Positions 1-64,000 of a DNA stretch of 64,000 nucleotides are shown in pieces. The notes beneath the pieces were generated by a model. It was given only the letters and a program-made list of their open reading frames with translations. It was not told the origin of the DNA and made no database searches. Made by a program: the position numbers and the translations under genes. Source of the DNA: a bacterium (GTDB lineage Bacteria; UBP18; UBA7526); contig JAUWYL010000002.1 in NCBI GenBank assembly GCA_030615855.1, forward strand, positions 68,423-132,422, given 5' to 3'. How positions within the stretch are numbered: position 1 is the stretch's first letter; the number at the start of each line of letters is the position of its first letter.

Positions 1-803
1 CGTAAGATCCCAAACTACTTTTCCTTTAAAATCAGTCAGCTTCACTATTAAATTTACCAGATTTTTGATACTAATTTCCCTGCCGGAACCAAGATTAATT
101 GGCTCCAGAGTGTTTAATCTCTCCGCCGCCAAAATAATTCCTTCAACTAAATCTTTAACATAGATAAAATCTCTTTTAGGGCTACCATCTCCCCAAATTA
201 CTAATTTTTTTTCCTCAAAACACTTTTTAACAAGCGAGGGAATCACATGAGCCGTTTCTAAATCAAAATTATCTCTTGGACCATAGGTATTGTTGGCAAC
301 AACTACATTAACATCCATCCCAAATTCTTGATGATAGGTTTTTGCCAAAACCGCCATCGTTCTCTTTGCCCAACCAAAGCCAAAGTGAGATTCGTCGGGG
401 GGACCATTAAATAAATTTTCCTCTTTAAGTGGCATGGGAGAGTTTTTAGGGTAGGCGGGCGAACAGCTCACTAAAACAATCTTTCCTACCTCATTTTTTC
501 TGGTAGCTTCAACTAAATTTAAATCCATTACCATACAATTGTAAGCTTGGGTAGCAGGGTGAGTTTTGCTATAAGCAAGACCCCCAACATCAGCCGCCAG
601 ATGAAAAATTAGATTAACTCCTCTAGTTAATTTTAAACAATTCTCAAAAACTCGTAAATCATCCTTCTGACTATTTGGGATAATAATATTTTCTCTTTTA
701 GCTCTTCTTTTTTCCACTAAATTATCTACCACATGAGAACCGATAAAACCTGTTCCACCAGTAACTAAAATTTTTCTATTCTGCCAAATTTTATTTAAGG
801 TCA
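1..803 (-). CDS. fcl: GDP-L-fucose synthase-like SDR (GDP-4-keto-6-deoxymannose 3,5-epimerase/4-reductase family). The N-terminus lies in the window; the C-terminus runs off the window start.
   Basis: The reverse-strand translation starts MTLNKIWQNRKILVTGGTGFIGSH. It shows Fcl-like blocks: AADVGGL, YGPRDNF..AHVIPSLV and VIWGDGSPKRDF. The ATG overlaps the stop of the downstream gene. Confidence 0.55.
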
Positions 804-1883
804 TAACCAATCTACTCTTCCCATCCATTTTTCTCTATTTTCTGCATACCATTTAATTGTTTCCAGCAGACCTCTTTTCCAAGTATACGTTGGCTCCCAA
901 CCTGTAAACCTATGAAGTTTGGAGTAGTCAACTCTTAGCTCCTCAACTTCGCTCTTTCCTAACCGCCCTCTCTTCTTTTCATAAACCACTTTTTTTCTTC
1001 CCCAGTATCCTTCTTTTTTACCAAGCGACAGAATCAAATCAAGCCAGTCCTTAATCCTAATAGTTCTGCCAAAGCCAAAGCAGTATACTTCTCCTGGACT
1101 ACCAAAAAGAGCAACATGGATATGGCCCAGTGCTCCATCTTTGACAAAGGTAAAATCCCTCTTTGCTCCTAAGTAGCCTAACTTAATTACTTTTCTTTCC
1201 AAGGCTTGAGTAATAATGGTAGCGGTCACATATCTCGGATTCTGCCGAGGACCGTAATTATTAAACTTCCTGGCCACTACGCCGGCAAGACCATAAGCCC
1301 TAAAATAATTTTTAAAAAGAAAGTCAGCCGCCACTTTCGAAGTAGCGTAAATACTTTGTGGATTAAGTGGTGATTTTTCATCCAGAATTAATCCCCCGCT
1401 TTTATCAAAGCGGTAATGAGATTTAAACTCGGGATTAACATTGCCATACTCTTCAGAACTACCAGCAAAACTAACTTTATAGGGATTTAGTCTAATATCA
1501 ACCATGGTTTGCAATAAATTCAATGTGCCCACAGCATTAGTTGTAAAGGTCTCATAAGCTCTCCGCCACGATTCACCTACGTGAGCCTGAGCAGCTAAGT
1601 GAAAAATAATGGATTTACTACTCCCATCCTTTTTTATCTCAAGAAGAGATTGCCTAACCGCCTGTTTATCCGTAATATCTGCCTTATGAATAGTGATCTT
1701 CCTTTGAAGGTGCCCAATGTTGTGAAGCATCCCGGAAGAAGTAGGTCTTATTAAAACATGAACATCAGCCCCAAATTCTAAGAGTTTATCCGTTAGATGG
1801 GAACCTACAAACCCATCTGCTCCAGTTATTAAAACAGTTCTTCCTTTTAAGATTTTCCTAATCTCTTTCTCTTTTTTCTTCAT
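801..1883 (-). CDS. NAD-dependent sugar-nucleotide dehydratase/epimerase (extended SDR, 4,6-dehydratase-like)
   Basis: 360 aa. It has the GxxGxxG Rossmann motif (LITGADGFVGSH) and a YxxxK catalytic motif (YATSKVAAD). The gene overlaps its neighbours in operon fashion. Confidence 0.6.
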   Translation of the reverse strand: MKKKEKEIRKILKGRTVLITGADGFVGSHLTDKLLEFGADVHVLIRPTSSGMLHNIGHLQRKITIHKADITDKQAVRQSLLEIKKDGSSKSIIFHLAAQAHVGESWRRAYETFTTNAVGTLNLLQTMVDIRLNPYKVSFAGSSEEYGNVNPEFKSHYRFDKSGGLILDEKSPLNPQSIYATSKVAADFLFKNYFRAYGLAGVVARKFNNYGPRQNPRYVTATIITQALERKVIKLGYLGAKRDFTFVKDGALGHIHVALFGSPGEVYCFGFGRTIRIKDWLDLILSLGKKEGYWGRKKVVYEKKRGRLGKSEVEELRVDYSKLHRFTGWEPTYTWKRGLLETIKWYAENREKWMGRVDWL

Positions 1884-1887
1884 AAAA

Positions 1888-2970
1888 TTATCCTTTCTTA
1901 AAAAAATTTTTAATCTCTCTACACACTCTTTTGATATCTTTCTTGGTTAAAAACGAGGAGGAAGGAAGCCAGAGTCCACATTGGGAAGCCCAGGTTGAGA
2001 CGGGAAATCTTCCGCTACCTCTATAAGGCTTTAAAGAGTGAATTGTGGGATAAAATTCTCTTGTTCCAATTTCTTTCTGGCTCAAAAATTTTTTAAGGGA
2101 TAATGGTTTATTAACAAAGATGTCAACAAACCAGGGAGTAGTTTGAGAAAGATCGGTAGGAAGCATCTTAACCTCTTTCACCTCAGCAAGTTCTTCTTCG
2201 TAGATTCTATACATTTCTCTCTTCCATTCAATTCTCTTTTTTAATTTTTTCATTTGAGCAATTCCCAAGGCTGCTTGGATATCAGTAAATTTAAAGTTAA
2301 AACCAATCGTGTCATGTTTCTGAGTCTTTCGGTCAATGCGACCGAAATCTTTAATACGATACATCTTATCTCTCAGCCGTTTACTATTAGTAACCAGAAC
2401 TCCTCCCTGACCAGTGGTAATAATCTTAGGAGTAGAAAATGAAAAACTTCCAATCTCTCCCAAAGTCCCCAGGTGCTTTCCTTTATAATACGACCCTAAG
2501 GCTTGGGCAGCATCTTCAACAATGAATAGATCATAGTCCTTAGCAATTTTTTTAAGTGCCTCCATATCTGGAGCACGAGCATTCATCGCTACGGGCATAA
2601 TCGCCTTTGTTTTTTGGGAAATCTTCTTCACCACTTCATATAAATCAAGGCAAAGATTATCCTTTTGAATATCTATTAAAATAGGGCTCGCTCCGGCAAG
2701 AAGAACAGCATTAGGACTACCAACCATAGTAAAATCTGGTACAATCACTTCATCACCCCTTTCTATCCCTAAAGCCATTAAAGCAATAGCCAGACTTACT
2801 GTTCCATTGTTTACTGCTAAAGCATAGCGACTATCAACAAACTCGGCCACCATCTTTTCAAACTCATAGGTTCTGTCAGCCTCAGTAACCCAACCAGAAT
2901 CAATAGTAGCAATAAGCTCTTTTTTCTCTTCTTCTCCTATCCAGGGTTCCATTTGATTTATTCTGATCAT
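1888..2970 (-). CDS. DegT/DnrJ/EryC1/StrS-family PLP-dependent sugar aminotransferase
   Basis: 360 aa. The fold-type I sugar-aminotransferase signature is typical of nucleotide-sugar 3- or 4-aminotransferases, with the conserved lysine region (SFSFSTPKIITTGQGG). Confidence 0.8.
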   Translation of the reverse strand: MIRINQMEPWIGEEEKKELIATIDSGWVTEADRTYEFEKMVAEFVDSRYALAVNNGTVSLAIALMALGIERGDEVIVPDFTMVGSPNAVLLAGASPILIDIQKDNLCLDLYEVVKKISQKTKAIMPVAMNARAPDMEALKKIAKDYDLFIVEDAAQALGSYYKGKHLGTLGEIGSFSFSTPKIITTGQGGVLVTNSKRLRDKMYRIKDFGRIDRKTQKHDTIGFNFKFTDIQAALGIAQMKKLKKRIEWKREMYRIYEEELAEVKEVKMLPTDLSQTTPWFVDIFVNKPLSLKKFLSQKEIGTREFYPTIHSLKPYRGSGRFPVSTWASQCGLWLPSSSFLTKKDIKRVCREIKNFFKKG

Positions 2971-2982
2971 CTTTTTCTTTCC

Positions 2983-3975
2983 TTACAAAAGAGATTTTAG
3001 GAATTTTTCTTTATACCAGATTTCATATCTCGGGTTATAAGGGTTGCTAAAAATTTTCTTTTCCAGGGCATCCTTTATCTCCAAAATACCTTCTTTCACA
3101 CTCCTTTTAGCTTTGAAACCTAATCTTCTCTCAATTTTTTTAAAAGAAATACGGTAATTACGGGGGTCCTTTTTCTTTTCCATGATCTTTATTTGAAGTT
3201 CCGGGATATATTCTTTAATTAGATTAGCAAGTTGTTTTTTTTGATAGTTTTCTGTTCCGACATTAAAAATCTCGCCAGAGATTTTGTTAAGTGGGGCTCT
3301 AAGGCAGGTAAGATAGGCATCTGCAGCATCTCTAACATGGGTAAAGGCACGCCAACATTTCGGTCCATAAATAACTACTCTTTTTTTATGAACCGCCTCG
3401 CGGACAAAATCATTTATCACAAGATTAAAACGCATTTTAGGAGAAAGTCCAAACATCATAGCGAAACGAAGAATGCAAGGGTGAAACTGAGATGTCTCAA
3501 TTGTCCTAAGGTATTCTTCACAAGCCACTTTAGTCTCAGCATAAAGAGAAGTAATGTTCAAAGAGGTATCTTCTTGAGCCAGACCAGCACGGTAGATACC
3601 GTAATTACTACAAGTGGAGCTAAAAATGAAGCGCTTAATTTTCTTCTGTTTACAGCAGGAAGCAATAATTCGAGTTGCTTCAAAGTTAATCTCCCAGGTT
3701 ACCTTAGGTTTAACCTCACATGCCTCTTCACCCACTAACGCCGCCAGATGGATAACAGTGTCTATTCTCTCAAGAGCTTCCTCAACTATTCTTCTATCTC
3801 GAATATCACCTTTAACAAACTCAAAATTGGGGTGGCCATAAAACTCAAGGAGACTCTCACCACCAAACATTAAATAATCCAATAAGCGTACTTTAAAACC
3901 TTCTTTTAAAAGGAGCGGAATTAAAATTGATCCAACATAACCTGCTCCGCCGGTAACCAATACCCTCCTTCTCAT
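2983..3975 (-). CDS. NAD-dependent epimerase/dehydratase family protein
   Basis: 330 aa. It has an N-terminal VLVTGGAGYVGS Rossmann motif and a YAETK catalytic dyad region. Confidence 0.7.
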   Translation of the reverse strand: MRRRVLVTGGAGYVGSILIPLLLKEGFKVRLLDYLMFGGESLLEFYGHPNFEFVKGDIRDRRIVEEALERIDTVIHLAALVGEEACEVKPKVTWEINFEATRIIASCCKQKKIKRFIFSSTCSNYGIYRAGLAQEDTSLNITSLYAETKVACEEYLRTIETSQFHPCILRFAMMFGLSPKMRFNLVINDFVREAVHKKRVVIYGPKCWRAFTHVRDAADAYLTCLRAPLNKISGEIFNVGTENYQKKQLANLIKEYIPELQIKIMEKKKDPRNYRISFKKIERRLGFKAKRSVKEGILEIKDALEKKIFSNPYNPRYEIWYKEKFLKSLL

Positions 3976-4961
3976 AACTTAACCCCTCCTAGATCTTTTC
4001 TGAAATTTTCATCTTCTTTAAACCTCGCTCGGAACCATTCCACGGTCTTTTTTAAACCGGATATAAAGTCATACTCCGGGTCATAGTTTAAAAGGTTTCT
4101 GGCCCGGGAGATATCTGCCAGGGCGCGGTAAGCATCGCCTGGTCGGGGGGGAAGGAAGACCGGCTTTAGATCCTTATGCATAATCTCATTGAGGATCCTT
4201 AATAGCTCCAAGATAGAGATATCCCTACCGCAGGCAATATTAAAGATCTCACATCTTAGATTCTGAGTATTCATCGCTCTGATATTAGCCTCCACCACGT
4301 TATCCACAAAGGAAAAATCCCGCGATTGCCGACCATCCCCATAGATAGGCGGTGATTCATCCTTTAATAAAGAGGCGATAAACTTGGGGATGACAACAGC
4401 ATACTCATCATCCAAGCTCTGGCGGGGGCCAAAGACATTGAAGTATCGAAGAGAGACCGTCTCAAGATTATGGTTCTCTGAAAAGATACGGCAGTAATAT
4501 TCACCTGCGAGTTTAGTCAGGGCATAGGGCGAGATGAGCAATGGTATATCGGCCTCCTTCTCCGGGAAGTTCTGGGTATCGCCATAGATAGAACTGGAGG
4601 AGGCAAAGACAAAGCGTTTCACTCCTGCCTCCCGGGCAGCCCGAAGTAGGTTCAGGGTGCCATCAATATTGACCTCATTAAACTCATACGGATTGGCCAG
4701 TGATTTAGGAACTGAACGCCGGGCAGCCTGATGCAGAACATAATCCATGCCCTTACAAGCCTCCTGGCAGGTTCTAAAATCACGGATATCACCCCGTATC
4801 AGGCTGTAGACCCGAGGACTAAGGCCTGAGGTAAAACCCAGGTTCTCCTCTTTCCCTGAGGAGAAGTCATCCAATACCTGGACAGAATAGCCTTCTTTAA
4901 GCAGCCTTTCCACGATATGGGAACCGATGAACCCCGCCCCACCAGTAACTAAAATCCTCAT
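3972..4961 (-). CDS. NAD-dependent nucleotide-sugar epimerase (UDP-hexose/UDP-GlcNAc 4-epimerase-like)
   Basis: 329 aa. Motifs are ILVTGGAGFIGSH and YALTK, and it shows WbpP/CapD-like SDR similarity. A 4-nt overlap with both neighbours indicates an operon. Confidence 0.7.
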   Translation of the reverse strand: MRILVTGGAGFIGSHIVERLLKEGYSVQVLDDFSSGKEENLGFTSGLSPRVYSLIRGDIRDFRTCQEACKGMDYVLHQAARRSVPKSLANPYEFNEVNIDGTLNLLRAAREAGVKRFVFASSSSIYGDTQNFPEKEADIPLLISPYALTKLAGEYYCRIFSENHNLETVSLRYFNVFGPRQSLDDEYAVVIPKFIASLLKDESPPIYGDGRQSRDFSFVDNVVEANIRAMNTQNLRCEIFNIACGRDISILELLRILNEIMHKDLKPVFLPPRPGDAYRALADISRARNLLNYDPEYDFISGLKKTVEWFRARFKEDENFRKDLGGVKL

Positions 4962-5857
4962 CTTCGTCTTCCTTCAATCAAGTATTGAATTCCGACCAGA
5001 AACCTTAAAGAATAAAGCCCTAAGGCTAATAAGGGTTGTCTCAAAAGTTTCTTCCACTTTCCCTTCTCCAGAAAGACTCCCAAATATCGATACCAGAATC
5101 CCAACTGTTTTCTTATGATTATATCATCCTTTCCCCATTTTTTGATATACTTTGTAAACGATCGGGAATAATAACCTTTTTTCTTTAGATATCTCTTGAG
5201 ATTAAATTCTTCTTCGTTGTGATATAAGGAACCATCTATAATATCTACTTTTCCAATTTTTTTAATCCTTCGGTCAAAATCCCAATCTTCAGGGCCAGTT
5301 AGAGACTCGTCAAATCCATCAATTTTTAAAAATTCATCTCTACGAACAAATCTCACACAATCTATTACTGTGGCATTATAAAAACCTCTTTCAAAATCCC
5401 TCACTCTCACCCAAAAACTATTTCCGACTATTCGCTCAGGAATGTATAGTGCCACACAGCCTTCGTTCTCACCCCGAAGGAAAGCCTCCCCATACCATCC
5501 CGCCGAGGCGGAAGCTACGGGGCAGGTTGGCTTCCTACGGGGCAGGCATTTATTTACACACTCCTCTATTACCTTTTCAGATAAAACCATATCCGTATCA
5601 AGATATAAGATATACTTCCCGCTGGACCTTTCCACCCCAAAGTTTCTTTGGGCAGAACGCTCAGGACCTTTGTTAAGAATTTTATTTGTAAATTTTTTAG
5701 CTAATTCAACTGTATTATCAGTTGAATTATTATCTACTACTATTATTTCTATCTTTTCTTGTGGATAGGACTGGCTTTTTATACTTTGAAGACAGTTCTT
5801 AATATTTTTTTCTTCGTTTTTAGTAGTGATAATTATACTGACAGATGGCAAATTCAC
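4958..5857 (-). CDS. Family 2 glycosyltransferase
   Basis: 299 aa. It has the GT2 motifs VSIIITTKNEE and DNNSTD plus a DTD (DxD) motif. Its N-terminus closely parallels the GT2 part of the 13973-15472 protein. Confidence 0.8.
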   Translation of the reverse strand: MNLPSVSIIITTKNEEKNIKNCLQSIKSQSYPQEKIEIIVVDNNSTDNTVELAKKFTNKILNKGPERSAQRNFGVERSSGKYILYLDTDMVLSEKVIEECVNKCLPRRKPTCPVASASAGWYGEAFLRGENEGCVALYIPERIVGNSFWVRVRDFERGFYNATVIDCVRFVRRDEFLKIDGFDESLTGPEDWDFDRRIKKIGKVDIIDGSLYHNEEEFNLKRYLKKKGYYSRSFTKYIKKWGKDDIIIRKQLGFWYRYLGVFLEKGKWKKLLRQPLLALGLYSLRFLVGIQYLIEGRRR

Positions 5858-6009
5858 TTTCTTATACTATATTCTCTCTTTCTATTGAAATAAGAACCTC
5901 CGATTTCATCGGAAAACCTTGTTTCTCGCTTTGCTTAAAAATGAGCCAAGCAAGTTGTCTCTTTCTTCGCTACCGCTCAGAAATAAGAACCTTGTTTTTC
6001 CGCTAACGT

Positions 6010-7044
6010 TCAAAATAAAGCTTTGTTTTCTTTGACCCAGGAAATAAGTTTTTTCATTCCTTCTTTTGGGGTCACTTTTGGTTCCCAGTTTAAGGCCTTT
6101 TTAACCTTTGAGATATCTGAGATGTATACTTTTTGGTCGCTGGGGCGCCAATCGCTGAAGGTGATCTTGCTTCTCTTCCCTGTTTCTGCTTCTAAAAAAT
6201 CTAAAAATTCTAACAGAGAAGTGGTATTCTCTGGGCCACCACCAATATTGAAGACTGCATGCCTGAGATCACTTTCTATAAATTTATCATAGGCCTCTAT
6301 CAGATCAGTAACATAAAGAAGGTCTCTTACTTGCTTTCCATTGCCATAGATGGTAATCGGCTTGCTAAATAAAGCGGCAATAATGAACCAGGCCACCCAA
6401 CCCTGGTCTTCGAAGCCAAACTGACGCGTCCCAAAAATGCAAGACATGCGAAAGACTGCAGTCTTCATACCATAGATATGAGCATATTCTTGGGTATAGA
6501 TGTCTCCCACATATTTACTTACCCCATAGGGGGTATGGCCGGTGTGATCAATGGGTATCTTCTCCGAAATACCTTCTACTCCATCATAGATATAGCGTTC
6601 CTCCTTCTCTATCAAGGGAATTTTATCCACGTTTTCCCCATAGACTTTGTTAGTACTACAATAAATAAATACAGCATTTTTTGATTTCTTTCTCAGACAT
6701 TCCAAGACATTTAGAGTACCAAAGGCATTGATGCTGAAGTCCTCCCTGGGAATGCGTACGGATAGAGGAACCCCGGGCTGACCAGCAGTATGAATAACTA
6801 CATCCACTCCATCCCCAATGGCCTTTAAGACGTCTTTCTCATTCCGAACATCCCCCTTAATTCTCTTAATGTTATCATATTTTGCTAAATAGTTCCAGTT
6901 ATACTCCACGCTCTTCTTGTCATAGCCAAAGAGTTGAGAACGCATTAAGTTATCCAATACAATTACTTCATCGCCTTTCTTAGCATAATACTCTGCGGTA
7001 TGACTCCCCACTAATCCTGCTCCCCCAGTAACCAATACTCTCAT
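6010..7044 (-). CDS. NAD-dependent epimerase/dehydratase (CDP-paratose 2-epimerase-like)
   Basis: 344 aa. Motifs are VLVTGGAGLVGSH and YGVSK. Confidence 0.6.
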   Translation of the reverse strand: MRVLVTGGAGLVGSHTAEYYAKKGDEVIVLDNLMRSQLFGYDKKSVEYNWNYLAKYDNIKRIKGDVRNEKDVLKAIGDGVDVVIHTAGQPGVPLSVRIPREDFSINAFGTLNVLECLRKKSKNAVFIYCSTNKVYGENVDKIPLIEKEERYIYDGVEGISEKIPIDHTGHTPYGVSKYVGDIYTQEYAHIYGMKTAVFRMSCIFGTRQFGFEDQGWVAWFIIAALFSKPITIYGNGKQVRDLLYVTDLIEAYDKFIESDLRHAVFNIGGGPENTTSLLEFLDFLEAETGKRSKITFSDWRPSDQKVYISDISKVKKALNWEPKVTPKEGMKKLISWVKENKALF

Positions 7045-8066
7045 TCTCTCCTCCTCATAAAGTCTCGGAGATGACCTAAAACTGCTTTTCCAGCACGCCA
7101 GAAAAACTTCAGGTCTTCAATATTCCTGATGGATATTATCTTTCTAACTAAGAATCGGGGAGTGATAAAGGATTTATAGATGCCCTGAGTAAGTCGCATT
7201 ACCTCCTCATCCTTCATTCTGGTCTTCATGGCTGGCTGACTCATATCGAATCTGTCCCAATCCCCACTCTTTAACCAACCATTCTTCCTGCATTCCTCAA
7301 AGAGGACCGTTCCGGGATAGGGAATCATAATGGTTGCCTGCAGAGAATCTATCAAGCCTTTACTAAACAAGTCCTTTGTCATCTGAATAGTCTTCTCTGC
7401 TTCCACCTTTGTCTCCCAGGGATAACCAACCATACAGGTAACGTGAGGCTCAAGACGACCTTTAACCTCCCTGTTTGCCTTTTTGACCTCTCCTAACTCC
7501 TTTTCAATGGCAGCAATTTCTATGTCTTTATTTAACCTATTAATCGTTTCCTGACTCGCCGATTCAAGCCCATAAAGTAAAAACCTGAAACCCGCCTTAG
7601 CCATTAGTTGGTAATCTTCTCTGGTTAATGCTCCAAAGCGCAGATTGCAATTGAAATTAATCCTTTCATTATAACCTCTTTTTATCATCCCCTGACAAAA
7701 TTCTCGCAGCCATTCACCCGCAGGAAAAGTACCGGTATCACCCATTATCTCCCGAATGTGATATTTTTCGATAAGTTCCCCTATTTCATCTAAAACATTC
7801 TCCACCGACCTTACCCTCCAGGTAGGATAGAGAGTGGTCCAGGAACAGAAGGTGCAGCCACCGTTTCTGCGCCACCAACAATCGCGACCTGCCATAATAT
7901 AAGTCCCGGGAGTTAATTTATAATTTCCATTCTCATAAGCATAGAGTTTCCATTTAGTTAAATCACGGTCAATGACAGGTAAAGAATCTAAATCATGATT
8001 TAATTGAAAACGGCCAGTGTTTTTGATTTCACCGTTTTCACGATACCAGATGCCGGGCCCCAAATC

Positions 8067-8098
8067 GGTGAACGGTGAACGGTGAACGGTGAACGGTT
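8067..8098 (-). repeat. (CGGTGAA)4 heptanucleotide tandem repeat inside the B12-rSAM ORF
   Basis: There are four perfect copies. It is in-frame and encodes PFTVHRSPFT. Confidence 0.9.
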
Positions 8099-8208
8099 TT
8101 CTTAAAGCTTGGCAGAGGTTGAGGAGAAGGAAGTCATAGTCGCCACCGGTTAATACATAATCAACTTGAGAATTGTGGAAGGACTCCTCTGGGAGGGCGG
8201 TAACATGG

Positions 8209-8529
8209 TCACCAAATAAGACGGTTTTGAGTTTTGAGTTTATCAATGATCTTCCAGTGCTGCTTAATTACCGGGGTTTTGGTCTCCATAGCAATAATAT
8301 CCGGATTTTCTTTTTTCACTTCGTCTAACCATTTCTCGTAAGTCCATTTCTCTGCTATTCCATCCAGCCAGATAACCTCATAACCCGCATTCTTAAGCAT
8401 AGTCGCTGCCAGAGCAGGAACTACAGGATAGATATAGGTAGGGTTATGGAACCATTGGAATTGCCTATTCTGACTTAATAGAGGACATCCTGGCCCTTTT
8501 AAGGGAGGATAAGATATCATTACTTTCAC
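8209..8529 (-). pseudogene. B12-binding (cobalamin-binding-like) N-terminal domain of the same radical SAM gene
   Basis: 106 aa: MKVMISYPPLKG...AATMLKNAGYEVIWLD, typical of the B12-rSAM N-domain. It stops 38 nt inside the next ORF. The frame break coincides with an (AAACTCA)2 heptamer repeat. Confidence 0.55.
8224..8242 (-). repeat. (GTTTTGA)2+ heptamer repeat at the B12-rSAM frame break
   Basis: The sequence is GGTTTTGAGTTTTGAGTTTA. The stop of the N-terminal ORF and the start of the C-terminal frame both fall within or adjacent to it. Confidence 0.85.
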
Positions 8530-8554
8530 CCCGTTAGACCTCCTCGTATAATAT

Positions 8555-8688
8555 GTTACTACACTTCGTTGTTACTATCGGTTACTACGCTCCGCTGTTA
8601 CTAACGGTTGCAGTAACTGTTAGTAACCCCTGCCTGCCGAAGCCTTGGCGTAGGCAGGCTTAGTAACCCTTTAGTAACTGCTAGTAAC
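8555..8688. promoter_or_regulatory. Phased array of 4 GTTACT and 5 AGTAAC hexamers at 10-16 bp spacing around a central GC-rich hairpin
   Basis: GTTACT occurs at 8555, 8571, 8581 and 8597. AGTAAC occurs at 8622, 8632, 8662, 8673 and 8683. The central stem is CCTGCCTGCC...GGCAGGC. The array lies upstream of the split B12-rSAM gene. Confidence 0.5.
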
Positions 8689-8723
8689 CTTCTTCATATT
8701 TGCGCATTACTTTTAAGCAATTC

Positions 8724-10793
8724 CTATTCCTCTTTCAACCTGCGAGAGAATAGACCTTTCAGGAACAAGACTCCATAAGTGAGGTTAGTAGCAGTGATGC
8801 CAAAGAATACCAAAAGAACCTTTTTGGGATCTCTATTCTTCAAACTGGTTAAAAGAACCATCAATAAATAAAAGAGAATGGTCCCGAAATAAATTTTATA
8901 GAAAAGAGGTTGGATAAGTCCCAATGACCAACCAAAGAATAGGCCTAAAACAAAGAGAGAAGGGATAAAATAAGAGAACCTACGTGAGGTGTGAGGAAAT
9001 CTTTTGGCAAAATATCCTCTGTGTAAAGCATAGCCCCGGACCTGTTTTAAATGGGGAATAAATAACGGACGGCGGTGGTGGTAAATGAGAACCTTAGGAG
9101 CATACATTATCTTCTTTCCTAAATCTCGGACAATATGGAGGCAGAGTTTAGTATCCTCTCCTGGCCAGAATTTAACCCCAAAACCTCCCAGGCTATCCAT
9201 AATCGATTTTCGAATGAGAAGGTTACAAGTAGGAAAGTCATCGACCTCCCTTTCTCGTTTAGGAATATAGCGATAACTTATACTTCCTGTAGCCAGAAGA
9301 GATGAATAAACCAAACCACTTGCTTGTTCTCTGAGACCATCATTGGGAGGGGTTATCCCAGGCCCTCCGATGGCTGCTACCTTCTCATCCTCAAAGTAGG
9401 GCATGGCATTCCCGAGCCAATCTTTTGTGGGAAAGGCATCATCATCCAGAAAGGCTAAGATTTCTCCTCGAGCATGCTTAATTCCAATATCCCTCTTCTC
9501 CGAAGGTCCAATTGCTCCAGTAGGAATGACCTTCACTTTGGAATAGGATAATTGCTCCGTCTTATCTGGTAATACAATAATTTCATAATTCGGATAATCA
9601 AGTCTCTGGCAATAATTGAGACACTCTTGCAGGTTTTGGTTATTGCTTTGAACAGGGATAACGATTGAAACTAAAGGAGTTTTTGTTACTTTTTGCTTTG
9701 CAATTCTCTCTAATATAGAAAGACTTTTCTGAGCAGAGCGATCCCAGTTAAAATCTTGGGAATATTTTAAGGCATTCTGAGATAATTTTTTGTATAGCGC
9801 CTTATCATTTAATAATCTTAAAATATTCTTTGCCAAGAGGGCTGGTCTATTCTGAGAACAGATTAAACCAGTCTGGTTATCTATAGTAGAGTCTCTCAGG
9901 CCGCTAACATTATAGACCACGGTAGGAATACTCATAGCATGGGCCTCAGTAATTGCTAAGCCCCATCCTTCTTTTACCGAAGTCATAACCAATACCCAGG
10001 CACTCCGCAAGAGTCGCAACTTTTCTCTATGCATCTTATATCCGAAGAACCTCACGTCCTGTAAGTTTAGTTTCTTCACCAACCTTTGTAATTTATTCTG
10101 ATAAGCCTTGTCTCCTTCACCCACCAGCCACAATCTGGCCTCAGGCATCTCCTCTTTTACTCGCCTAAAAGCCTTAATAATATGATGGATCCTCTTTGAC
10201 TTTTTGAGTCTCCCCACATAGGCGACAGTGGGAAGAGAACTTCTTTCTGGAACCTGAGAAAGTGGCGAAAAACCAAGGCCTACAGGAACAATATGAACCT
10301 TTTCCCCTTGAAAGCCGAAATGAACCAGGTCCTTTTTAGTACTCTGAGAAATAGTAACTACTGGAATGTTTTTGTAAATTCTTAAATATAGCGGCTCTAA
10401 TAAATAACCTATTATTGCCAGAAGAAGGGGTGATTCATAGAACCAGATTTTTCTACATAGTTGATGGATAGAAACAATTATTTTTTCTTTTACATAGAAG
10501 GGTGTGAAGAAAGGAATGGTATTTATTTCGTCAATGACCAAATCAAATTTTCCTTGGAAACATTTTTTATAGTAGCGAAAGGCCTGCCAGTAAACAGTAT
10601 ACTTATTGCCTGACCTTACAATATTGACCCCATCTATCGTTTCCTTCTTTAGACAATGAGGAAAGGCACTGGTAAACAGGGTAACCTCATGACCTGCTTT
10701 CACCCACCTCTTAGCATTCTCATGAGTTAATACCTCTGCTCCTCCCGCTAAGGGGTTCTTAATGTCTCGCCAGTTAAAAATCAGGATCTTCAT
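8724..10793 (-). CDS. Bifunctional glycosyltransferase: N-terminal GT4 (group 1) domain fused to C-terminal GT2 domain with TM helices
   Basis: 689 aa. The N-terminal half is GT4-like (EGWGLAITEAHAMSIP). The C-terminal half is GT2-like (LVSIVIPVQSNNQ...DDDAFP) and ends in hydrophobic helices. Confidence 0.7.
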   Translation of the reverse strand: MKILIFNWRDIKNPLAGGAEVLTHENAKRWVKAGHEVTLFTSAFPHCLKKETIDGVNIVRSGNKYTVYWQAFRYYKKCFQGKFDLVIDEINTIPFFTPFYVKEKIIVSIHQLCRKIWFYESPLLLAIIGYLLEPLYLRIYKNIPVVTISQSTKKDLVHFGFQGEKVHIVPVGLGFSPLSQVPERSSLPTVAYVGRLKKSKRIHHIIKAFRRVKEEMPEARLWLVGEGDKAYQNKLQRLVKKLNLQDVRFFGYKMHREKLRLLRSAWVLVMTSVKEGWGLAITEAHAMSIPTVVYNVSGLRDSTIDNQTGLICSQNRPALLAKNILRLLNDKALYKKLSQNALKYSQDFNWDRSAQKSLSILERIAKQKVTKTPLVSIVIPVQSNNQNLQECLNYCQRLDYPNYEIIVLPDKTEQLSYSKVKVIPTGAIGPSEKRDIGIKHARGEILAFLDDDAFPTKDWLGNAMPYFEDEKVAAIGGPGITPPNDGLREQASGLVYSSLLATGSISYRYIPKREREVDDFPTCNLLIRKSIMDSLGGFGVKFWPGEDTKLCLHIVRDLGKKIMYAPKVLIYHHRRPLFIPHLKQVRGYALHRGYFAKRFPHTSRRFSYFIPSLFVLGLFFGWSLGLIQPLFYKIYFGTILFYLLMVLLTSLKNRDPKKVLLVFFGITATNLTYGVLFLKGLFSRRLKEE

Positions 10794-10798
10794 TTAGA

Positions 10799-12772
10799 TC
10801 ACCGTCCACCGCTTACTTTCTCCCCTTCTCCGTTTCCCCGATTCACCCTTTCACTCATCCTTCGCCCCTCGTCCTCCCCTACTCTCACCTCAGGTTCAAT
10901 GGGTGGCGCCATTACTTCATAAACCTCTGCCTCTGGGAATGATTTAATCAGCCGCAACCCGGGTTGCTTTTTAATATCAGGTATCTCTCCAATAATGGCA
11001 ACTTCGTTACTTGTGGCGTATTTTTCAGGATGGAAGATGACATACTTTGCTCCCAGATGTTTCAGGATACCTGGAGTCTTAGGGTCTAAAATATCAACTA
11101 TTTCCTTTCTCACTTTATCAGCATGGGTGCCAGGCAAGGCGCCATTGACTAATCTCTTTTGATGGATCCTCTGCCAAAATAGATATTCAACATCATTCTC
11201 CATAGGATATTCAGCAACAATAAAATCGCCCTCTTGTTTGGAGAGCCATTCATAGACTGGAGGAGGATCAACAGCATTAATCATGGGGGCAGGAAAGGTA
11301 GGAGCAAATTCGATACAGATGAGCAAAACAATGAGAGCCACAAGGATTTCTCGCTTTTGGGGAGTCTTTATCTTCTGTAAAATACTGGCTAATCCTATAC
11401 CCGCTAAGACACTTACTGAGAGCATGACCAGAATGCCAAAGCGAGCATAACAGCGAAACATAGGAGCTATTTTATACATAAAGTAAGAAGGAAAGAATAT
11501 TCGAAAAGGACCAATATCTGTCCAGGGGGCATGGGAAAAGATCAGAGCCATAATCCCAGCGAAGAGGAAGAAACTCACTCCTTTCTGGGTTCTGGTTGAC
11601 CAGTTTGCCAGTTGGCCCGTTAGCCTGTTATCTGTATTTTGTTTTTGTGTACCCTTATTCACTTGTTTACTTATCAACTTGTTAACTAATTTATTCTTCC
11701 TCCTCCACTCTCGTATAGCAATAATTGAGAGAATAATTCCTACCCAACCGAGATAGAGGGTTTGCTCTACCGGGTGATAAACCTTGATAAAATTCCGGGT
11801 AAAACCTCCTATAAAGGGATTATCGCCTGAGGGTATGAGATAATGGAAGAGATGAGCAGAATAGGTAAAGAGGCCGCTAAAAGAGCGCTCATATCTCAGA
11901 GAAGCAAGAGCCGTTGGCTTGGGACTGAATACATTTTTCAAGATAGGATAAATAGCAGGCAGAATAATCGCCAGAGCAACCACCGTTGCCACTAACACCA
12001 CTCTCATTGTCTTAAGCGGTGATCGGTGATCAGTAATCAGTGATCGGTCTTTCTTTTCACCGGATAACCGGATAACCGGATAACCGGATAACCTCCTATT
12101 TCTCCACCCATACCACACCCGCCACAGGATAAATACTCCAGTAAAAATGGTCACAAAGTATCCATAATAATAATTGGAAAGAAAAACTAGGGAAAAAGCC
12201 AGAGCAGCGAGAATAGCACTCCCATAGGTTCTTCTTTCATCCAGATTAAAGAGAGCCAAAAAGAAAAGAGGTATCCATTGAATGTTGGCCAGGGTCAGAT
12301 GTTGATAAGAATGGGTAAAGTGAAAGGGGCAAAAGGCATAAATTATTCCCGCAATCAAACTAGCTAACTTGTTTTTGGTGAAATAGTAAACTAAATAGTA
12401 GGCTATAATAGCCGAAAGAAAGAAACTTGGCAGAACAGAAAAATTATAAGCGAAGACTTCACCAAATTTTAAAGATACAGGAAGTAGCAAGCTTTCCCAG
12501 AGAAAATGTCTGGTAGCAGCATAAGCGAAATTGACCCCATAAGGATAGGCGATCAGGTGACAAGTCTCCGGCGAAAGACGATGAAGATGGGCATATTTTA
12601 GCCACCAGAGATGCCAGACCGCTCCCAAAGCATCACCTCCCGAGCCATAAAGATGACTATTCATTTTGAAAATAGTTGGATAAGTGATTATTGAACTCAA
12701 TAAAATAAAAAATAGCAAGATTAAGATTTTATTCTGAATAGGTTTAAATTTAGAAAGAAATGTCTTTACCAT
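10799..12772 (-). CDS. Polytopic membrane protein, putative GT-C-fold glycosyltransferase/polymerase (YfhO/ArnT-like), with a C-terminal soluble domain
   Basis: 657 aa with more than 10 predicted TM helices and an Asp in the first extracytoplasmic loop (GSGGDA). One loop is encoded by in-frame STRs: (CGGATAAC)4 and (GTGATCG)-like repeats. Confidence 0.4.
   Translation of the reverse strand: MVKTFLSKFKPIQNKILILLFFILLSSIITYPTIFKMNSHLYGSGGDALGAVWHLWWLKYAHLHRLSPETCHLIAYPYGVNFAYAATRHFLWESLLLPVSLKFGEVFAYNFSVLPSFFLSAIIAYYLVYYFTKNKLASLIAGIIYAFCPFHFTHSYQHLTLANIQWIPLFFLALFNLDERRTYGSAILAALAFSLVFLSNYYYGYFVTIFTGVFILWRVWYGWRNRRLSGYPVIRLSGEKKDRSLITDHRSPLKTMRVVLVATVVALAIILPAIYPILKNVFSPKPTALASLRYERSFSGLFTYSAHLFHYLIPSGDNPFIGGFTRNFIKVYHPVEQTLYLGWVGIILSIIAIREWRRKNKLVNKLISKQVNKGTQKQNTDNRLTGQLANWSTRTQKGVSFFLFAGIMALIFSHAPWTDIGPFRIFFPSYFMYKIAPMFRCYARFGILVMLSVSVLAGIGLASILQKIKTPQKREILVALIVLLICIEFAPTFPAPMINAVDPPPVYEWLSKQEGDFIVAEYPMENDVEYLFWQRIHQKRLVNGALPGTHADKVRKEIVDILDPKTPGILKHLGAKYVIFHPEKYATSNEVAIIGEIPDIKKQPGLRLIKSFPEAEVYEVMAPPIEPEVRVGEDEGRRMSERVNRGNGEGEKVSGGR
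12018..12093 (-). repeat. (GGTGATC)-like x4 and (CGGATAAC)4 tandem repeats inside the GT-C-like membrane protein ORF
   Basis: Both are in-frame and encode ..RLSGYPVIRLSG.. and ..DRSLITDHRSP.. Confidence 0.85.
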
Positions 12773-12809
12773 GCGATTTTCCTTTTTGGAAAGAAGGGTT
12801 TGTCTTACC

Positions 12810-13973
12810 TTAAATAGGGGGGAGTGCCTTTTGGATTATTTGTATAAGATTAGCAGCATGCTTTTTCCAAGAATATTTCTGTGCCTTTCTCCAGGCGGAA
12901 TAGCCCATCCTTCTTGCCATCCTCTCATCTGCCACCAGTTTATCTATATATTCAGTATATGCTCTCAAATCTCCCTCTTGAGGAAAAAAACCATCTTCCC
13001 CATGAACAAACAAATCAGTAACACCAGACCCTCTGGGAATAATGGATGGGCAACCATGAGCAGCCGCCTCAAGCCCGGCCATACCAAAAGCTTCAAAAAT
13101 AGGATGGACTAGAACTCGGGCTTTCAAATATAGCTTATTTAGTTTCTCTTCACTAAGGGCTCCAGTTATCTCAACTCTTCCTTCTAATTTCCGCTCCTTT
13201 ATGCCAGTGCTAAAGGAGTGAAGTAGAGGTTGATCCCAGGAGCCAGCCATTATTAACTTTACCCTTTTGGCTCTAAGATTCTCCACTATATTTAACAAGA
13301 ATTCTGGTCGTTTTCCAGCATTCCATTTCGTGGATGATAAAATATAATCACCCCGTGTTTTGGGAATCTCAGTTAGAGAATAACAGCCAGGATGTAAAAC
13401 TTTAATCTTCTTGTTACCTAAAGTAGCTAATCTCTTCTGATGAACAGTAGAACATGTTATAGTGGCTAATGCATTCTTAACGATTAAAGCATCAAGGCCT
13501 CGGGCAAGGGGGAGTAAAAAAGGGGAAAGGAAACGAAGGAAAGAGGATGCATAAGCTCGGGGAAGAACATAAGAAATAGGGTCATAGATATAGGCAATAT
13601 AAGGAATATTTCTTTTTTTCCACAATCGGTAACTGGTAAAACAGGTATAAGTAGCATGAGTAATAACTACATCAAAATCTTCTCGCAGAATAATCTTTGG
13701 TACCAGATAGGGGCTAATAATGTGGAAAGTAGAGAAAAAACGAAAAAAGGGAAATTTTAAAGGATGGCGAAAAATGAAGGGGAATCTTTCGGATAAAAAT
13801 TTGATGGGTATCTTTCTTAATAGGTCATCATATTGGTAACCCTGGACTTTCTTTTTCATTAGCACCATTAATTCTACTTGCTGTCCCATTTCTCTTAAGT
13901 GTTTCACTTCTTCAAAGGCATATCTTGCCACACCCCCTACTAAGATCTGATCTAAAAGGATTCCAATTTTCAT
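12810..13973 (-). CDS. Family 4 (group 1) glycosyltransferase
   Basis: 387 aa with the GT-B C-terminal motif EAFGMAGLEAAAHGCPSI. Confidence 0.75.
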   Translation of the reverse strand: MKIGILLDQILVGGVARYAFEEVKHLREMGQQVELMVLMKKKVQGYQYDDLLRKIPIKFLSERFPFIFRHPLKFPFFRFFSTFHIISPYLVPKIILREDFDVVITHATYTCFTSYRLWKKRNIPYIAYIYDPISYVLPRAYASSFLRFLSPFLLPLARGLDALIVKNALATITCSTVHQKRLATLGNKKIKVLHPGCYSLTEIPKTRGDYILSSTKWNAGKRPEFLLNIVENLRAKRVKLIMAGSWDQPLLHSFSTGIKERKLEGRVEITGALSEEKLNKLYLKARVLVHPIFEAFGMAGLEAAAHGCPSIIPRGSGVTDLFVHGEDGFFPQEGDLRAYTEYIDKLVADERMARRMGYSAWRKAQKYSWKKHAANLIQIIQKALPPI

Positions 13974-15472
13974 TAGTGGTGAACTTCCTTTCCTAAAAAC
14001 TTTCTATCCAGATTCTTGGTTTTAGTAGAGATTATAAAATGATGAGAAGGCCACTTAACAATTCCATAGGGAATCTTGCTCCAAATCCAGCGTAAATCAA
14101 CATAATTCCACACTCCTTCTACTATTACTCTTGAATTGTTCTTTCTGAGCAGCCTTTTAACTTCTTTTAAAGAAAGAGGTTTCTCAACTGGCTGAGCTTT
14201 TAACCCAAGGATTCTCATCAGGAGAGGCCTTATAGCCTCTATTCCGTAAGGAAGTTTAGCATGAACAATATTGATTTGAATTCTTGAAACTCTTACCATT
14301 TCTCTAACGGCTTCTTCTTGATTGATGATATGTTCTAAAACTCCCGAGCTTAAGGAAACATCAAACTGATCATCACCAAAAGGGAGCTTTTCTGCAGATG
14401 CCTGAACCAACCTTTTAACCCCTCTTTTGTTCGCTCCAAGCAAAGCCTCAAAAGAGAAATCTACTCCCACAGTATTAGGAGAATACTTTTCGATAAAACC
14501 ATATCCACAACCGATATCTAAAGTCTTTTTTCCTTTTAATAAAGTTCCTAAAACTTCGTAATATTCCTCTTCTTCTCTAAAGCCTTTCCTTTTATGGATT
14601 TTATCATACTCTTTTTGAAACTTTCTAAATTTATCTCGGTTTCCTGATCGCCAACATTTATTTTTCAGATATCCCAGTCCACCTGCACTAAATTCACAGG
14701 TCTTCATAAAGATGAATCCCAAGGTATGGATGGGATCCCTCATCAGTCTTTTCCAGTGACGGAAGAAGGCAGGTCTAAAGATTGTAGCCTGTTTAGCGAA
14801 TAAATCTGGATGTTTTCTCCTGTAGAAATCGATGGTCTGGGCGTAATAAAATTTCTTCTTTATACTATCCCATAGAGTCAAATGACCTTCGTGGTGGATA
14901 ATGTGAGATGGAATGCGAGTTATTTTGTATCCTGCTTCTTTTATTCTCTGAGGAAGATCGTATTCTTCTCCGCCCCCAGCAATCCGTTCATCGTATCCTT
15001 TCATTTCCTTAAAAATTTCCTTTTCAAAGAAACGAGCTGCTTCCATAATTTCATCACCAATGTAGCAGGACCGCTCCAGGGCCTTACACCTTGCCCAGAA
15101 GCCTTCCCCTACTGATATTTCGGGAATGACTAGCCCTTTAATCTCCTTCCTTTTCTGGATTTCCTTTATGCACTCCTCGACTACCTGGGAAGTGAGTTCC
15201 ATATCGGAATCAATGAAAAGTAAATATCTTCCTCCTGCCTTCTCTGCCCCAAAGTTCCGTTGCACACTTCTCTCCGGTCCTTTACGGTATACCTTAGCAT
15301 ATTGATCCGCAATCTCCCTTGTTCCATCCTGGCTATAGTTATCTACCACAATGATCTCAATCTGAGAATAAGTTTGATCCCTAATTGATTTAAGGCAAAT
15401 ATTAATAGTTTCTGCAGAATTTTTGGTAGGAATAATTATTGAAACTAAAGGTTCTTTGTTCAGTTTATTCAT
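13973..15472 (-). CDS. Bifunctional GT2 glycosyltransferase / class I SAM-dependent methyltransferase
   Basis: 499 aa. The N-terminus is GT2 (LVSIIIPTKNS...DNYSQDGT...DSD). The C-terminus carries methyltransferase motif I (LDIGCGYG) followed by later motifs. Confidence 0.7.
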   Translation of the reverse strand: MNKLNKEPLVSIIIPTKNSAETINICLKSIRDQTYSQIEIIVVDNYSQDGTREIADQYAKVYRKGPERSVQRNFGAEKAGGRYLLFIDSDMELTSQVVEECIKEIQKRKEIKGLVIPEISVGEGFWARCKALERSCYIGDEIMEAARFFEKEIFKEMKGYDERIAGGGEEYDLPQRIKEAGYKITRIPSHIIHHEGHLTLWDSIKKKFYYAQTIDFYRRKHPDLFAKQATIFRPAFFRHWKRLMRDPIHTLGFIFMKTCEFSAGGLGYLKNKCWRSGNRDKFRKFQKEYDKIHKRKGFREEEEYYEVLGTLLKGKKTLDIGCGYGFIEKYSPNTVGVDFSFEALLGANKRGVKRLVQASAEKLPFGDDQFDVSLSSGVLEHIINQEEAVREMVRVSRIQINIVHAKLPYGIEAIRPLLMRILGLKAQPVEKPLSLKEVKRLLRKNNSRVIVEGVWNYVDLRWIWSKIPYGIVKWPSHHFIISTKTKNLDRKFLGKEVHH

Positions 15473-16205
15473 AGTTATAATATTTCAAAATATACAGGCG
15501 ATAGAAGATGGCCATAGTATCCCACCAGGTATGGTAGATGGCTTTTAAGCCGATGCGTCCCATAAAACGCTGGTAATTTAAGGTTATGGGGGCCTCAGCG
15601 ATTTTGTAGCCTAGATGGTGGGCATTGACTAAAAGTTCTAAGTCAAAGGCATATCTTTTGATTAGAACCTTAGGAAATATCTTTTGAAGCACCTCGTATT
15701 TGAAGAGTTTAATGCCCGTCTGGGTATCTTTTAAAGGTAGACCAAACATAATTTTAATTAAGAAAAAATAGACATTGGAAATAATCTTCCTATGCCAGGG
15801 ATACCTTAATTTAGACTCTGGGTGTCTCTTGGAACCGATAACCACATCTACTTCCTCTTTATTCATGATCCTGAAGAGGTTCTGAATCTGTTCTGGATGG
15901 AGATCTAAGTCAGCATCGAGGAAAGCAACCAGGTCTCCTTTGGCAAAACGGAAGCCATACTTCAGCGCTCTTCCCTTACCTCGATTTTTGCGCATCCTCT
16001 TTACTGTAATATTAGTAAATCCTTTTGCTGCCTTCCGGGCATTCTTATAGGTCTCGTCCTTACTGCCGTCATCAACAATAATGAGTTCATACCGGCAGCC
16101 GATCTCGTTAAAGACCCTCTGTAGCTCCCTGATATTACCGTAAATATGTGGTCCTTCATTGTGGGCGGGAACCAGGATGGATAACTTACCTTTAAACTCT
16201 TTCAA
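15465..16205 (-). CDS. GT2 polyprenyl-phosphate glycosyltransferase (dolichol-P-mannose synthase-like)
   Basis: 246 aa with LSILVPAHNE, IIVDDGSKD and DADLD motifs. Confidence 0.75.
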   Translation of the reverse strand: MKEFKGKLSILVPAHNEGPHIYGNIRELQRVFNEIGCRYELIIVDDGSKDETYKNARKAAKGFTNITVKRMRKNRGKGRALKYGFRFAKGDLVAFLDADLDLHPEQIQNLFRIMNKEEVDVVIGSKRHPESKLRYPWHRKIISNVYFFLIKIMFGLPLKDTQTGIKLFKYEVLQKIFPKVLIKRYAFDLELLVNAHHLGYKIAEAPITLNYQRFMGRIGLKAIYHTWWDTMAIFYRLYILKYYNYE

Positions 16206-17454
16206 TTTTTATTCTTTCCAATCTTCTTCGCGGCATCCAGACCAGAAATTGATTAATCAAAAGGAGTAGCGCTCCATTTACCACCAAGATCCATACTACC
16301 TGGGAGAGGGTATTGTGGAATAGAGTAATGGCGATTATCTGTAAGAGGGTAAAAATGCCTGCTAAATATAAAAATCTAAACCTATGGATGGAGAGTTGGT
16401 AGAAGAAAAGGATATTGACCAGACCAAATAGGGCCATGGCTAAGGCGAACTTTCCAATTAATGGGGTACTTGCTTGATGTTTACCGGCCCAGATAAGCTT
16501 AATTATGAGAGAAGGAAAAAAAAGACAAACAAGGGTCGCTCCACCTGCTAAGAGACCAACGTAGAATAGACTTTTTTTCAAGATAAGGGAAGAGTCCCTT
16601 CTCTGGGCATATAGTTCTGCGGCTTTAGGAAACATGACAATCACAATGGGTAGGGGAAGAAATAATATCATCCTTCCCACAAAGGCAGCAGCAGAATAAA
16701 TTTCTGCTTTAACCGGGCTAAAGAAGTTCCCCACTAATAGAGCATCGATGTTGGTCAGAATTATGAAGAAGAGGACGCTAAATATGACAGGAGCAGAATA
16801 TCTGTAGATTTCTTTAAAGTTTACCCTCCCCTCTGTTTCCTTTGATTTAAACAGAAACTTCAGGGGAAAGAAGAGAACGCATATACTGACAAGTATAGCG
16901 AGAATAGAAGCAGCTAAAGCCCCACTTACTCCCAGACCGAGGAAGACAAAGATAATCCCAAATATTAAACGGGAAGCGGTACCTAATATGGTGCTCCATC
17001 CTAAGTAATTAAATTTTTGCAGGCCCTGGATTATTCCTCCTGCTGCTGGGGCGATAACGCTCAACAATAAAAGTATTCCCAGGATCATAACTGGCCTGTT
17101 AGAGGGAAAATGCTGCCAGGAAGCAATCCTTCCACTTGCCGCCAGAAATATAAGGGAGCCCAGGAAACCGTAGAAGAAGAGCCTCTTAAGAAAATTAAAC
17201 AATAAAAAACGTATCTTTCCATATTGGTTAAAGGCTTTAAAGTGAGCCGTATACTTGGTAATCACTGTCTGAATAGTAGTTGCTGGAACAGAAACGATCA
17301 TTAAAAGAGCAAGCAATCTATAGAGAATTCCATATTCCGTTTCTGGCAGATGACGGCCCATGTAGATGTGAAATATAAAGTTACCTATATTGGCTAATGT
17401 GGCAGCAATGAATATGAAAGAAACCTGCCTCTCAAAACTTCCAATAAGTCTCAT
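16192..17454 (-). CDS. Wzx-like oligosaccharide flippase (MOP/polysaccharide biosynthesis protein family)
   Basis: 420 aa with about 12 TM helices, sitting in a glycan-cluster context. Confidence 0.6.
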   Translation of the reverse strand: MRLIGSFERQVSFIFIAATLANIGNFIFHIYMGRHLPETEYGILYRLLALLMIVSVPATTIQTVITKYTAHFKAFNQYGKIRFLLFNFLKRLFFYGFLGSLIFLAASGRIASWQHFPSNRPVMILGILLLLSVIAPAAGGIIQGLQKFNYLGWSTILGTASRLIFGIIFVFLGLGVSGALAASILAILVSICVLFFPLKFLFKSKETEGRVNFKEIYRYSAPVIFSVLFFIILTNIDALLVGNFFSPVKAEIYSAAAFVGRMILFLPLPIVIVMFPKAAELYAQRRDSSLILKKSLFYVGLLAGGATLVCLFFPSLIIKLIWAGKHQASTPLIGKFALAMALFGLVNILFFYQLSIHRFRFLYLAGIFTLLQIIAITLFHNTLSQVVWILVVNGALLLLINQFLVWMPRRRLERIKIERV

Positions 17455-17484
17455 TGCTTTTGCTTCCTTTATAAAGGGACTAGG

Positions 17485-17580
17485 AGGGATTAGAAAGGAG
17501 GAACAGGGATTAGTAGGGATATTCGCGATAATTCGCGTTCTTTTATTTCTTGTTCCGTGCTATTCGCGTTTATTCGCGTC
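17485..17580. repeat. Intergenic word-repeat block (GGGATTAG x2; ATTCGCG x4)
   Basis: Directly visible in the sequence. Confidence 0.8.
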
Positions 17581-17731
17581 TATCGGCTTCCGATTCCAGC
17601 ATCACCGGTATCCCATCTCGAATAGGATACCTTCTTCCACATTTGGTGCAAACAATCTTATCCTTTTCTAATTTAACATCTGCTTTGCACACTGGACAAG
17701 CCAGGATCTCTAACAATTCTTTATCAATCAT
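17570..17731 (-). CDS. Trm112/YcaR-like small zinc-ribbon protein (UPF0434 family)
   Basis: This 53-aa ORF is not in the supplied track: MIDKELLEILACPVCKADVKLEKDKIVCTKCGRRYPIRDGIPVMLESEADRRE. It has CPxC...CxxC and the canonical Trm112p-like IPVML motif. A strong SD (GGAGGTGAGGAG) sits 5 nt upstream. Confidence 0.55.
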   Translation of the reverse strand: MIDKELLEILACPVCKADVKLEKDKIVCTKCGRRYPIRDGIPVMLESEADRRE

Positions 17732-17792
17732 GCTCCTCACCTCCATACTTATTAGTTGACAAGTTGATTAGTTAATAAGTTAACAAGAAAAC

Positions 17793-17905
17793 GTTCGGTT
17801 ACGGTTAAGGTTATGATGCCCGTTTCGTTTAGGGGTTACGAAGTTCGTCAAAAATCGTAACCGATAGATGATTGACGATACGGGCTTCGTTACCGTCACC
17901 CCTTG
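17793..17905. repeat. Palindromic 110-bp element, copy 1 (GGTTACGGTTAAGGTTA...CCCGTTTCG // CGATACGGGCTTCGTTACCG), flanked by AGTTGACAAG inverted words
   Basis: It shares more than 17-nt identical blocks with 38472-38590: GGTTACGGTTAAGGTTA, ACGAAGCCCGTATCGTCAA and its reverse complement, and CCCGTTTCGTTTA and its reverse complement. Confidence 0.7.
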
Positions 17906-17930
17906 ACGTAACCTATAACTTGTATCCTTG

Positions 17931-18881
17931 TCAACTTGTATTCTGCTGTTCTTCCTTGCTCTTCCTGAACCACTCGATAGTTCTACTCAGTCCTTCTTCC
18001 AGACTTATTTTTGGTTTCCACTTTAAGAGTTCTTTTGCTTTTGAGATGTCTGGTCTTCTCACCTTGGGATCGTCCTGAGGCAAAGGTTTATAGACTATCC
18101 TGCTCTTGCTCCCCGTTAATTCAATTATCTTCTTGGCAAAATCTAAGATAGTCATCTCCTGGGGATTGCCTAAATTAATGGGCTTATGAATATTAGATAG
18201 CATTAACCTATATATTCCTTCAATCATATCTGAGACATAGCAGAAACTCCTTGTCTGAGAACCATCCCCAAAGACAGTCAAGGGCTCATTGGCCAGGGCT
18301 TGACTGATAAATGTGGGAACTACCCGGCCGTCTTTCTTTCTCATCCGCTCACCAAAGGTATTAAATATCCGCGCGATCCTAGTATCCATTCCATGATACC
18401 TATGATAGGCCATGGTCATTGCCTCAGCAAACCTTTTCGCCTCATCATACATCCCCCTTGGTCCTATGGCATTAACATTCCCCCAGTAATCCTCCCTTTG
18501 GGGATTTACTAAAGGGTCGCCATATACTTCAGAAGTAGATGCCAGAAGAAATTTGGCTGTCTTTGCTTTGGCCAAACCCAAAGTCTTATGGGCTCCTAAG
18601 GCACCAACCTTGAGAGTCTGGATAGGGTACCTTTGATAATCTATAGGACTGGCTGGTGAAGCAAAATGTACGACATAGTCTAGTGGTTCATCTATTTTGA
18701 TATACTCCGTTACATCCTGTCTGACAAACTTAAAATCTTTGTTCTTCATTAAATGAGCAATATTATCTAAGGTGCCAGTAATGAGGTTATCCATACATAT
18801 TACACTGTGCCCTTCTTTTATTAATCGATCGCAGAGATGGGAGCCTAAGAAACCAGCTCCCCCGGTAATCAGAATCCTCAT
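17931..18881 (-). CDS. UDP-glucuronate decarboxylase (UDP-xylose synthase)
   Basis: The protein is strongly UXS/ArnA-decarboxylase-like ([20 protein letters not shown]...YDEAKR...). The true start is probably the internal MRILITGG at 18881. The upstream 48 aa of the track ORF is translation of an STR region. Confidence 0.8.
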
Positions 18882-18896
18882 ATAATGCCTCGCTCT

Positions 18897-18965
18897 CTCA
18901 AGTTGACAAGTTGATAAGTTGATAAGTTGATAAGTAAAAAGTAAGAAGTATGAAGTATGAAGTAA
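18897..18965. repeat. Octamer/heptamer STR block: (AAGTTGAC/AAGTTGAT)4, (GAAGTAT)3, (ATTTTGC)2
   Basis: The sequence is caagttgacaagttgataagttgataagttgataagt...gaagtatgaagtatgaagtaa...attttgcattttgcatt. The GTTGACAAGTTGAT word also occurs at 17753. Confidence 0.85.
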
Positions 18966-19012
18966 ATTTGCATTTTGCATTGCTAATTTTTCAATTTTCA
19001 TTGATTTTCCTA

Positions 19013-19954
19013 TTATCTTTCCCACTTTCTCACCGGCTCACTTTCAGATGTTTTTAGATACTCCTTCAATGCTTCCTGCCAAGGTCTTAATGGTTCACCT
19101 ACTGTTTTAATATAGCGATTATTATCCAGAACAGAAAACTTTGGCCTTTTTGCTGGACGATTCAATTCTCCAGAAGAAATGGGTTTCAGCGATGGGGGAT
19201 GTGCGATGTGCAATGTGTGAATGATTTCCTGGGCAAAATCACACCAGGAACAGGAACCACTATTGGAAATGTGGTAGATGCCAAATGTATCTGTATGATG
19301 TGTGATGTGTGATGTGTGATGAAGTAATTTACCTATTGCGTGAGCGAGATCTTTGGTATAGGTGGGGGAGCTAATCTGGTCATTGACTACTTTTAATTCC
19401 TTTTTCTCTTTGGCTAATTTTAATATGGTGTTAACAAAATTTTTACCGTGCTTTCCAAAAAGCCCAGAGGTTCGAATGATGAAGTATCTATCTAAAAGCA
19501 AAGAAATATGTTTCTCTCCCTCTAATTTGCTTTTTCCATAGACGCTCAAAGGGTTAGGTTCATCGCTCTCAAGATAGGGCTCTTTCTTTTCTCCATCAAA
19601 GACGAAGTCCGTGCTGATATAAGCCATAACTGCCTTACACTCTTTGCAAGCGAGGGCTACATTCTGAGTACCAGTGCCATTTATTCTATAGACCAAATCC
19701 TCATTTTCCTCACAGCCATCGACATCCGTATAGGCGGCAGCATGAATCACAATCTCCGGCTTCGCTTCACAAATGTTTTTAATTATTTCTTCTTTACTTG
19801 TAATATCTGACTTGATATACTCCATTGATCCCAGATCCCAGATCCTAGATCCTGGATCTTTTACATCTATTCCGAACAGCTCATGCTCTTTTGATAGGGC
19901 CTCTACCAGATCCCTGCCCAGCATCCCACAAGCACCGGTAATTAAAATACGCAT
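19013..19954 (-). CDS. rmlD: dTDP-4-dehydrorhamnose reductase
   Basis: 313 aa. It has the RmlD pattern (short SDR; HAAAYTDVD; YGKSKLEGE). Two in-frame heptamer STRs, (CATCACA)4 and (GATCCCA)4, encode HHTSHITHH and [11 protein letters not shown]. Confidence 0.75.
19293..19323 (-). repeat. (GTGTGAT)4 heptamer STR inside rmlD
   Basis: The sequence is gtatgatgtgtgatgtgtgatgtgtgat, in-frame. Confidence 0.9.
19827..19858 (-). repeat. (GATCCCA)4-like heptamer STR inside rmlD
   Basis: The sequence is gatcccagatcccagatcctagatcctggatc, in-frame. Confidence 0.9.
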
Positions 19955-19960
19955 CCTATC

Positions 19961-20968
19961 CTAATTCTCCATACCATACTGCTTCTTATAGAACTCTTCT
20001 GCCTTCTCTTTTAATCTCTTCCACCAAGATTCATTATTTCTATACCAGTCAACCGTCTCTTTTAAAGCCTTTTCAAAATTATGTTCTGGCTCCCAACCCA
20101 ACTTCCTTATTTTACTGGAATCTAGGGAGTACCTCCGATCGTGACCTGGTCTGTCCTTCACCTTCCTGATTAGGTCTTCACTCTTACCCAATATTTTAAG
20201 GACTGATTTGGTAATCTCAATGTTTGTTCTTTCGTTATCTGCTCCCACATTGTATATCTCGCCTATCTCTCCTTTATGGAGGATGAGATCGATTGCTCGG
20301 CAATTATCTAGGGCGTAGAGCCAGTCTCTGACATTCATACCATCTCCATATAAAGGAAGGAGCTTATTCTCTAAGGCGTTGGTAATGAAAAGGGGTATCA
20401 ATTTCTCAGGAAACTGGTAATGTCCGTAGTTATTTGAGGAACGGGTAATAATCATGGGAAGTTTGTAGGTAGTAAAATAAGATAGGCAGAGGAGGTCAGC
20501 GCTTGCCTTGCTCGCCGCATAGGGACTGGAGGGATTGAGAGGGTCGGTTTCTTTAAAAGAGCCTTTCTCAATGCTTCCGTAGACTTCATCAGTACTAATC
20601 TGAATATATCTGTTAATCTTATATCTCCTGGCAGCCTCTAAGAGAGTATAAGTTCCATAGATATCTGTTCGGATAAAGGATTCTGGTTCCAGGATGGAAC
20701 GGTCCACATGTGACTCGGCAGCGAAATTCAAAATCGTATCAACTCTTTCTTTGACTACACTATCTACTACTTTTTTATCGCGGATGTCTCCTTTGATGAA
20801 TCTATAATTTGGATTTTTCTCCACATCTCTTAAATTTTCAAGGTTCCCAGAATAGGTTAATTTATCAAGATTAGTAATTTCATAATCTGGGTATTTTCCC
20901 AAGAGATATCTAATGAAGTTAGACCCAATAAACCCCGCACCACCAGTGACTAGAATTCTCATCTGCAT
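19961..20968 (-). CDS. rmlB: dTDP-glucose 4,6-dehydratase
   Basis: 335 aa with the canonical RmlB blocks (ILVTGGAGFIGSN; DEVYG; YAASKA). Confidence 0.85.
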   Translation of the reverse strand: MQMRILVTGGAGFIGSNFIRYLLGKYPDYEITNLDKLTYSGNLENLRDVEKNPNYRFIKGDIRDKKVVDSVVKERVDTILNFAAESHVDRSILEPESFIRTDIYGTYTLLEAARRYKINRYIQISTDEVYGSIEKGSFKETDPLNPSSPYAASKASADLLCLSYFTTYKLPMIITRSSNNYGHYQFPEKLIPLFITNALENKLLPLYGDGMNVRDWLYALDNCRAIDLILHKGEIGEIYNVGADNERTNIEITKSVLKILGKSEDLIRKVKDRPGHDRRYSLDSSKIRKLGWEPEHNFEKALKETVDWYRNNESWWKRLKEKAEEFYKKQYGMEN

Positions 20969-21089
20969 CTTCCTTTAATCAAATTTAGAAATATAGAGAT
21001 ATTGTCTACCTTTAAAAAGGGTTGGGGCGGGGTGAAGCCACATCCCCCAGTTACCAATATTTTCTTTCTATCTGCGTAATCCGTTGTAC

Positions 21090-21578
21090 TCACCATCCTT
21101 TTCTTCCTTTCCACTTCTCATAGGGGACGGAGGGATCGTCCAGAGATAAACGATGCTCATCTGGCTTCTGATAATCATAGAGATGGGTTGGAATATTTAA
21201 AAGCCAGCAATCTTCATTCCCCAAGTTCTCTATCCCATGAACTACTAAAGGCGGGATACTTAAGACCACCAGATTATCTTCACCAATGTCATACTCCTCG
21301 ACCTGGCCAAAGGTAGGGGAATCCTTGCGGCCATCATATAAGACTATCCTTCCTTTCCCTTTTATGAGACAGAAGTTATCTGTCTGTATCTTATGGTAAT
21401 GCCACCCTTTAATCCATCCTGGCTTGCACTTGCTGATATAGACCTGACCGAACTTCTCGAATATCTCATCATCTGAGCGCAGAATCTCAAATAATGCTCC
21501 CCTTTCATCCTCTAAAACTTTGAGTCTTTTAATCTTTACTCCCTCAATCATCTTACCTTCCTCTTTCGCTTCGCTCAA
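21090..21578 (-). CDS. rmlC: dTDP-4-dehydrorhamnose 3,5-epimerase-like cupin
   Basis: 162 aa cupin with an RmlC-like His/Lys region (GWHYHKIQTDNFCLIKG). It lies between rmlB and rmlA. Confidence 0.6.
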   Translation of the reverse strand: MSEAKEEGKMIEGVKIKRLKVLEDERGALFEILRSDDEIFEKFGQVYISKCKPGWIKGWHYHKIQTDNFCLIKGKGRIVLYDGRKDSPTFGQVEEYDIGEDNLVVLSIPPLVVHGIENLGNEDCWLLNIPTHLYDYQKPDEHRLSLDDPSVPYEKWKGRKGW

Positions 21579-21589
21579 TCGTCGGAGTA

Positions 21590-21680
21590 GGAAAGTACAA
21601 AAGTATAAGAGTAAATAAGTAAAGAGATGATGGACTACTTACTTTCCTACTTTCCTACTTTTATACTTTCTTACTCTACA
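21590..21680. repeat. Intergenic inverted word-repeat block between rmlC and rmlA (GTAGGAAAGTA ... TACTTTCCTAC x2)
   Basis: Long imperfect palindrome built from 7-8-mers. Confidence 0.75.
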
Positions 21681-22740
21681 ATACTTCCAGTCTGCTTCTG
21701 TCCCCTAAAGTAAATCTATAGCTCTGCGGTTTGGCCTTGGTTTTGGAGATAGAGACTTCTTTTCCAATGAGGCTCTCGTTTATCCTTCCTGAGATGCTAT
21801 CGATACTACTCTCCTCCAAGATGATGCTATGTTCGATTTCACTATTTCTTATTGTCGTTCCCCAGTAGATGGAGGTAAAGGGACCGATGTAGGAGTTGAT
21901 TATCCTACTTCTTTTACCGATGATCGCTGGACCACGGATGACGCTATTGATTATTCGGGCTCCTTTTTCAACGACTACTCTTCCTGTGATCCTGGAATCC
22001 CCATCTACCTTACCTTCGATCTTGGTCGACATGGATTCCAGGATAAGACGATTGGCTTCTAAGACATCCTCCACCTTACCCGTATCCTTCCACCATCCCT
22101 GAATAATGTGAGAACAGACCTTATACTCTTTATCAATTAAATACTGAATGGCATCTGTTATTTCATACTCCTTCCTCCAGGAAGGTCTGATATTATTTAC
22201 TGCCTCAAAGATGTTTTTATCGAACATATAGACCCCTACTAAGGCCAGGTCGCTCTTTGGTTTTTTCGGCTTCTCAGTCAGTCTGACTATCTTCCCTTTC
22301 TCCAATTCCGCCACCCCAAATCTCTCAGGCTCCCTTACCCTGGAGAGCAGGATTAAAGCATTCAGTTTCTTACCCTTAAACTCCCGCACCAAAGAGGTAA
22401 TCCCTTCCTTAATCAGATTGTCCCCTAAATACATCACAAAGGGTTCATCCCTAAGATATCTTTGGGATATCTTCACTGCATGAGCCAGTCCCAGGGGTGC
22501 CTCCTGCTCAATGTAAGTCACTTTCAGACCCCACTTCTTTCCCGTACCAACCGCTTCTTTTATCTCCTCCTTTGTCTCTCCCACAACAATACCTATATCC
22601 TTTATCCTGGCATCAGCAATGGCCTCCAATCCATAGAAGAGGATGGGTTTATTGGCAATAGGAATGAGCTGTTTTGCTCCGGTATGAGTGATGGGCCGCA
22701 GCCTCGTTCCCCTTCCTCCACTCAATACTAACGCTTTCAT
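21676..22740 (-). CDS. rmlA: Glucose-1-phosphate thymidylyltransferase, long form with C-terminal left-handed beta-helix
   Basis: It carries the GGxGTRL motif (LSGGRGTRLRP) and a hexapeptide-repeat C-terminus. The start is probably MKALVL at 22740. Confidence 0.8.
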   Translation of the reverse strand: MKALVLSGGRGTRLRPITHTGAKQLIPIANKPILFYGLEAIADARIKDIGIVVGETKEEIKEAVGTGKKWGLKVTYIEQEAPLGLAHAVKISQRYLRDEPFVMYLGDNLIKEGITSLVREFKGKKLNALILLSRVREPERFGVAELEKGKIVRLTEKPKKPKSDLALVGVYMFDKNIFEAVNNIRPSWRKEYEITDAIQYLIDKEYKVCSHIIQGWWKDTGKVEDVLEANRLILESMSTKIEGKVDGDSRITGRVVVEKGARIINSVIRGPAIIGKRSRIINSYIGPFTSIYWGTTIRNSEIEHSIILEESSIDSISGRINESLIGKEVSISKTKAKPQSYRFTLGDRSRLEVL

Positions 22741-22753
22741 ATCTCCCCCCGCA

Positions 22754-22801
22754 AACACAGATGGACACAGATAGGTTACAGATTCACACAGATCACAGAT
22801 T
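22754..22801. repeat. (CACAGAT)n degenerate heptamer STR
   Basis: The sequence is acacagatggacacagataggttacagattcacacagatcacagatttg. The same word also occurs at 41300-41340. Confidence 0.8.
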
Positions 22802-22889
22802 TGATATTAATGGACTATATCGCCCAAGATCAAAAATCCAGCCCCTACTAACCCCTTCTAATTCTTCCTAATCCCTACTAACCCTTGTT

Positions 22890-23843
22890 TTATGCTCTTT
22901 CTCTCCAGTAATCCAGTAGATCCTCAAGGGTTTTCTCAAAGGGTATCTCTGGCTTCCAGCCCGTTGCTTCCCTAAACTTTGTACTGTCTCCCACAAGTAC
23001 CGGCACATCGGATGGTCTCATCCTCTTGGGATCTTCCTTTATCTCTATCTTCTCCTTTGTTAGTTTCAATAATATATTTAGGACTTCCTTAATCTTCCAT
23101 CCCTTACCAGAACAGATATTATAGACCTCTCCTGGCTTCCCTTTCTCTGTGGCCAGCCAATAGGCCTTTACCATATCGCGAACATCAGTAAAATCCCTTA
23201 TCGCCTCCAGATTGCCCACGTGGATGACTGGCTCCTGCTTCTTCTTCTCGATCTTAGCGATCTGTTTGGCGAAGTCACTACAAACGAAGACCTCTCCCCG
23301 GCGGGGCCCGCAATGATTGAAACCTCTTGTTCTAATAATGTTCAGTCCATAACTTTTATAGTATTGATAACCCAGTAGGTCCTGTCCCACCTTACTTACC
23401 GCATAGGGAGATAAGGGTCTCAAAGGATTGGTCTCTTTAACAGGTAGTTCATCCTCCTCCACCAGGCCATACTCCTCCGAGCTTCCTGCGATCTGGATAA
23501 CAGGATTTATTTCCAATTCCCTCACCGCCTCAAAGACATTTAATTCTCCAATGATGTTAGTGGTTAGTGTCTCTTGAGGAGCATGCCAGGAGGTAGGAAC
23601 AAAGGACTGGGCAGCAAGATGGAATATTTTGTCCGGTTTTATCTTCTCAATAAGTTTTTTAACCGAGGAGGCATCCCGAATATCACAGCCCATCAAGGCT
23701 ATCCTGTTCTTAATATGCTCTATATTTTCTGTCTTCGATCTCCACCTCTCAATCCCGTAGATCTCGATATCTCCCTTCTTTAACAAGAAGTCTGCCAGGT
23801 GGCTTCCTACAAATCCAGTAATTCCCGTAATCAGAACCCTCAT
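22890..23843 (-). CDS. GDP-mannose 4,6-dehydratase / GDP-4-keto-6-deoxymannose reductase (Rmd)-family SDR
   Basis: 317 aa with the ITGITGFVGSHLADFLL N-terminus characteristic of Gmd/Rmd and a YAVSK motif. Confidence 0.6.
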   Translation of the reverse strand: MRVLITGITGFVGSHLADFLLKKGDIEIYGIERWRSKTENIEHIKNRIALMGCDIRDASSVKKLIEKIKPDKIFHLAAQSFVPTSWHAPQETLTTNIIGELNVFEAVRELEINPVIQIAGSSEEYGLVEEDELPVKETNPLRPLSPYAVSKVGQDLLGYQYYKSYGLNIIRTRGFNHCGPRRGEVFVCSDFAKQIAKIEKKKQEPVIHVGNLEAIRDFTDVRDMVKAYWLATEKGKPGEVYNICSGKGWKIKEVLNILLKLTKEKIEIKEDPKRMRPSDVPVLVGDSTKFREATGWKPEIPFEKTLEDLLDYWRERA

Positions 23844-23845
23844 TC

Positions 23846-25135
23846 CTACCTCCCTATTCCTTGGTATTTGAAACCCATTTTCTTCATTTCTTCTGGCTCA
23901 TAGATATTCCTTCCATCAATAATGACTGGTATTTTGAGTAATCTTTTAATCTTCTTTAAATCCAATTCCTTAAACTCATTCCACTCTGTCAGGATGACCA
24001 AACAATCGCTCTTTTTAGCCACCTCATAGGCATCCTGGCAGAACTCGACTCTCTTTAAGATCTGTTTTGCCTTTTCCATGGCCGCAGGATCAAAGGCCTT
24101 TATTCTCGCTCCCTCTTTCTGTAGGGCTTTAATAATATCTAAGGAAGGAGCATATCTTAAATCATCAGTATTGGGCTTAAAGGAAAGCCCCAGGATGCCT
24201 ATGGTCTTATGGTTCAGGTTCCAAAGGGTCTTCTCTATCTTCTTTACTATAAGCCTCTTCTGGGCCTCGTTTATTCTCTCCACTTCCTTTAAAAGGTTGA
24301 AATTATATCCTAACTTCTGGGCAATATGTCGGAAAGCAGCCAAGTCCTTTGGGAAGCAGAATCCTCCAAAGCCTATCCCAGCGTTCAGGAAGGCCCTTCC
24401 GATCCTCTTATCATAGCCCATGCCCTCTGCCACCTGTAATACATCTGCTCCGGTCTTCTCACAGAGATTGGCCACAGCATTGATGAAGGATATCTTGGTA
24501 GCTAAGAAGGCATTAGAGGCATGCTTTATTATCTCAGCACTCTTTATATCAGTAATTATAATAGGTGCTTTTAATGGCTTATATAATTCAGTCATGATCT
24601 TTTCTGCCCTTTTGCTCTCTATTCCTAAGACGATCCGGTCGGGATTCATGAAGTCATGGATTGCCGAGCCCTCCTTTAAGAACTCTGGGTTCGAAACCAC
24701 ATCAAAGGGAACTTTCTTCCTGTTATTGATCTTAATGGTATGCTTCACCCACTCCCCGGTCTCTACGGGAACGGTACTCTTCTCCACAATGACCTTGTAA
24801 CTTTTCATATTCTTTGCGATCTCTTTGGAGACCGCCTCCACATAGGATAAATCCGCCTCCCCGCCCTTCTTGGGTGGAGTACCAACAGCGATGAAGATGA
24901 CCTTTGATTTTCTCACCCCCTCCTCTATACTGGTAGTAAAGGATAGTCTCTTCTCTTTAACATTTCTTTTGACCAGTTCCTCCAGTCCTGGTTCATAGAT
25001 GGGCATAATATTCTTCTTTAAGAGTCTAATCTTCTCCTCATCATTATCGACGCAGATGACCTTATTTCCTAAATCAGCAAAACAGGTTCCAGTAACCAAG
25101 CCAACATATCCCGAACCAATAACTGCAATATTCAT
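23846..25135 (-). CDS. ugd: UDP-glucose 6-dehydrogenase
   Basis: It has the NAD-binding N-terminus MNIAVIGSGYVG and a catalytic Cys region (GFGGFCFPKD). An RBS (GGAGGGG) precedes the ATG at 25135. Confidence 0.85.
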   Translation of the reverse strand: MNIAVIGSGYVGLVTGTCFADLGNKVICVDNDEEKIRLLKKNIMPIYEPGLEELVKRNVKEKRLSFTTSIEEGVRKSKVIFIAVGTPPKKGGEADLSYVEAVSKEIAKNMKSYKVIVEKSTVPVETGEWVKHTIKINNRKKVPFDVVSNPEFLKEGSAIHDFMNPDRIVLGIESKRAEKIMTELYKPLKAPIIITDIKSAEIIKHASNAFLATKISFINAVANLCEKTGADVLQVAEGMGYDKRIGRAFLNAGIGFGGFCFPKDLAAFRHIAQKLGYNFNLLKEVERINEAQKRLIVKKIEKTLWNLNHKTIGILGLSFKPNTDDLRYAPSLDIIKALQKEGARIKAFDPAAMEKAKQILKRVEFCQDAYEVAKKSDCLVILTEWNEFKELDLKKIKRLLKIPVIIDGRNIYEPEEMKKMGFKYQGIGR

Positions 25136-25293
25136 CCCGCCCCTCCTTCTATGGTGCAATTTGCTATTTTAAGCAGTATATGATTATTCTTACTATATCG
25201 ATTTCGCAACGAATTACAAAGAGGGGCGGGATACATTTTGTATATCTCCATTTAAACTATCAATATAGCACATATAAGCCCTTTTGTCAAATT

Positions 25294-27423
25294 TTAGAAT
25301 ACTCCCTTCTCCTTGCCCTTCTCAATCTCCTTATCGAGTTGGTGCTGATGTCCTACCTTCAGTCCCGGGAACTCCTTTATGTTGAACTGGAGCCAGACCT
25401 TATGTTCCTCTAACTCAAGATAGGCCCTCTCCTTATAACGATAAGAAAAGGTTATCTCCCAGCAGTGGAGATCCCGCCAGAGCTCTGCCCCTACATCCCT
25501 CAATTCAAAGTCGCGGTCTAAAGGATCCTGCCGAAACCTATTCGATACCGTCAATCTCCACTTCTTCTTCCTATCCAACCAGAACCTCGCTCCACTGAAT
25601 AGGTGTTGGACATCATTAGAAATGTTATCAGCATCAGAGCCCTGGGTAAATCGGTGGCCAAAGTAGAAAGAGGTATATCTATTGGGGACGATTTCAAACC
25701 TATTGCCCAGGTTGGTCATCTTATTCACCCCACCGATGCTATATCCTGCATCAAGATCATACTCCAGGCATTTGGCAGGCCAGAGGCTTAGATCAAGTCT
25801 TATCTTATCCCAATGCTTTTCTTCTTTCTTAAGGTCATAGAGGGTAGAGAGTTTTACTTTTAACCTCTTGGGGGGAAGTTGTAGCCTGAAAGCACCCTCT
25901 ACCTGGCTTACTCCCGCCCCGGGATCAAAGGAGACATCGGTAGGCTCATGGACATTCTGAGAGTACTTGTAGACTATATCATTCTGAAGATACCTAGTAA
26001 TCCTGGTATTCAGCCTCCCAATCCCCTCATAGGTACCCCAATAGATATCGTCCTTATTCAATTTACTTGTCTGGTCATAGAAGTGTTGGGTATAGCCCCC
26101 CGTAAGAGAAGCCCCCATCCTGGGTCCCAGTTTGATAGGAGTAGTGAGATGCTGGGCAAGGTTTGCATTCCAACCTGTGAACCCCTGAGTCTTAGTATAG
26201 AGGCTCGTTGCCTGAACCTTTCCCTTATAGTAGAGAGGAAGACGACCAATGTTTATATAGCTACTCCCCAGGGTCAGTTCGGGAAGCTTCTGTTCTTGCT
26301 TACCAAACTTCTCGGTGCTGGGGTCCCAGGACTCCTTGAGGTGTCCCACACCCCTCATATAATAGCGGGGCTTGGTCCTGGTTACTGCCCCATAATAGTT
26401 AAGTTCCCTGGTCACCCTCTCCCTTGCCCCTGGCTCGTACTCTCTATTGAACTCGTCAACGCTCACATAGTCAACATAGGCTAAAGCACTTACATCCTTT
26501 GGTAGAGAGTGAGAATAGCGTAACTGGGCCTTATACCTCTCAGTGATTGCTCCTGGCTCCCGATAGTATTCACCATCATCGAACTTCTTTATCTCATGCT
26601 CCTTAATGTGGTAGCCATATAGAGTCCCGCTTCCCACATCCTTTCCTTTCCGCGAGATGGTATATTTATACCCTAATCCCTTCCCCCAGCCTGCTCTTCC
26701 TAAGTAGTCGCCATATAATGTTCCCCGGGAGCGATAGACCTTCCTCCAGGCCTGGGGGCGGAAATAGAAGTTATATCTGCTCTCCACCGTCCAGCCTCTT
26801 TTATTATCCTCACCAGGAACGATCACCCATCCATAGGGAACCCCAGTAAGGGAGCGAGTATAGAAAGGGAGATATAAGAGAGGCGCCTTTCCTAAGAAAA
26901 AGACCGCATTGTAAAGCCATATCCTATTCTCCAGACGTACATAGGCCGGATGGGCCCAGAAATGATAGTGAGGGGAAGGGTGCTCACAGGTAGTGAAGAT
27001 GCCTCTCTTGACTTTATATTTATCCTCTTCTAACTTGATCATCTCCTTTCCTTTGAAGTACCAGGGATCGGCATAGGTCGATCCCGGAAAACCGGCCACC
27101 TTCTTTATCTCCCCCTTCTTGGTCTTTGTACTATAGGTAATGGAGGTCCCTCTTATCTCCCTTATCCCATCCCAGAGGGAGGCATGCCCCTCGGCAACCG
27201 TCTCACCAGTTTTTAGGTTCATCTTTACCAGATCCGCCTCTAAGACAGTGTACTTCTGGGTCATCTTTACATTTCCAATGGCAACGATAATCCCCTCTTC
27301 TCGTAGGTATTCTATATAATCTGCCTCACAGTAGATGGGCTCCTCTTCTTCCTGAGCCATGAGAGAAGAGGCAAAGAGAATCAAAATAACGATAACAGAT
27401 AGGATAATTGCTTTAAATCTCAT
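25294..27423 (-). CDS. lptD: LPS-assembly outer membrane protein LptD (OstA family)
   Basis: 709 aa with a signal peptide, an N-terminal OstA/LptA-like beta-jellyroll and a large C-terminal beta-barrel that ends in an aromatic residue (..KGVF). Confidence 0.7.
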   Translation of the reverse strand: MRFKAIILSVIVILILFASSLMAQEEEEPIYCEADYIEYLREEGIIVAIGNVKMTQKYTVLEADLVKMNLKTGETVAEGHASLWDGIREIRGTSITYSTKTKKGEIKKVAGFPGSTYADPWYFKGKEMIKLEEDKYKVKRGIFTTCEHPSPHYHFWAHPAYVRLENRIWLYNAVFFLGKAPLLYLPFYTRSLTGVPYGWVIVPGEDNKRGWTVESRYNFYFRPQAWRKVYRSRGTLYGDYLGRAGWGKGLGYKYTISRKGKDVGSGTLYGYHIKEHEIKKFDDGEYYREPGAITERYKAQLRYSHSLPKDVSALAYVDYVSVDEFNREYEPGARERVTRELNYYGAVTRTKPRYYMRGVGHLKESWDPSTEKFGKQEQKLPELTLGSSYINIGRLPLYYKGKVQATSLYTKTQGFTGWNANLAQHLTTPIKLGPRMGASLTGGYTQHFYDQTSKLNKDDIYWGTYEGIGRLNTRITRYLQNDIVYKYSQNVHEPTDVSFDPGAGVSQVEGAFRLQLPPKRLKVKLSTLYDLKKEEKHWDKIRLDLSLWPAKCLEYDLDAGYSIGGVNKMTNLGNRFEIVPNRYTSFYFGHRFTQGSDADNISNDVQHLFSGARFWLDRKKKWRLTVSNRFRQDPLDRDFELRDVGAELWRDLHCWEITFSYRYKERAYLELEEHKVWLQFNIKEFPGLKVGHQHQLDKEIEKGKEKGVF

Positions 27424-27533
27424 ATTTTCACTTTAATCAGGCCACAAGTCTCATGTTTAGGAAGCGGTGAATCGGTGAGCCGGTGAATCGGAGACTTTCT
27501 CCGTTTCTCCCCTTCTCCGTTTCAACATTTTTA

Positions 27534-27596
27534 CAGCCTGTAGCCTGGAGCCTGGAGCCTGTAGCCTGAAACCTGCAGCCTGAAGCCTGAAGCCTG
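27534..27596. repeat. (NAGCCTG)9 heptamer STR between the HTH-transaldolase gene and lptD
   Basis: The sequence is cagcctg tagcctg gagcctg gagcctg tagcctg aaacctg cagcctg aagcctg aagcctg. A second STR, (ATCGGTGA)-like, lies at 27463-27490. Confidence 0.9.
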
Positions 27597-27600
27597 CATC

Positions 27601-28443
27601 TTATTTTGAGATCTTCTTCCAATCCGCCAAGAATTTTTCTACTCCTTCATCTGTTAAAGGATGCCTGATCAGTTTCTCAAGGACACTGAAGGGAATGGTA
27701 ACTCCTCCTGCTCCAGATAAAGCCGCTTTCTCCACCTGAAGAGGACTCCTTATGCTCGCTACAATCACCTCTGTCTTGAAGCCATAGTTTTTATAAACCT
27801 GAACAATGTCCTTCACCATATCCATTCCCTCTTGGCCAATGTCATCCAATCTTCCCGCAAAAGGAAAGCAATAGGTAGCTCCTGCTTTGGCTGCCAAAAG
27901 TGCCTGAGAGGAAGAGAAGACTAAAGTTACCCCAGTCTTTATTCCCCCTTTACTTAGGATCTTTACCGCTTTTAGGCCCTCTGGGGTAATGGGGATTTTG
28001 ACTATTATATTCTTATAGAGCTTAGCTAATTCCTCAGCCTCAGAGACAATCTTTCCTGCCTCAGTAGCTACTGGCTCCACACTAATTGGTCCATCTATTA
28101 TATTAGTAATCTCTTTGGTGAGAGCCTCAAGGTTTTTTCCCTCCTTTACTATGGATGAAGGGTTGGTCGTCACCCCATCGATAAGCCCCCAATCTGTGGC
28201 TTTCTTTATCTCTTCTATATTGGCGGTATCAAGGAATATCTTCATTCCTTCCGCTTCCCTCTTCTTCTCTTTAATCGCTCCCCCATGGGTCCTCCTTAAG
28301 AGACCTTTTCCCTCCATCTCTTCCAGATCTCTCCTTATGGTAGAGGAAGAGACCTTCAACGATTTGCTCAACTCTTCCACGCTAACTCTTCCCTGTTCTC
28401 TCAAAACCTTTAGTATCTCCTCCTGCCTTTGCTCATTAAACAT
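27601..28443 (-). CDS. Fusion protein: DeoR-type HTH domain + complete transaldolase/fructose-6-phosphate aldolase (TalC/Fsa family)
   Basis: The N-terminal 57 aa is EEILKVLREQGRVSVEELSKSLKVSSSTIRRDLEEMEGKGLL, a DeoR HTH. After a KEKKREAEG linker comes MKIFLDTANIEE...TTNP...FPFAGRLDD, a full-length TalC-like TIM barrel. Confidence 0.7.
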   Translation of the reverse strand: MFNEQRQEEILKVLREQGRVSVEELSKSLKVSSSTIRRDLEEMEGKGLLRRTHGGAIKEKKREAEGMKIFLDTANIEEIKKATDWGLIDGVTTNPSSIVKEGKNLEALTKEITNIIDGPISVEPVATEAGKIVSEAEELAKLYKNIIVKIPITPEGLKAVKILSKGGIKTGVTLVFSSSQALLAAKAGATYCFPFAGRLDDIGQEGMDMVKDIVQVYKNYGFKTEVIVASIRSPLQVEKAALSGAGGVTIPFSVLEKLIRHPLTDEGVEKFLADWKKISK

Positions 28444-28614
28444 CTTGAACCTCCTGCTTAATCACGCTCATTTGGTCAAATTTCTAATAACTCATATAAT
28501 ATCACATATATATTCTGTAGTCAAATTAAAACAAAAGCCCCCAAAAGAATGGGAGCTAAGATCTTTAAGGGTGAGGCAATTTATGTTCGATCGAATACAA
28601 ATTGCCTCAAATCT

Positions 28615-29946
28615 TCAGCCTTCCAGATAGGTTTTGGCTTCACCTATCGTATAGAGTGAGCCAGTAATAAGAACTATATCCCTCCTCTTTGCACAAGAGA
28701 GAGCATATTCAATCGCTTGAGAGACTTTTTCTTTAATTACTATAGAACCTAAATATTTCTTTGCTATTTCGGCTATCTCTTCTGGTTCTGCTGCCCGAGG
28801 GGTCTGAGGTCTGGTAATGATTATTCTGGAGGCTAAGGGTGCTAACTGGGCTACAATGCCCTTAATATCTTTATCTCTTAGAATACCCAGAAGGAGAATT
28901 AACCGCTTATAATTAAAAGAGTCTCTAATGGCTTCCTTGAGGGCCTTTACTCCTGCTACATTGTGAGCACCATCTAAAATTACCGTGAACCGTTTACCGT
29001 TTACTGTGAACCGTTTAACTTCCAATCTCCCGGGCCAGATGGTTTTGGCTAAACCTTTTCTTATCTCTTCTTTGCTAATTTTCACCTTTGTTCCTAAAAG
29101 TTCTACTACTTCTATAGCACAAGCAGCATTCAGCAATTGATGCTTGCCCAGAAGAGAAATCTTCAGACTCTCATATCTACTATAAATTCCTTGGACATTA
29201 AAGGTTTGCCCGACCCACCGCAGGTGGGTGCCCGCCAGTTTACCAGTTGACCAGTCATTTGGACTTTGGACAAGAATTTTTCTATCTACTCTATATAGTT
29301 TTGCTTGTTTCTTCCTGCAGGTTTGCTCTATCACAACCAATACTTCCTTCTTATTCTCTGCAGTAATGACTGGCACTTTCTTCTTAATGATCCCACATTT
29401 CTCATAAGCGATTCTCTTAAGGCTTCTTCCCAGATGCTCTGTATGCTCAAAATCAACATTAGTAATCACTGAGACCAAAGGTTTGGTGACATTGGTGGCA
29501 TCCAACCTCCCTCCCATCCCCACCTCTAAGATAGCAAAATCTACCCTTCGTTCTGCAAAATACTGCAGGGCTATAGCCGTAGTTATTTCAAAAAAAGTAG
29601 GCTGAAAACCGTAAACGGTAAACGGTAAACGGTAAACCTCTTTGACTAATTTAGTTAGTTCTTCCTTGGAGATTAATCCCTCGCTTGTCCTTATTCTTTC
29701 TCTGAAGTCAATTAGGTGGGGGGAGGTATAGAGCCCCACCTTATAGCCCGCTCCTTTTAAGATATAAAAAAGGAAGGCTCCCACCGAGCCTTTGCCATTC
29801 GTTCCTCCAATATGGATGACCTTTAATCTTTCTTGCGGATTCCCCAGTAATCTAAGAAGCCTTCTTATATTCTTTAATCCTAACCTTATCCCAAACCTCT
29901 GGAAACTCTCAAGGTATTTAAGGGTCTCTTGGTAGGTCATGATCAA
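28615..29946 (-). CDS. folC: Bifunctional folylpolyglutamate synthase/dihydrofolate synthase
   Basis: It has a Mur-ligase-type P-loop (HIGGTNGKGS) and a FolC domain order. Two in-frame GTAAACG-type STRs encode RLPFTVYGF and KRFTVNGKRFTV. Confidence 0.8.
   Translation of the reverse strand: MIMTYQETLKYLESFQRFGIRLGLKNIRRLLRLLGNPQERLKVIHIGGTNGKGSVGAFLFYILKGAGYKVGLYTSPHLIDFRERIRTSEGLISKEELTKLVKEVYRLPFTVYGFQPTFFEITTAIALQYFAERRVDFAILEVGMGGRLDATNVTKPLVSVITNVDFEHTEHLGRSLKRIAYEKCGIIKKKVPVITAENKKEVLVVIEQTCRKKQAKLYRVDRKILVQSPNDWSTGKLAGTHLRWVGQTFNVQGIYSRYESLKISLLGKHQLLNAACAIEVVELLGTKVKISKEEIRKGLAKTIWPGRLEVKRFTVNGKRFTVILDGAHNVAGVKALKEAIRDSFNYKRLILLLGILRDKDIKGIVAQLAPLASRIIITRPQTPRAAEPEEIAEIAKKYLGSIVIKEKVSQAIEYALSCAKRRDIVLITGSLYTIGEAKTYLEG
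28982..29018 (-). repeat. GTGAACCGTTTACC-type tandem repeat inside folC
   Basis: It is in-frame and encodes KRFTVNGKRFTV. Confidence 0.85.
29608..29638 (-). repeat. (CGGTAAA)4 heptamer STR inside folC
   Basis: The sequence is aaccgtaaacggtaaacggtaaacggtaaacc. It is in-frame and encodes RLPFTVYGF. Confidence 0.9.
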
Positions 29947-30734
29947 CAGGCTTGGGCTAACCTTTGAACAAAATCCCCTACCTTCTGCACCAGGTCTTTA
30001 CTCTTCAGGTTCTTCCCAATTACAGAAATGATGGCGCTTCCCACCACTGCCCCATCAGCATATCTTTTTATCTTTCTTATATGCTCTGGCTTCGATATCC
30101 CAAAGCCCACCGCAATGGGCTTTTCGGTGAGCCTCTTTAATCTCTTGAGAGAAAAGACAAGGCCTTCTGCCAACTTCTTTCTCACTCCAGTTACTCCTGT
30201 TAAGGAGACATAGTAGATGAACCCTTTGCTCTCTTTAGCAATTAACTTTAACCTTTGGGGTGGGCTAGTAGGAGAAGCCAAAAAAATAGTATCTAAATTA
30301 CTCCTTCTGGCATATCTCTTTAATTCACTCGCTTCTTCAACCGGTAAATCAGCCGCAATCACCCCGTCCACCCCATTTCCTTTTGCCTGAGTGACAAATC
30401 TTTCTATCCCATAGTTATAAAGCAGATTGTAGTAGGTCATTAAGACCAAAGGAATCTCTGTCTTCTTTCTTAACTCCTTAACCAGATCTAAAGCATCTTT
30501 TAGAGAGGTCCTGTGCTTTAAGGACCTGATATCTGCTTCCTGAATGGTGGGTCCATCGGCAATGGGGTCAGAGAAGGGCACTCCCAACTCAACGATATCC
30601 GCCCCCCTCCTCTCCATCTCCGGAACTAAGGCCTCGGTAGTTTCGAGGTTTGGATCCCCAACAGTAATGAAGGGGATAAGGGCTACTCTTTTTTTCTTTT
30701 TCACTTCTTTGAACTTAGCTTCTATTCTATTCAT
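29943..30734 (-). CDS. trpA: Tryptophan synthase alpha chain
   Basis: 263 aa with the TrpA signature (LIPFITVGDP...ELGVPFSDPIADGP). Confidence 0.85.
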   Translation of the reverse strand: MNRIEAKFKEVKKKKRVALIPFITVGDPNLETTEALVPEMERRGADIVELGVPFSDPIADGPTIQEADIRSLKHRTSLKDALDLVKELRKKTEIPLVLMTYYNLLYNYGIERFVTQAKGNGVDGVIAADLPVEEASELKRYARRSNLDTIFLASPTSPPQRLKLIAKESKGFIYYVSLTGVTGVRKKLAEGLVFSLKRLKRLTEKPIAVGFGISKPEHIRKIKRYADGAVVGSAIISVIGKNLKSKDLVQKVGDFVQRLAQAC

Positions 30735-30859
30735 TTTCTATCATTTTTCATTGCTAATTTTGCACTTTTCATTTTTTATTGATCTCTCACTAATCCAACC
30801 AATCCACTTAATTTACTACCCACTTTCCCACCTGCTCACTTTCCCACTTTCTCACTTTC
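30732..30859. repeat. Intergenic word-repeat block (CATTTTC/ATTTTGCA words, then CACTTTCCCAC/CTCACTTTC x4)
   Basis: Directly visible between trpA and trpB. Confidence 0.75.
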
Positions 30860-32047
30860 TTATAGTTTTACGCCCAAGGCCTGTGCTACAATGTGGACAT
30901 CCTTGTCTCCCCGACCAGAGAGATTGATGATAATTACTCTGTTTTTCGAGAGTTTTGGGGCCAATTTGGCAACATAAGCTAAGGCATGGGCGCTCTCTAA
31001 AGCAGGGGTTATCCCTTCTGTCTGGGCAAGTAGAAGGAAGGCTTTCAGGGCTTCTTTATCTGTAATGGGAACATACTTCGCTCTTCCTGTCCTTTTGTAG
31101 AAAGAATGCTCTGGCCCCACTCCAGGATAGTCAAGTCCAGGAGCAATGGAATGGGTCTCTTTAATCTGACCATCTCTATCCTGCAATAAGTAACTCTTGC
31201 TTCCATGTAAGACGCCTATACTTCCTGCCAAAAGGGGTGAGGAGTGCTTTCCCGTCTTTATTCCCCTTCCTGCTGCCTCAACGCCAATGAACTTCACTCT
31301 TTTATCCCTATAAAAGGGGTGGAAGAGGCCCAATGAATTGCTCCCTCCTCCTACACAGGCTACTAAATAGTCTGGCAACCTTCCTTCCTGTTTTAATATC
31401 TGCTCTTTTGTCTCTTTTCCAATAATAGATTGGAAGTCCCTCACCATTACAGGATAGGGATGAGGCCCTACCGTAGAACCCAAGAGGTAATGGGTGATCC
31501 TGATATTCGTCACCCAATCCCTTAAGGCCTCGTTTATGGCATCCTTCAGGGTTCGAAAGCCACTCTTTACCGGGATTACCTTAGATCCCAATAGCTTCAT
31601 CCGAAAGACATTCAAGGATTGGCGCTTGATGTCCTCTGTTCCCATGTAGACCTCACACTCTAAGCCCAATAGAGCAGCGGCCACAGCTGTGGCCACCCCA
31701 TGCTGGCCAGCACCAGTCTCGGCAATGACTCTTTTCTTTCCCATCCTCTTGGTGAGAAGCCCCTGACCAAGTGTATTATTGATCTTATGGGCTCCGGTAT
31801 GGCAGAGGTCCTCTCTCTTAAGATAAATCCTTGCCCCACCTAACTTCTTAGTTAACTTTTGGGCAAAGTATAGAGGGGTTGGTCTTCCCGCATATTGGCT
31901 TAAGTAATACTTGAGTTCCTTCTGGAATCTTCCATCCCTCTTTGCCGAAGAATAAGCCTGTTCCAGCTCTTCCAAGGCATTCATTAAGGTCTCAGGAACG
32001 AACCTCCCCCCGAACTCTCCAAAGTATCCTCTTCTATTGGGTAACAT
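30860..32047 (-). CDS. trpB: Tryptophan synthase beta chain
   Basis: The PLP-lysine motif HTGAHKINN is present. The start is probably [14 protein letters not shown] at 32047; the track ORF is extended upstream through a repeat region. Confidence 0.9.
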
Positions 32048-32099
32048 CTCAGCCTCACTTTGTTCGGAGTAACCAGTAACCAGTTGACAGTTTACAGTA

Positions 32100-32262
32100 A
32101 AAAAATAAAAGAGCATCAGATAACCAGATTATCAGATAGAGAGGGCCAGTTATCAGAGGGTCAGATTAAAAAAAATTGAATCTGGTATTCTGAATTCTCA
32201 TTCTGATGTTCTGATATACTGATAATTTATGATTAGACGAGGCAAGCATAGCGCGTCGTTAT
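32100..32262. repeat. Composite dispersed repeat, copy A (modules: ATCAGA/TCTGAT words; ATCAGAATGAGAATTCAGAATA(T/C)CAGATTC; TTAGACGAGGCAAGCATAGCGCGTCGT)
   Basis: It shares a 30-nt block with 49553-49585 in reverse complement and a 27-nt block with 55617-55645. The TTCTGATGTTCTGATAT word also occurs at 46605. Confidence 0.7.
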
Positions 32263-32314
32263 ATTCTATGGTTTTGCTGGTCACTGTTCGCTGGTTACTG
32301 TAAACTCTTCTCAA

Positions 32315-33580
32315 TTATAGGTATTTCCTGGGATCAGTAATCTTCCCTTCCAGGGCGCTGGCTGCTACGGTAGCCGGAGAGGCAAGGTAGATAAAGGCCT
32401 TGGGATTGCCCATCCTTCCCTTGAAGTTCCGATTTGCTGTTGATATCACGTTCTCTCCATCTGCTGGTATTCCTTCATGGGTTCCCACACAGGGGCCACA
32501 ACCTGGAACCACCACTGCTGCTCCAGAACGGATGAAGATTTCAATTATTCCTTCTCTTAAAGCTTCCAGATAGATCTCTTTTGAGGCCGGAGCAATGATG
32601 AATCTTACGTCCTTATGAATCCTCTCTCTTTTTAGGATATGAGCAGCGACCTTTAAATCCTCTAATCTTCCATTGGTACAGGTTCCCAAGAAGGCAACAT
32701 CTATCTTTATTCCTTTTACCTTGCCAATTGGAAAGACATTGTCCACCCTGTGTGGTTCTGCGACCTGAGGCTTTAAGCTACTTATGTCAAATTCCAAAAC
32801 CTCACTATAATGGGCATCCCTATCTGCTTTTACTGGCTTGGGTTTTTTCCCCGAAGAATGCTTCTTCAACCACTTCAGAGTCTTCTCATCCGCCTCCATT
32901 ATCCCGGCCTTTGCCCCCATCTCTACCGCCATATTACATATAGTAAACCTTCCTTCCATAGAGAGATTCTTAATCACTCCTCCAGTGAATTCTACTGATT
33001 TATATGTTGCTCCATCTGCGGTCAATTCTCCAATTATATGGAGGATGATGTCCTTGGCATAGACCCCTTTTGGCATTCTTCCCTTTATGATAATCTTTAC
33101 ACTCTCTGGAACCTTGAACCATAACTTGCCAGAGATCATGCTTGCCGCAATGTCTGTAGAACCCAGGCCGGTAGAGAAGGAGTTTAAGGCACCATAGGTG
33201 CAGGTATGGGAATCAGCACCAACTACTAAGTCCCCGCAGGTGACATTCCCCCCTTCCGGGATGACCTGGTGGCAGACCCCAGAGCCGATATTATAAAGAA
33301 GGATCCTATGCTCTCTTACAAAATCCCTCATCAATCTATGTAAGGTAGAGACACCGATATTGGGGCTGGGCGCAGAATGGTCAATGACAAAGGCCGTCTT
33401 CTTGGGATGGGCGATCCTTTTCGCTCCGATATCTTGGAAAGTCTTTATGGCCAAGGGGGCGGTTCCATCCTGGGCAAAGGAAAAGTCTACATCTGCTATG
33501 ACGAGGTCTCCAGCCTTTGCCCTTTTCTTGCTATGGCTTGATAGTATCTTCTCTGCTATGGTCTGACCCATGACCCTCAC
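32315..33580 (-). CDS. leuC: 3-isopropylmalate/homoaconitate dehydratase large subunit (archaeal-type LeuC/HacA, aconitase family)
   Basis: 421 aa. Aconitase-family Cys ligands are present (CNMAVEMGA...GTCTNGR...PGCGPCVG). No small-subunit gene is adjacent. Confidence 0.75.
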   Translation of the reverse strand: MRVMGQTIAEKILSSHSKKRAKAGDLVIADVDFSFAQDGTAPLAIKTFQDIGAKRIAHPKKTAFVIDHSAPSPNIGVSTLHRLMRDFVREHRILLYNIGSGVCHQVIPEGGNVTCGDLVVGADSHTCTYGALNSFSTGLGSTDIAASMISGKLWFKVPESVKIIIKGRMPKGVYAKDIILHIIGELTADGATYKSVEFTGGVIKNLSMEGRFTICNMAVEMGAKAGIMEADEKTLKWLKKHSSGKKPKPVKADRDAHYSEVLEFDISSLKPQVAEPHRVDNVFPIGKVKGIKIDVAFLGTCTNGRLEDLKVAAHILKRERIHKDVRFIIAPASKEIYLEALREGIIEIFIRSGAAVVVPGCGPCVGTHEGIPADGENVISTANRNFKGRMGNPKAFIYLASPATVAASALEGKITDPRKYL

Positions 33581-33660
33581 TTCGTTCGGGAGTTCACAGT
33601 AACCAGTTTACAGTAACCAGTTTCTACTGTTAACTGTTCGCTGGTTACTGGTTACTACTG

Positions 33661-34818
33661 TTACTTTTTACTCTCCGCGAGAAAGTCCTGATAGATGTAG
33701 ATGAGTTCCATTTCTGTCAGAGCCCTCTTCAGAGCCACTGAGGTCTCCCTCACCTTAACCAAGATTTTGGCTGCCTCTTCCTTACCCACCTTAATCCCAT
33801 GCTTCTTCAGTACTTCAATAACTGTTGATGTTCCGGAGTGCTTTCCGATGATGATTCTCCTCTCCATCCCTACTTCCTCTGGAGTGAAGACCTCATAATT
33901 CCTGGGATCCTTATATACCGCATCGGCGTGAATGCCTGCCTCATGGGCAAAGACATTATTCCCCACAATGGGCTTCCAGTCCGGGATCTTCCTTCCTGAG
34001 GCCTGAGCAACATACTCCGATAATTCCCGGAACCTCTCTGTAGCAAATCCTAAGTCGATGTTATAGATGTACTTCAGGGCCATGACCACCTCTTCCAGGG
34101 GGGCATTCCCGGTTCTCTCTCCCAATCCATTCACCGTGGTATTGACTATGGTCGCTCCTGCCTCTATCCCACTCAGAGCGTTGGCCGTGGCCATACCAAA
34201 GTCGTTGTGGGTATGCATCTCAACCGGGATTCCGATTTTATTGATGATCTCCTTCACAATAGTATAGGTCTGGTAGGAGCCCATGATCCCCAAGGTATCG
34301 CAGTACCTGAGTCTATCTGCTCCAGAATCCTTGGCCACTTGAGCGAATTTTAACAAAAACTTTTTATCCGCCCGCGAGGCATCCTCAGCATTGACCGAGA
34401 TATAGAGACCATGCTTCTTGGCAAATTTCGTTGACTCTTCTACTGATTTCAAGACCCAGTTTCTGTCCTTCTTCAGTTTATATTTGATGTGAATATCTGA
34501 AGCAGAGATGGATAGGGCAACGGCATCCACCCCACAGTCTAAGGAATGCTCGACATCCTTGACCACCGCTCGATTCCATCCCAGAATACTCGCTTTCAAA
34601 TTCATTTTAACAATCTTCTTTATGGCCTCCTTCTCATCCCCTCCCATGGTGGGGATCCCAGCCTCAATCTGCTGAACCCCTATCTCATCGAGTAATTTAG
34701 CAATCCTTATCTTCTCCTGATTGGCAAAGACCACCCCTGCCGACTGCTCCCCATCTCTCAGGGTAGTATCATCGATGATTACCTTTCCCTTCAAGGCCTT
34801 CTTCGTCTTTTTCTTCAT
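33661..34818 (-). CDS. Homocitrate / 2-isopropylmalate / citramalate synthase family (short form, no regulatory domain)
   Basis: 385 aa with a DRE-TIM metallolyase N-terminus (DTTLRDGEQS) and an HxH motif (EMHTHNDFG). Confidence 0.7.
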   Translation of the reverse strand: MKKKTKKALKGKVIIDDTTLRDGEQSAGVVFANQEKIRIAKLLDEIGVQQIEAGIPTMGGDEKEAIKKIVKMNLKASILGWNRAVVKDVEHSLDCGVDAVALSISASDIHIKYKLKKDRNWVLKSVEESTKFAKKHGLYISVNAEDASRADKKFLLKFAQVAKDSGADRLRYCDTLGIMGSYQTYTIVKEIINKIGIPVEMHTHNDFGMATANALSGIEAGATIVNTTVNGLGERTGNAPLEEVVMALKYIYNIDLGFATERFRELSEYVAQASGRKIPDWKPIVGNNVFAHEAGIHADAVYKDPRNYEVFTPEEVGMERRIIIGKHSGTSTVIEVLKKHGIKVGKEEAAKILVKVRETSVALKRALTEMELIYIYQDFLAESKK

Positions 34819-34961
34819 CTAAACCTCCTTTTTAATTACCCGGCTTTGCTAAAACTGTAATAAGCGGGTGACTCGGCGGATCTCTGTGAGTGGGAGGATC
34901 CACACCGGGCGGAGGGGCCCGCGAACAGAGAATGCCGAGGCAGGACCCGCCTTAACGGGAT
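34819..34961 (-). promoter_or_regulatory. GC-rich (about 60% GC) structured leader, or a 38-codon upstream ORF, between the aminotransferase and the homocitrate/IPM-synthase-family gene
   Basis: It holds nested stems (GGATCC-TCCCACTCACAGA-GATCC; CGGGC-CCCTCC-GCCCG). The ATG overlaps the upstream TGA as ATGA, giving the 38-aa [42 protein letters not shown] strong RBS (AAGGAGG) then precedes the synthase start. Confidence 0.35.
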
Positions 34962-36092
34962 TCATTTATATGCCTCCTTTGCTCTTTTAACTGCCTCTCC
35001 CTTCTTTAATCTATGGCCGAGACTTAATAGTGCTTTCTCCAAAGATTCTAAAGCAACCAAGATATCTTTAAACTGGATGTAGCCCATATGACCAATGCGA
35101 ATGATTTTACCTTTTAATCTTTCTTGGCCACCAGCCAAAGTTACTCCATACTTCTCTCTTAAAACTTTCAAGAGTTCTGACCCATCGATATTTTCTGGAA
35201 CTTTAACCGCTGTTACGCCATTAGAGAAGTTTCCCTTTGCCAATAGTTCTAAGCCAAGCCCCTTCACTCCTTCCCTGGTTGCTTTTGCTAATCTCTTATA
35301 CCTCTCCCAAACCGTCTCCATCCCCTCTTCTCTTATCATCTTCAAGGCTTCATCCAGACCAAAGACTAAAGAGACTGGAGGGGTATAAGGGGGTTGTCCT
35401 TTCTCCAAGAATTCCCTGTAGGTCTTGAAGTCCCAGTAAAACCTATAGATCCGCGAGGTCTCTCGCGCCTCCCAGGCCCTTTGATTGATACTAATGAAGG
35501 ATAGTCCAGGAGGGGTCATCAATCCCTTCTGAGAAGCAGAGATGACCACATCCACTCCCCAATCATCTGTCCTTAGTTCCTCCACCCCTAATCCACTTAC
35601 CGCATCGACAACCAGAAGAACCTTGCGCTCCCTACATATCTTACCTAAGGATCTGATATCGTTTACCACTCCAGTTGAAGTCTCAACTAAGGTAGCAAAG
35701 ACCGCCCTTATATCCCTGTTCCTATCCAGCTCTCTGGCAACTAATTTGGAATCGATTACCTCTCTCCATTCACACCTTAAGGGTATTACCTCTATCCCAA
35801 AGCTTCCCAGGATCTTGACGAACCTCTCACCAAAGGCACCACTTGCCAAGGCGATTGCCTTATCACCTGGAGAGAGGAGATTCACGATGCTCGCCTCCAT
35901 CCCTCCGGTGCCAGAAGAGGAGAAGACCAGGATGTCATTTTGGGTCTGGAAGAGATATTTTAAGTTCTCAACGACTCTCTTGAGAATCTCTCCGTACTCT
36001 GGGCTTCTATGGCCGATCATAGGCTTTTGCATGGCCCTTGAAACCCGAGAAGGAATGGGCGTCGGTCCCGGAATTAAAAGATACTTTCTCAC
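34962..36092 (-). CDS. Class V aminotransferase (alanine-glyoxylate/serine-pyruvate aminotransferase family)
   Basis: 376 aa: [13 protein letters not shown]... The PLP-lysine region is SASQKGLM. Confidence 0.75.
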
Positions 36093-38458
36093 TGAACCCT
36101 CTTCTCCTCCAGGGCAACCTTCAATACCTCATCCATGTTCTCAACCATAACAAACTTTATTCTCCTCTTGATATTGGAGGGGATCTCAACCAGGTCCTTC
36201 TCATTCTCTTTGGGGATGATGATGGTTGGAATGTTTGCCCGATGGGCGGCCAGGATTTTTTCCTTTACTCCCCCGATCTCCAGGACCCTTCCCCTCAGGG
36301 TGATCTCACCAGTCATGGCCACATTATTCTTCACCCTCCTCTTGGTTAAAGCAGAGGCCAGGGCAACGGCCATGGTGATCCCGGCAGAGGGGCCATCCTT
36401 GGGGATGGCTCCCTTGGGAACGTGGATGTGGAGATCTACATTCTTATAGAAGTCGCTCGCTATGCCCAGAGATTCTGCCCGCGAGCGGATATAGGATAGG
36501 GCGGCCCGGGCAGACTCCTGCATGACCTCCCGTAGTCTTCCAGTCAAGATGAGCCCTTCTCTCTCCCCCTTGCCGCTCATCACTGTGGCTTCGATAGTAG
36601 CCAGCTCTCCTCCGGCTGGTCCTATGATTAGTCCCGTGGCTACTCCAATCTCTTTCTTCTCCAGGGCCTCCTCCGGACGATACCTGGGTGGTCCGAGATA
36701 CCTCTCAATGGCCTTTCTTCCCACTCGGAGTCTGAAGCCCTTACCCTTCCTGGCTACCTCCTTGGCCACCTTGCGACATATGGCCTCAATCTCCCTCTCT
36801 AAGTTCCTCACTCCGGCCTCCATAGTGTATCTATTGATGATGCGCAGGATGCTGGCTGGAGAAAAGGTTAAATTCTTCTCTGTTATCCCATGGGCCTTGA
36901 GCTGCTTGGGAACCAGGAACTTCTCTGCGATCTTTAGTTTCTCCTCCTGGGTATAGCCCGGAAAGTCGAGGATCTCCATCCTATCCAAAAGGGTGGGATG
37001 AATGAAATCCCTGATATTTGCGGTAGTAATGAATAATACTTTGGAGAGGTCGAAGTCCACCTCTAAGTAGTGGTCGCTGAAGGCCTTATTCTCCTCTGGA
37101 TCCAAGACCTCTAAGAGGGCGGCTGCTGGATCTCCCCGAAAGTCCTTTCCAATCTTGTCTATCTCATCTAAAAGAAAAACCGGATTCTTACTCTTAGCCT
37201 TCTTCATGGCCTGCATGATACGACCGGGCAGGGCGCCGATATAGGTTCTTCTATGACCTCTGATCTCTGCCTCATCCCTCACTCCTCCTAACGACATCCT
37301 GACGAAGTTCCTGCCCAAGGCCCTTGCGATGGATCTTGCTAAAGAGGTCTTACCCGACCCTGGCGGACCCACAAAGCATAGTATGGGCCCTTTCATCTTC
37401 TCTACCAGTTTCCTTACCGCCAGGTACTCCAATAACCTCTCCTTGGGCTTCTTCAGGTCATAGTGATCCTCCTCCAGTATCCTCTCTGCCTCTTTGATGT
37501 CCAATTTATCCTTAGTCTCAACCGCCCAGGGCAGAGAGATGAGCCAGTCGACATAGTTTCTAATCACCGCTGCCTCAGCACTCATAGAAGGCATCTGGAA
37601 GAGCCGATCCACCTCTTTCAGGGCCTTCTCCTGGGCCTCTTTGGTCATCCTGGCCTTCTTGATCTTCCCTTTAAGTTCCTCGACCTCACTTACTACCTCA
37701 CCCTTTCTTCCCATCTCTTTCTGGATGGCCTTCAGTTGCTCAGAGAGATAATACTCCTTCTGGGTGGTAGTCATCTGCTTCTTCACCCTCTCCCGGATCC
37801 TCTTCTCAATCCCTAGGATCTCATTCTCCCGATTCAAGATCTGGGCCAACCTCTCCAGCCTCTCTCTGGGATCCAGGGCCTCTAAGATGACCTGTTTATC
37901 CTTTGTCTTTAGAGTAAGGTGGGCAGCGATGGTATCCGCCAACCTTCCTGGCTCCTCAACATTGATGACGCTCATCAGGGTCTCAGGAGGAACCTTTCTA
38001 TTGAGTCTCACATAATCCTCGAACTGGGAGGTGACCGACCTCATCAATCCCTCCATCTCCACAGTCTTTAGAATGGCCTCTTCCGCCCTCTCTATCCTCA
38101 CCTGGAAGAACTTTTCCTGTAAAAGATACCTTACCACCTTTGCCCGAGAGATCCCTTCCACCAATATCTTGGTTGTCCCATCAGGAAGTTTAAGTAACTG
38201 AAGGATCTCGGCCACAGTACCGATATCAAAAATATCACCTGGAGTAGGCCTCTCAATATTCCCTGCCCTCTGGGCCACTAAGAGGATGAGGCGACCATGG
38301 AGCATGGCCTCATCCAAGGACTTGAGGGACTTTTCCCTACCCACAAAGAGGGGGATGATCATATGAGGGAAGACCACCATCTCTCTTAAGGGCAGGAGGG
38401 GTAAGGTAGAAGGAATTTTTATCTCTCTCTTTTTCTTTCTCTCAAATCTCTTTGCCAT
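36089..38458 (-). CDS. lon: ATP-dependent protease Lon
   Basis: 789 aa with a LON N-domain, an AAA+ Walker A (GPPGSGKTS) and a proteolytic Ser region (PKDGPSAGI). Confidence 0.9.
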
Positions 38459-38471
38459 TCTTTACTCCCGA

Positions 38472-38590
38472 TTTAGAAAAACCTGTTGTTTGGTTACGGT
38501 TAAGGTTACGAAGCCCGTATCGTCAAACGTTAAATGGTTACGAACTACGTAATTCTTAAACGAAACGGGCCTCCTGACCGTAACCCATAG
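38472..38590. repeat. Palindromic 110-bp element, copy 2, lying between clpP and lon
   Basis: It uses the same modules as 17793-17905. Its arms can fold into a hairpin of about 35 bp. Confidence 0.7.
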
Positions 38591-38598
38591 ACCTAACT

Positions 38599-39201
38599 TT
38601 ATCTCTTAGTGATTACCTTATCAATGAGCCCGTAGGCCTTGGCCTCCTCAGCGCTCATCCAGAAATTTCTCGCCGTATCTTTCTCGATCTTCTCTATGGG
38701 CTGCCCAGTATGCTTTGCCAAGATTTCATTCAGTCTCTTTCTGGTTCTCATCAATTCCTTGGCCTCAATATCGACATCTATTGCCGTGCCTATTGCTCCC
38801 CCAGAGGGCTGATGGATCATGATCTTGGCATTGGAGAGAGCAAACCTTTTTCCCTTCTTCCCGGCTGCCAAAAGTAAAGCACCAGCTGAAACTGCCTGGC
38901 CAACGCATATGGTTGAGACATCGGGCTTAATATACTGGATAGTGTCATAGAGAGCAAGCATTCCCGATACTGCTCCCCCTGGTGAATTGATGTATAGGGC
39001 AATATCTTTATCAGGATCCTCTGCCTCCAGATAGAGGAGGCGGCCGATGAGACGATTGGCATCGATATCAGTCACTATTGGCCGGCCTTGTTGGTCTATA
39101 GAACTGGCCCCTAAGAAAAGGATGCGGTGCTTCATAAGGCCGACAAAGATATTGGCTAATTCCTCTAACTTCCATCTCTCCCTCAATTCCCTCTCGTTCA
39201 T
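38599..39201 (-). CDS. clpP: ATP-dependent Clp protease proteolytic subunit
   Basis: 200 aa with the catalytic Ser/His context ([14 protein letters not shown]; MIHQPSGG). Confidence 0.9.
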
Positions 39202-40505
39202 CTTTTCTTCCTCCTTTCCTTTACCTTTTTCTCCTTTATTCTTGCTCCTTTTACAATAAGTTCCAATGCTTTCTTTAATCTTATCTCTTCCCTTAAGCCA
39301 GCGAGATGGCTTCTCTCTTTGTTAAAAAAGTCTCTCAAATCTTCTTTTTTCTGGCCAGTGCTTAAAGCCATCTCCTCTGTTCTCTTCTCTATCTCTTCTT
39401 CATTTACTTTAATATTCTCTTGCTTTGCAATTTTCTCTAAGATGAGGGTGCTTTTTACCTTCCTCTCTGCGCTCGGGCGATACTTTTCCTTTAGCTTCGC
39501 CTCCTCAATCCCCATCCTCTTGGGATCTATGCCTTGATAGCGCATCCTGGTTAAGGTCTCCTCAAGCATAGCCTCCAGTTCCCTCTCAACCATGGCCGCT
39601 GGAAGAGGAAAGGGGGTCTTTTTTATCAACCAATCCATTAGGTTATTTCTTAAAAGTCTCTCACTGTGCTCTGTCTCATATTTTTCTAAATCCTTCTTAA
39701 TCCTCTTCTTCAGTTCCTCCAAGTTATTGAACTTTAAATCTTTAGCGAACTCATCATTGAGTTCAGGAAGTTTTTTTTCCTTAATCTCCTTTAAATTTAC
39801 CTTGAAGAGGACCTCTTTTCCTACTAATTCTTCATTATGATAATTCTTGGGAAAACTTACCTTGATCTCTTTCTCCTCTCCTTTTTTCAGACCAATCAAC
39901 TGATCCTCGAAATTACTGACTAAAGTCTTGGAGCCGATCTCTAAGGAGAAGTTCTTGGCCTCATTATCCTTGAAGGACTTTCCCTCTATGCTCCCTATAA
40001 AATCGATGATTACCCAGTCCCCCTTCTTCGCCGGCCGATTTTTTATACTAGTAAATTCTGCGTGCCTATGCTGAAGCCTCTCCAGGGCACGATTGATATC
40101 CTCTCCTGTGACTATCTTGATGATTCTTTTCGCTTTGAGCCCTTTATACTTTTTTAAAGTGATCTTCGGTTTTATTTCCACAGTGGCCTTAAAACTCAAG
40201 GGCTCATTATCTTCATACTTTACTTCTTCTATCTTAGGCGGGGAGCAAGGAACAAAATCATTCTCCTTTAGAGCCTTTTGGCAGGCATCAGGAAGGAGTC
40301 GGTCCAGGGCATCTGCTTTTAGGCTTCTGGCAAAATAGGTCTTCAGGACATCGAGGGGAACCTTCCCCCTCCGGAACCCAGGTAGCTTGGCTTTCTTCTG
40401 CAGATCGATATAGAGGTTATCAAGTTCTTTTTTAACTTTATCTGGGGGAACCTCTATTTTCAGAGCTACCTTGCATTCTCCCAGTCTCTCTACTTGCGCT
40501 TTCAT
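39198..40505 (-). CDS. tig: Trigger factor
   Basis: 435 aa with an N-terminal ribosome-binding motif (GFRRGKVP) and a central FKBP-like domain. Confidence 0.85.
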
Positions 40506-40522
40506 AGTTATCCTTGCATTCT

Positions 40523-40581
40523 TGGTGCGGACGGAGGGAGTCGAACCCCCAAGCCAAAAGGCATACGGTCCTAAGCCGTAG
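40523..40581 (-). pseudogene. Partial tRNA: the 3' two-thirds of a Leu(TAG)-like tRNA (anticodon arm, long variable arm, T-arm, acceptor 3' strand plus CCA) with no intact 5' half
   Basis: The reverse complement reads ..CTACGG CTTAGGA CCGTA..GGGGG TTCGACT CCCTC CGTCCGC A CCA. No complementary 5' acceptor strand is present upstream. Confidence 0.5.
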
Positions 40582-40617
40582 CGCCCCGCCCCATTTCCCC
40601 TACCTTATATTGCATTG

Positions 40618-40699
40618 TGGGCGAGAAAGGACTCGAACCTCCACGGGTTTCCCCACATGGTCCTAAGCCATGCGCGTCTACCAGTTCCGCCACTCGCCC
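40618..40699 (-). tRNA. tRNA-Leu (anticodon TAG)
   Basis: The reverse complement is GGGCGAG TG GCGG AACTGGTAGA CGCG CATGG CTTAGGA CCATG TGGGGAAACCCGTG GAGG TTCGAGT CCTT TCTCGCCC A. It has a long variable arm and CCA is not encoded. Confidence 0.8.
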
Positions 40700-40904
40700 A
40701 AAATTACTTATTGTTCGATTAATGAATGGGGCGGGGTAAATCTACCAATGGAGTTTATCCCGCACATTTATTGTGCGGGGCCACGTCCGCCCGCCTTCGT
40801 CCAACTTCTGCCTCTTTTCAGAGTAGACTTCGGCGGGCAAGCTTATTAAGATGGCTCGCCATCCGAAGCCTGCTACCTTAAAAATTCAGAAACAAGGCGA
40901 AGGA

Positions 40905-40980
40905 TGGTACCCCCACCAGGGCTCGAACCTGGGACACCCTGATTAAGAGTCAGGTGCTCTTCCAACTGAGCTATGGGGGC
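40905..40980 (-). tRNA. tRNA-Lys (anticodon CTT)
   Basis: The reverse complement is GCCCCCA TA GCTC AGTTGGAAG AGCA C CTGAC TCTTAAT CAGGG TGTCC CAGG TTCGAGC CCTG GTGGGGGT A CCA. Confidence 0.8.
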
Positions 40981-40982
40981 TG

Positions 40983-41012
40983 GTCCCGTTGATAACTTCG
41001 TATCTACGGGAC
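40983..41012. promoter_or_regulatory. 30-bp hairpin motif GTCCCGT-TGATAACTTCGTATCT-ACGGGAC immediately 5' of tRNA-Lys
   Basis: It has a 7-bp perfect stem and a 16-nt loop. A near-identical copy sits at 57528-57557 (27 of 30 nt match). It is flanked on one side by tRNA-Lys and on the other by a tRNA-Arg 3' fragment. Confidence 0.5.
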
Positions 41013-41030
41013 TGGCGCGCCTGGTAGGAT
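41012..41030 (-). pseudogene. tRNA-Arg(TCT)-like 3'-end fragment (part of the T-stem, the acceptor 3' strand and CCA)
   Basis: The reverse complement is AATCCTACCAGGCGCGCCA. The intact tRNA-Arg(TCT) 3' end reads AATCCTGCCGGGCGCGCCA. The fragment abuts the 30-bp hairpin motif. Confidence 0.45.
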
Positions 41031-41177
41031 TTTTACCCCGTTAGATGTTCTTGTCTCACTCGCCTCGCCTACTCCCTTAGATGGATGCTACGCCTATCTC
41101 ACGGGATAAACGACACAATCTATCTAACGGGGCGGGCCCACGACCTAGTGGTCCGACCTCGCCAAATGCGACTCTAG

Positions 41178-41251
41178 CGCCTCCGGAGGGAGTCGAACCC
41201 CCAACTTTGTGGTCCGAAGCCACACGCTCTATCCAATTGAGCTACGGAGGC
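41178..41251 (-). tRNA. tRNA-Arg (anticodon TCG)
   Basis: The reverse complement is GCCTCCG TA GCTC AATTGGAT AGAGC G TGTGG CTTCGGA CCACA AAGTT GGGGG TTCGACT CCCTC CGGAGGC G. Confidence 0.8.
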
Positions 41252-41255
41252 ATTT

Positions 41256-41284
41256 GCGGGGCTAATCCGCTGAGCTACAGGCGC
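41256..41284 (-). pseudogene. tRNA 5' fragment (Arg-TCT-like acceptor and D-arm: GCGCCTGTAGCTCAGCGGATTAGCCCCGC)
   Basis: It is identical over the first 16 nt to the 5' end of the intact tRNA-Arg(TCT) at 41672-41748. No anticodon or T-arm follows. Confidence 0.45.
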
Positions 41285-41461
41285 TGAAACACGGATAGGC
41301 ACAGATTTCAGACACAGATGATCACAGATTTACAACAATGCGCTTCGCCTGCCTCGTCTAAACAAGAACCTGACTTCGTTAGAACCTTGTTTATCCGCGG
41401 AAATCCGTAATCCATCCGTGCTAATCTGTGTTCTGGGGTGGCTGATCCCGATTTTACTTAT

Positions 41462-41539
41462 TGGGGTGAGCGAGGGGACTCGAACCCCCGACCACTTGAG
41501 CCACAGTCAAGTGCTCTAACCAACTGAGCTACGCTCACC
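41462..41539 (-). tRNA. tRNA-His (anticodon GTG) with a genomically encoded G-1
   Basis: The reverse complement is G GTGAGCG TA GCTC AGTTGGTTA GAGC A CTTGA CTGTGGC TCAAG TGGTC GGGGG TTCGAGT CCCCT CGCTCAC C CCA. The extra 5' G pairs with C73, the hallmark of tRNA-His. Confidence 0.8.
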
Positions 41540-41563
41540 ATTTTACTAAAATTAAAATCGGGA

Positions 41564-41613
41564 CGACCACCTGGGCCACAACCAGGTGCTCTAACCAACT
41601 GAGCTATAGCCAC
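41564..41613 (-). pseudogene. Truncated tRNA-His(GTG)-like copy (acceptor 5' strand, D-arm and anticodon arm; no T-arm or 3' acceptor)
   Basis: The reverse complement is GGTGGCT AT AGCTCAGTTGGTTAGAGCAC CTGG TTGTGGC CCAGG TGGTCG. It then diverges into AT-rich sequence. It lies 25 nt upstream of the intact tRNA-His. Confidence 0.5.
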
Positions 41614-41671
41614 CAAATTTTTGTCCCACAAAAATTTGATCTTGAACCATCCCTCGCTTATCAGTTCGGGA

Positions 41672-41748
<77 letters not shown>

Positions 41749-41810
41749 CTCGTCACTGGCATTCCCTGTTAGGCAAAGTTCTAGCTAGGCTACCCTTTGG
41801 CATAAAAGAT

Positions 41811-42560
41811 TTATCGCCAAGCATGAAAAACCATTCTGTTCTGTTGGATTGCCTGAAAGAATGGCCGGCGGGGCTTTTTTATCTTACGACGGATAGCTCT
41901 CGCCACTCTGCGGGAAAGAGAGCGGTATTGTGAAACTATCCTAATCTTTCGGAATCCAACAGTTTTTAACATAGCTTCCACAGCAGCAGGATTTGGCCCC
42001 CACCAACTCGTTGGATCATTCGATAATTCTGCTTCAGGATAAAACCTCATGACTGGACATTTAGTCAAAGCCATGTCTACATATGTCTCTAGTACCAATT
42101 GATCTCCAGTGACATTGAAAACTCGTTCAAGAGCAAAAAGGGGGTGACGTAAATGATAAAGCACTCCCAGTAATAGAACTAAATCAAAAACACCGACTTT
42201 ATCAGGAGAAATGTCATACACATCCATTTCCATATCCTCAACTTTGGAATTGAGAGTTTTCCGTGCAAGCTCAAAACCTGCCTTCGTACCCCATCCTTCT
42301 CTATTTTCTTCATTCCAACAAGGTAAATCAGTTGCCAGAACACGCTTGGCTCCGCGACGCTCCGCTTCAAATGAATAAAATCCATCCCAAGCACCTATAT
42401 CAAGCACGGTCTTTCCTCGTAGATTTTCAGGAAGTTTAAGTATCTTTTTCCAGTCTTTACGAGGATCAATACAGCCAGGTGTTATTACTCCATTCCCTAA
42501 GTCAATCGTGTGCCACCACTTGATTTTCGCTACTTCTTTTTTTAAATCATTTATATTCAT
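41811..42560 (-). CDS. Class I SAM-dependent methyltransferase (TIGR04290-like)
   Basis: 249 aa: MNINDLKKEVAKIKWWHTIDLGNGVITPG... Motif I is VLDIGAWDG. Confidence 0.6.
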   Translation of the reverse strand: MNINDLKKEVAKIKWWHTIDLGNGVITPGCIDPRKDWKKILKLPENLRGKTVLDIGAWDGFYSFEAERRGAKRVLATDLPCWNEENREGWGTKAGFELARKTLNSKVEDMEMDVYDISPDKVGVFDLVLLLGVLYHLRHPLFALERVFNVTGDQLVLETYVDMALTKCPVMRFYPEAELSNDPTSWWGPNPAAVEAMLKTVGFRKIRIVSQYRSLSRRVARAIRRKIKKPRRPFFQAIQQNRMVFHAWR

Positions 42561-42788
42561 AATACCCTTCCTCCCTATGGAATTTCGTCTAACGGAAAAT
42601 AATTGAGATACTTCGTTTATGTCCAGTTCTCACTTTTTATCCGTGCTTATTCGTGTCGTTATCCGTGTTCGTGGTCGGGGTGCCGAGATTTGCCCGCCTC
42701 CGCCAGAGGCGGATGAGCCTCGGGCTCAAGAGGTGGATCCGCCTTCAGCGGAAACTTGGACCTGTCCGATTGAGCCAATCTAATTTAA

Positions 42789-42867
42789 TGGTCGGGAAGG
42801 CGGGATTCGAACCCGCGACCTCGTGCTCCCAAAGCACGCGCGCTAATCCAAGCTGCGCCACTTCCCG
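42789..42867 (-). tRNA. tRNA-Pro (anticodon GGG)
   Basis: The reverse complement is CGGGAAG TG GCGC AGCTTGGATTA GCGC G CGTGC TTTGGGA GCACG AGGTC GCGGG TTCGAAT CCCGC CTTCCCG A CCA. The C1:G72 pair is typical of bacterial tRNA-Pro. Confidence 0.8.
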
Positions 42868-42887
42868 TCATTCGGGCTCAATCGGAC

Positions 42888-42960
42888 CGCGCTAAGCCAA
42901 ACTGCGCCACACCCCGATTCCGACCATCGGGACGCCTAAGTCGAACTGCGCCACTTCCCG
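42888..42960 (-). pseudogene. Two tandem tRNA-Pro-like 5' fragments (acceptor and D-arm only)
   Basis: The reverse complements are CGGGGTGTGGCGCAGTTTGGCTTAGCGCG and CGGGAAGTGGCGCAGTTCGACTTAGGCGTC. Each matches the first 25-28 nt of tRNA-Pro and neither continues into an anticodon arm. Confidence 0.5.
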
Positions 42961-42963
42961 TTG

Positions 42964-43545
42964 TTAAAGCATTTCTTCTAATATTTTTTTTGCCTTTCGG
43001 AAGGCCTGAGATCTGTGGCTGATTCTATTCTTAATCTCTGGGCCTAGTTCAGCGAAGGTCTTATTATATCTGGAAGCAATAAAGACGGGATCAAAGCCAA
43101 AACCCGCCCCTCCCCTCTCTTTAAAGGCGATCCTTCCTCGATATTTGCCCTCTACTACCCGGACTTTTCCATCTGGGGTGGCAATGCCTACCGCGCATCT
43201 GAAGGTCGCGCCCCTTTTATTGGCGGGAACATCTTTCAATAATTTTAGAAGTTTCCTATTTCTTTCCCTATCATTTCTGGCGAATCTGGCAGAATAGATC
43301 CCCGGCCTCCCTCCTAAGGCATCTACCTCCAGGCCAGAGTCGTCTGCCAATGAAATCCTTCTTGTTAAGCGAACAACCGCTCTTGCCTTGAGGGTGGCAT
43401 TCTCTGAAAAACTCCTCCCCTTCTCCTCTATCTCTTTGATCTCGGGGAAATCTTTCAGGGATAGAAATTCTACTTTTAATCCTTTTAGAATCTCTCTTAT
43501 CTCTTTTGCTTTCTTGAGGTTCCTGGTTGCTAAAACTATTTGCAC
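42964..43545 (-). CDS. rdgB: Non-canonical purine NTP pyrophosphatase (dITP/XTP pyrophosphatase, RdgB/Ham1 family)
   Basis: 193 aa: [14 protein letters not shown]...[25 protein letters not shown]. Confidence 0.8.
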
Positions 43546-44264
43546 GGAAGCTTTCCTAAAGCCTCTTTTTGGATAGCGATTAGTTTTTCAATCCCCTTGC
43601 TTGCCAAACCGATTAGTCTCTCCATCTCGGACTTCGTGAAGGGGTGCTCCTCTGCTGTCCCCTGAACTTCAACGAACTTCCTTTCTCCCGTCATGACCAC
43701 ATTAATATCTACGCTTGCCTTGGAATCCTCTTTATAGGTGAGGTCGAGAAGAGACTTACCATCCACAATTCCTACGCTGGTGGCGGCCACAAAGTCTCTT
43801 ATTGGCCAAGAGGTTATCTTGCCTTCTTTCTTCAGCCATTTCAGGGCATCGATTAAGGCAACGAAGGCCCCAGTAATACTCGCCGTCCTCGTTCCCCCAT
43901 CTGCCTGTATAACATCGCAGTCTAACCAGATGGTTCTCTCTCCTAAGGCCTTTAAATCGACCACTGCCCTTAAGGACCTGCCGATTAGCCTCTGAATCTC
44001 ATGGGTCCTGCCCTTTAAGATTCCTCTTTCTCCTTCCCGCCTGATGCGCGTGCTACTCGATCTGGGAAGCATACTATACTCTGCGGTGATCCAGCCTTCT
44101 TCCAATCCCCTTAAGAAGGGGGGAACCCTCTCTTCAATAGAGGCGGTACAGATGACCTTGGTATCCCCCACTTCGATGAGGCAGGAGCCCTCTGCAGGCT
44201 TGATGTAGTTTCTAGTAATCTTTACCTTACGTATCCTATCTGGTGCTCTACCATCAGCACGCAT
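43536..44264 (-). CDS. rph: Ribonuclease PH
   Basis: 242 aa: [19 protein letters not shown]...[17 protein letters not shown]. Confidence 0.85.
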
Positions 44265-44825
44265 TTATTCTCTCCTAAAAAGGCTCTTTCCTTTGGTATC
44301 AACAGCTACTATCACTGGAAAGTCTTCTACCTCTAATCGGTAGATCGCCTCTGGCCCCAAATCGGGATAGGCAATTACCTTTGCCTCTTTTATATATCGA
44401 GAAAGAAGGGCCCCACACCCTCCCGGGGCAGCGAAGTAGACTGCCTGATGCCTCTTCATGGCCTCCCTAACTTCTTGGGAACGCTCCCCCTTGCCCATCA
44501 TTCCTCTGAGGCCCTTCTTTAATAGGGGAATGGTATAGGGATCCATTCTAAAACTGGTGGTTGGGCCAGCCGAACCAATGACCTTTCCTGGCCGGACGGG
44601 AGTTGGCCCGGTATAGTAAAGAATCTGATCCCTTATAGGAATGGGTAAAGATTTCCTTTTCAAAGCTGCTATCAGTCTTTTATGGCTGGCATCCCGGGCA
44701 GTATAGATAGTTCCTGAAATCCTTACCCTATCCCCCACCCTCAATTTTTTCACTTTTTCTACGGTTAAAGGAGTTTCTAATTTATAACTTGTTTTTCGCA
44801 TCTTCTCACTTTTCCACCTGCCCAC
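44265..44825 (-). CDS. Fe-S hydro-lyase beta subunit (class I fumarate hydratase / L(+)-tartrate dehydratase beta, FumB C-terminal-domain type)
   Basis: 186 aa: GDRVRISGTIYTARDASHKRL...YFAAPGGCGALLS. Confidence 0.75.
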   Translation of the reverse strand: MGRWKSEKMRKTSYKLETPLTVEKVKKLRVGDRVRISGTIYTARDASHKRLIAALKRKSLPIPIRDQILYYTGPTPVRPGKVIGSAGPTTSFRMDPYTIPLLKKGLRGMMGKGERSQEVREAMKRHQAVYFAAPGGCGALLSRYIKEAKVIAYPDLGPEAIYRLEVEDFPVIVAVDTKGKSLFRRE

Positions 44826-44838
44826 TTCCCCATTTTCC

Positions 44839-45672
44839 CTAGATTATCTTTCGAGCGTATCTCAGGGCATGGCAGTTGATGTTGACCGCTACCGGTAATC
44901 CAGCGATATGGGTGGGGAAGGTCTCGATATGGACCGCAAGAGAGGTGACCTTTCCTCCCAGGCCAGAAGGACCGATGCCCAATCCATTGATCTTCTTAAG
45001 TAACTCCTTCTCTAAGAATCTAATCTCTTTCTTAGCATGATGCCTTCCTAGGGGACGCAGGAGGGCCTCCTTTGCCAGGAGACTAGATTTCTCTAAAGTT
45101 CCCCCAATTCCTACCCCAACTACAATCGGGGGACAGGGATCGGCGCCCGCCTCCCTCACCTTCTCCAAGACGAACTCCACAACCCCTTTTCTACCCTGAG
45201 AGGGCAGAAGCATTCTGGTTGCCGAAACATTTTCGCTCCCAAAGCCCTTAATGAAGACAGCGATCTTTAGCCTTTTCCCTTTCACTATCTTAGTATGGAT
45301 AATGGCTGGGGTATTATTTTTGGTATTTTTTCTATCCAGAGGACTAACGATGGACTTTCTAAGGTAACCTTCTCTGTATCCTTTCCTCACTCCTTCCTGA
45401 ATGGCCTCCTCCAGATCCTCGATCCTTATCCCTTCTCCTATCTCTAAGAAGACCTCTACCATTCCGGTATCCTGACAGAGAGGATATACTCCCTCTTCTG
45501 CTATTCGGGCATTTTCAATTAACTGGCTCAGGACCTCTCTTCCCAGAGAAGAATTTTCCCTTCTCCTGGCTCTTCTTAGAGCCTGGATTACTTCTTTTGG
45601 TAACTGGTAGTTTGCTTCAATACATAACTGGGCTACTACATCCCTGATCCTTTCAGGGCCAATCCTTCTCAT
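44839..45672 (-). CDS. Fe-S hydro-lyase alpha subunit (class I fumarate hydratase / tartrate dehydratase alpha)
   Basis: 277 aa: YPLCQDTGMVEVFLEIG, the Cys-ligand region typical of FumA-N/TtdA. Confidence 0.75.
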   Translation of the reverse strand: MRRIGPERIRDVVAQLCIEANYQLPKEVIQALRRARRRENSSLGREVLSQLIENARIAEEGVYPLCQDTGMVEVFLEIGEGIRIEDLEEAIQEGVRKGYREGYLRKSIVSPLDRKNTKNNTPAIIHTKIVKGKRLKIAVFIKGFGSENVSATRMLLPSQGRKGVVEFVLEKVREAGADPCPPIVVGVGIGGTLEKSSLLAKEALLRPLGRHHAKKEIRFLEKELLKKINGLGIGPSGLGGKVTSLAVHIETFPTHIAGLPVAVNINCHALRYARKII

Positions 45673-46460
45673 ACTCTCTCTACCTTTTCAATCTCTTTCC
45701 CTAAAAATATTTTGCCCAGGCGAGCAAACCTCTCTGGGGCATCGCTCACAAAGAAGGAATGTCTGGGAACTCCTTCCCTCGCCAGCAGATTTTTCTCCTC
45801 CAGTATTCTCTTAAGTCTCCCAACGGTTGCTCGGGCAGAGTCAATCAGGGAAACCTCTCCCATGACCTGAGTAATCTCTTTTTTCAACAGAGGGTAGTGG
45901 GTACACCCCAGGATGAGAGTATCTATCTCCTCCTCCTTTAAGGGTTCCAGATACTCCCTTACAATGAGACGGGTCGCTTCTTTCTCTATCCAACCTTCTT
46001 CCACCAGGGGAACGAAGAGGGGACAGGGCTTCTCAATCACAAAGGCCTCTGGTTCTAATCTCTTCAATTCCTTGGCATATGCCCCACTTTTTATGGTCCC
46101 ATAGGTTCCGATCACCCCGATCCTCTTATTCTTGGTGACCCTTAAGGCCTCTCCTGCCCCGGGCCTGATGACCCCGATGATGGGAATGGGGTTTTCTTCC
46201 CTCATCTCTTCTAAAGTAAAAGCGGATGCGGTATGGCAGGCAAGGATGACGGCCTTTATCTTCTTTTTGAGAAGAAAGTGAATATTATCTCGTACTAGAC
46301 GTTTGATGGTTTGAAAGGATTTTGGGCCATAGGGGAGATGGGCGGTATCCCCGAAATAGACGATATCCTCCTGAGGAAGTTGCCTTATGATCTCCTTTAC
46401 TACCGTCAGTCCTCCCACCCCAGAATCGAAGACCCCAATGGGCCGATCATCCATATTCAA
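45669..46460 (-). CDS. murI: Glutamate racemase
   Basis: It has the two catalytic Cys contexts VFDSGVGGLTV..ACHTAS and LGCTHYP. Confidence 0.85.
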   Translation of the reverse strand: MNMDDRPIGVFDSGVGGLTVVKEIIRQLPQEDIVYFGDTAHLPYGPKSFQTIKRLVRDNIHFLLKKKIKAVILACHTASAFTLEEMREENPIPIIGVIRPGAGEALRVTKNKRIGVIGTYGTIKSGAYAKELKRLEPEAFVIEKPCPLFVPLVEEGWIEKEATRLIVREYLEPLKEEEIDTLILGCTHYPLLKKEITQVMGEVSLIDSARATVGRLKRILEEKNLLAREGVPRHSFFVSDAPERFARLGKIFLGKEIEKVERV

Positions 46461-46528
46461 TCCTTACTTGGTAAAATACTAAATTTAACGCATTGAATCC
46501 TGCTGGACTTAATTCCCAATAAAATTCT

Positions 46529-46710
46529 TAATGCCCCAAAAGGAAATAAGTAGATCAGAGAATCAGGGTATCAGTAGGAAGGGTATCAGAAGACCAGAGT
46601 ATCAGGCTTGAAAGAAGAATTTTCTGATGTTCTGATATTCTGCCCACTGATTTGCTGCATTCAGAGCATCGCGAAGAATTTAGCCAGCTTGTCTGGCGTC
46701 TATTCTGATA
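46529..46710. repeat. Composite dispersed repeat, copy B, including the left copy of a 56-bp inverted repeat (46655-46710)
   Basis: The block CTGCATTCAGAGCATCGCGAAGAATTTAGCCAGCTTGTCTGGCGTCTAT is about 90% identical to the reverse complement of 49481-49539. Confidence 0.75.
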
Positions 46711-46887
46711 TGCTTTTTACCTTGTTGGAAATTGCCCGTCCTCCGTAGAAGTAGAACTCCCGGCCTTCGTAGCCGAAGGCTACTTCGGCGGAGTAGGCTC
46801 TACTTCGGAGGATGGAGATATTAGACATTAGAAATTTAATGCGTTTGTTTAGAGTTTCGGATTTAGGATTTCGAGTTTCTATTTCTT

Positions 46888-47436
46888 TTAATACTCAACA
46901 ATTGTGCTATTTCGAGGGAAGGATTTGGTAGTATCAATGTGGCCGGCCAGGGTTTCGATGGTTGCGCCCTCAACTAAAATCTGAACCCTCTCTATCTCCT
47001 CAAGATTGTCTATCAGGGTATTGACCAGGGAATAGATAGTGAGAAGCTCTCCTGCACTTCCTCCGGGATGATTGGTCTGAAAGGCCTGATTAAAGTCCAA
47101 ATAAACACATTTCTCCTCAGGAACGATGTATAGCTCACGCAACTGAGTCTCTGGGGGAATGGTGGGATCCAGATTCCCCCGGGGACCCTTAATAAGTTCC
47201 TCAACCAGTGCCTTTGCCTCATCAGTTATCCTCTCTTCCCTCAATATTCTTCGTGCCTCAATCCTGAGATAGTCGGCATCTGGAGAGGCGAAGTAGAGCC
47301 GGACCAATTTGACATTCTCCTCTGGAGCAAGAAAGGGGATGCGATAGAATACCCTCTCCCTTTGGGAGATCAAAAGAACAACGACCATTAAAAGAATTGA
47401 GATTCCCAGAATTATTATGACTCTTTTCCTCTTCAA
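46888..47436 (-). CDS. GerMN-domain protein (germane/sporulation-spore-germination-like lipoprotein domain), membrane-anchored
   Basis: 182 aa with an N-terminal TM, a VKLVRLYF...LVEELIKGP GerMN-type pattern, and the classic adjacency to an amidase. Confidence 0.55.
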   Translation of the reverse strand: MKRKRVIIILGISILLMVVVLLISQRERVFYRIPFLAPEENVKLVRLYFASPDADYLRIEARRILREERITDEAKALVEELIKGPRGNLDPTIPPETQLRELYIVPEEKCVYLDFNQAFQTNHPGGSAGELLTIYSLVNTLIDNLEEIERVQILVEGATIETLAGHIDTTKSFPRNSTIVEY

Positions 47437-47474
47437 AACTTTCTCCCTATATACCGATCACCGATCACTGTTCA

Positions 47475-48971
47475 CTATTCACTGATTACTAAGCCCATGC
47501 TTCTTTCAAAGTTTCGTTTATAGAGGGCGATAGCATTATATAGACCCTCTGCCACCCTCTTCTGAAAATCGGGATTCCTCAACATATTCTCCTCTCTGGG
47601 GTTAGAGATGAAGGCTACCTCCACTAAGATGGAAGGCATATCCGCTCCAGATAGGACATAGAAGTGGGCCTGGTCCACTTTCCTATTTCTAATTTTCAGC
47701 TTCTTATCCAATCCCTCTTGGGCCAGGATGGCCAGCTCACTGCTTTCGTTCAAATAAGTATTGTGGGCCATATCCCACAGGATGAACTCTGCCTGGCTCA
47801 TAGCCCTTCTACTCCCCTTCTCCAATCTGATGACCGCGTTCTCACGCCTGGCTACTGCCTTGGCCTCCTCGGTCAAGGCCAGGGAATGGAAGTAGGTTTC
47901 AAAGCCTCCTCCGCGCGCTCTTCCCAGAGCGGCATTGGCATGGATGGAGATGAATAGGTCGGCCCTCTCATTATTTGCCCGCGCGGTGCGCTCCCTCAGA
48001 GGAACGAAGTAATCCCCGGTCCTGGTTAAGACCACCCTTATCCCCAGTCTCTCGCTCAAAAGCCTCTTTAATTCCTTGGCAATGGTTAAGACGACATCCT
48101 TCTCTCTCGTCCCTCCCCTACCTATGGCTCCCGGATCCTTCCCTCCATGTCCCGGATCGATGACGATGGTGGTGATCTTATAATGGGCCTTTGTGGGAGG
48201 GTTGATATCCAGAACGATGCGATTGGGATTCTTTAGGGTGAAGTCCTTGTAGGGGAGGTCCTGGATAAGTCTTACCACGATTTGGGTAGCATTGGGGAGC
48301 TGGAAGGCCTGCATATTCTTTACCCGGTCATCGTTTATCTCCAGGGATAACTCTCCCGGATTGCATTCCCCGCCATAGACATCTATAATGACCTGATCGG
48401 GGAGTTTCTTCCTCGCTTTATAACTTAAAGGCCTTAAGAGATCGATGACGATCCTTGTGGAATCGAGATAGGAGGAGTGTCTCACTCCCCGGACATTGAG
48501 CCTTCCTCCACTGACCTTCAAGATCCTCGTCTTGGGATCCCAGTCAATTCTGGCTTTTAAGATCCCGTCCAGGATCTCGCTCAGGAAGTCTATGGGCAGA
48601 AGGATGGCTCCGTTACTGAAGCGGGAGGACTGGGTGATTTTCTTGATTCTATCATTGACCATGATCTGAGAGCTGCCCACAAAGAAGATGACCTGGTCTG
48701 GTCCAGAGGTTAGAGTAACCTTCTTAGTAATGGCATCCCATTCCAGATCGAGCCGGAAGAGCTTGACCGTCTCTTTCAGGTAGACGAAGTCTATTCCCTG
48801 AAAGGTGAGGGACTTTATGGTAGCCTCTGCCTGTCCCTCATCGTAGATAACCTTTACCCCGCTCCTGGACACAGGGGCGGGGTTAATCTCCTCTTGCTGA
48901 GCTAAGAGGGGCAAGGCAATTAATGCTATGAGGGCTGTGACCACCAGCCCGATCAAAACCTTCTTCACCAT
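47475..48971 (-). CDS. N-acetylmuramoyl-L-alanine amidase, AmiC-type (N-terminal AMIN domains plus Amidase_3)
   Basis: 498 aa with a signal peptide, two AMIN-like repeats and catalytic-domain motifs (VIDPGHGGKDPGA...SIHANA). Confidence 0.8.
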   Translation of the reverse strand: MVKKVLIGLVVTALIALIALPLLAQQEEINPAPVSRSGVKVIYDEGQAEATIKSLTFQGIDFVYLKETVKLFRLDLEWDAITKKVTLTSGPDQVIFFVGSSQIMVNDRIKKITQSSRFSNGAILLPIDFLSEILDGILKARIDWDPKTRILKVSGGRLNVRGVRHSSYLDSTRIVIDLLRPLSYKARKKLPDQVIIDVYGGECNPGELSLEINDDRVKNMQAFQLPNATQIVVRLIQDLPYKDFTLKNPNRIVLDINPPTKAHYKITTIVIDPGHGGKDPGAIGRGGTREKDVVLTIAKELKRLLSERLGIRVVLTRTGDYFVPLRERTARANNERADLFISIHANAALGRARGGGFETYFHSLALTEEAKAVARRENAVIRLEKGSRRAMSQAEFILWDMAHNTYLNESSELAILAQEGLDKKLKIRNRKVDQAHFYVLSGADMPSILVEVAFISNPREENMLRNPDFQKRVAEGLYNAIALYKRNFERSMGLVISE

Positions 48972-49118
48972 TTCTCCCTCATAAAATAAACCTCATTCCA
49001 TTCGGCAAGAAGCGGATGCAGACAGATTATTACGGATGTAAACGGACTCTTTTCGCAACGATTTATTCGTTTGCATCTGCTGTCATCCGTTTGAATCTAT
49101 AATAAAATTTATTATTCC

Positions 49119-49469
49119 GTGGAGGCGAGGGGAATCGAACCCCTGTCCAGGAATATTTCTCTAAGGGCGCTACATGCTTAGCCAACATTTTTCTCTCATC
49201 CCGATCACTCCTGTTAGCAGGATTGATCGGGACCAGTTTGATGTGTTTTCATCTCCTCTTCCTCAAACAAGAGGAGGAGACTATCCTGTGTTTCTGACAC
49301 CCACATCCCATCCCACAGGCGAGATGGGAGGAGCGTGCCTGCTCTTTAGCAGACGTAAGCTAATTGCTCGTTGGCAATTAAGTTTCTGCCAAATGTTTTA
49401 CGAGTCTTTTGGCGACCTCGACATGCTCCTTTTAGATTAAATACCCCTGTCGAAACCTTTTCGCCCCCC
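49119..49469 (-). ncRNA. ssrA: tmRNA (SsrA, transfer-messenger RNA)
   Basis: The reverse complement begins GGGGGGCGAAAAGGTTTCGACAGGGG, which is the tRNA-like 5' end plus the first pseudoknot. It ends ..GGACAGGGGTTCGATTCCCCTCGCCTCCA, the T-arm and acceptor. The predicted tag ORF is GCC AAC GAG CAA TTA GCT TAC GTC TGC TAA, with its stop inside a CTGCT/AGCAG hairpin. smpB lies 160 bp upstream. Confidence 0.85.
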
Positions 49470-49480
49470 TTCTTTCTACA

Positions 49481-49640
49481 GATTATCAGTATAGACGCCA
49501 GACAAGCTGGCTAAATTCTTCGCGGTGCTCAGAATGCAGACCATCAGAATGAGAATTCAGAATATCAGATTCCATTTGGCCTTCTGATAACTGACCTTCT
49601 CCATCTGGTATTCTGGTAATCTGATACTCTTTTACTTTCC
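49481..49640. repeat. Composite dispersed repeat, copy C, including the right copy of the 56-bp inverted repeat (49481-49539)
   Basis: The inverted-repeat partner is at 46655-46710. The ATCAGAATGAGAATTCAGAATATCAGATTC module is shared with 32170-32200. Confidence 0.75.
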
Positions 49641-50087
49641 TACTCTCCTACTTTTTAGTGCTCGCTCCATCTCCCTCTGGGCAGCCTTTCTCTTCAGTCT
49701 CTCCCTCTTGTCGTACTTTTTCTTACCCTTGGCTACAGCGATCTCAACCTTCGCCTTTCCCTCCTTAAAATAGATCTTTAAGGGAATTAAGGTCAGGCCC
49801 CTCTGCGAGGTTAGACCAATTAATTTCTTTATCTCCCTTTTATGAAGGAGCAACTTTCTTGGTCGGGTGGGCTCTGGCCCCGGAATGCCCTGATGGCTAT
49901 AGGGAGCAATATGTAAGTTATATAGAAAGACCTCATTCCCCTCGGTTCTGGCGAAACTCTCCCTCAGACTTACCTTTCCCATGCGCAAGGATTTTACCTC
50001 GCTACCCTTTAATACCACTCCGGCCTCAAAACTATCCAAGATATGGTAGTTATAGAGTGCTTTTCTATTGGTGGCAACAATCTTCAT
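49632..50087 (-). CDS. smpB: SsrA-binding protein
   Basis: 151 aa: NRKALYNYHILDSFEAGVVLKGSEVKS... Confidence 0.9.
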   Translation of the reverse strand: MKIVATNRKALYNYHILDSFEAGVVLKGSEVKSLRMGKVSLRESFARTEGNEVFLYNLHIAPYSHQGIPGPEPTRPRKLLLHKREIKKLIGLTSQRGLTLIPLKIYFKEGKAKVEIAVAKGKKKYDKRERLKRKAAQREMERALKSRRVGK

Positions 50088-50182
50088 GATATTTTGTTAA
50101 TATGAAGGTGCACTTCGTTTACCCCTTCTATTAATTTTACTAATATACCATATTTCTGTTGAGATTGCAAGAGAAACAAAGA

Positions 50183-50269
50183 TGGTGCCGCGGGAGAGAT
50201 TCGAACTCTCACAACCTCACGGCCACTACGCCCTGAACGTAGCGTGTCTACCGATTCCACCACCGCGGC
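50183..50269 (-). tRNA. tRNA-Leu (anticodon CAG)
   Basis: The reverse complement is GCCGCGG TG GTGG AATCGGTAGA CACG CTACG TTCAGGG CGTAG TGGCCGTGAGGTTGTG AGAG TTCGAAT CTCT CCCGCGGC A CCA, with a long variable arm. Confidence 0.8.
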
Positions 50270-50355
50270 ATTCTTTAGGAGAAGAACCCCGCTCCTCTAT
50301 GAGGGGCGGGGTAAAGCCCTGCTCCATCTGTGTCAACATCCGTGCTAAGCTGTGT

Positions 50356-50748
50356 CTAGGTTTTGCCCTCTTCTAACTTCTTAACCTCCAAAACCTTCTC
50401 CACTGTCTTCATAATTTCCACAATGTCGAATGGCTTATGAAGACAGTCCTGAACCCCTTCGATCATGGCCTGTTCAATGAGCTCCTCCACAGAGTAACCG
50501 GTCATCATAATGGTATGGGCATTGGGATCGACCTCTTTAATTTTCTTATAGGTTTCTAAGCCATTTATTCCGGGCATCACAATATCTAAAAAGATGATAT
50601 CGAACTTACCTTTCTTCACTTCCTCTATTGCCTGATAACCATCCTTTGCTATAGTAATCTTATGTCCTCTGGTACCCAAGACTCTGGAAAAAAGATCCAG
50701 GATAACCTGCTCATCGTCAACGACCAGAATGTTTGCTCCCTGTGCCAT
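50356..50748 (-). CDS. Single-domain response regulator (CheY-like receiver)
   Basis: 130 aa with the phospho-acceptor context ILVVDDE...IIFLDIVMPGINGLE. Confidence 0.8.
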   Translation of the reverse strand: MAQGANILVVDDEQVILDLFSRVLGTRGHKITIAKDGYQAIEEVKKGKFDIIFLDIVMPGINGLETYKKIKEVDPNAHTIMMTGYSVEELIEQAMIEGVQDCLHKPFDIVEIMKTVEKVLEVKKLEEGKT

Positions 50749-50750
50749 AT

Positions 50751-52262
50751 TTATTCTCCTATTCTGCGGGCAGGCAGGATAATCCTGAACTCTGCCCCCG
50801 CCCCCTTTCTATTTCTCACCTCTATCTCTCCTCCGTGATCCTTAACAATCCCATAAGTAACAGAAAGCCCCAGGCCTACCCCCTTGCCCGGCTCCTTGGT
50901 AGTGAAGAAGGGCTCAAAGAGCTTATCCATATGCTCCTCCGGAATGCCCGAACCAGTATCTAAGAAGATGGTCTCCACCTTCTTTCCTCGGGCAATGTTC
51001 CTGGTAGTAATGAATAGCTTTCCTCCATGGGGCATGGCATCCCGGGCATTGGTCACCATATTCAAGAATACCTGCTGGAGTTGATTGAAGTTTCCCGTTA
51101 CTTTTGAGAGCTTTGGGCTCAAATTCTTTACAATCTCTATGTTCTGTAATCTAGTCTGATGATCGACTAAGGCCAAAGTGGCCTCAATTGTCTCATTAAT
51201 ATCCACTTCTCTAAATCCTCCCTTCGTCTGACGGGAGAAATTTAGTAGACCGGAGACGATCTCCTTGCAGTGGAGGGCAGCCTCTTCAATGGCCTTCAAG
51301 TCCTTATATTTCGGATCATCCTCCTTAGTATCCAATAATGCTGCCTGGGCGAAGCCCAGGATCCCTCCTAAGGGGTTATTCATTTCATGGGCTACCCCTC
51401 CTGCCAATCTTCCCACAGCAGCCATCTTCCCCGATTGGACGAGCTGCTCCTGGGTAGCCCGTAGCTCCCTATAGGCCCTCCTCAGACCCTCCTCCAACTT
51501 GGCCTTCTTTGTCACATACTCCACCAGGCTCACCGTCCCAATGATGTTATTCTCCCTATTCTTTAAGGGATGGGATCGGATGTTGATGACCACCTCCTCT
51601 TTAGCCCTAGGAGGTTGATATTTTATACTGCTACTGTGAGTGGATGATCCGGCCTCTATGATGTGGGAGAGGTTCGCCCTCCAATCGAAATCCTCTGTGG
51701 GGGGAAAGATCTCCCAAAAGTATTTCTTCAGGATCTCACTCTTCGCTAGATCAGTATGGGCCTCTAACTCCCTATTCGCTCCAGTTATCTTGCCCCATCT
51801 ATCGGTGGTGATGATCCCCTCTGTGATACTCTCTACAATATTCTCATTGTACTCCTTCAGATAGAATAATTGATTCCTGTAGCGAAGACCGATTCCGGAT
51901 ATTTTCCCCACAATAAAGGCCGCCAGGTTAAGGGAGACAACCTTTATCAAGAAGTCCCTGGTTAAGAAGGCCCCCCATCTTCCAGTAACGCTGACCAAAA
52001 CGATGGCATAGAGGATGCTCACTGTACCAGAGATTATCAAGCCCCCTCTTAGGCCATAATAGATTGCCCCTACCAGAATGGGAAGATAGTAGATGTAGAA
52101 GAAGAAGGCCCTCAGGCCATAACCCATATAGAGATACCAGGATAAGGCGATACAGACCAAGAGGGTCAAGGTCACCATCATCCTCTTGAACTGCTCTTCT
52201 GGATAGAAGATGCCCGGGACTGGTTTGGTCTTATTGGTTCTGGGGCTCATTGATTCTCCCAA
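50751..52262 (-). CDS. Membrane-bound sensor histidine kinase (TM region, PAS-like, HisKA, HATPase_c)
   Basis: 503 aa with about 4 N-terminal TM helices, an H-box (VAHEMNNPL) and N, G1 and G2 boxes (NARDAM..DTGSGIP..GKGVGLGL). Confidence 0.8.
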   Translation of the reverse strand: MGESMSPRTNKTKPVPGIFYPEEQFKRMMVTLTLLVCIALSWYLYMGYGLRAFFFYIYYLPILVGAIYYGLRGGLIISGTVSILYAIVLVSVTGRWGAFLTRDFLIKVVSLNLAAFIVGKISGIGLRYRNQLFYLKEYNENIVESITEGIITTDRWGKITGANRELEAHTDLAKSEILKKYFWEIFPPTEDFDWRANLSHIIEAGSSTHSSSIKYQPPRAKEEVVINIRSHPLKNRENNIIGTVSLVEYVTKKAKLEEGLRRAYRELRATQEQLVQSGKMAAVGRLAGGVAHEMNNPLGGILGFAQAALLDTKEDDPKYKDLKAIEEAALHCKEIVSGLLNFSRQTKGGFREVDINETIEATLALVDHQTRLQNIEIVKNLSPKLSKVTGNFNQLQQVFLNMVTNARDAMPHGGKLFITTRNIARGKKVETIFLDTGSGIPEEHMDKLFEPFFTTKEPGKGVGLGLSVTYGIVKDHGGEIEVRNRKGAGAEFRIILPARRIGE

Positions 52263-52382
52263 AATAACGGCGCGCTTCGCTCTCCGCCGTCTTTTACTTA
52301 TTGAAGTTCCGATACCTTAAAATAGAAAAGTGATACAATATTTATCTTAACCTAGATAGTTTATCACATTTTTCTGAAGAAA

Positions 52383-55238
52383 TCAAGCCAGAATTTTCTT
52401 TAGGAGTTGTCCCGTGTAGGATTCCTTTTTTCTGGCCACCTCTTCTGGGGTGCCAGAGGCAACAATAAAGCCCCCCTCCTCTCCTCCCTCTGGCCCCAGA
52501 TCAATGATGTAGTCTGGGGTCTTTATCACTTCCGGATTATGCTCAATGACTAAGACCGTATTCCCGGCGTCAACCAAGCGATTGAGAACATCCAATAGTT
52601 TCTGAATATCGGCAAAGTGAAGTCCGGTGGTTGGTTCATCTAAGATATAGAAGGTCTTGCCCGTGCTTCTCTTAGAAAGTTCTGTGGCCAACTTTACCCG
52701 CTGGGCCTCTCCCCCAGATAGGGTGGTGGCGCTCTGGCCCAATTTCATATATCCCAATCCTACATCGTATAAGGTCTGTAACTTATGCTTGATCTTGGGG
52801 ATATTCTTGAAGAATTTTAAGGCCTCCTCAACGATCATATCTAAGACATCTGCGATACTCTTTCCCTTATACCTGATCTCCAAGGTCTCCCTATTGAACC
52901 TCTGCCCCTTACAGACCTCGCAGGAGACATAGACATCGGGCAAGAAGTGCATCTCGATCTTTATTATCCCTTCCCCCTGACAGGCCTCACACCTTCCTCC
53001 TTTCACATTAAAGCTAAACCTCCCCGGCCTATATCCCCTCATCTTGGATTCTGGAATCTGGGAGAATAGTTCTCTAACGGGGGTGAAGACCCCGGTATAG
53101 GTTGCTGGGTTAGAACGCGGGGTCCTTCCAATGGGATCCTGGGTAATGATGATTACCTTATCAATATTCTCCAGGCCCTCTATTCTGTCGTGCTCCCCAG
53201 CCCTTTCCTTTGACTTATAAAACTTATTCGCCAGGGCGCGATATAGGGTCTCATCTACCAGGGTGGATTTTCCGCTTCCCGATACTCCAGTAATACAGAC
53301 AAATACACCCAAGGGGATGGGAACCTTTATATTCTTTAGGTTGTGCTCCCTAGCACCTACAATAGTCAGATACTTCCCTTTCACCTTTCTTCTCTTTTTC
53401 GGCACCTCAATCTTCAACTCTCCTTTAAGATATCTTCCGGTGAGAGACCTCTTGCATCTCATGATCTTCTCTACTGATCCCGTGACTACTACCTCTCCCC
53501 CATGCCTCCCGGCACCTGGACCCAGATCGATGATGTGATCTGCAGACCTTATGGTCGCCTCATCATGCTCTACTACCAGGATGGTGTTCCCCAAGTCTCT
53601 TAAGGCCTTCAGGGTGCTCAATAATCTCCTATTATCCCTCTGATGGAGGCCAATGGAGGGTTCATCCAAAATATATAATACACCCACCAGTCCACTCCCT
53701 ATCTGGGTGGCAAGCCTGGTCCTTTCACCTTCACCCCCCGATAGGGTTCCCGCCATCCTATCGATGGTAAGGTAATCCAATCCCACATTGACTAAAAAGT
53801 TCAACCTCTCTCTTATCTCCTTGATTACCTCTTTTCCGATCAAGGCCTCTTTCCGGCTCAACTTTAAACTATTAAAGAACCTCAAGGCTTGCTTAATACT
53901 TAAGACGCAGACTTCGGCAATGGACTTCCCTCCCACGGTAACCGCCAGGCTCTCCGGCTTCAGCCTGGCTCCCTTACAGTCCGGGCAGGAACGGGTTCTC
54001 ATATACTTATTCCTTATCTCTTCTCTCACATACTCTGATTCCGTCTGATGGTACCTTCTTTCAAGTTGAGTAATTATCCCTTCAAATGGACGATAGAACT
54101 CCCTGGTTGTCCCATGCATCTCTAAACGGAAGTCGAGATAATCCTCACCCGAGCCATAGAGAAGGATGTCTCTCTGTTTCCTTTTTAAGTTCTTCCAAGG
54201 GGCGTGAAGACTGAAGTCATAATGCTCTGCCACAGTCTCTAACTGCTGAAAGTAGTACCTCTCTGCAGCATACTTCCACTTATGCCTCCTGGTAGTGATG
54301 GGCTCGCTCCAGGGAAGAATGGCTCCCTCATAGACAGAGAGATTCCTATCAGGAACCACTAAATCCGGGTCCACCTCCATCCTTATCCCCAACCCATCGC
54401 ATCCCGAACAGGCTCCATAAGGGGAGTTAAAGGAGAACATCCTAGGGGATAATTCCCCAAAACTTATCCCACATTTTATACAAGCGAAGTGTTCACTAAA
54501 TAAAAGTTCAGATTTCCGATTTTTGATTTTTATTACTACGATCCCCTTCCCCAGCTTCAGGGCAGTCTCCACAGAGTCAGCGAGCCTGGATTTTATTCCC
54601 TTCTTTACTATTAGCCTATCTACAATAACCTCAATATCGTGTTTCTTATACCTATCCAAAGAGGGAACCTCTGCTAAGTCATAGACCTTACCATTCACTC
54701 GGGCCCTCACATACCCTTCTCTTTGAATATCTTCAAATAATTTTTTATATTCTCCCTTCCTTCCTCTTATTAGAGGGGCTAATATCTGAATCCTGGTTCC
54801 CTCTGGTAATTCCAATATTCGGTCGGTAATCTCTTGTGCTGTCTGGGGAGAGATCTCCCTTCCGCACTTAGGGCAGTGGGGCTTGCCGATCCGGGCAAAG
54901 AGCAGTCTCAGATAATCGTAGATCTCAGTCATGGTTCCCACAGTTGATCTGGGATTTGCTCCGGCCTTTCTCTGCTCAATGGCAATGGCCGGGGAGAGGC
55001 CTTCAATGGATTCCACATTGGGCTTCTTCAACTGCTCTAGGAACTGTCGGGCGTAGGCAGAGAGGCTCTCTACATACCTCCTCTGCCCCTCAGCATAGAG
55101 GGTATCGAAAGCCAAAGAACTCTTTCCAGAACCCGAGAGTCCAGTGATGACCACCAGCTTATTCCTGGGAATTTTAAGGTTGATATTTTTGAGGTTATGT
55201 TCCTTTGCTCCTTTTATGATAATCGCTTCCCTTCTCAT
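52383..55238 (-). CDS. uvrA: Excinuclease ABC subunit A
   Basis: It has two ABC ATPase modules (GLSGSGKSS; GVSGSGKST) and Zn-finger Cys clusters. The start is probably [10 protein letters not shown] at 55238, giving an ATGA overlap with the upstream small ORF. Confidence 0.9.
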
Positions 55239-55600
55239 CTTATTAAACTCCAGGCGATAGTCAATACTATCCCAATCCCGAAGAGGCAACCCGACATCTT
55301 TCCCATGGAACTCCCCAGGGGGGTACGTGCTTGCTCTATTCCGCGTCTCTTTAAAACCTCGGCAACCTTTCCTTTAAATAACCCAGCGAAGGCATCAGTA
55401 ATGGCATCTCCTGCTGCCCCTCCCACAATGGCCCCCAATACTCCAGCAAAACTCGCCCCGATCAAAGCAGCAATACCTAAAATTCCGGTATCTATGGTGC
55501 CGAAAACGATATCGGCTGCTACAGTATTTATCTTTCTCTTTGCTAAAGCCAAGGGAATCCAGGGAAGGAACCCTAAAGCGATTAGTGCCGGACCGATCAA
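55235..55600 (-). CDS. Small glycine-zipper-rich membrane protein (hypothetical)
   Basis: 121 aa, highly hydrophobic, with GxxxG/A arrays ([28 protein letters not shown]). It is translationally coupled to uvrA. The C-terminal approximately 20 aa of the call lie in an alternative frame over the uvrA start region and may be an artefact. Confidence 0.35.
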
Positions 55601-55611
55601 GACCTTATAAT

Positions 55612-55650
55612 ATCTATATTAGACGAGGCAAACAAAGTGCGTCGTCATTC
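55612..55650. repeat. Dispersed module TTAGACGAGGCAAACAAAGTGCGTCGTCAT (partner at 32232-32262)
   Basis: 24 of 27 nt are identical to the copy at 32235. Confidence 0.65.
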
Positions 55651-55735
55651 TGGATGGTAAAAGAGATGACGCTGATAATAACAATGCTTAGGATAATTAC
55701 ATTCAATAAAGAGGCTCGGAAGGAATCAAACCTCA

Positions 55736-56815
55736 TTAGTATGCTCCCGAAAGTAGATGAGGATTACCTATCCTCACCTTCTTTAATCCCGCTTCTAAGG
55801 CAACCTCCCGGCATCTATAGGCGTGTTCCCTAGAAGTAGTAGGCAGATCCTTCATATAGAAGTGAGGGTAGAAACCAAGTAGAGAATAGGGAATATCTGG
55901 ATTCAATTTAGCAATGAAGTTAGCGATGTTCCTAACCTCTTTTTTGTCAACATATCCGGGGACAAGTAGGGTGCTGGCGATTAAGAAAGGGGGCTTCGGC
56001 CTCTCCTCAATCAGTTTAGATAGAGATACAAAGTTTCTTAGAGTCTGCCTATTGCTCACACTGGTCAACGCAATATGGAGGTTCTCATCCCAGGCCTTCA
56101 AATCAAACTTTATGCATCCCCCGCTCTCTAAGCTCAATCTGGCCGCCTTCTCTAAGAGCTCGGGATTCATGCTCCCATTCGTCTCAAAGCAGATCCTCAG
56201 GTTTCCCTTCTTCTCCAGGGCTAACTTAGAGGCCTCTAAGGCATGGGCTAATTGAGGAGTGGGATCTCCTCCGAAGTAGCAGATACAGGCCACTCTCTCA
56301 TTCACCGCATCGACTAGTTCCTGGGCGCTTCGTAGGTTCATCTTAGAGAGTAGATTCCGATAGTGCCAATTCTGGCAGAAGAGACAGTTATAGGTGCAGG
56401 CGCCATAGAAGACGGCTAGGTTAGAGCAGCCGATCTTTTTACTTCCCTCACAGACCCAGTCAGCAACGCAGTTCGTAGGCAGGGAATCATAATACCACTC
56501 TACCACCGCCCCCTCTTTGGTCCCTGCTAAGTTGATTAACTTTCCTTTTTTATTCAAGCGCAGTCCGCAGTAGCCTTTTTCTCCCTCTCCGATCTGGCAT
56601 TCATTAATGCAGATCCGACATTTTATTCCTTCTGGATTTCTCGGTGGCTCTAAGGGAAGATGAAAGACCTCTCTGGCTTTAATATGTAGTCTCTTTATCT
56701 GGGGCAGAACCTCATCTGGAAATTTCCTAATGCAATCTACACAGTAGCCTATATTCTGAGAGATTAGTTCACTCTTCTCACACCTCTTGCATTTTACTTC
56801 TTCTCTTCCTTCCAT
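55736..56815 (-). CDS. AmmeMemoRadiSam-system radical SAM enzyme (PflA-like activase family)
   Basis: 359 aa with the CxxxCxxC motif (CTYNCLFCQNW) and an additional N-terminal Cys-rich region. Confidence 0.7.
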   Translation of the reverse strand: MEGREEVKCKRCEKSELISQNIGYCVDCIRKFPDEVLPQIKRLHIKAREVFHLPLEPPRNPEGIKCRICINECQIGEGEKGYCGLRLNKKGKLINLAGTKEGAVVEWYYDSLPTNCVADWVCEGSKKIGCSNLAVFYGACTYNCLFCQNWHYRNLLSKMNLRSAQELVDAVNERVACICYFGGDPTPQLAHALEASKLALEKKGNLRICFETNGSMNPELLEKAARLSLESGGCIKFDLKAWDENLHIALTSVSNRQTLRNFVSLSKLIEERPKPPFLIASTLLVPGYVDKKEVRNIANFIAKLNPDIPYSLLGFYPHFYMKDLPTTSREHAYRCREVALEAGLKKVRIGNPHLLSGAY

Positions 56816-56881
56816 AGCTCCTTTCCATATAACAGGCTAAAGACCTCACCCCTAAGGAATCAGAAGCAATAGGTGTAACTT

Positions 56882-57571
56882 TCATCCCAATCTCCCGATA
56901 CTCCTTATAATCTGCATAATTAGTCCGCTGAATAGAGGAATAGTTAGGTTATCCTTCCTTCCTGGTGAGAAGAGTTCCACGATTGAAGCAGCAAGAGCAC
57001 CGATAAAGAGAATGCCAAAACTTAACTTTAGTCTCAAGACTAAGAGAATCATTCCTATTAAAAGGCAGGCGAAAAGGGACCCTAAACCTCCTTCCAAGCT
57101 TTTTCCTTTTATTCTAATCCTTCCATATCTCTTTCCCACAATGGATGCCGCTAAGTCTCCACAGGCCACGAAACATAGGCTGGCGATGGCGATTCCCTTC
57201 TCAAATAATAGAACGGAAAGAAAAGCACCAGAGATGTAATAAGGATTACCGGAGAATCTATTCCTCTCTTCTTCCTTAATAATCCCTCCTAAATATTTCA
57301 GTGTCCACTGGTTAAATCTTGGATAACAAAGACGAAGAAGATCAGCCAAAAAGAAAAAGATAAAGAAAATCGCAAAGATAATAAGGGAGATCTTTTTATC
57401 CGTGAAATAATAGATTAGAGGAAGAAGTAGTCCTCCTAGAAGATGCCATAGATAACGTAGTGGTTTATTCAAAATATTACCTCTCTTAGTTTTTAGTATA
57501 CTATAATGTCTTGAAAAAGGCAAACTTGTCCCGTTGATAATTTCATATCTACGGGGCTTGCTATTCTTCAT
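56882..57571 (-). CDS. CTP-transferase/polyprenol-kinase-like membrane protein (CdsA/dolichol kinase family)
   Basis: It is multi-TM with a C-terminal GDLAASIVGKRYGRIRI signature. The true start is probably an internal TTG near 57472, preceded by AGAGAGG. The upstream track extension is translation of the 30-bp hairpin motif. Confidence 0.5.
   Translation of the reverse strand: MKNSKPRRYEIINGTSLPFSRHYSILKTKRGNILNKPLRYLWHLLGGLLLPLIYYFTDKKISLIIFAIFFIFFFLADLLRLCYPRFNQWTLKYLGGIIKEEERNRFSGNPYYISGAFLSVLLFEKGIAIASLCFVACGDLAASIVGKRYGRIRIKGKSLEGGLGSLFACLLIGMILLVLRLKLSFGILFIGALAASIVELFSPGRKDNLTIPLFSGLIMQIIRSIGRLG
57528..57557. promoter_or_regulatory. Second copy of the 30-bp hairpin motif (GTCCCGT-TGATAATTTCATATCT-ACGGGGC), about 55 bp upstream of the probable start of the CdsA-like gene
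   Basis: Same architecture as the copy at 40983-41012. Downstream, on the gene strand, it is followed by TTGCCT..TATAGTATACT promoter-like hexamers and an AGAGAGG RBS. Confidence 0.45.
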
Positions 57572-57690
57572 TTCACGTGGTATGATGCATCGGTGAACAG
57601 TGTTACTGAAGGTTAACCGTTTACCCGCTCCCCCGATACATCGGGGTCGCTGTTTACCGTTTACCGTAAACGATCATTCTAAACTGAAGG

Positions 57691-59268
57691 ATGTTAAATA
57701 TGCGATACAGACTATTACTCCTTCTTACCTTCTTGCTTCTCTTTCCTTTCCCAATCTGGGCTAAGGAGGGAGAGAAGAAGGTCGAATTCATCCCTCGGGC
57801 AGATATGGCCTTAGAGATGGGTCGTTACTTTCATAACTGGCCGGGCTATGCCTGGAGGTTCAAAAGAAGGATCAACATAGATATCTGGAGGTTTGGAAAT
57901 AAATTCCTCTTTATGGAATATGAGGATGAGAATATCCTGGGGAGCAGGTGGGCAAACGAAGACGACCCCCGAAAGATCCGCCATGAGATCGCCTATCTGG
58001 GCCTAAGGCGGGACTGGGAGAAGCATAGCCTCTCTTATTTCTACCGGCACGTCTGCCACAACCGGGTGGATAGGACGACAGGGAAGTTCATGCTCTGGGA
58101 TGTCATTGAGGCCAGGTGGGAGACGAAGGGTATGAGATTGGGATATAAGAACGAGGGGATAGATTTCAATTCCCAAAAAGAATTTGAATTCTTGAATAAA
58201 TTTAATGGCATGGCTGGTTTAGGCCTGGTGACTACCCATGAGCATTGTAGATATTCTGCGGTGGGCGAAGGGGGGATGAGATACGATATCTTAAGATATA
58301 GAAATGGAATTCCCTATCTCCTGACCAAACTCTATGCTACTATTGACCCTCATCTAAGACCCAACCTTACTTTAGAATCTGGAGTCCGGTTTCACCTGAA
58401 ACATTTTGATCTTACTCCCTTTATAGAATACGAGCATCAATATGATGTTGAGAGGCGGGAAGGACCGGTGGGAAACTTTTTATTCACCGGCCTGCGCCTG
58501 GAGACCCATGGTGATGAGTTGGTGCCTACTTTCAAAAGGAATTCTCTCTTCCTTCCCGGGTTAAATGTCGGGGGCTACTATGCTAAGGTCTTGGATAGTG
58601 ACGACTTCGGTTATGATAGTGATCTGGCCTTCAATTTAGATCTCTACCGAAAAGATAGGTTTATCGCTTTCTTAAATACTGGCTTAGTAATCAATACCAC
58701 AACTGAGAATCAGAAGCCTCACTTCATCGGCTATTCCTTAGAGCCAGGTTTGGCAATAGATTTTGATAAAAATGTTTTGGATTTTTTCTTCCGCCACTGG
58801 TCACGGCATAACGGTGATGTCAACGGCAATGTCGTAGATGGGATTACAGAGGGATATAAACTGATAGGAAGTCGATTTCAGAGTCGGGGCATGAAGCTGG
58901 GGTATAGAAATGAGGGAATAGACTTTGATTCCGGAAAGGATTTCGAATTCTTGAAGAAGGTTGACTGGCAGGTCTCGACAGGGGGATATGTCACCACTTC
59001 TAATTATGACTACGATTGGGAGGCAGGGGCCGGAGTAAGGTGGGATATCCTGAGGCATAAGAGAAAGATCCCCTATCTCTCAGCCAACCTCCGCCTCCTC
59101 CAGGGTCCCAATACAGATGGGGATTATACCATGGAGGCCGGAGTGAGGTTCTGCGGCAAGAAAGGGAATGCGACCCTCTTTACCCAGTACCGCTACCGGG
59201 AGAACGCCTCTCGCTTCGGAGGTTACGATGCCAAACAAAAAATACTGGGCCTTGGATTTGATTTTTAG
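57691..59268 (+). CDS. Outer-membrane beta-barrel protein with an internal tandem duplication (hypothetical, possibly a porin)
   Basis: This is the only long plus-strand gene. It has a signal peptide (LLLLLTFLLLFPFPIWA) and a C-terminal GLGFDF with terminal Phe, the OMP sorting signature. Two homologous halves read GMRLGYKNEGIDFNSQKEFEFL...RYDILRYRNGIPYL and GMKLGYRNEGIDFDSGKDFEFL...RWDILRHKRKIPYL. Confidence 0.5.
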   Translation: MLNMRYRLLLLLTFLLLFPFPIWAKEGEKKVEFIPRADMALEMGRYFHNWPGYAWRFKRRINIDIWRFGNKFLFMEYEDENILGSRWANEDDPRKIRHEIAYLGLRRDWEKHSLSYFYRHVCHNRVDRTTGKFMLWDVIEARWETKGMRLGYKNEGIDFNSQKEFEFLNKFNGMAGLGLVTTHEHCRYSAVGEGGMRYDILRYRNGIPYLLTKLYATIDPHLRPNLTLESGVRFHLKHFDLTPFIEYEHQYDVERREGPVGNFLFTGLRLETHGDELVPTFKRNSLFLPGLNVGGYYAKVLDSDDFGYDSDLAFNLDLYRKDRFIAFLNTGLVINTTTENQKPHFIGYSLEPGLAIDFDKNVLDFFFRHWSRHNGDVNGNVVDGITEGYKLIGSRFQSRGMKLGYRNEGIDFDSGKDFEFLKKVDWQVSTGGYVTTSNYDYDWEAGAGVRWDILRHKRKIPYLSANLRLLQGPNTDGDYTMEAGVRFCGKKGNATLFTQYRYRENASRFGGYDAKQKILGLGFDF

Positions 59269-59371
59269 TTACCACTCGTATCTTATGCCAAAAAGTCCAA
59301 AATCATCCGTCTTTCCATCGCATCGATCAATATCGTGCTTGTGCCTTATCTGACAGAAGAAACTCAAAAAG

Positions 59372-59404
59372 AAAAAGGGCAAGAAATTTATCTTGCCCTT
59401 CCTT
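59372..59404 (-). terminator. Rho-independent terminator between the convergent OMP and RND genes
   Basis: The hairpin AAGGGCAAG-aaattta-TCTTGCCCTT is followed, on the minus-strand transcript, by TTTTTCTTTTT. Confidence 0.6.
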
Positions 59405-59587
59405 ATAACTCTTGATAGCCATTATAAAGTTGCTAAATTTATAGCGAAGTTACATCCTTGAAGCATCGGAATTTGAATAAATTACGATGCTGAGGATTAG
59501 GGGGTTTGGGGGAAAGAATCTGCTTTCCCCCAAGGGGTGACAGGGAGGCAAAGCATGTCTTTGCCGACCGCCAGAGGGGCAAAGCCC

Positions 59588-62500
59588 CTATGGAAGTAAC
59601 CCCGAAGGGGTTATCTTGCCATACAGTATCTTCCGCATCCGGCTGGTCACTCGGTAAGAGATGTGATCCACAATACTATAGACCACGGGGATAACGAAGA
59701 GGGTTAAAAAGGTAGAGAATAATAGTCCAAAGGAGACGGCAACCGCTAAAGAGGAGCGCATCTCTGAACCAGTGGTGCGGCTGAAGACCATGGGGAATAT
59801 GGCCAAGATGGTGGTAGAGGAAGTGATGAGTATCGGCCGCAGCCGGGTAGCCGCTCCCTGGATGAGCGCCTGGTGCTTCTCTATCCCCTTTCTCTTAAGT
59901 CGATTGATATAGTCGATCATCACAATAGCATTATTGACCACAATCCCTACCAGCATGATGGTTCCCATAAAGGACTGAACATTCAGGGTCTTACCGAAGG
60001 CCAATAGTCCAAAAACCACCCCGATAAGAGCTAAGGGGATAGTGAACATTATTATAAAGGGCTGGGAAAGGGATTCGAAGAGAGCGGCCATGACCATATA
60101 GACCAAGATGATGCCTATGATGAGGGCGATAGTAAAGGAACGAAAGGTCTCCTGCATATCCTCATACCTCCCCCCATATTCCACAAAGTACCCTGGAGGA
60201 AACTCGATCTTGGATACCTTACTCTTAATATCCCTTATGATCCGACCCAGATCCCGACCATAGCTATTGGCGGTTACTGAGATCTTTCTCTCTTGGTCTT
60301 CCCGGGTAATCCTTAAAGGGCCTTCAGCATACTCTATAGTAGTGATCTGATATAGAGGAACCTGAAAACCAAGAGATGAGGCGATGGCGATGTTCTTTAT
60401 ATCCTCAAGGGAATCGCGCTCCATCTCTCTATACCTCACCCGGATATCATACTCCTCCCCACCGATCCTATACTTGGTGGCCACCTTTCCCAATAGGGCG
60501 GTCTTCACGCTATGGGCCACCTGATCCAAGGTAAGTCCCATGCGGCGCGCCTTTACCCTATCCAACTTTATCTGTAACTCAGGCTTTCCCTTCTTCAGAG
60601 TAACATCGATATCCCGCAACCCCCCAATGTCCTCACACTCTGAAGCAATCCTATCGGCAAAATCCTTCAATCTATCCAGGTCCTTGCCGAATACCTTCAC
60701 CTCTATGGGCCTCTCCCCCCCACCCCCAATGAACATCTCCCTCATATCCATGAACTCAAAGCTCGCTTCCTCAATCCTGGGAAGCCTGCCCCTAATGACC
60801 TCAATGATCTGGTCTGATGAACGCTTTCTCTTCTCCTTCTCCTCTAACCTTATAAAGACCTGGGCTTCATTCACCCCGGCCGCCCCCATGCCCCAGGCCA
60901 CATCATACTTACCGGCCTCAGAGAGCCCTACAAACCCACCCACAAATTTAGCCTCAGGCTCCTTCAGCATACTCTCCTCTATCCCCTTTACTACTCGGTT
61001 GGTCTCCTCTAAGGAGGTTCCCACCGGCATCCTGACCAAGGCCATATGCATGGGCATATCTGCCTTGGGCATAAATTCTGCGCCCAGGAAAGGAATGAGA
61101 GCCAGACTCAGGAGGAATAGGCACAGAGCAGTTATTATTACTACCTTCCGATGAGAGAGGGCCCATCCCAAGGCCCGCTTATAGGCCTCTCTAAATCGCT
61201 CAAACCCCCCTCGGCCAAGACCTTTCTCTTCACCTCTTTTAAATATTACTGAAGCCACCATGGGTACTAAGGTTAGAGCAACGAAGAGAGAGGCAAATAG
61301 CGAGAGGCAGATGGTGAGAGACATGGGTCGCAGTAGCCGGGCGGCCATCCCGGTAGTCAGAGATACCGGCAGGAATACGGCCAGGGTAGTCAGAGTGGAG
61401 GCGGTTATGGCCAGGCCCACCTCAGATGCCCCGATCCTTGCTGAAGCCTTCCTATCCTTCCCCTCCTCTAAGTGGCGGAAGGTATTCTCTATGACCACCA
61501 CCGCATTATCCACCAGCATCCCCACCCCCAAGGCCAATCCCATCAGGGTTATTAGGTTAAAGGTATATCCCACAGCATACATACCGATGAAGGTGGTGAG
61601 CACAGATATGGGGATGGCCAGGGATATGGCAAAGGTCGGTCGCCAGTTCCTTAAGAAGAGGAAGAGGAGGATGATGGCCAGTATCCCTCCCTGGAAGGCA
61701 TTGATCGTAGTGAAGCGCACGATGCTCTTGATTATATGGCCCTGATCCCACAGAGAATAGAACCTTATATCCTTAGGGATCTCCTCTTTTAATCTCTCCA
61801 GTTCTCTCTTTACCCGATTGAGCACCATTACTGTATTGGCCCCGGACTGCTTCATAATCCCCAATAGTACACAGTCCTTGCGGTTTGTTCGGGCATAGTT
61901 TCTTATCTCCTTATGGGTGTCTACCACTTGGGCGATATCCTTGAGATAGATGGGGGTGCCCTGATGGGTAGTGACTACTATATTGCGCATGGTCTCCAAG
62001 TCTTTGAACTCACCCAATGTTCTTACCAAGTATTCGGTATATCCTTTGGTGATATGGCCTCCAGTAACATTCAGGTTCTCCTGGCGCAGGATCTGGATTA
62101 TCTCTTCCAATGCTAAATGGTGGGCTTGGAGTCTCTCTCTATCAATGAGGATATTGATCTCCCTCTCCAAGCCTCCCATGAGCATGCAGGAGGCCACCCC
62201 TTCCAATCTCTCCAGTCTGGGCTTAATATTATCATCCAGATAGTCGCGCAATACCTGGGTATTCTCCATTCCCGTAATTCCATAGTAGAGGACTGGGAAG
62301 TCGGCCATATTGAACTTGACCACTAAGGGATTATCTATCTCTTCGGGCAGAAAGTCACGGGTTAAAGAGACCTTATCCCGCACATCCTGGGCAGCGAAGT
62401 CTAACCTTGTCCCCCACTCAAACTCTACCATTACTGCCGAGATACCTTCCTGAGAGAAGGAGGCCACATTCCTAACATGCTTGACTGTGGAGACTATCTC

Positions 62501-62704
62501 TTCAATGGGCTTGGTAATCAGGGTCTCAATATCCTCTGAGGCTACGCCTTCATAGGTGGTTACTATTGAGACGAAAGGATACTCTAATTCGGGAAAGAGA
62601 TCCAGACCTAATCTGAAGAAAGAGATAATCCCGAAGAGACAGACGATGAGGATGAGCATTAAGACCGTTACCCGACGATTGACAGAGAATTCTGGTAGAT
62701 TCAC
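59588..62704 (-). CDS. RND efflux transporter permease subunit (AcrB/CzcA family)
   Basis: 1038 aa with 12 TM helices and two large periplasmic loops, in the characteristic RND layout. Confidence 0.85.
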   Translation of the reverse strand: MNLPEFSVNRRVTVLMLILIVCLFGIISFFRLGLDLFPELEYPFVSIVTTYEGVASEDIETLITKPIEEIVSTVKHVRNVASFSQEGISAVMVEFEWGTRLDFAAQDVRDKVSLTRDFLPEEIDNPLVVKFNMADFPVLYYGITGMENTQVLRDYLDDNIKPRLERLEGVASCMLMGGLEREINILIDRERLQAHHLALEEIIQILRQENLNVTGGHITKGYTEYLVRTLGEFKDLETMRNIVVTTHQGTPIYLKDIAQVVDTHKEIRNYARTNRKDCVLLGIMKQSGANTVMVLNRVKRELERLKEEIPKDIRFYSLWDQGHIIKSIVRFTTINAFQGGILAIILLFLFLRNWRPTFAISLAIPISVLTTFIGMYAVGYTFNLITLMGLALGVGMLVDNAVVVIENTFRHLEEGKDRKASARIGASEVGLAITASTLTTLAVFLPVSLTTGMAARLLRPMSLTICLSLFASLFVALTLVPMVASVIFKRGEEKGLGRGGFERFREAYKRALGWALSHRKVVIITALCLFLLSLALIPFLGAEFMPKADMPMHMALVRMPVGTSLEETNRVVKGIEESMLKEPEAKFVGGFVGLSEAGKYDVAWGMGAAGVNEAQVFIRLEEKEKRKRSSDQIIEVIRGRLPRIEEASFEFMDMREMFIGGGGERPIEVKVFGKDLDRLKDFADRIASECEDIGGLRDIDVTLKKGKPELQIKLDRVKARRMGLTLDQVAHSVKTALLGKVATKYRIGGEEYDIRVRYREMERDSLEDIKNIAIASSLGFQVPLYQITTIEYAEGPLRITREDQERKISVTANSYGRDLGRIIRDIKSKVSKIEFPPGYFVEYGGRYEDMQETFRSFTIALIIGIILVYMVMAALFESLSQPFIIMFTIPLALIGVVFGLLAFGKTLNVQSFMGTIMLVGIVVNNAIVMIDYINRLKRKGIEKHQALIQGAATRLRPILITSSTTILAIFPMVFSRTTGSEMRSSLAVAVSFGLLFSTFLTLFVIPVVYSIVDHISYRVTSRMRKILYGKITPSGLLP

Positions 62705-62716
62705 CCCGCACCTCCT

Positions 62717-63607
62717 TTAATTCTGAATGATGACCAAGGTATTATCGCTCAGGCCATAATTGCCCTCAATGATTACTATCTCCCCTTCAGCAAGGCCTTT
62801 CACTATCTCTATACTCTCTTCATCGCTTAAGCCCGTCTCCACCCTCTTTAGAAGTGCCCTTGAATCCTGAACCACGAAGACTATTTTCTGCCCATTCTGC
62901 TTCAAGAGCGCCTTATGGGGAAGGAGGAGAGTATCCTTATGGGTCTTGATAATTATCTCCACCCGGGCGAACATACCGGGCTTCAAGAGATGTTTGGGAT
63001 TGGGGATGAGTGTCTCTACCCACGCCTTGCGGGAGATGGGATCAACGATGGGGCTTATCTTCCATGCCTTACCAGTAAATACCTTATCTGGATAGGCATC
63101 TACTCTGACCCGGACCTCTTGTCCTATCTTAATCTTAGGAAGATCCTTTTCTACAACATCGATCTTGACCTTTACCCTATCTATATCCACAATGAGAGCT
63201 ATTGGAGTCTGGGGGGTTACCTTTGTTCCCAAGTCCACATAGACCCGGCCTACGATTCCTGCTAAGGGAGAATCTACTGGTGCTGGTTCAAACTTAAAGC
63301 CCGGCTCATCCCTATCGATAAGGACAATGGTCTGGCCTTTCTTAATCCTATCCCCCTCCACAACATTCTTCTTGATAATCTTCCCGCTCACCCGGGGATA
63401 GACCTCAATCCTTTCTCGGGCCTTGATATCTCCGGTAAGGGAGATAGTCTCTCTGATATCTTTCTTTACTGTCTCCATTACTTTTACCGTTACCCCTTCC
63501 TCAACCGGAACCGTCTCCACTCCCTTTCTAAAAGATAGCATCCTTCCTGCGATGATGAGAACAACTACTAAAACTATTACTCCCAAAATAATTCTTTTCT
63601 TCTTCAT
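62717..63607 (-). CDS. RND efflux periplasmic adaptor subunit (MFP/HlyD family)
   Basis: 296 aa with a signal-anchor followed by biotinyl/lipoyl-like and beta-barrel regions. It lies directly upstream of the RND permease. Confidence 0.8.
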   Translation of the reverse strand: MKKKRIILGVIVLVVVLIIAGRMLSFRKGVETVPVEEGVTVKVMETVKKDIRETISLTGDIKARERIEVYPRVSGKIIKKNVVEGDRIKKGQTIVLIDRDEPGFKFEPAPVDSPLAGIVGRVYVDLGTKVTPQTPIALIVDIDRVKVKIDVVEKDLPKIKIGQEVRVRVDAYPDKVFTGKAWKISPIVDPISRKAWVETLIPNPKHLLKPGMFARVEIIIKTHKDTLLLPHKALLKQNGQKIVFVVQDSRALLKRVETGLSDEESIEIVKGLAEGEIVIIEGNYGLSDNTLVIIQN

Positions 63608-63665
63608 TTTTTCTCCTATTTATCTCTAAAATTATTCGCCCATTCGCGCGAATGGTCTCAATAGC

Positions 63666-64000
63666 TTAGCCCTTCTTCACTTTACGCAGAAAAAAGATAG
63701 CAACACTCACCATAACTAACGAGGCTAAAAGGGGGATATAGACCGGAGCAAACCAGGGACCAGGGATTAAGAATAGACAGTCAATGGTCGCCAAACTCGG
63801 GGGCCAACCGATGAGCACCTTGAGCCAAATGTAATAGAAGATATCCCAGATGGCAAAGACCCATAGAAAGATGGCTAATTTCTCTACCCACTTCCTTCCC
63901 ACCAAGAGAGCGACCATAAGAAGAATAACAATAGTAGATGCTTCTCGCGTCTGCTCTGAGAATAATACTCCATAGGACCTTAAAAAATTACTGAATTCAG
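63666..64000 (-). CDS. Hypothetical membrane protein (partial; the N-terminus lies beyond the window end)
   Basis: The reading frame stays open from 63666 to the window edge. It includes hydrophobic helices (LAIFLWVFAIWDIFYYIWL; IPLLASLVMVSVAIFFL). Confidence 0.35.
   Translation of the reverse strand, partial: EFSNFLRSYGVLFSEQTREASTIVILLMVALLVGRKWVEKLAIFLWVFAIWDIFYYIWLKVLIGWPPSLATIDCLFLIPGPWFAPVYIPLLASLVMVSVAIFFLRKVKKG

Follow-up and report, generated by a model that had tools for sequence, protein, structure and literature searches.

We analysed a window of 64,000 nucleotides of contig JAUWYL010000002.1 (positions 68,423 to 132,422), which belongs to a MAG of the bacterial lineage UBP18. 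The minus strand of the window carries a glycan locus (positions 801-22758) encoding several SDR epimerases/dehydratases, a DegT aminotransferase, GT2 and GT4 glycosyltransferases, a GT2-methyltransferase fusion, a flippase, YfhO and RmlA/B/D-like enzymes. The window also contains a tmRNA gene and a UvrA which is 88-92% identical to MAG proteins and 70% identical to that of Candidatus Calescamantes. Two overlapping minus-strand reading frames of this locus, 8529..8209 with 106 aa and 8246..7041 with 401 aa, are the parts of a single gene for a B12-domain radical SAM enzyme. The features of this region are as follows.

6010..7044, minus strand: NAD-dependent epimerase/dehydratase (SDR) gene, whose ATG overlaps the radical SAM stop (ATGA) and which has its own GGAGG
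7041..8246, minus strand: 3' fragment of the radical SAM gene, 401 codons open in the +1 frame, with the remaining Rossmann domain (VLFGDHVTALPEE...) and the radical SAM core
8066..8097, minus strand: tract 2, (CCGTTCA)4.6 on the coding strand, in frame, encoding KPFTVHRSPFT
8209..8529, minus strand: 5' fragment of the radical SAM gene, GTG start, 106 codons, with the first part of the B12-binding-like Rossmann domain
8224..8241, minus strand: tract 1, (AAACTCA)2 plus AAAC on the coding strand, a perfect period-7 run of 2.6 units detected by TRF, where the two frames part
8527..8704, minus strand: leader region, an inserted segment of about 178 nt with a 9-nt direct duplication (AAAGTAATG) on either side
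8724..10793, minus strand: GT4-GT2 fusion glycosyltransferase gene, upstream of the radical SAM gene in the same glycan locus

The two reading frames overlap by 38 nt (8209-8246). They had been described in the initial annotation as consecutive parts of one class-B radical SAM gene, and their coordinates, an HpnJ profile alignment across the junction and single-ORF homologues all agree with this description. The repaired protein spans the junction from end to end in the alignment to the HpnJ profile and likewise in that to the BchE profile. A protein search returned thousands of homologues encoded as single ORFs of 490-513 aa, the best of them 84-88% identical. The N-terminus of the 5' fragment, MKVMISYPPLKG, aligns with the starts of the orthologues, and the 401-aa product of the 3' ORF is 100% identical to database protein P0008. 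The frames were expected to part inside the repeat of two AAACTCA units and a partial one, and the TRF run at 8224-8241, between the flanking sequences CACTGGAAGATCATTGAT and GTCTTATTTGGTGACCATG, indeed lies within the ORF overlap. The upstream frame ends in ...KIIDKLKTQNRLIW followed by a stop, while the downstream frame reads ...NSKLKTVLFGDHVTALPEE. The stop of the 5' fragment is a TGA that is met only through the frameshift and ends translation at 8209. Editing the sequence in silico bore out the prediction that one unit lost or two gained would restore the ORF: removal of one AAACTCA unit gave a single ORF of 493 aa, and addition of two units one of 500 aa.

The surroundings of the gene matched the initial annotation in part. 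The gene does lie in a surface-polysaccharide cluster, but the methyltransferase fusions that were said to adjoin it do not: its neighbours are the GT4-GT2 fusion and the SDR gene, and the GT2-methyltransferase fusion is found three genes off, at 13973..15472. The overlap of the radical SAM and SDR genes recurs in the orthologous loci L001, L002, L003 and L087 and is absent from distant relatives (an SDR gene was adjacent in 5 of the 76 loci with room downstream). Ahead of the GTG start, the leader region contains four plus four inverted GTTACTA heptamers around a GC hairpin, and a ribosome-binding site, GAGGAGG, at 8545-8539.

Domains, motif and fold of the enzyme

Profile searches with the repaired protein gave 42.4 bits for Radical_SAM (PF04055, cut-off 29.5) and 28 bits, just below the cut-off of 32.1, for the B12-binding domain (PF02310), which is precomputed for most homologues. 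The best sequence models in NCBIfam were HpnJ, with 127 bits against a cut-off of 577.6, and BchE, with 101 against 481, so that both scores fall far below. The three cluster cysteines lie in CWWRRNGGCTFC (7845..7880, minus strand) and are spaced Cx7Cx2C, not in the canonical Cx3Cx2C. This motif was correctly described as non-canonical at the outset, but it is a trait of the family and no peculiarity of this gene: in two alignments the three cysteines were invariant, with Cx7Cx2C in 97 of 120 homologues and Cx4Cx2C in another 20. Among the matches listed, the family remains 55-66% identical across many bacterial phyla and archaea, from Omnitrophota to Methanocaldococcus. Quite apart from the repeat, a radical SAM family so highly conserved from bacteria to archaea and without known function deserves attention.

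A comparison with B12-dependent radical SAM structures such as TsrM and OxsB had been recommended, and was run on an AlphaFold model of orthologue P0006 (mean pLDDT 75). Foldseek returned AprD4, a diol dehydratase, as the best match, followed by MgmA, TsrM, OxsB, CysS and TokK, with a probability of 1.0 and TM values of 0.5-0.63, at 13-16% sequence identity to any solved structure. The model superposes over both domains on AprD4, MgmA, TsrM and OxsB. By sequence, a search of the PDB gave one weak match only, 9ccb (E = 6e-7). In the P0006 model, tract 1 falls at the end of a helix and in the loop ahead of the next Rossmann strand, and tract 2 in a disordered loop.

The earlier assignment of the enzyme as a sugar C- or O-methylase found no support in these data, with the HpnJ and BchE scores far below their cut-offs and a diol dehydratase as the top fold. 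Since AprD4 is a dehydratase and not a methylase, a B12-like domain alone does not imply methyl transfer; moreover, some B12-like domains bind no cobalamin. An AprD4-type diol dehydratase paired with a reductase partner, here the SDR, was also considered and rejected as a feature of the family, as NF033070 reached 28 bits against 500 and an SDR gene is adjacent in only 5 of the 76 loci with room downstream. We predict that the gene encodes a radical SAM protein of a class B-like type whose substrate is a sugar or glycan; methylation is only one of its possible reactions.

Tract 1 in orthologous genes

The tract 1 site was then compared between the window and its relatives. L001 and L002 carry a perfect (AAACTCA)4 in frame, L086, the closest relative (87% nucleotide identity), has four units with one substitution, and L003 four degenerate units with 4 substitutions. 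The four-unit tract of the orthologues encodes KLKTQNSKLKT, and at the junction the closest orthologues read KLKTQNSKLKTVLFGDH, which is exactly the construct obtained by adding two units to the window gene. In the DNA alignment, the flanks of L001, L002, L086 and L003 show no further indel relative to the window at the junction. Because the orthologues have four in-frame units and flanks without any other indel, the window allele is a clean 14-nt contraction of two units. The initial annotation had named a frame-restoring indel elsewhere in the overlap as the observation that would speak against a role of the repeat; the alignment to orthologues at the junction contains none, and supports repeat copy number, and nothing else, as the cause of the frameshift. 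Its suggestion that loss of one unit or gain of two would restore the frame is sound as arithmetic; the natural ON state, as seen in the orthologues, is four units and would be reached by a gain of two, not by loss of one. L001 and L002 are 80.6% identical overall, yet their 33-nt tracts are identical, which fits slippage that would keep the array homogeneous. Other homologues have short loops resembling the one-unit state (DLKQFVT, DLKPLKT), indicating that several in-frame lengths are tolerated.

The out-of-frame allele of the window is the sole one among the about 90 family loci listed: the seven close orthologous genes that we examined and the roughly 80 distant ones among the matches listed are all single ORFs. 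This bears on the idea that the frameshift is decoded, by programmed ribosomal frameshifting or by transcriptional slippage in an A-rich tract, or that the enzyme is made of two pieces. Decoding is favoured by the A-rich sequence of the tract (AAAACTCAAAAC) and by the 38-nt overlap of the frames. Against it, the frameshift is not conserved, and the +1 shift needed would have to occur without a long homopolymer or an RF2-type site. If the shift took place at the stop codon, the invariant L-x-G-D-H strand would be replaced. As for a two-piece enzyme, the break cuts through the Rossmann domain, and neither an RBS nor an ATG is present for the 3' ORF. We therefore rejected both variants, which appear highly improbable: the frameshift is not conserved, it splits a domain, and a suitable +1 site is missing.

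A plain recent pseudogene has to be weighed more seriously. Under this explanation a single slippage event deleted two units, effectively irreversibly and with no regulatory meaning, and any longer allele would be the ancestral intact variant in another sample or subpopulation. The 2.6 units left are too few for frequent slippage, the genome holds many arrays without apparent function, loss of glycan genes is common, and one out-of-frame allele among about 90 listed family loci is what such an accident would look like. Against it, the 401-codon downstream frame is fully open and, in the protein alignment, the window gene has kept all residues that are invariant in the family. The intact residues indicate that inactivation, if it took place, was recent.

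Tract 1 in a second assembly of the same strain

Logan assemblies of run SRR14872660 are a further recorded source of two proteins encoded by neighbouring genes of the window, and the contigs were compared with the window. Outside tract 1 we found 0 mismatches over 6,570 nt plus 2,151 nt, or 8,721 bases. Contig L085 ends in ...GAT(AAACTCA)4AA and consequently holds at least four units, whereas the window has two units followed by AAACCG. The end of L085 falls inside tract 1, and the next contig, L084, starts inside tract 2. When a de Bruijn graph with k=31 was simulated, L085 came to its exact end only if the reads had at least five units, either alone or together with four, and a two-unit allele at comparable abundance would have ended the contig earlier. 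No simple allele mixture in the same k=31 simulation reproduced the start of L084 inside tract 2. At its other end, L085 stops in an 8-nt array upstream of rmlB (18900-18935 in the window), where it has at least one unit more than the window. The two assemblies agree at the YfhO arrays, and both sources give an identical RmlD protein, which contains three arrays. A count of heptamers in metagenome variants had been proposed as a check; it yielded the at least four units of L085 against two in the window, while a pattern scan of metagenome contigs for tract 1 with 2-6 units returned only the contig already found and no further allele. Copy number within the strain thus stands at a minimum of four in the Logan assembly and two in the window, a comparison of two assemblies and not of reads.

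At least two arrays differ in copy number on a mismatch-free background; the alternatives are a mutation rate of the arrays far above that of single bases, or errors of the MAG at these places. If the MAG is wrong, the real gene would be intact, its tract counting at least four units, and the two-unit version would have originated while the MAG contig was built or merged across a tandem repeat. The independent Logan assembly with its longer tract is in line with such an artefact, as is the second array, where the MAG again has fewer units than Logan, and tandem arrays are classic trouble spots of assembly. However, the output of de Bruijn assemblers is limited to the k-mers of the reads and, judging from how these programs work, the 18-nt tract with both flanks fits within a single k-mer of at least 21. 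The inability of de Bruijn assemblers to invent a k-mer spanning the flanks and the 18-nt tract argues that the two-unit allele is real. In addition, the MAG and Logan otherwise do not differ in a single base, even at a perfect 8-mer array of 35 nt and at the other arrays in YfhO, which speaks against a systematic collapse of repeats. We consider an artefact unlikely on balance, though by no means far-fetched.

The same comparison weighs on the recent pseudogene. The backgrounds of the two alleles are without mismatch at the 8,721 bases outside tract 1, the second array (18900-18935) differs as well, and the simulation suggests that alleles of more than four units exist too, which would mean more than one change at tract 1. 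A single irreversible deletion devoid of regulatory meaning is accordingly a minority explanation in our judgement, to be kept in mind but doubtful.

Repeat arrays, proposed ON/OFF alleles and known systems

Arrays of this kind are not restricted to the radical SAM gene. The window contains 9 perfect period-7 runs of at least 17 nt, against 0.12 expected from Markov-1 randomisations, and 3 perfect period-8 runs, against 0 expected; close relatives display the same excess. Searched for individually in the window, TAACTGA-type and GAACTCC arrays were not enriched. Given the excess of arrays in the window, and its position exactly where the orthologues have four units, the repeat of tract 1 is not a chance occurrence. 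The arrays sit between genes and also in frame within genes, for instance in RmlD and YfhO. In orthologues of the radical SAM enzyme, both loop sites hold heptamer arrays of differing units (ACCGATC, GAACTCC, GCGACCC, CCAAGGT), those at the tract 2 site having unit sequences other than that of the window. Some of these arrays flank small palindromes; L086, L087 and P0007 have in-frame insertions of a palindrome plus array at the two loop sites, and an identical peptide is found at different loop sites in different orthologues.

A broad reading of these data would make the 7- and 8-nt arrays of many units a genome-wide layer of diversification, colonising permissive protein loops and 5' regions, some of them flanking small palindromes and apparently mobile, with copy numbers that change far faster than point mutations accumulate; tract 1 would toggle its gene ON and OFF, and tract 2 would vary the length of a loop. 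We hold this reading to be improbable. If true, an environmental candidate phylum would possess a contingency-locus system in which arrays are inserted in frame repeatedly, at the same two codon sites across orthologues.

The narrower interpretation that we favour, with a probability of roughly 0.55, is that tract 1 is a length-unstable simple-sequence repeat giving ON and OFF alleles of a candidate glycan-modifying enzyme, a known kind of switch. Slippage at the tract would yield ON alleles (1, 4 or 7 units) and OFF alleles, one of the latter having been caught in this assembly. The copy number of AAACTCA would set the reading frame of the radical SAM gene in the surface-glycan locus: four units, and equally 1 or 7, would lead to the full enzyme of about 500 aa, while two units, after the 14-nt contraction, would bring translation to the stop at 8209 before a functional enzyme is made. 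Longer tracts would be present in further cells of this strain, and replication slippage at the tract would generate ON and OFF alleles. The population would in this way become heterogeneous for one radical-SAM-dependent sugar modification of its glycan, possibly with polar effects on the overlapping SDR gene. We infer that both alleles are real and coexist and that switching would be frequent, reversible and useful to the cell, and infer likewise what chemistry the enzyme may perform. The phase-variable ON/OFF switch put forward in the initial annotation is thus upheld in part, in that unit number alone switches between an intact and a truncated ORF and that copy number differs between assemblies; as a selected, reversible switch the tract is a candidate only.

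Several observations count against a switch. Slippage should be rare in a tract of two units, which may leave the OFF state near a dead end; a single out-of-frame allele was seen among about 90 listed family loci, and the metagenome scan yielded no other; arrays are ubiquitous in the genome, those in RmlD and YfhO agree between the assemblies, and a mutational bias of the whole lineage may have produced the tract incidentally instead of selection for a switch; and the two-allele evidence comes from two assemblies, one of them of unstated origin and method. With the genome full of 7- and 8-nt arrays, tract 1 may reflect general repeat instability rather than a dedicated switch. Should both alleles be real, the locus would exemplify how a repeat turns a surface-glycan enzyme ON and OFF in an uncultured free-living bacterium, far from the pathogens known for such switches, and phage or grazing pressure would be the likely driver. 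In practical terms, frameshifted MAG genes that lie on short tandem arrays should not be labelled pseudogenes before the reads are inspected.

Four known systems can be compared with this locus. The enzyme resembles class B radical SAM enzymes (AprD4, MgmA, TsrM, OxsB, CysS and TokK by fold, HpnJ and BchE by profile) in that a B12-like Rossmann domain at the N-terminus precedes a radical SAM barrel. It departs from them in the Cx7Cx2C or Cx4Cx2C motif of its family in place of Cx3Cx2C, in its 13-16% identity to any solved structure and in NCBIfam scores far below the cut-offs, and its use of cobalamin is a prediction. The in-frame insertions of palindrome plus array in L086, L087 and P0007 recall the Rickettsia palindromic elements (RPE), which are selfish repeats inserted in frame in protein genes. 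Unlike RPE, they are flanked by heptamer arrays, they are only putatively mobile, and they occur in relatives and not in the window gene.

Over-represented heptamers have been described as STRR in heterocystous cyanobacteria, as GGGAATC in Xanthomonas and as TAACTGA in Beggiatoaceae, and one proposed cause of their excess is polymerase slippage favouring 7-nt units (PMC4692102, PMC4679880). The genome studied here shares with these the genome-wide period-7 excess, the few copies per array and the length variation between close relatives. Those heptamers, however, are mostly intergenic and of one or few units per genome, whereas the units here are diverse, many lie in frame inside genes and TAACTGA is not enriched.

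The closest parallel to the proposed alleles comes from Haemophilus influenzae, where intragenic heptanucleotide repeats causing frameshifts mark candidate phase-variable loci, such as (AATTTTG)14 in hmw1A and (AACAACC)8-13 in a TonB-dependent receptor gene (PMC2651432). Heptamer tracts reported as phase-variable mostly comprise 6-38 units, although a 1-7 unit variation is on record for one locus (PMC2651432). Tract 1 differs from these loci in its length, 2-5 units against 6-38, in belonging to an uncultured environmental host and not a host-adapted pathogen, and in being one of many 7- and 8-nt arrays in coding and non-coding DNA. It resembles the simple-sequence contingency loci of H. influenzae in its intragenic position with a unit that is not a multiple of three, in a copy number that decides whether the protein is made, in its location in a surface-structure gene, and in a copy number that differs between assemblies of otherwise near-identical sequence.

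Short-period arrays in the window and in an independent assembly

Several housekeeping-type glycan genes of the window carry in-frame 7- or 8-nt arrays, which are translated in all three frames. These arrays, together with those of the radical SAM gene and of intergenic regions, are listed below; the composite at 27461-27598 is the longest array of the window.

Repeat arrays of the window
8066-8097, radical SAM gene: tract 2, the second heptamer array, (CCGTTCA)4.6, in frame
12017-12093, YfhO: a 7-mer array and a perfect 35-nt 8-mer array, in frame
18900-18935, upstream of the rmlB-like gene: 8-nt array ACTTATCA
19189-19217, 19292-19321 and 19827-19858, RmlD: three in-frame arrays
27461-27598, intergenic: composite in which an AGCCTGA heptamer array of about 9 copies is combined with two 8-nt arrays
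28980-29637, ORF 28615..29946: three in-frame arrays

The RmlD and YfhO proteins did not differ between the window and the independent Logan assembly (run SRR14872660). Upstream of the rmlB-like gene, the array of the Logan contig exceeds that of the window by at least one unit, and the contig begins exactly 30 periodic bases ahead of the array flank, the pattern left when the array is longer in the reads. Another contig, L084, starts within tract 2. A k=31 graph should not break at a 32-nt array of this kind, yet L084 begins there, and this start point was reproduced by none of the simple allele mixtures tried for the array. Short 8-nt arrays (49603-49654) also adjoin the tmRNA gene, whose tag reads ANEQLAYVC. 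Six of the seven tRNA genes are clustered within 40617-42867.

RNA genes of the window
40617-42867, 49119-49468 and 50183-50269: seven tRNA genes and the tmRNA gene

The insertion upstream of the radical SAM gene

The radical SAM gene and the upstream glycosyltransferase gene overlap in three relatives (L003, L087 and L088), whereas they are separated in the window by an insertion.

8527-8704: insertion of about 178 nt between the two genes

A 9-nt direct duplication, AAAGTAATG, lies on both sides of it (8705-8713 and 8518-8526). The insertion contains a GC hairpin surrounded by 4+4 inverted GTTACTA heptamers, that is 8 of the 12 copies of this heptamer in the window. It looks like a MITE, supplies the ribosome-binding site of the radical SAM gene and could affect its expression.

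Insertions in relatives of the radical SAM gene

The radical SAM family is unusually conserved, with 55-66% identity across Omnitrophota, Patescibacteria, Planctomycetota, Bathyarchaeia and Methanocaldococcus (loci L004-L083), and has no characterised member. Period-7 arrays are in excess in these loci too (36 in 820 kb). In orthologues, the gene carries in-frame insertions made of a GC-rich palindrome flanked by heptamer arrays, at two loop sites.

Insertions in orthologous loci
L087 5785-7326 (site 1), L086 147-1715 (site 2) and protein P0007 (site 2): palindrome with heptamer arrays
L086 1712-1837, junction of the radical SAM and SDR genes: insertion of 120 nt whose ends are inverted (CCCGCACCTT...AAGGTGCGGG)

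The latter occupies, in the closest relative, a junction where the two genes overlap by 4 nt in the window. An identical peptide, TPN.PSG.SSPLGTRGELRT, was found at site 1 of one orthologue and at site 2 of another, which suggests that the palindrome and its arrays form a mobile element inserting in frame. These insertions are reminiscent of the Rickettsia palindromic elements.

Follow-up and report, generated by a model that had tools for sequence, protein, structure and literature searches.

Short arrays of heptanucleotides are known from several bacterial groups. In heterocyst-forming cyanobacteria the STRR heptamers form a few genome-wide families, and Vioque is said to have described, in 1997, an RNase P RNA gene with STRR copies in it. 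Long simple sequence repeats (SSRs) of prokaryotes were reportedly the subject of an earlier study by Mrazek and co-workers, dated 2007. Heptanucleotides are reported to be the commonest long SSR class in prokaryotes, as an earlier study is summarised in the introduction of PMC4679880. The GGGNATC repeats of Xanthomonas and Nostoc, a single G-rich quadruplex-forming motif, prefer about four units, which is ascribed to G4 formation; they tend to lie close to ORF ends and are scarcer than expected in coding DNA (PMC4692102). In marine Beggiatoaceae, some cyanobacteria and Bacteroidetes, direct repeats of the heptamer TAACTGA occur in spacers in 2-6 copies, often just upstream of start codons (PMC4679880). 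Contingency SSRs of Haemophilus and Neisseria mostly have 1-5-nt units in long tracts that vary in length between strains (e.g., PMC12721329), and Rickettsia palindromic elements (RPEs) are ~150 bp palindromic mobile elements of defined families (reviewed in PMC10969869).

Here we analysed a window, the whole stretch of 64,000 nucleotides at hand, from an uncultivated bacterium whose nearest reference genome belongs to the candidate phylum 'UBP18_UBA7526'; it is not cyanobacterial, as a sequence-only reading had already held. We conclude that the arrays of the window are probably long-unit microsatellites of the STRR or long-SSR type, unusually active in this lineage.

Abundance and extent of the arrays

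The window contains period-7 and period-8 tandem arrays of ~4-5 copies (Table 1) at 60-140 times the level of local-composition shuffles. TRF reported ten period-7 and 14 period-8 arrays of at least 2.8 copies, against shuffle means of 0.15 and 0.10, respectively. Exact arrays with at least three copies numbered three for period 7 and two for period 8, and 30 dinucleotide shuffles yielded none. DNA of the clade (145 kb) carries 18.6 period-7 and 9.6 period-8 arrays per 100 kb, a density ~10-20 times that of unrelated genomes (1.17 Mb; 1.8 and 0.43 per 100 kb), and in this same census periods 5, 6, 9 and 11 gave almost no arrays. There are 54 unit types among 77 arrays. Exactly 32 nt (~1.6 + 3 units) is the length of ten of the 38 period-7 arrays, nearly all of these ten coding, and is the modal length of coding period-7 arrays; spacer arrays are 28 to 68 nt long.

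The arrays named in the sequence-only reading are all present, but CACAGAT, ATTCGCG and GATTAG, taken there as period 7, have period 10 or are loosely spaced. Its statement that almost every spacer carries an array is true of the dense zone, which spans only ~6-34 kb and has at least one array in 12 of 14 spacers longer than 25 nt, but not of 34-64 kb, a part with higher GC and housekeeping genes where arrays are sparse and have 2-3 copies only. In-frame arrays were found within RmlD, FolC, the B12-radical-SAM gene and a YfhO-like membrane protein; the ones that had been counted are real, but rmlD (19189-19217) and folC (29235-29255) each have a third and the membrane protein has four.

As the window comes from a metagenome-assembled contig, an assembly or amplification artefact or a chimera might be suspected. 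This explanation is effectively refuted, and we give it next to no weight: over 2,997 nt, five arrays included, the sequence agrees at 100% with that of an independent Logan assembly (L001, SRR14872660), contigs from at least seven other projects or samples (NCBI, JGI, Logan) carry arrays at the same gene positions, and coding arrays keep their reading frames. The arrays are lineage-wide rather than confined to this contig.

Table 1. Tandem arrays and associated features of the window (x, copy number; site letters and numbers as in the text).
Position	Strand	Location	Feature
7041..8529	(-)	B12-binding radical-SAM gene	split by +7 frameshift; ORFs 8209..8529 + 7041..8246
8066..8097	(-)	radical-SAM	perfect in-frame CGGTGAA (sense TTCACCG) x4.6, 32 nt, 100%; encodes PFTVHRSPFT
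8224..8241	(-)	radical-SAM, exactly at split point	nascent out-of-frame array, sense CTCAAAA x2.6
11600..11687	(-)	YfhO-like protein	two decayed period-8 arrays, in frame (11600-11630, 11661-11687)
12017-12048	(-)	YfhO-like protein	in-frame CGGTGAT / ACCGATC-type x4.6
12059-12093	(-)	YfhO-like protein	in-frame perfect ACCGGATA / GGTTATCC x4.4
17474-17520, 17560-17583	(-)	spacer, around small Trm112-like gene	period-10 words
17754-17787	(-)	spacer near Trm112-like gene	period-8 AACTTRTY-type x4.2
18900..18965	(-)	spacer, rmlD / UDP-sugar decarboxylase-like gene	two abutting arrays: AAGTTGAT / ACTTATCA x4.5 (18900-18935) and TTACTTC-type x4.9
19189..19217	(-)	RmlD site 3	decayed in-frame CACATYG x4.1
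19292..19321	(-)	RmlD site 2	in-frame TGTGTGA (sense CATCACA) x4.3; encodes HHTSHITHH
19827..19858	(-)	RmlD site 1	in-frame GATCCCA (sense AGGATCT/GGGATCT) x3.7-4.6 (~4); 11-residue peptide
20981..21002	(-)	spacer	short period-8 array x2.8
21579..21690	(-)	rmlA-rmlC spacer	hairpin module: (AAAGTARG)n 21640-21675, inverted (YTTACTTT)n 21592-21623, tail ACTCCGACGA
22755-22793, 22842-22884	(-)	spacer	two period-10 arrays
27461..27596	(-)	spacer	three consecutive arrays: AGCCTGA / CAGGCTN x8.9 (27535-27596), GAAACGGA-type x3.5 (27496-27523), CCGATTCA-type x3.9 (27461-27491)
28980..29017	(-)	FolC site C	in-frame 5 x 7 nt AAACGGT/TCACGGT (TTACCGT x5.4); encodes KRFTVNGKRFT
29235..29255	(-)	FolC site B	in-frame period-8 AACTGGNN x2.6, adjoining GTCCAAA x2
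29606..29637	(-)	FolC site A	in-frame AAACGGT / GTTTACC x4.6; encodes VYRLPFTVYGF
30819..30859	(-)	trpB / trpA spacer	GAAAGTGR x5.1
32117..32224	(-)	spacer upstream of trpB	period-8 arrays x2.8 and x5.9
33591..33656	(-)	spacer	mutually inverted short arrays (period 14 x2.4, period 7 x2.3), hairpin-like
46622-46642; 47453-47491; 49603-49654	(-)	spacers, housekeeping half	sparse 2-3-copy arrays (second incl. ACCGATC x2.3, third incl. AAAGTAGG x2.8)

Coding arrays, protein loops and a frameshifted gene

Profile matches identify the host genes as rmlD (RmlD_sub_bind, E=7e-97), folC (Mur_ligase_M and Mur_ligase_C), a radical-SAM gene (Radical_SAM) and, for the protein earlier called 'GT-C-like', YfhO. 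The proposal that the in-frame repeats sit in loops of conserved enzymes is borne out by gaps against the solved structure 1vl0 and, in part, 1o5z, and by loops of low confidence in an AF2 model. RmlD sites 1 and 2 correspond to gaps of 15 and eight residues against 1vl0, and FolC sites B and C to gaps of 12 and four residues against 1o5z. The AF2 model of RmlD (pLDDT 87.5) places its three arrays in loops 31-44, 216-224 and 248-254, the first two having the lowest internal confidence. The word 'insertions' fits only in part: some arrays, such as RmlD site 3 and FolC site A, take the place of a loop of similar length and do not extend it. The arrays at 12017..12093 of the YfhO-like protein encode LSGYPVIRLSG...DRSLITDHRSPL. 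The same loops of these proteins hold arrays in relatives as well, and orthologue alignments, the check that had been suggested, show that the array segments are not conserved but are the most variable parts.

The radical-SAM gene is broken exactly at an array (split sequence, GATAAACTCAAAACTCAAAACCG). With one CTCAAAA copy taken out, the frame runs uninterrupted through a 493-aa protein that is colinear with intact orthologues, the frameshift being seen in one assembly; the frame is regained with one copy less or with two copies (+14 nt) more. Orthologues in the relatives L082, L083 and L086 are unbroken (508-517 aa), relatives have (ACCGATC)x4.6, encoding RPITDHRSPIT, at the split site, and the PFTVHRSPFT loop is hypervariable in the same three. 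The radical-SAM array of L082 is a 30-nt insertion whose unit is absent from the array-less allele. The frameshift array of the window is a plain local duplication, and out-of-frame intermediates do occur and disable genes, the radical-SAM gene being an example. Together with the modal 32-nt coding arrays, this gene caught out of frame at 2.6 copies bears out the earlier suggestion of selection on frame.

Since every 7-nt copy change shifts the frame, the arrays could also be contingency loci, that is, selected on/off switches of surface-polysaccharide genes working by one-unit changes, as in Haemophilus and Neisseria. Array density is highest in the glycan-biosynthesis cluster, and the radical-SAM gene of this cluster is OFF exactly at a heptamer repeat, where one step restores it. 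We nevertheless hold this explanation to be improbable, though genes of the glycan cluster may behave in this way: arrays are present also in folC and in trp, leu and ribosomal-protein spacers, many are decayed and would be poor substrates for slippage, coding arrays are held at in-frame lengths, and between strains and species it is the sequence of the unit that differs and the copy number that is fixed, whereas a length switch would do the reverse.

Unit turnover, shared units and spacer hairpins

Between relatives, orthologous arrays are constant in length but have a different unit throughout, and they change far faster than the surrounding DNA. At RmlD site 3, arrays that are 35 nt long and belong to one family, T[T/C]A[C/A]G[A/G]G, are carried by L083 (TTAAGGG x4), L221 and L222 (TCACGAG x3) and L223 (a hybrid of TTACGAG x4 and TTAAGGG x1); the two strains L221 and L083 mismatch at 17/45 nt here and at 4/1,645 in the flanks. 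The same pair has a ~700-nt tract of 81% identity (137 mismatches / 710 aligned nt), which bears the window-type N-terminus and its site-1 array, and the L221 site-3 allele with its left border equals the L222 allele. RmlD site 1 has units other than those of the window in L082, L083, L086 and L223. At FolC site A, L085 has the array of the window with the G variant distributed differently, and other relatives have CAGGCTT, AAGCCTC-like or ATCACCG-like arrays, while the site C array has the same length, 35 nt, in all three genomes compared but is built of AAACGGT/TCACGGT in the window, ACACGGT in L085 and TCACCGA in L084. In L083 the orthologous AACTTRTY array upstream of Trm112 has 8.5 copies.

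Each spacer had been thought to carry a private set of words, which does not hold strictly: sites that are not orthologous, and different genomes, share ACCGATC, AACCCTT, AAGCCTG, ATCCAGG and AAAGTCC. ACCGATC is found in YfhO, RmlD site 2, radical-SAM site 1 and FolC site C, and AAGCCTG in a spacer of the window and in FolC elsewhere, while it varies with the lineage which of RmlD sites 1 and 2 has ATCCAGG; the CAGGCTT unit of the spacer array at 27535-27596 is that of FolC site A in L084. The GAAAGTGR family of the trpB / trpA spacer occurs also at L002 42-79 and L082 6449-6472.

Such sharing raises the possibility that pre-formed ~30-35-nt arrays or units are copied from locus to locus, which could happen where stalled forks switch template, through ectopic short-patch gene conversion or through a dedicated activity, a limited genome 'vocabulary' being written into tolerant sites, possibly in one in-frame step. 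Identical units do lie at unrelated sites, coding and non-coding (in L086, CAGATAT in a spacer as well as at sites 1 and 3 of RmlD; in the L083/L084 genome, three genes with ACCGATC and two with AACCCTT), and related genomes have unrelated units at one site (GTTTACC, CAGGCTT or ATCACCG-like at FolC site A). The L082 radical-SAM insertion, with its unit missing from the array-less allele, and an octamer hairpin module with the same ACTCCGACGA tail at two loci, in contigs of one metagenome, point the same way. However, the array flanks share nothing and show neither terminal repeats nor target duplications, one array or more arose by simple duplication of local sequence, several of the 'different' units at one site are linked by one- or two-base steps and hybrid arrays, and same-unit arrays of one genome have no common variant pattern. 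Moreover, stop-codon avoidance and loop-friendly peptides narrow the coding vocabulary and inflate coincidences. Copying between loci is rather unlikely in our view. Active spreading, as the sequence-only reading had it, is suggested by the shared vocabulary, but what is established is local birth, homogenisation within arrays and exchange of alleles between strains.

The spacer arrays include inverted pairs that form ~40-bp imperfect hairpins (z -3.3 to -4.4). The rmlA-rmlC module (MFE -36.7 kcal/mol, z -4.4) recurs in the rmlA-rmlC spacer of L082 (3855-3960) and, with its tail, at another locus, the L21-L27 spacer of L085 (15020-15140); in the pair at 33591..33656 the arms 33597-33621 and 33626-33650 are 80% complementary. 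The true start of the UDP-sugar decarboxylase-like gene is MRILITGG, the Pfam match beginning at residue 49-52 of the long ORF, and the arrays at 18900..18965 are therefore intergenic. Hairpins kept at one spacer in two genomes and at another locus, a second inverted pair (33597-33656) and the presence of arrays in nearly all spacers of a co-directional gene string are what would be expected if spacer arrays were functional nucleic-acid elements (hairpin terminators, processing sites or phased single-strand-binding-protein sites), with coding copies as spill-over. Yet the majority of spacer arrays lack an inverted partner, shuffles fold as well as the rmlD-downstream spacer does (z +0.2), units vary both between spacers and between species, and coding arrays are hypervariable and share no conserved word; we hold this explanation to be very unlikely.

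Origin of the arrays and comparison with known systems

Read as long-unit microsatellites, arrays would begin when short microhomologies allow 7 or 8 bases of local sequence between them to be duplicated in tandem, a step that is observed, and would presumably grow from there to the ~4-5 units (30-40 nt) seen. Unit variants would sweep the array, presumably via slippage and/or out-of-register gene conversion, and all copies would change together at fixed array length, a pattern that the relatives show. Array alleles pass between strains by short-patch homologous recombination, which is seen as a mosaic. Selection would purge arrays that break frame or fold, in keeping with the observed pattern, and therefore genic arrays would survive only in indel-tolerant surface loops and at in-frame lengths, typically 32 nt (~1.6 + 3 units) or 35 nt (5 units), and those of spacers would pile up without constraint. 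We read the arrays as mostly a mutational by-product and not devices, and some spacer arrays, such as inverted pairs folding into long hairpins, may have been co-opted. Several points count against this account: shared units at non-orthologous sites exceed the expectation for independent local birth, an array in an essential gene such as folC could be homogenised one unit at a time only via out-of-frame states that are lethal and so needs three-unit steps or conversion, and slippage as such does not explain the preference for 7-8 nt or for ~4-5 copies, spacers included.

RPEs resemble the coding arrays in placing repetitive DNA in frame in unrelated enzymes at fold-compatible positions, whereas those described here are 30-35-nt tandem repeats without termini. 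As with contingency loci, a non-triplet copy change shifts the frame and one gene is OFF, but length is conserved, unit sequence varies and housekeeping genes are included. The single word of Beggiatoaceae shares an AACT core with some octamers here (TCAACTTA, CTAACTGG), whereas TAACTGA arrays themselves are absent from the window. The GGGNATC repeats are similar in being heptamers with a clear preference for about four units, in clustering near ORF ends and in being scarce in coding DNA; the units described here are of many kinds, most of them not rich in G, and 4-5 units are still preferred. Prokaryotic long SSRs, as summarised, are also statistically over-long, have 5-11-nt units with period 7 commonest, are mostly non-coding and have polymerase slippage as proposed cause. 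According to that summary, coding-region units in the survey are divisible by 3, whereas here units are non-triplet and copy numbers preserve the frame, and the density is about tenfold over the background sample. STRR heptamers are similar in being short 7-nt arrays over many, mostly intergenic, loci and in being tolerated in a functional gene at a variable region. They differ in that here the host is of a non-cyanobacterial candidate phylum, the few genome-wide families are replaced by many unit types, octamers nearly match heptamers in number, and arrays lie in frame in protein-coding enzymes.

Period-7 and period-8 arrays across the window and its relatives

Tandem Repeats Finder reported 73 rows in the 64-kb window, among which periods 7, 8 and 10 predominated. 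When merged, arrays with at least 2.8 copies numbered 10 for period 7 and 14 for period 8, as against 0.15 and 0.10 in local-composition shuffles, and the exact arrays with at least three copies (three of period 7, two of period 8) had no counterpart in 30 dinucleotide shuffles. Tract length is thus above the expectation from composition, as in prokaryotic long SSRs (unit 5-11 nt), with 10-14 arrays per period versus ~0-0.15 after shuffling. These counts confirmed the overall observation of the sequence-only reading, that period-7/8 arrays occupy both spacers and genes, and each of its example arrays was found in place or a few bases off; the words CACAGAT, ATTCGCG and GATTAG, which it had taken for 7-nt repeats, are in fact of period 10 or loosely spaced.

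Between 6 and 34 kb, where the minus strand carries every gene, 14 spacers exceed 25 nt; 12 of them hold at least one array, and often two or three different ones end to end. The region from 34 to 64 kb, of higher GC and encoding Lon, trigger factor, UvrA, AcrB, a tRNA cluster and tmRNA, has arrays of 2-3 copies only; the six clustered tRNA genes (Leu, Lys, Arg, His, Arg, Pro; 40617-42867) and the tmRNA gene contain no internal arrays with at least three copies. GC rises from ~0.38-0.42 (1-30 kb) to ~0.45-0.52 (30-64 kb), paralleling the fall in array density. Over the whole window (1-64000) the cumulative GC skew declines nearly without interruption, and the minus strand encodes 49 of the 54 long ORFs. 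Upstream of the radical-SAM gene, the spacer also carries a 26-nt direct repeat (x2.1, 8555-8627), longer in period than the other arrays, which overlaps a period-10 array.

Some spacer arrays occur as inverted pairs. In the rmlA-rmlC spacer, (AAAGTARG)n and an inverted (YTTACTTT)n give an imperfect hairpin of ~40 bp (MFE -36.7 kcal/mol, z -4.4 in the window; z -3.3 in L082, a relative's contig). The same module, with the same tail ACTCCGACGA, is found between the L21 and L27 genes of another such contig, L085 (z -4.1), and a second inverted array pair lies at 33597-33656 of the window. Since the module stands at two loci and folds strongly, some spacer arrays may belong to a dispersed hairpin element or to RNA structures; for the octamer module, a small dispersed element of REP/MITE type and a structured regulatory RNA are the candidates. 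A hairpin function for spacer arrays generally was rejected, as it holds for inverted pairs only, and the spacer downstream of rmlD folds like its shuffles (z +0.2).

Coordinates of in-frame arrays and of the hairpin module, and unit composition of RmlD site 3 in four relatives
Feature	Location	Number or composition
RmlD, in-frame arrays (sites 1, 2 and 3)	window 19827-19858, 19292-19321, 19189-19217 (minus strand)	three
FolC, in-frame arrays (sites A, B and C)	window 29606-29637, 29235-29255, 28980-29017 (minus strand)	three
YfhO-like protein, in-frame arrays	window 11600-11630, 11661-11687, 12017-12048, 12059-12093	four
Radical-SAM gene, in-frame array	window 8066-8097	one
Octamer hairpin module, ~100 nt, with conserved tail ACTCCGACGA	window 21579-21690; L082 3855-3960; L085 15020-15140	two different loci
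RmlD site 3, L083		TTAAGGG x4 + TTAAAGG
RmlD site 3, L221		TTACGAG + TCACGAG x3 + TTGCGAG
RmlD site 3, L222		L221 pattern but two TTGCGAG
RmlD site 3, L223		TTACGAG x4 + TTAAGGG; hybrid, final unit is the L083 unit

Among species-representative genomes, 'bacterium UBP18_UBA7526', of an unclassified candidate phylum, comes closest (RmlD identity 75%), followed at ~50% RmlD identity by Omnitrophota-like and other MAGs. No cyanobacterial affinity appeared among the nearest genomes, and the tmRNA (49117-49468, minus strand; predicted tag peptide ANEQLAYVC) is of the standard one-piece form, in line with the earlier description of the repeats as STRR-like in a non-cyanobacterial host. The exact RmlD protein of the window is recorded on two contigs only, the 144-kb NCBI contig and an independent Logan assembly (SRR14872660); a look-up of the exact FolC protein gave no record. 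Across 2,997 nt, five arrays and their copy numbers included, this assembly matches the window at 100% identity, which rules out an assembler artefact.

Syntenic contigs were available from relatives: L002; L082 and L085 (one JGI metagenome); L083 and L084 (GCA_030619985.1); L086 (GCA_004196315.1); and later L221-L223. Period-7/8 arrays are present in every one of them (~4-7 per 10 kb), so that the repeats are lineage-wide rather than specific to one contig. At a stricter threshold the clade has 18.6 period-7 and 9.6 period-8 arrays per 100 kb, compared with 1.8 and 0.43 in 1.17 Mb of unrelated genome loci, where period 7 is also the commonest period; periods 5, 6, 9 and 11 are essentially absent from the clade. 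A 280-residue protein (27601-28443, minus strand) fuses a DeoR-type HTH to a transaldolase/fructose-6-phosphate aldolase domain, also in L083 (581-1423) and L085 (11520-12362). Downstream of rmlD, L082 has a 23S-rRNA-IVP/bAvd-like gene with a PDDEXK gene (6508-8312), L083 (9799-10606) and L221 (1634-2441) have a nucleotidyltransferase/HEPN pair, and the window has no insert; the region looks like a variable islet inside the glycan cluster.

In-frame arrays in the loops of conserved enzymes

The proteins hosting in-frame arrays were identified by Pfam as RmlD (E=7e-97), FolC (Mur ligase M and C domains), a radical-SAM enzyme and a YfhO-family membrane protein. Read across three frames, a 7-nt unit yields a peptide period of seven residues (e.g. 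PFTVHRS-PFT) and an 8-nt unit one of eight (e.g. LSGYPVIR-LSG). Close homologues of RmlD (66-78% identity) vary in length from 288 to 340 residues, and their alignment has three hypervariable patches in which nearly each sequence has its own 7-residue-periodic peptide (LIQDLGSRIQNL, ITDHRSPITD, THNSSFITHN, SDIRCQMSDIK, RVTSYELRV, SPKSKVQSPKS); FolC homologues (427-481 residues) have at least four such patches. In alignment with the solved structure 1vl0, RmlD sites 1-3 coincide exactly with gaps of 15, 8 and 2 residues, and against 1o5z FolC shows gaps of 12 (site B) and 4 residues (site C), site A corresponding to a loop about as long. The window RmlD as modelled by AlphaFold2 (mean pLDDT 87.5) has the arrays in predicted loops at 31-44, 216-224 and 248-254, its lowest-confidence internal blocks (31-40 and 211-220) falling at the first two array sites. 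Patches, structural gaps and modelled loops together bear out the prediction that the repeats sit in loops and are not ordinary conserved sequence; their description as insertions stood for the loop position, but not every one is a net insertion.

Relatives also have longer in-frame insertions of 9-25 residues in these loops (FolC site B in L085, 10001-11380, and proteins P0127, P0134, P0140, P0135, P0005, P0017, P0007 and P0004). The insertion HPVRGKSPQATASDLYRRTSNG is common to three FolC proteins, A/GL.PRSGAG occurs in two RmlD proteins at differing sites, and short palindromes are present in the L085 site-B DNA. These features suggest that small mobile repeats of a second class are tolerated in-frame, as Rickettsia RPEs are.

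Array length follows the reading frame. Among 38 period-7 arrays of the clade, 10 have a length of exactly 32 nt (four units and 4 nt more) and are nearly all coding, and others measure 35 nt (five units); those in spacers are scattered across 28-68 nt. A length of 32 nt corresponds to an 11-nt seed (one unit with a 4-nt microhomology) and 21 nt, the smallest in-frame gain, and the perfect in-frame octamer array GGTTATCC x4.4 (12059-12093) has 35 nt, or 11 + 24. The proposal that selection keeps the repeats in frame was therefore largely right, coding arrays standing at frame-preserving lengths while spacer lengths are spread, and non-triplet repeats are able to persist in essential genes when their length preserves the frame.

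The radical-SAM gene is the one case out of frame. L082, L083 and L086 have it intact (508-517 aa); the window has it as two ORFs, 8209..8529 and 7041..8246, in a region covered by one assembly only. The break point lies exactly within GATAAA-CTCAAAA-CTCAAAA-CCG, that is (CTCAAAA)x2.6 at 8224-8241, which reads as a plain local tandem duplication. With one 7-nt copy taken out, the gene reads through as a 493-residue protein colinear with its orthologues, and addition of two (4.6 in total) restores the frame with a 7-residue insertion. The gene is thus OFF at 2.6 copies and rescued by -1 or +2, as it might be in a phase-variable contingency locus; all other coding arrays are ON. At the same position L082 and L083 have (ACCGATC)x4.6, encoding RPITDHRSPIT. 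In this assembly the (CTCAAAA)x2.6 duplication shows both the way an array begins and the inactivation of a gene at an intermediate copy number.

Unit turnover, allele exchange and shared vocabulary

At orthologous sites the arrays are homologous, with units that differ in all copies together. FolC site C has 35 nt in three genomes, built of AAACGGT/TCACGGT (window), ACACGGT (L085) or TCACCGA (L084), and RmlD site 3 has 35 nt in four (see table); RmlD sites 2 and 3 of L002 were not used, since the ORF breaks there at ambiguous X codons, which probably reflect masked Ns. Hybrid arrays and lagging edge units are the classical signature of a variant sweep by slippage or out-of-register conversion. 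Apart from one 7-nt duplication, in the radical-SAM gene, comparisons of strains and species showed length kept and units changed.

The near-identical strains L221 (Logan, SRR30965930) and L083 differ by 2/460 and 2/1,185 nt in the flanks of site 3, yet by 17 of the 45 nt that make up the array with its left border; between such strains arrays can thus change roughly 150x more than their flanks. The L221 allele, border GAAATC included, equals that of L222. Elsewhere ~100% identical to L083, L221 contains a ~700-nt tract at 81% identity (137 mismatches in 710 aligned nt), which brings in a window-type RmlD N-terminus and the window's site-1 array. On this alignment the RmlD gene is a recombination mosaic of clade members (L221 703-1608 against L083 8877-9773 and window 19013-19954). 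From the shared allele and the 81% tract, array alleles are exchanged among strains, at least one of the patches measuring ~50 nt or less; on an alternative reading, array turnover would exceed that of the flanks more than 100-fold.

Units had been thought private to each spacer; several in fact recur at non-orthologous sites. The 77 clade arrays comprise 54 canonical units, several at 2-6 loci (64 kb of the window genome). ACCGATC occurs in the window's YfhO-like gene, RmlD site 2, radical-SAM site 1 and FolC site C; AACCCTT at RmlD site 3, FolC site B and radical-SAM site 2; AAGCCTG in the window spacer 27535-27596 and FolC site A of L084; ATCCAGG at RmlD site 1 (window lineage) and site 2 of L222; AAAGTCC at RmlD site 1 of L223 and FolC site B; and CAGATAT at two RmlD sites and one spacer of L086. 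Given ~1,170 canonical heptamers, a number that we estimated ourselves, this recurrence is far beyond chance. The same units at unrelated places would be expected if pre-formed arrays or units were copied from locus to locus, and this shared vocabulary keeps such copying as the chief rival to local duplication; against it, the flanks of same-unit arrays have nothing in common and show no conserved termini, and the need for stop-free, loop-friendly words narrows the usable set in coding DNA. The active spreading between loci proposed earlier is a candidate process, with the shared vocabulary as the main evidence for some inter-locus copying.

A genome-specific vocabulary was rejected, 10 within-genome same-unit pairs (hand count) against ~6 from clade-wide sharing being a modest excess. 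A search with (ACCGATC)x3.5 matched more than 120 metagenome contigs (GC 0.36-0.75). In viral contigs the word had 6 matches and two composition-matched scrambles of it had 6 and 2, so that no global preference can be claimed and ACCGATC was dropped as a universally favoured word; arbitrary heptamer arrays are common in very large data sets. Metagenome contigs with (ACCGATC)n (L087-L166), whose ACCGATC arrays reach 146 nt, are rich in other period-7 arrays too, with ~86 more of them in 430 kb, and heptamer-rich genomes therefore seem widespread well outside the UBP18 lineage.

A bolder reading, which we consider rather unlikely, is that the lineage actively rewrites 7/8-mer cassettes, with units copied among spacers and the surface loops of essential enzymes and 30-35-nt patches changing ~100-fold faster, in frame. 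The route could be out-of-register or ectopic templated conversion, possibly by a dedicated or unusual replication/repair activity, and it would, if real, amount to a genome-wide, non-transposon way of spreading repeats and remodelling protein loops in bacteria. The lineage is a tractable natural experiment on heptamer repeats, because arrays at the same alignable positions of conserved enzymes let births, unit sweeps, decay and allele exchange be read against a protein scaffold. In the annotation of MAGs from this group, arrays cause spurious 'insertions', split genes and variable protein lengths.

Comparison with known repeat systems

A few bacterial groups have long been recognised as carriers of heptamer repeats (STRRs and related long SSRs); to our knowledge, neither the origin of these repeats nor the reason for a 7-nt unit has been established. 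STRRs inside one functional RNA gene were reportedly described by Vioque in 1997. In the literature on STRRs and heptamers, in-frame heptamer repeats and UBP18 we found no account of non-triplet microsatellites kept in-frame at orthologous enzyme loops lineage-wide, or of concerted unit turnover in such arrays. Among the long SSRs of prokaryotes, heptanucleotides are given as the class of highest abundance (PMC4679880, which draws on an earlier study; PMC4692102), with which the predominance of period 7 in our unrelated sample agrees.

The ~four-unit preference is shared with GGGNATC repeats (PMC4692102), but here it occurs without G-quadruplex motifs. TAACTGA repeats (PMC4679880) share the spacer position and differ in the word; a single 2-mismatch match to TAACTGA in the window is at chance level, and that system is absent from it. 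Rickettsia palindromic elements are a precedent for in-frame repetitive DNA in enzymes (PMC10969869). Unlike MITE/RPE-like elements, which have terminal inverted repeats or a palindrome, a family consensus and a target-site duplication, the arrays have none of these, and same-unit arrays have unrelated flanks; the octamer hairpin module with its tail at two loci is the exception and may be one such element. By analogy, the arrays may work like cyanobacterial STRRs and other long SSRs. STRRs have a few unit families at very many loci; here the picture is mixed, with 54 units in 77 arrays and several units at 2-6 loci. With STRRs the arrays share the 7-nt tandem unit, whereas period 8 is here nearly as frequent, and the host is UBP18_UBA7526-like rather than a (heterocyst-forming) cyanobacterium.
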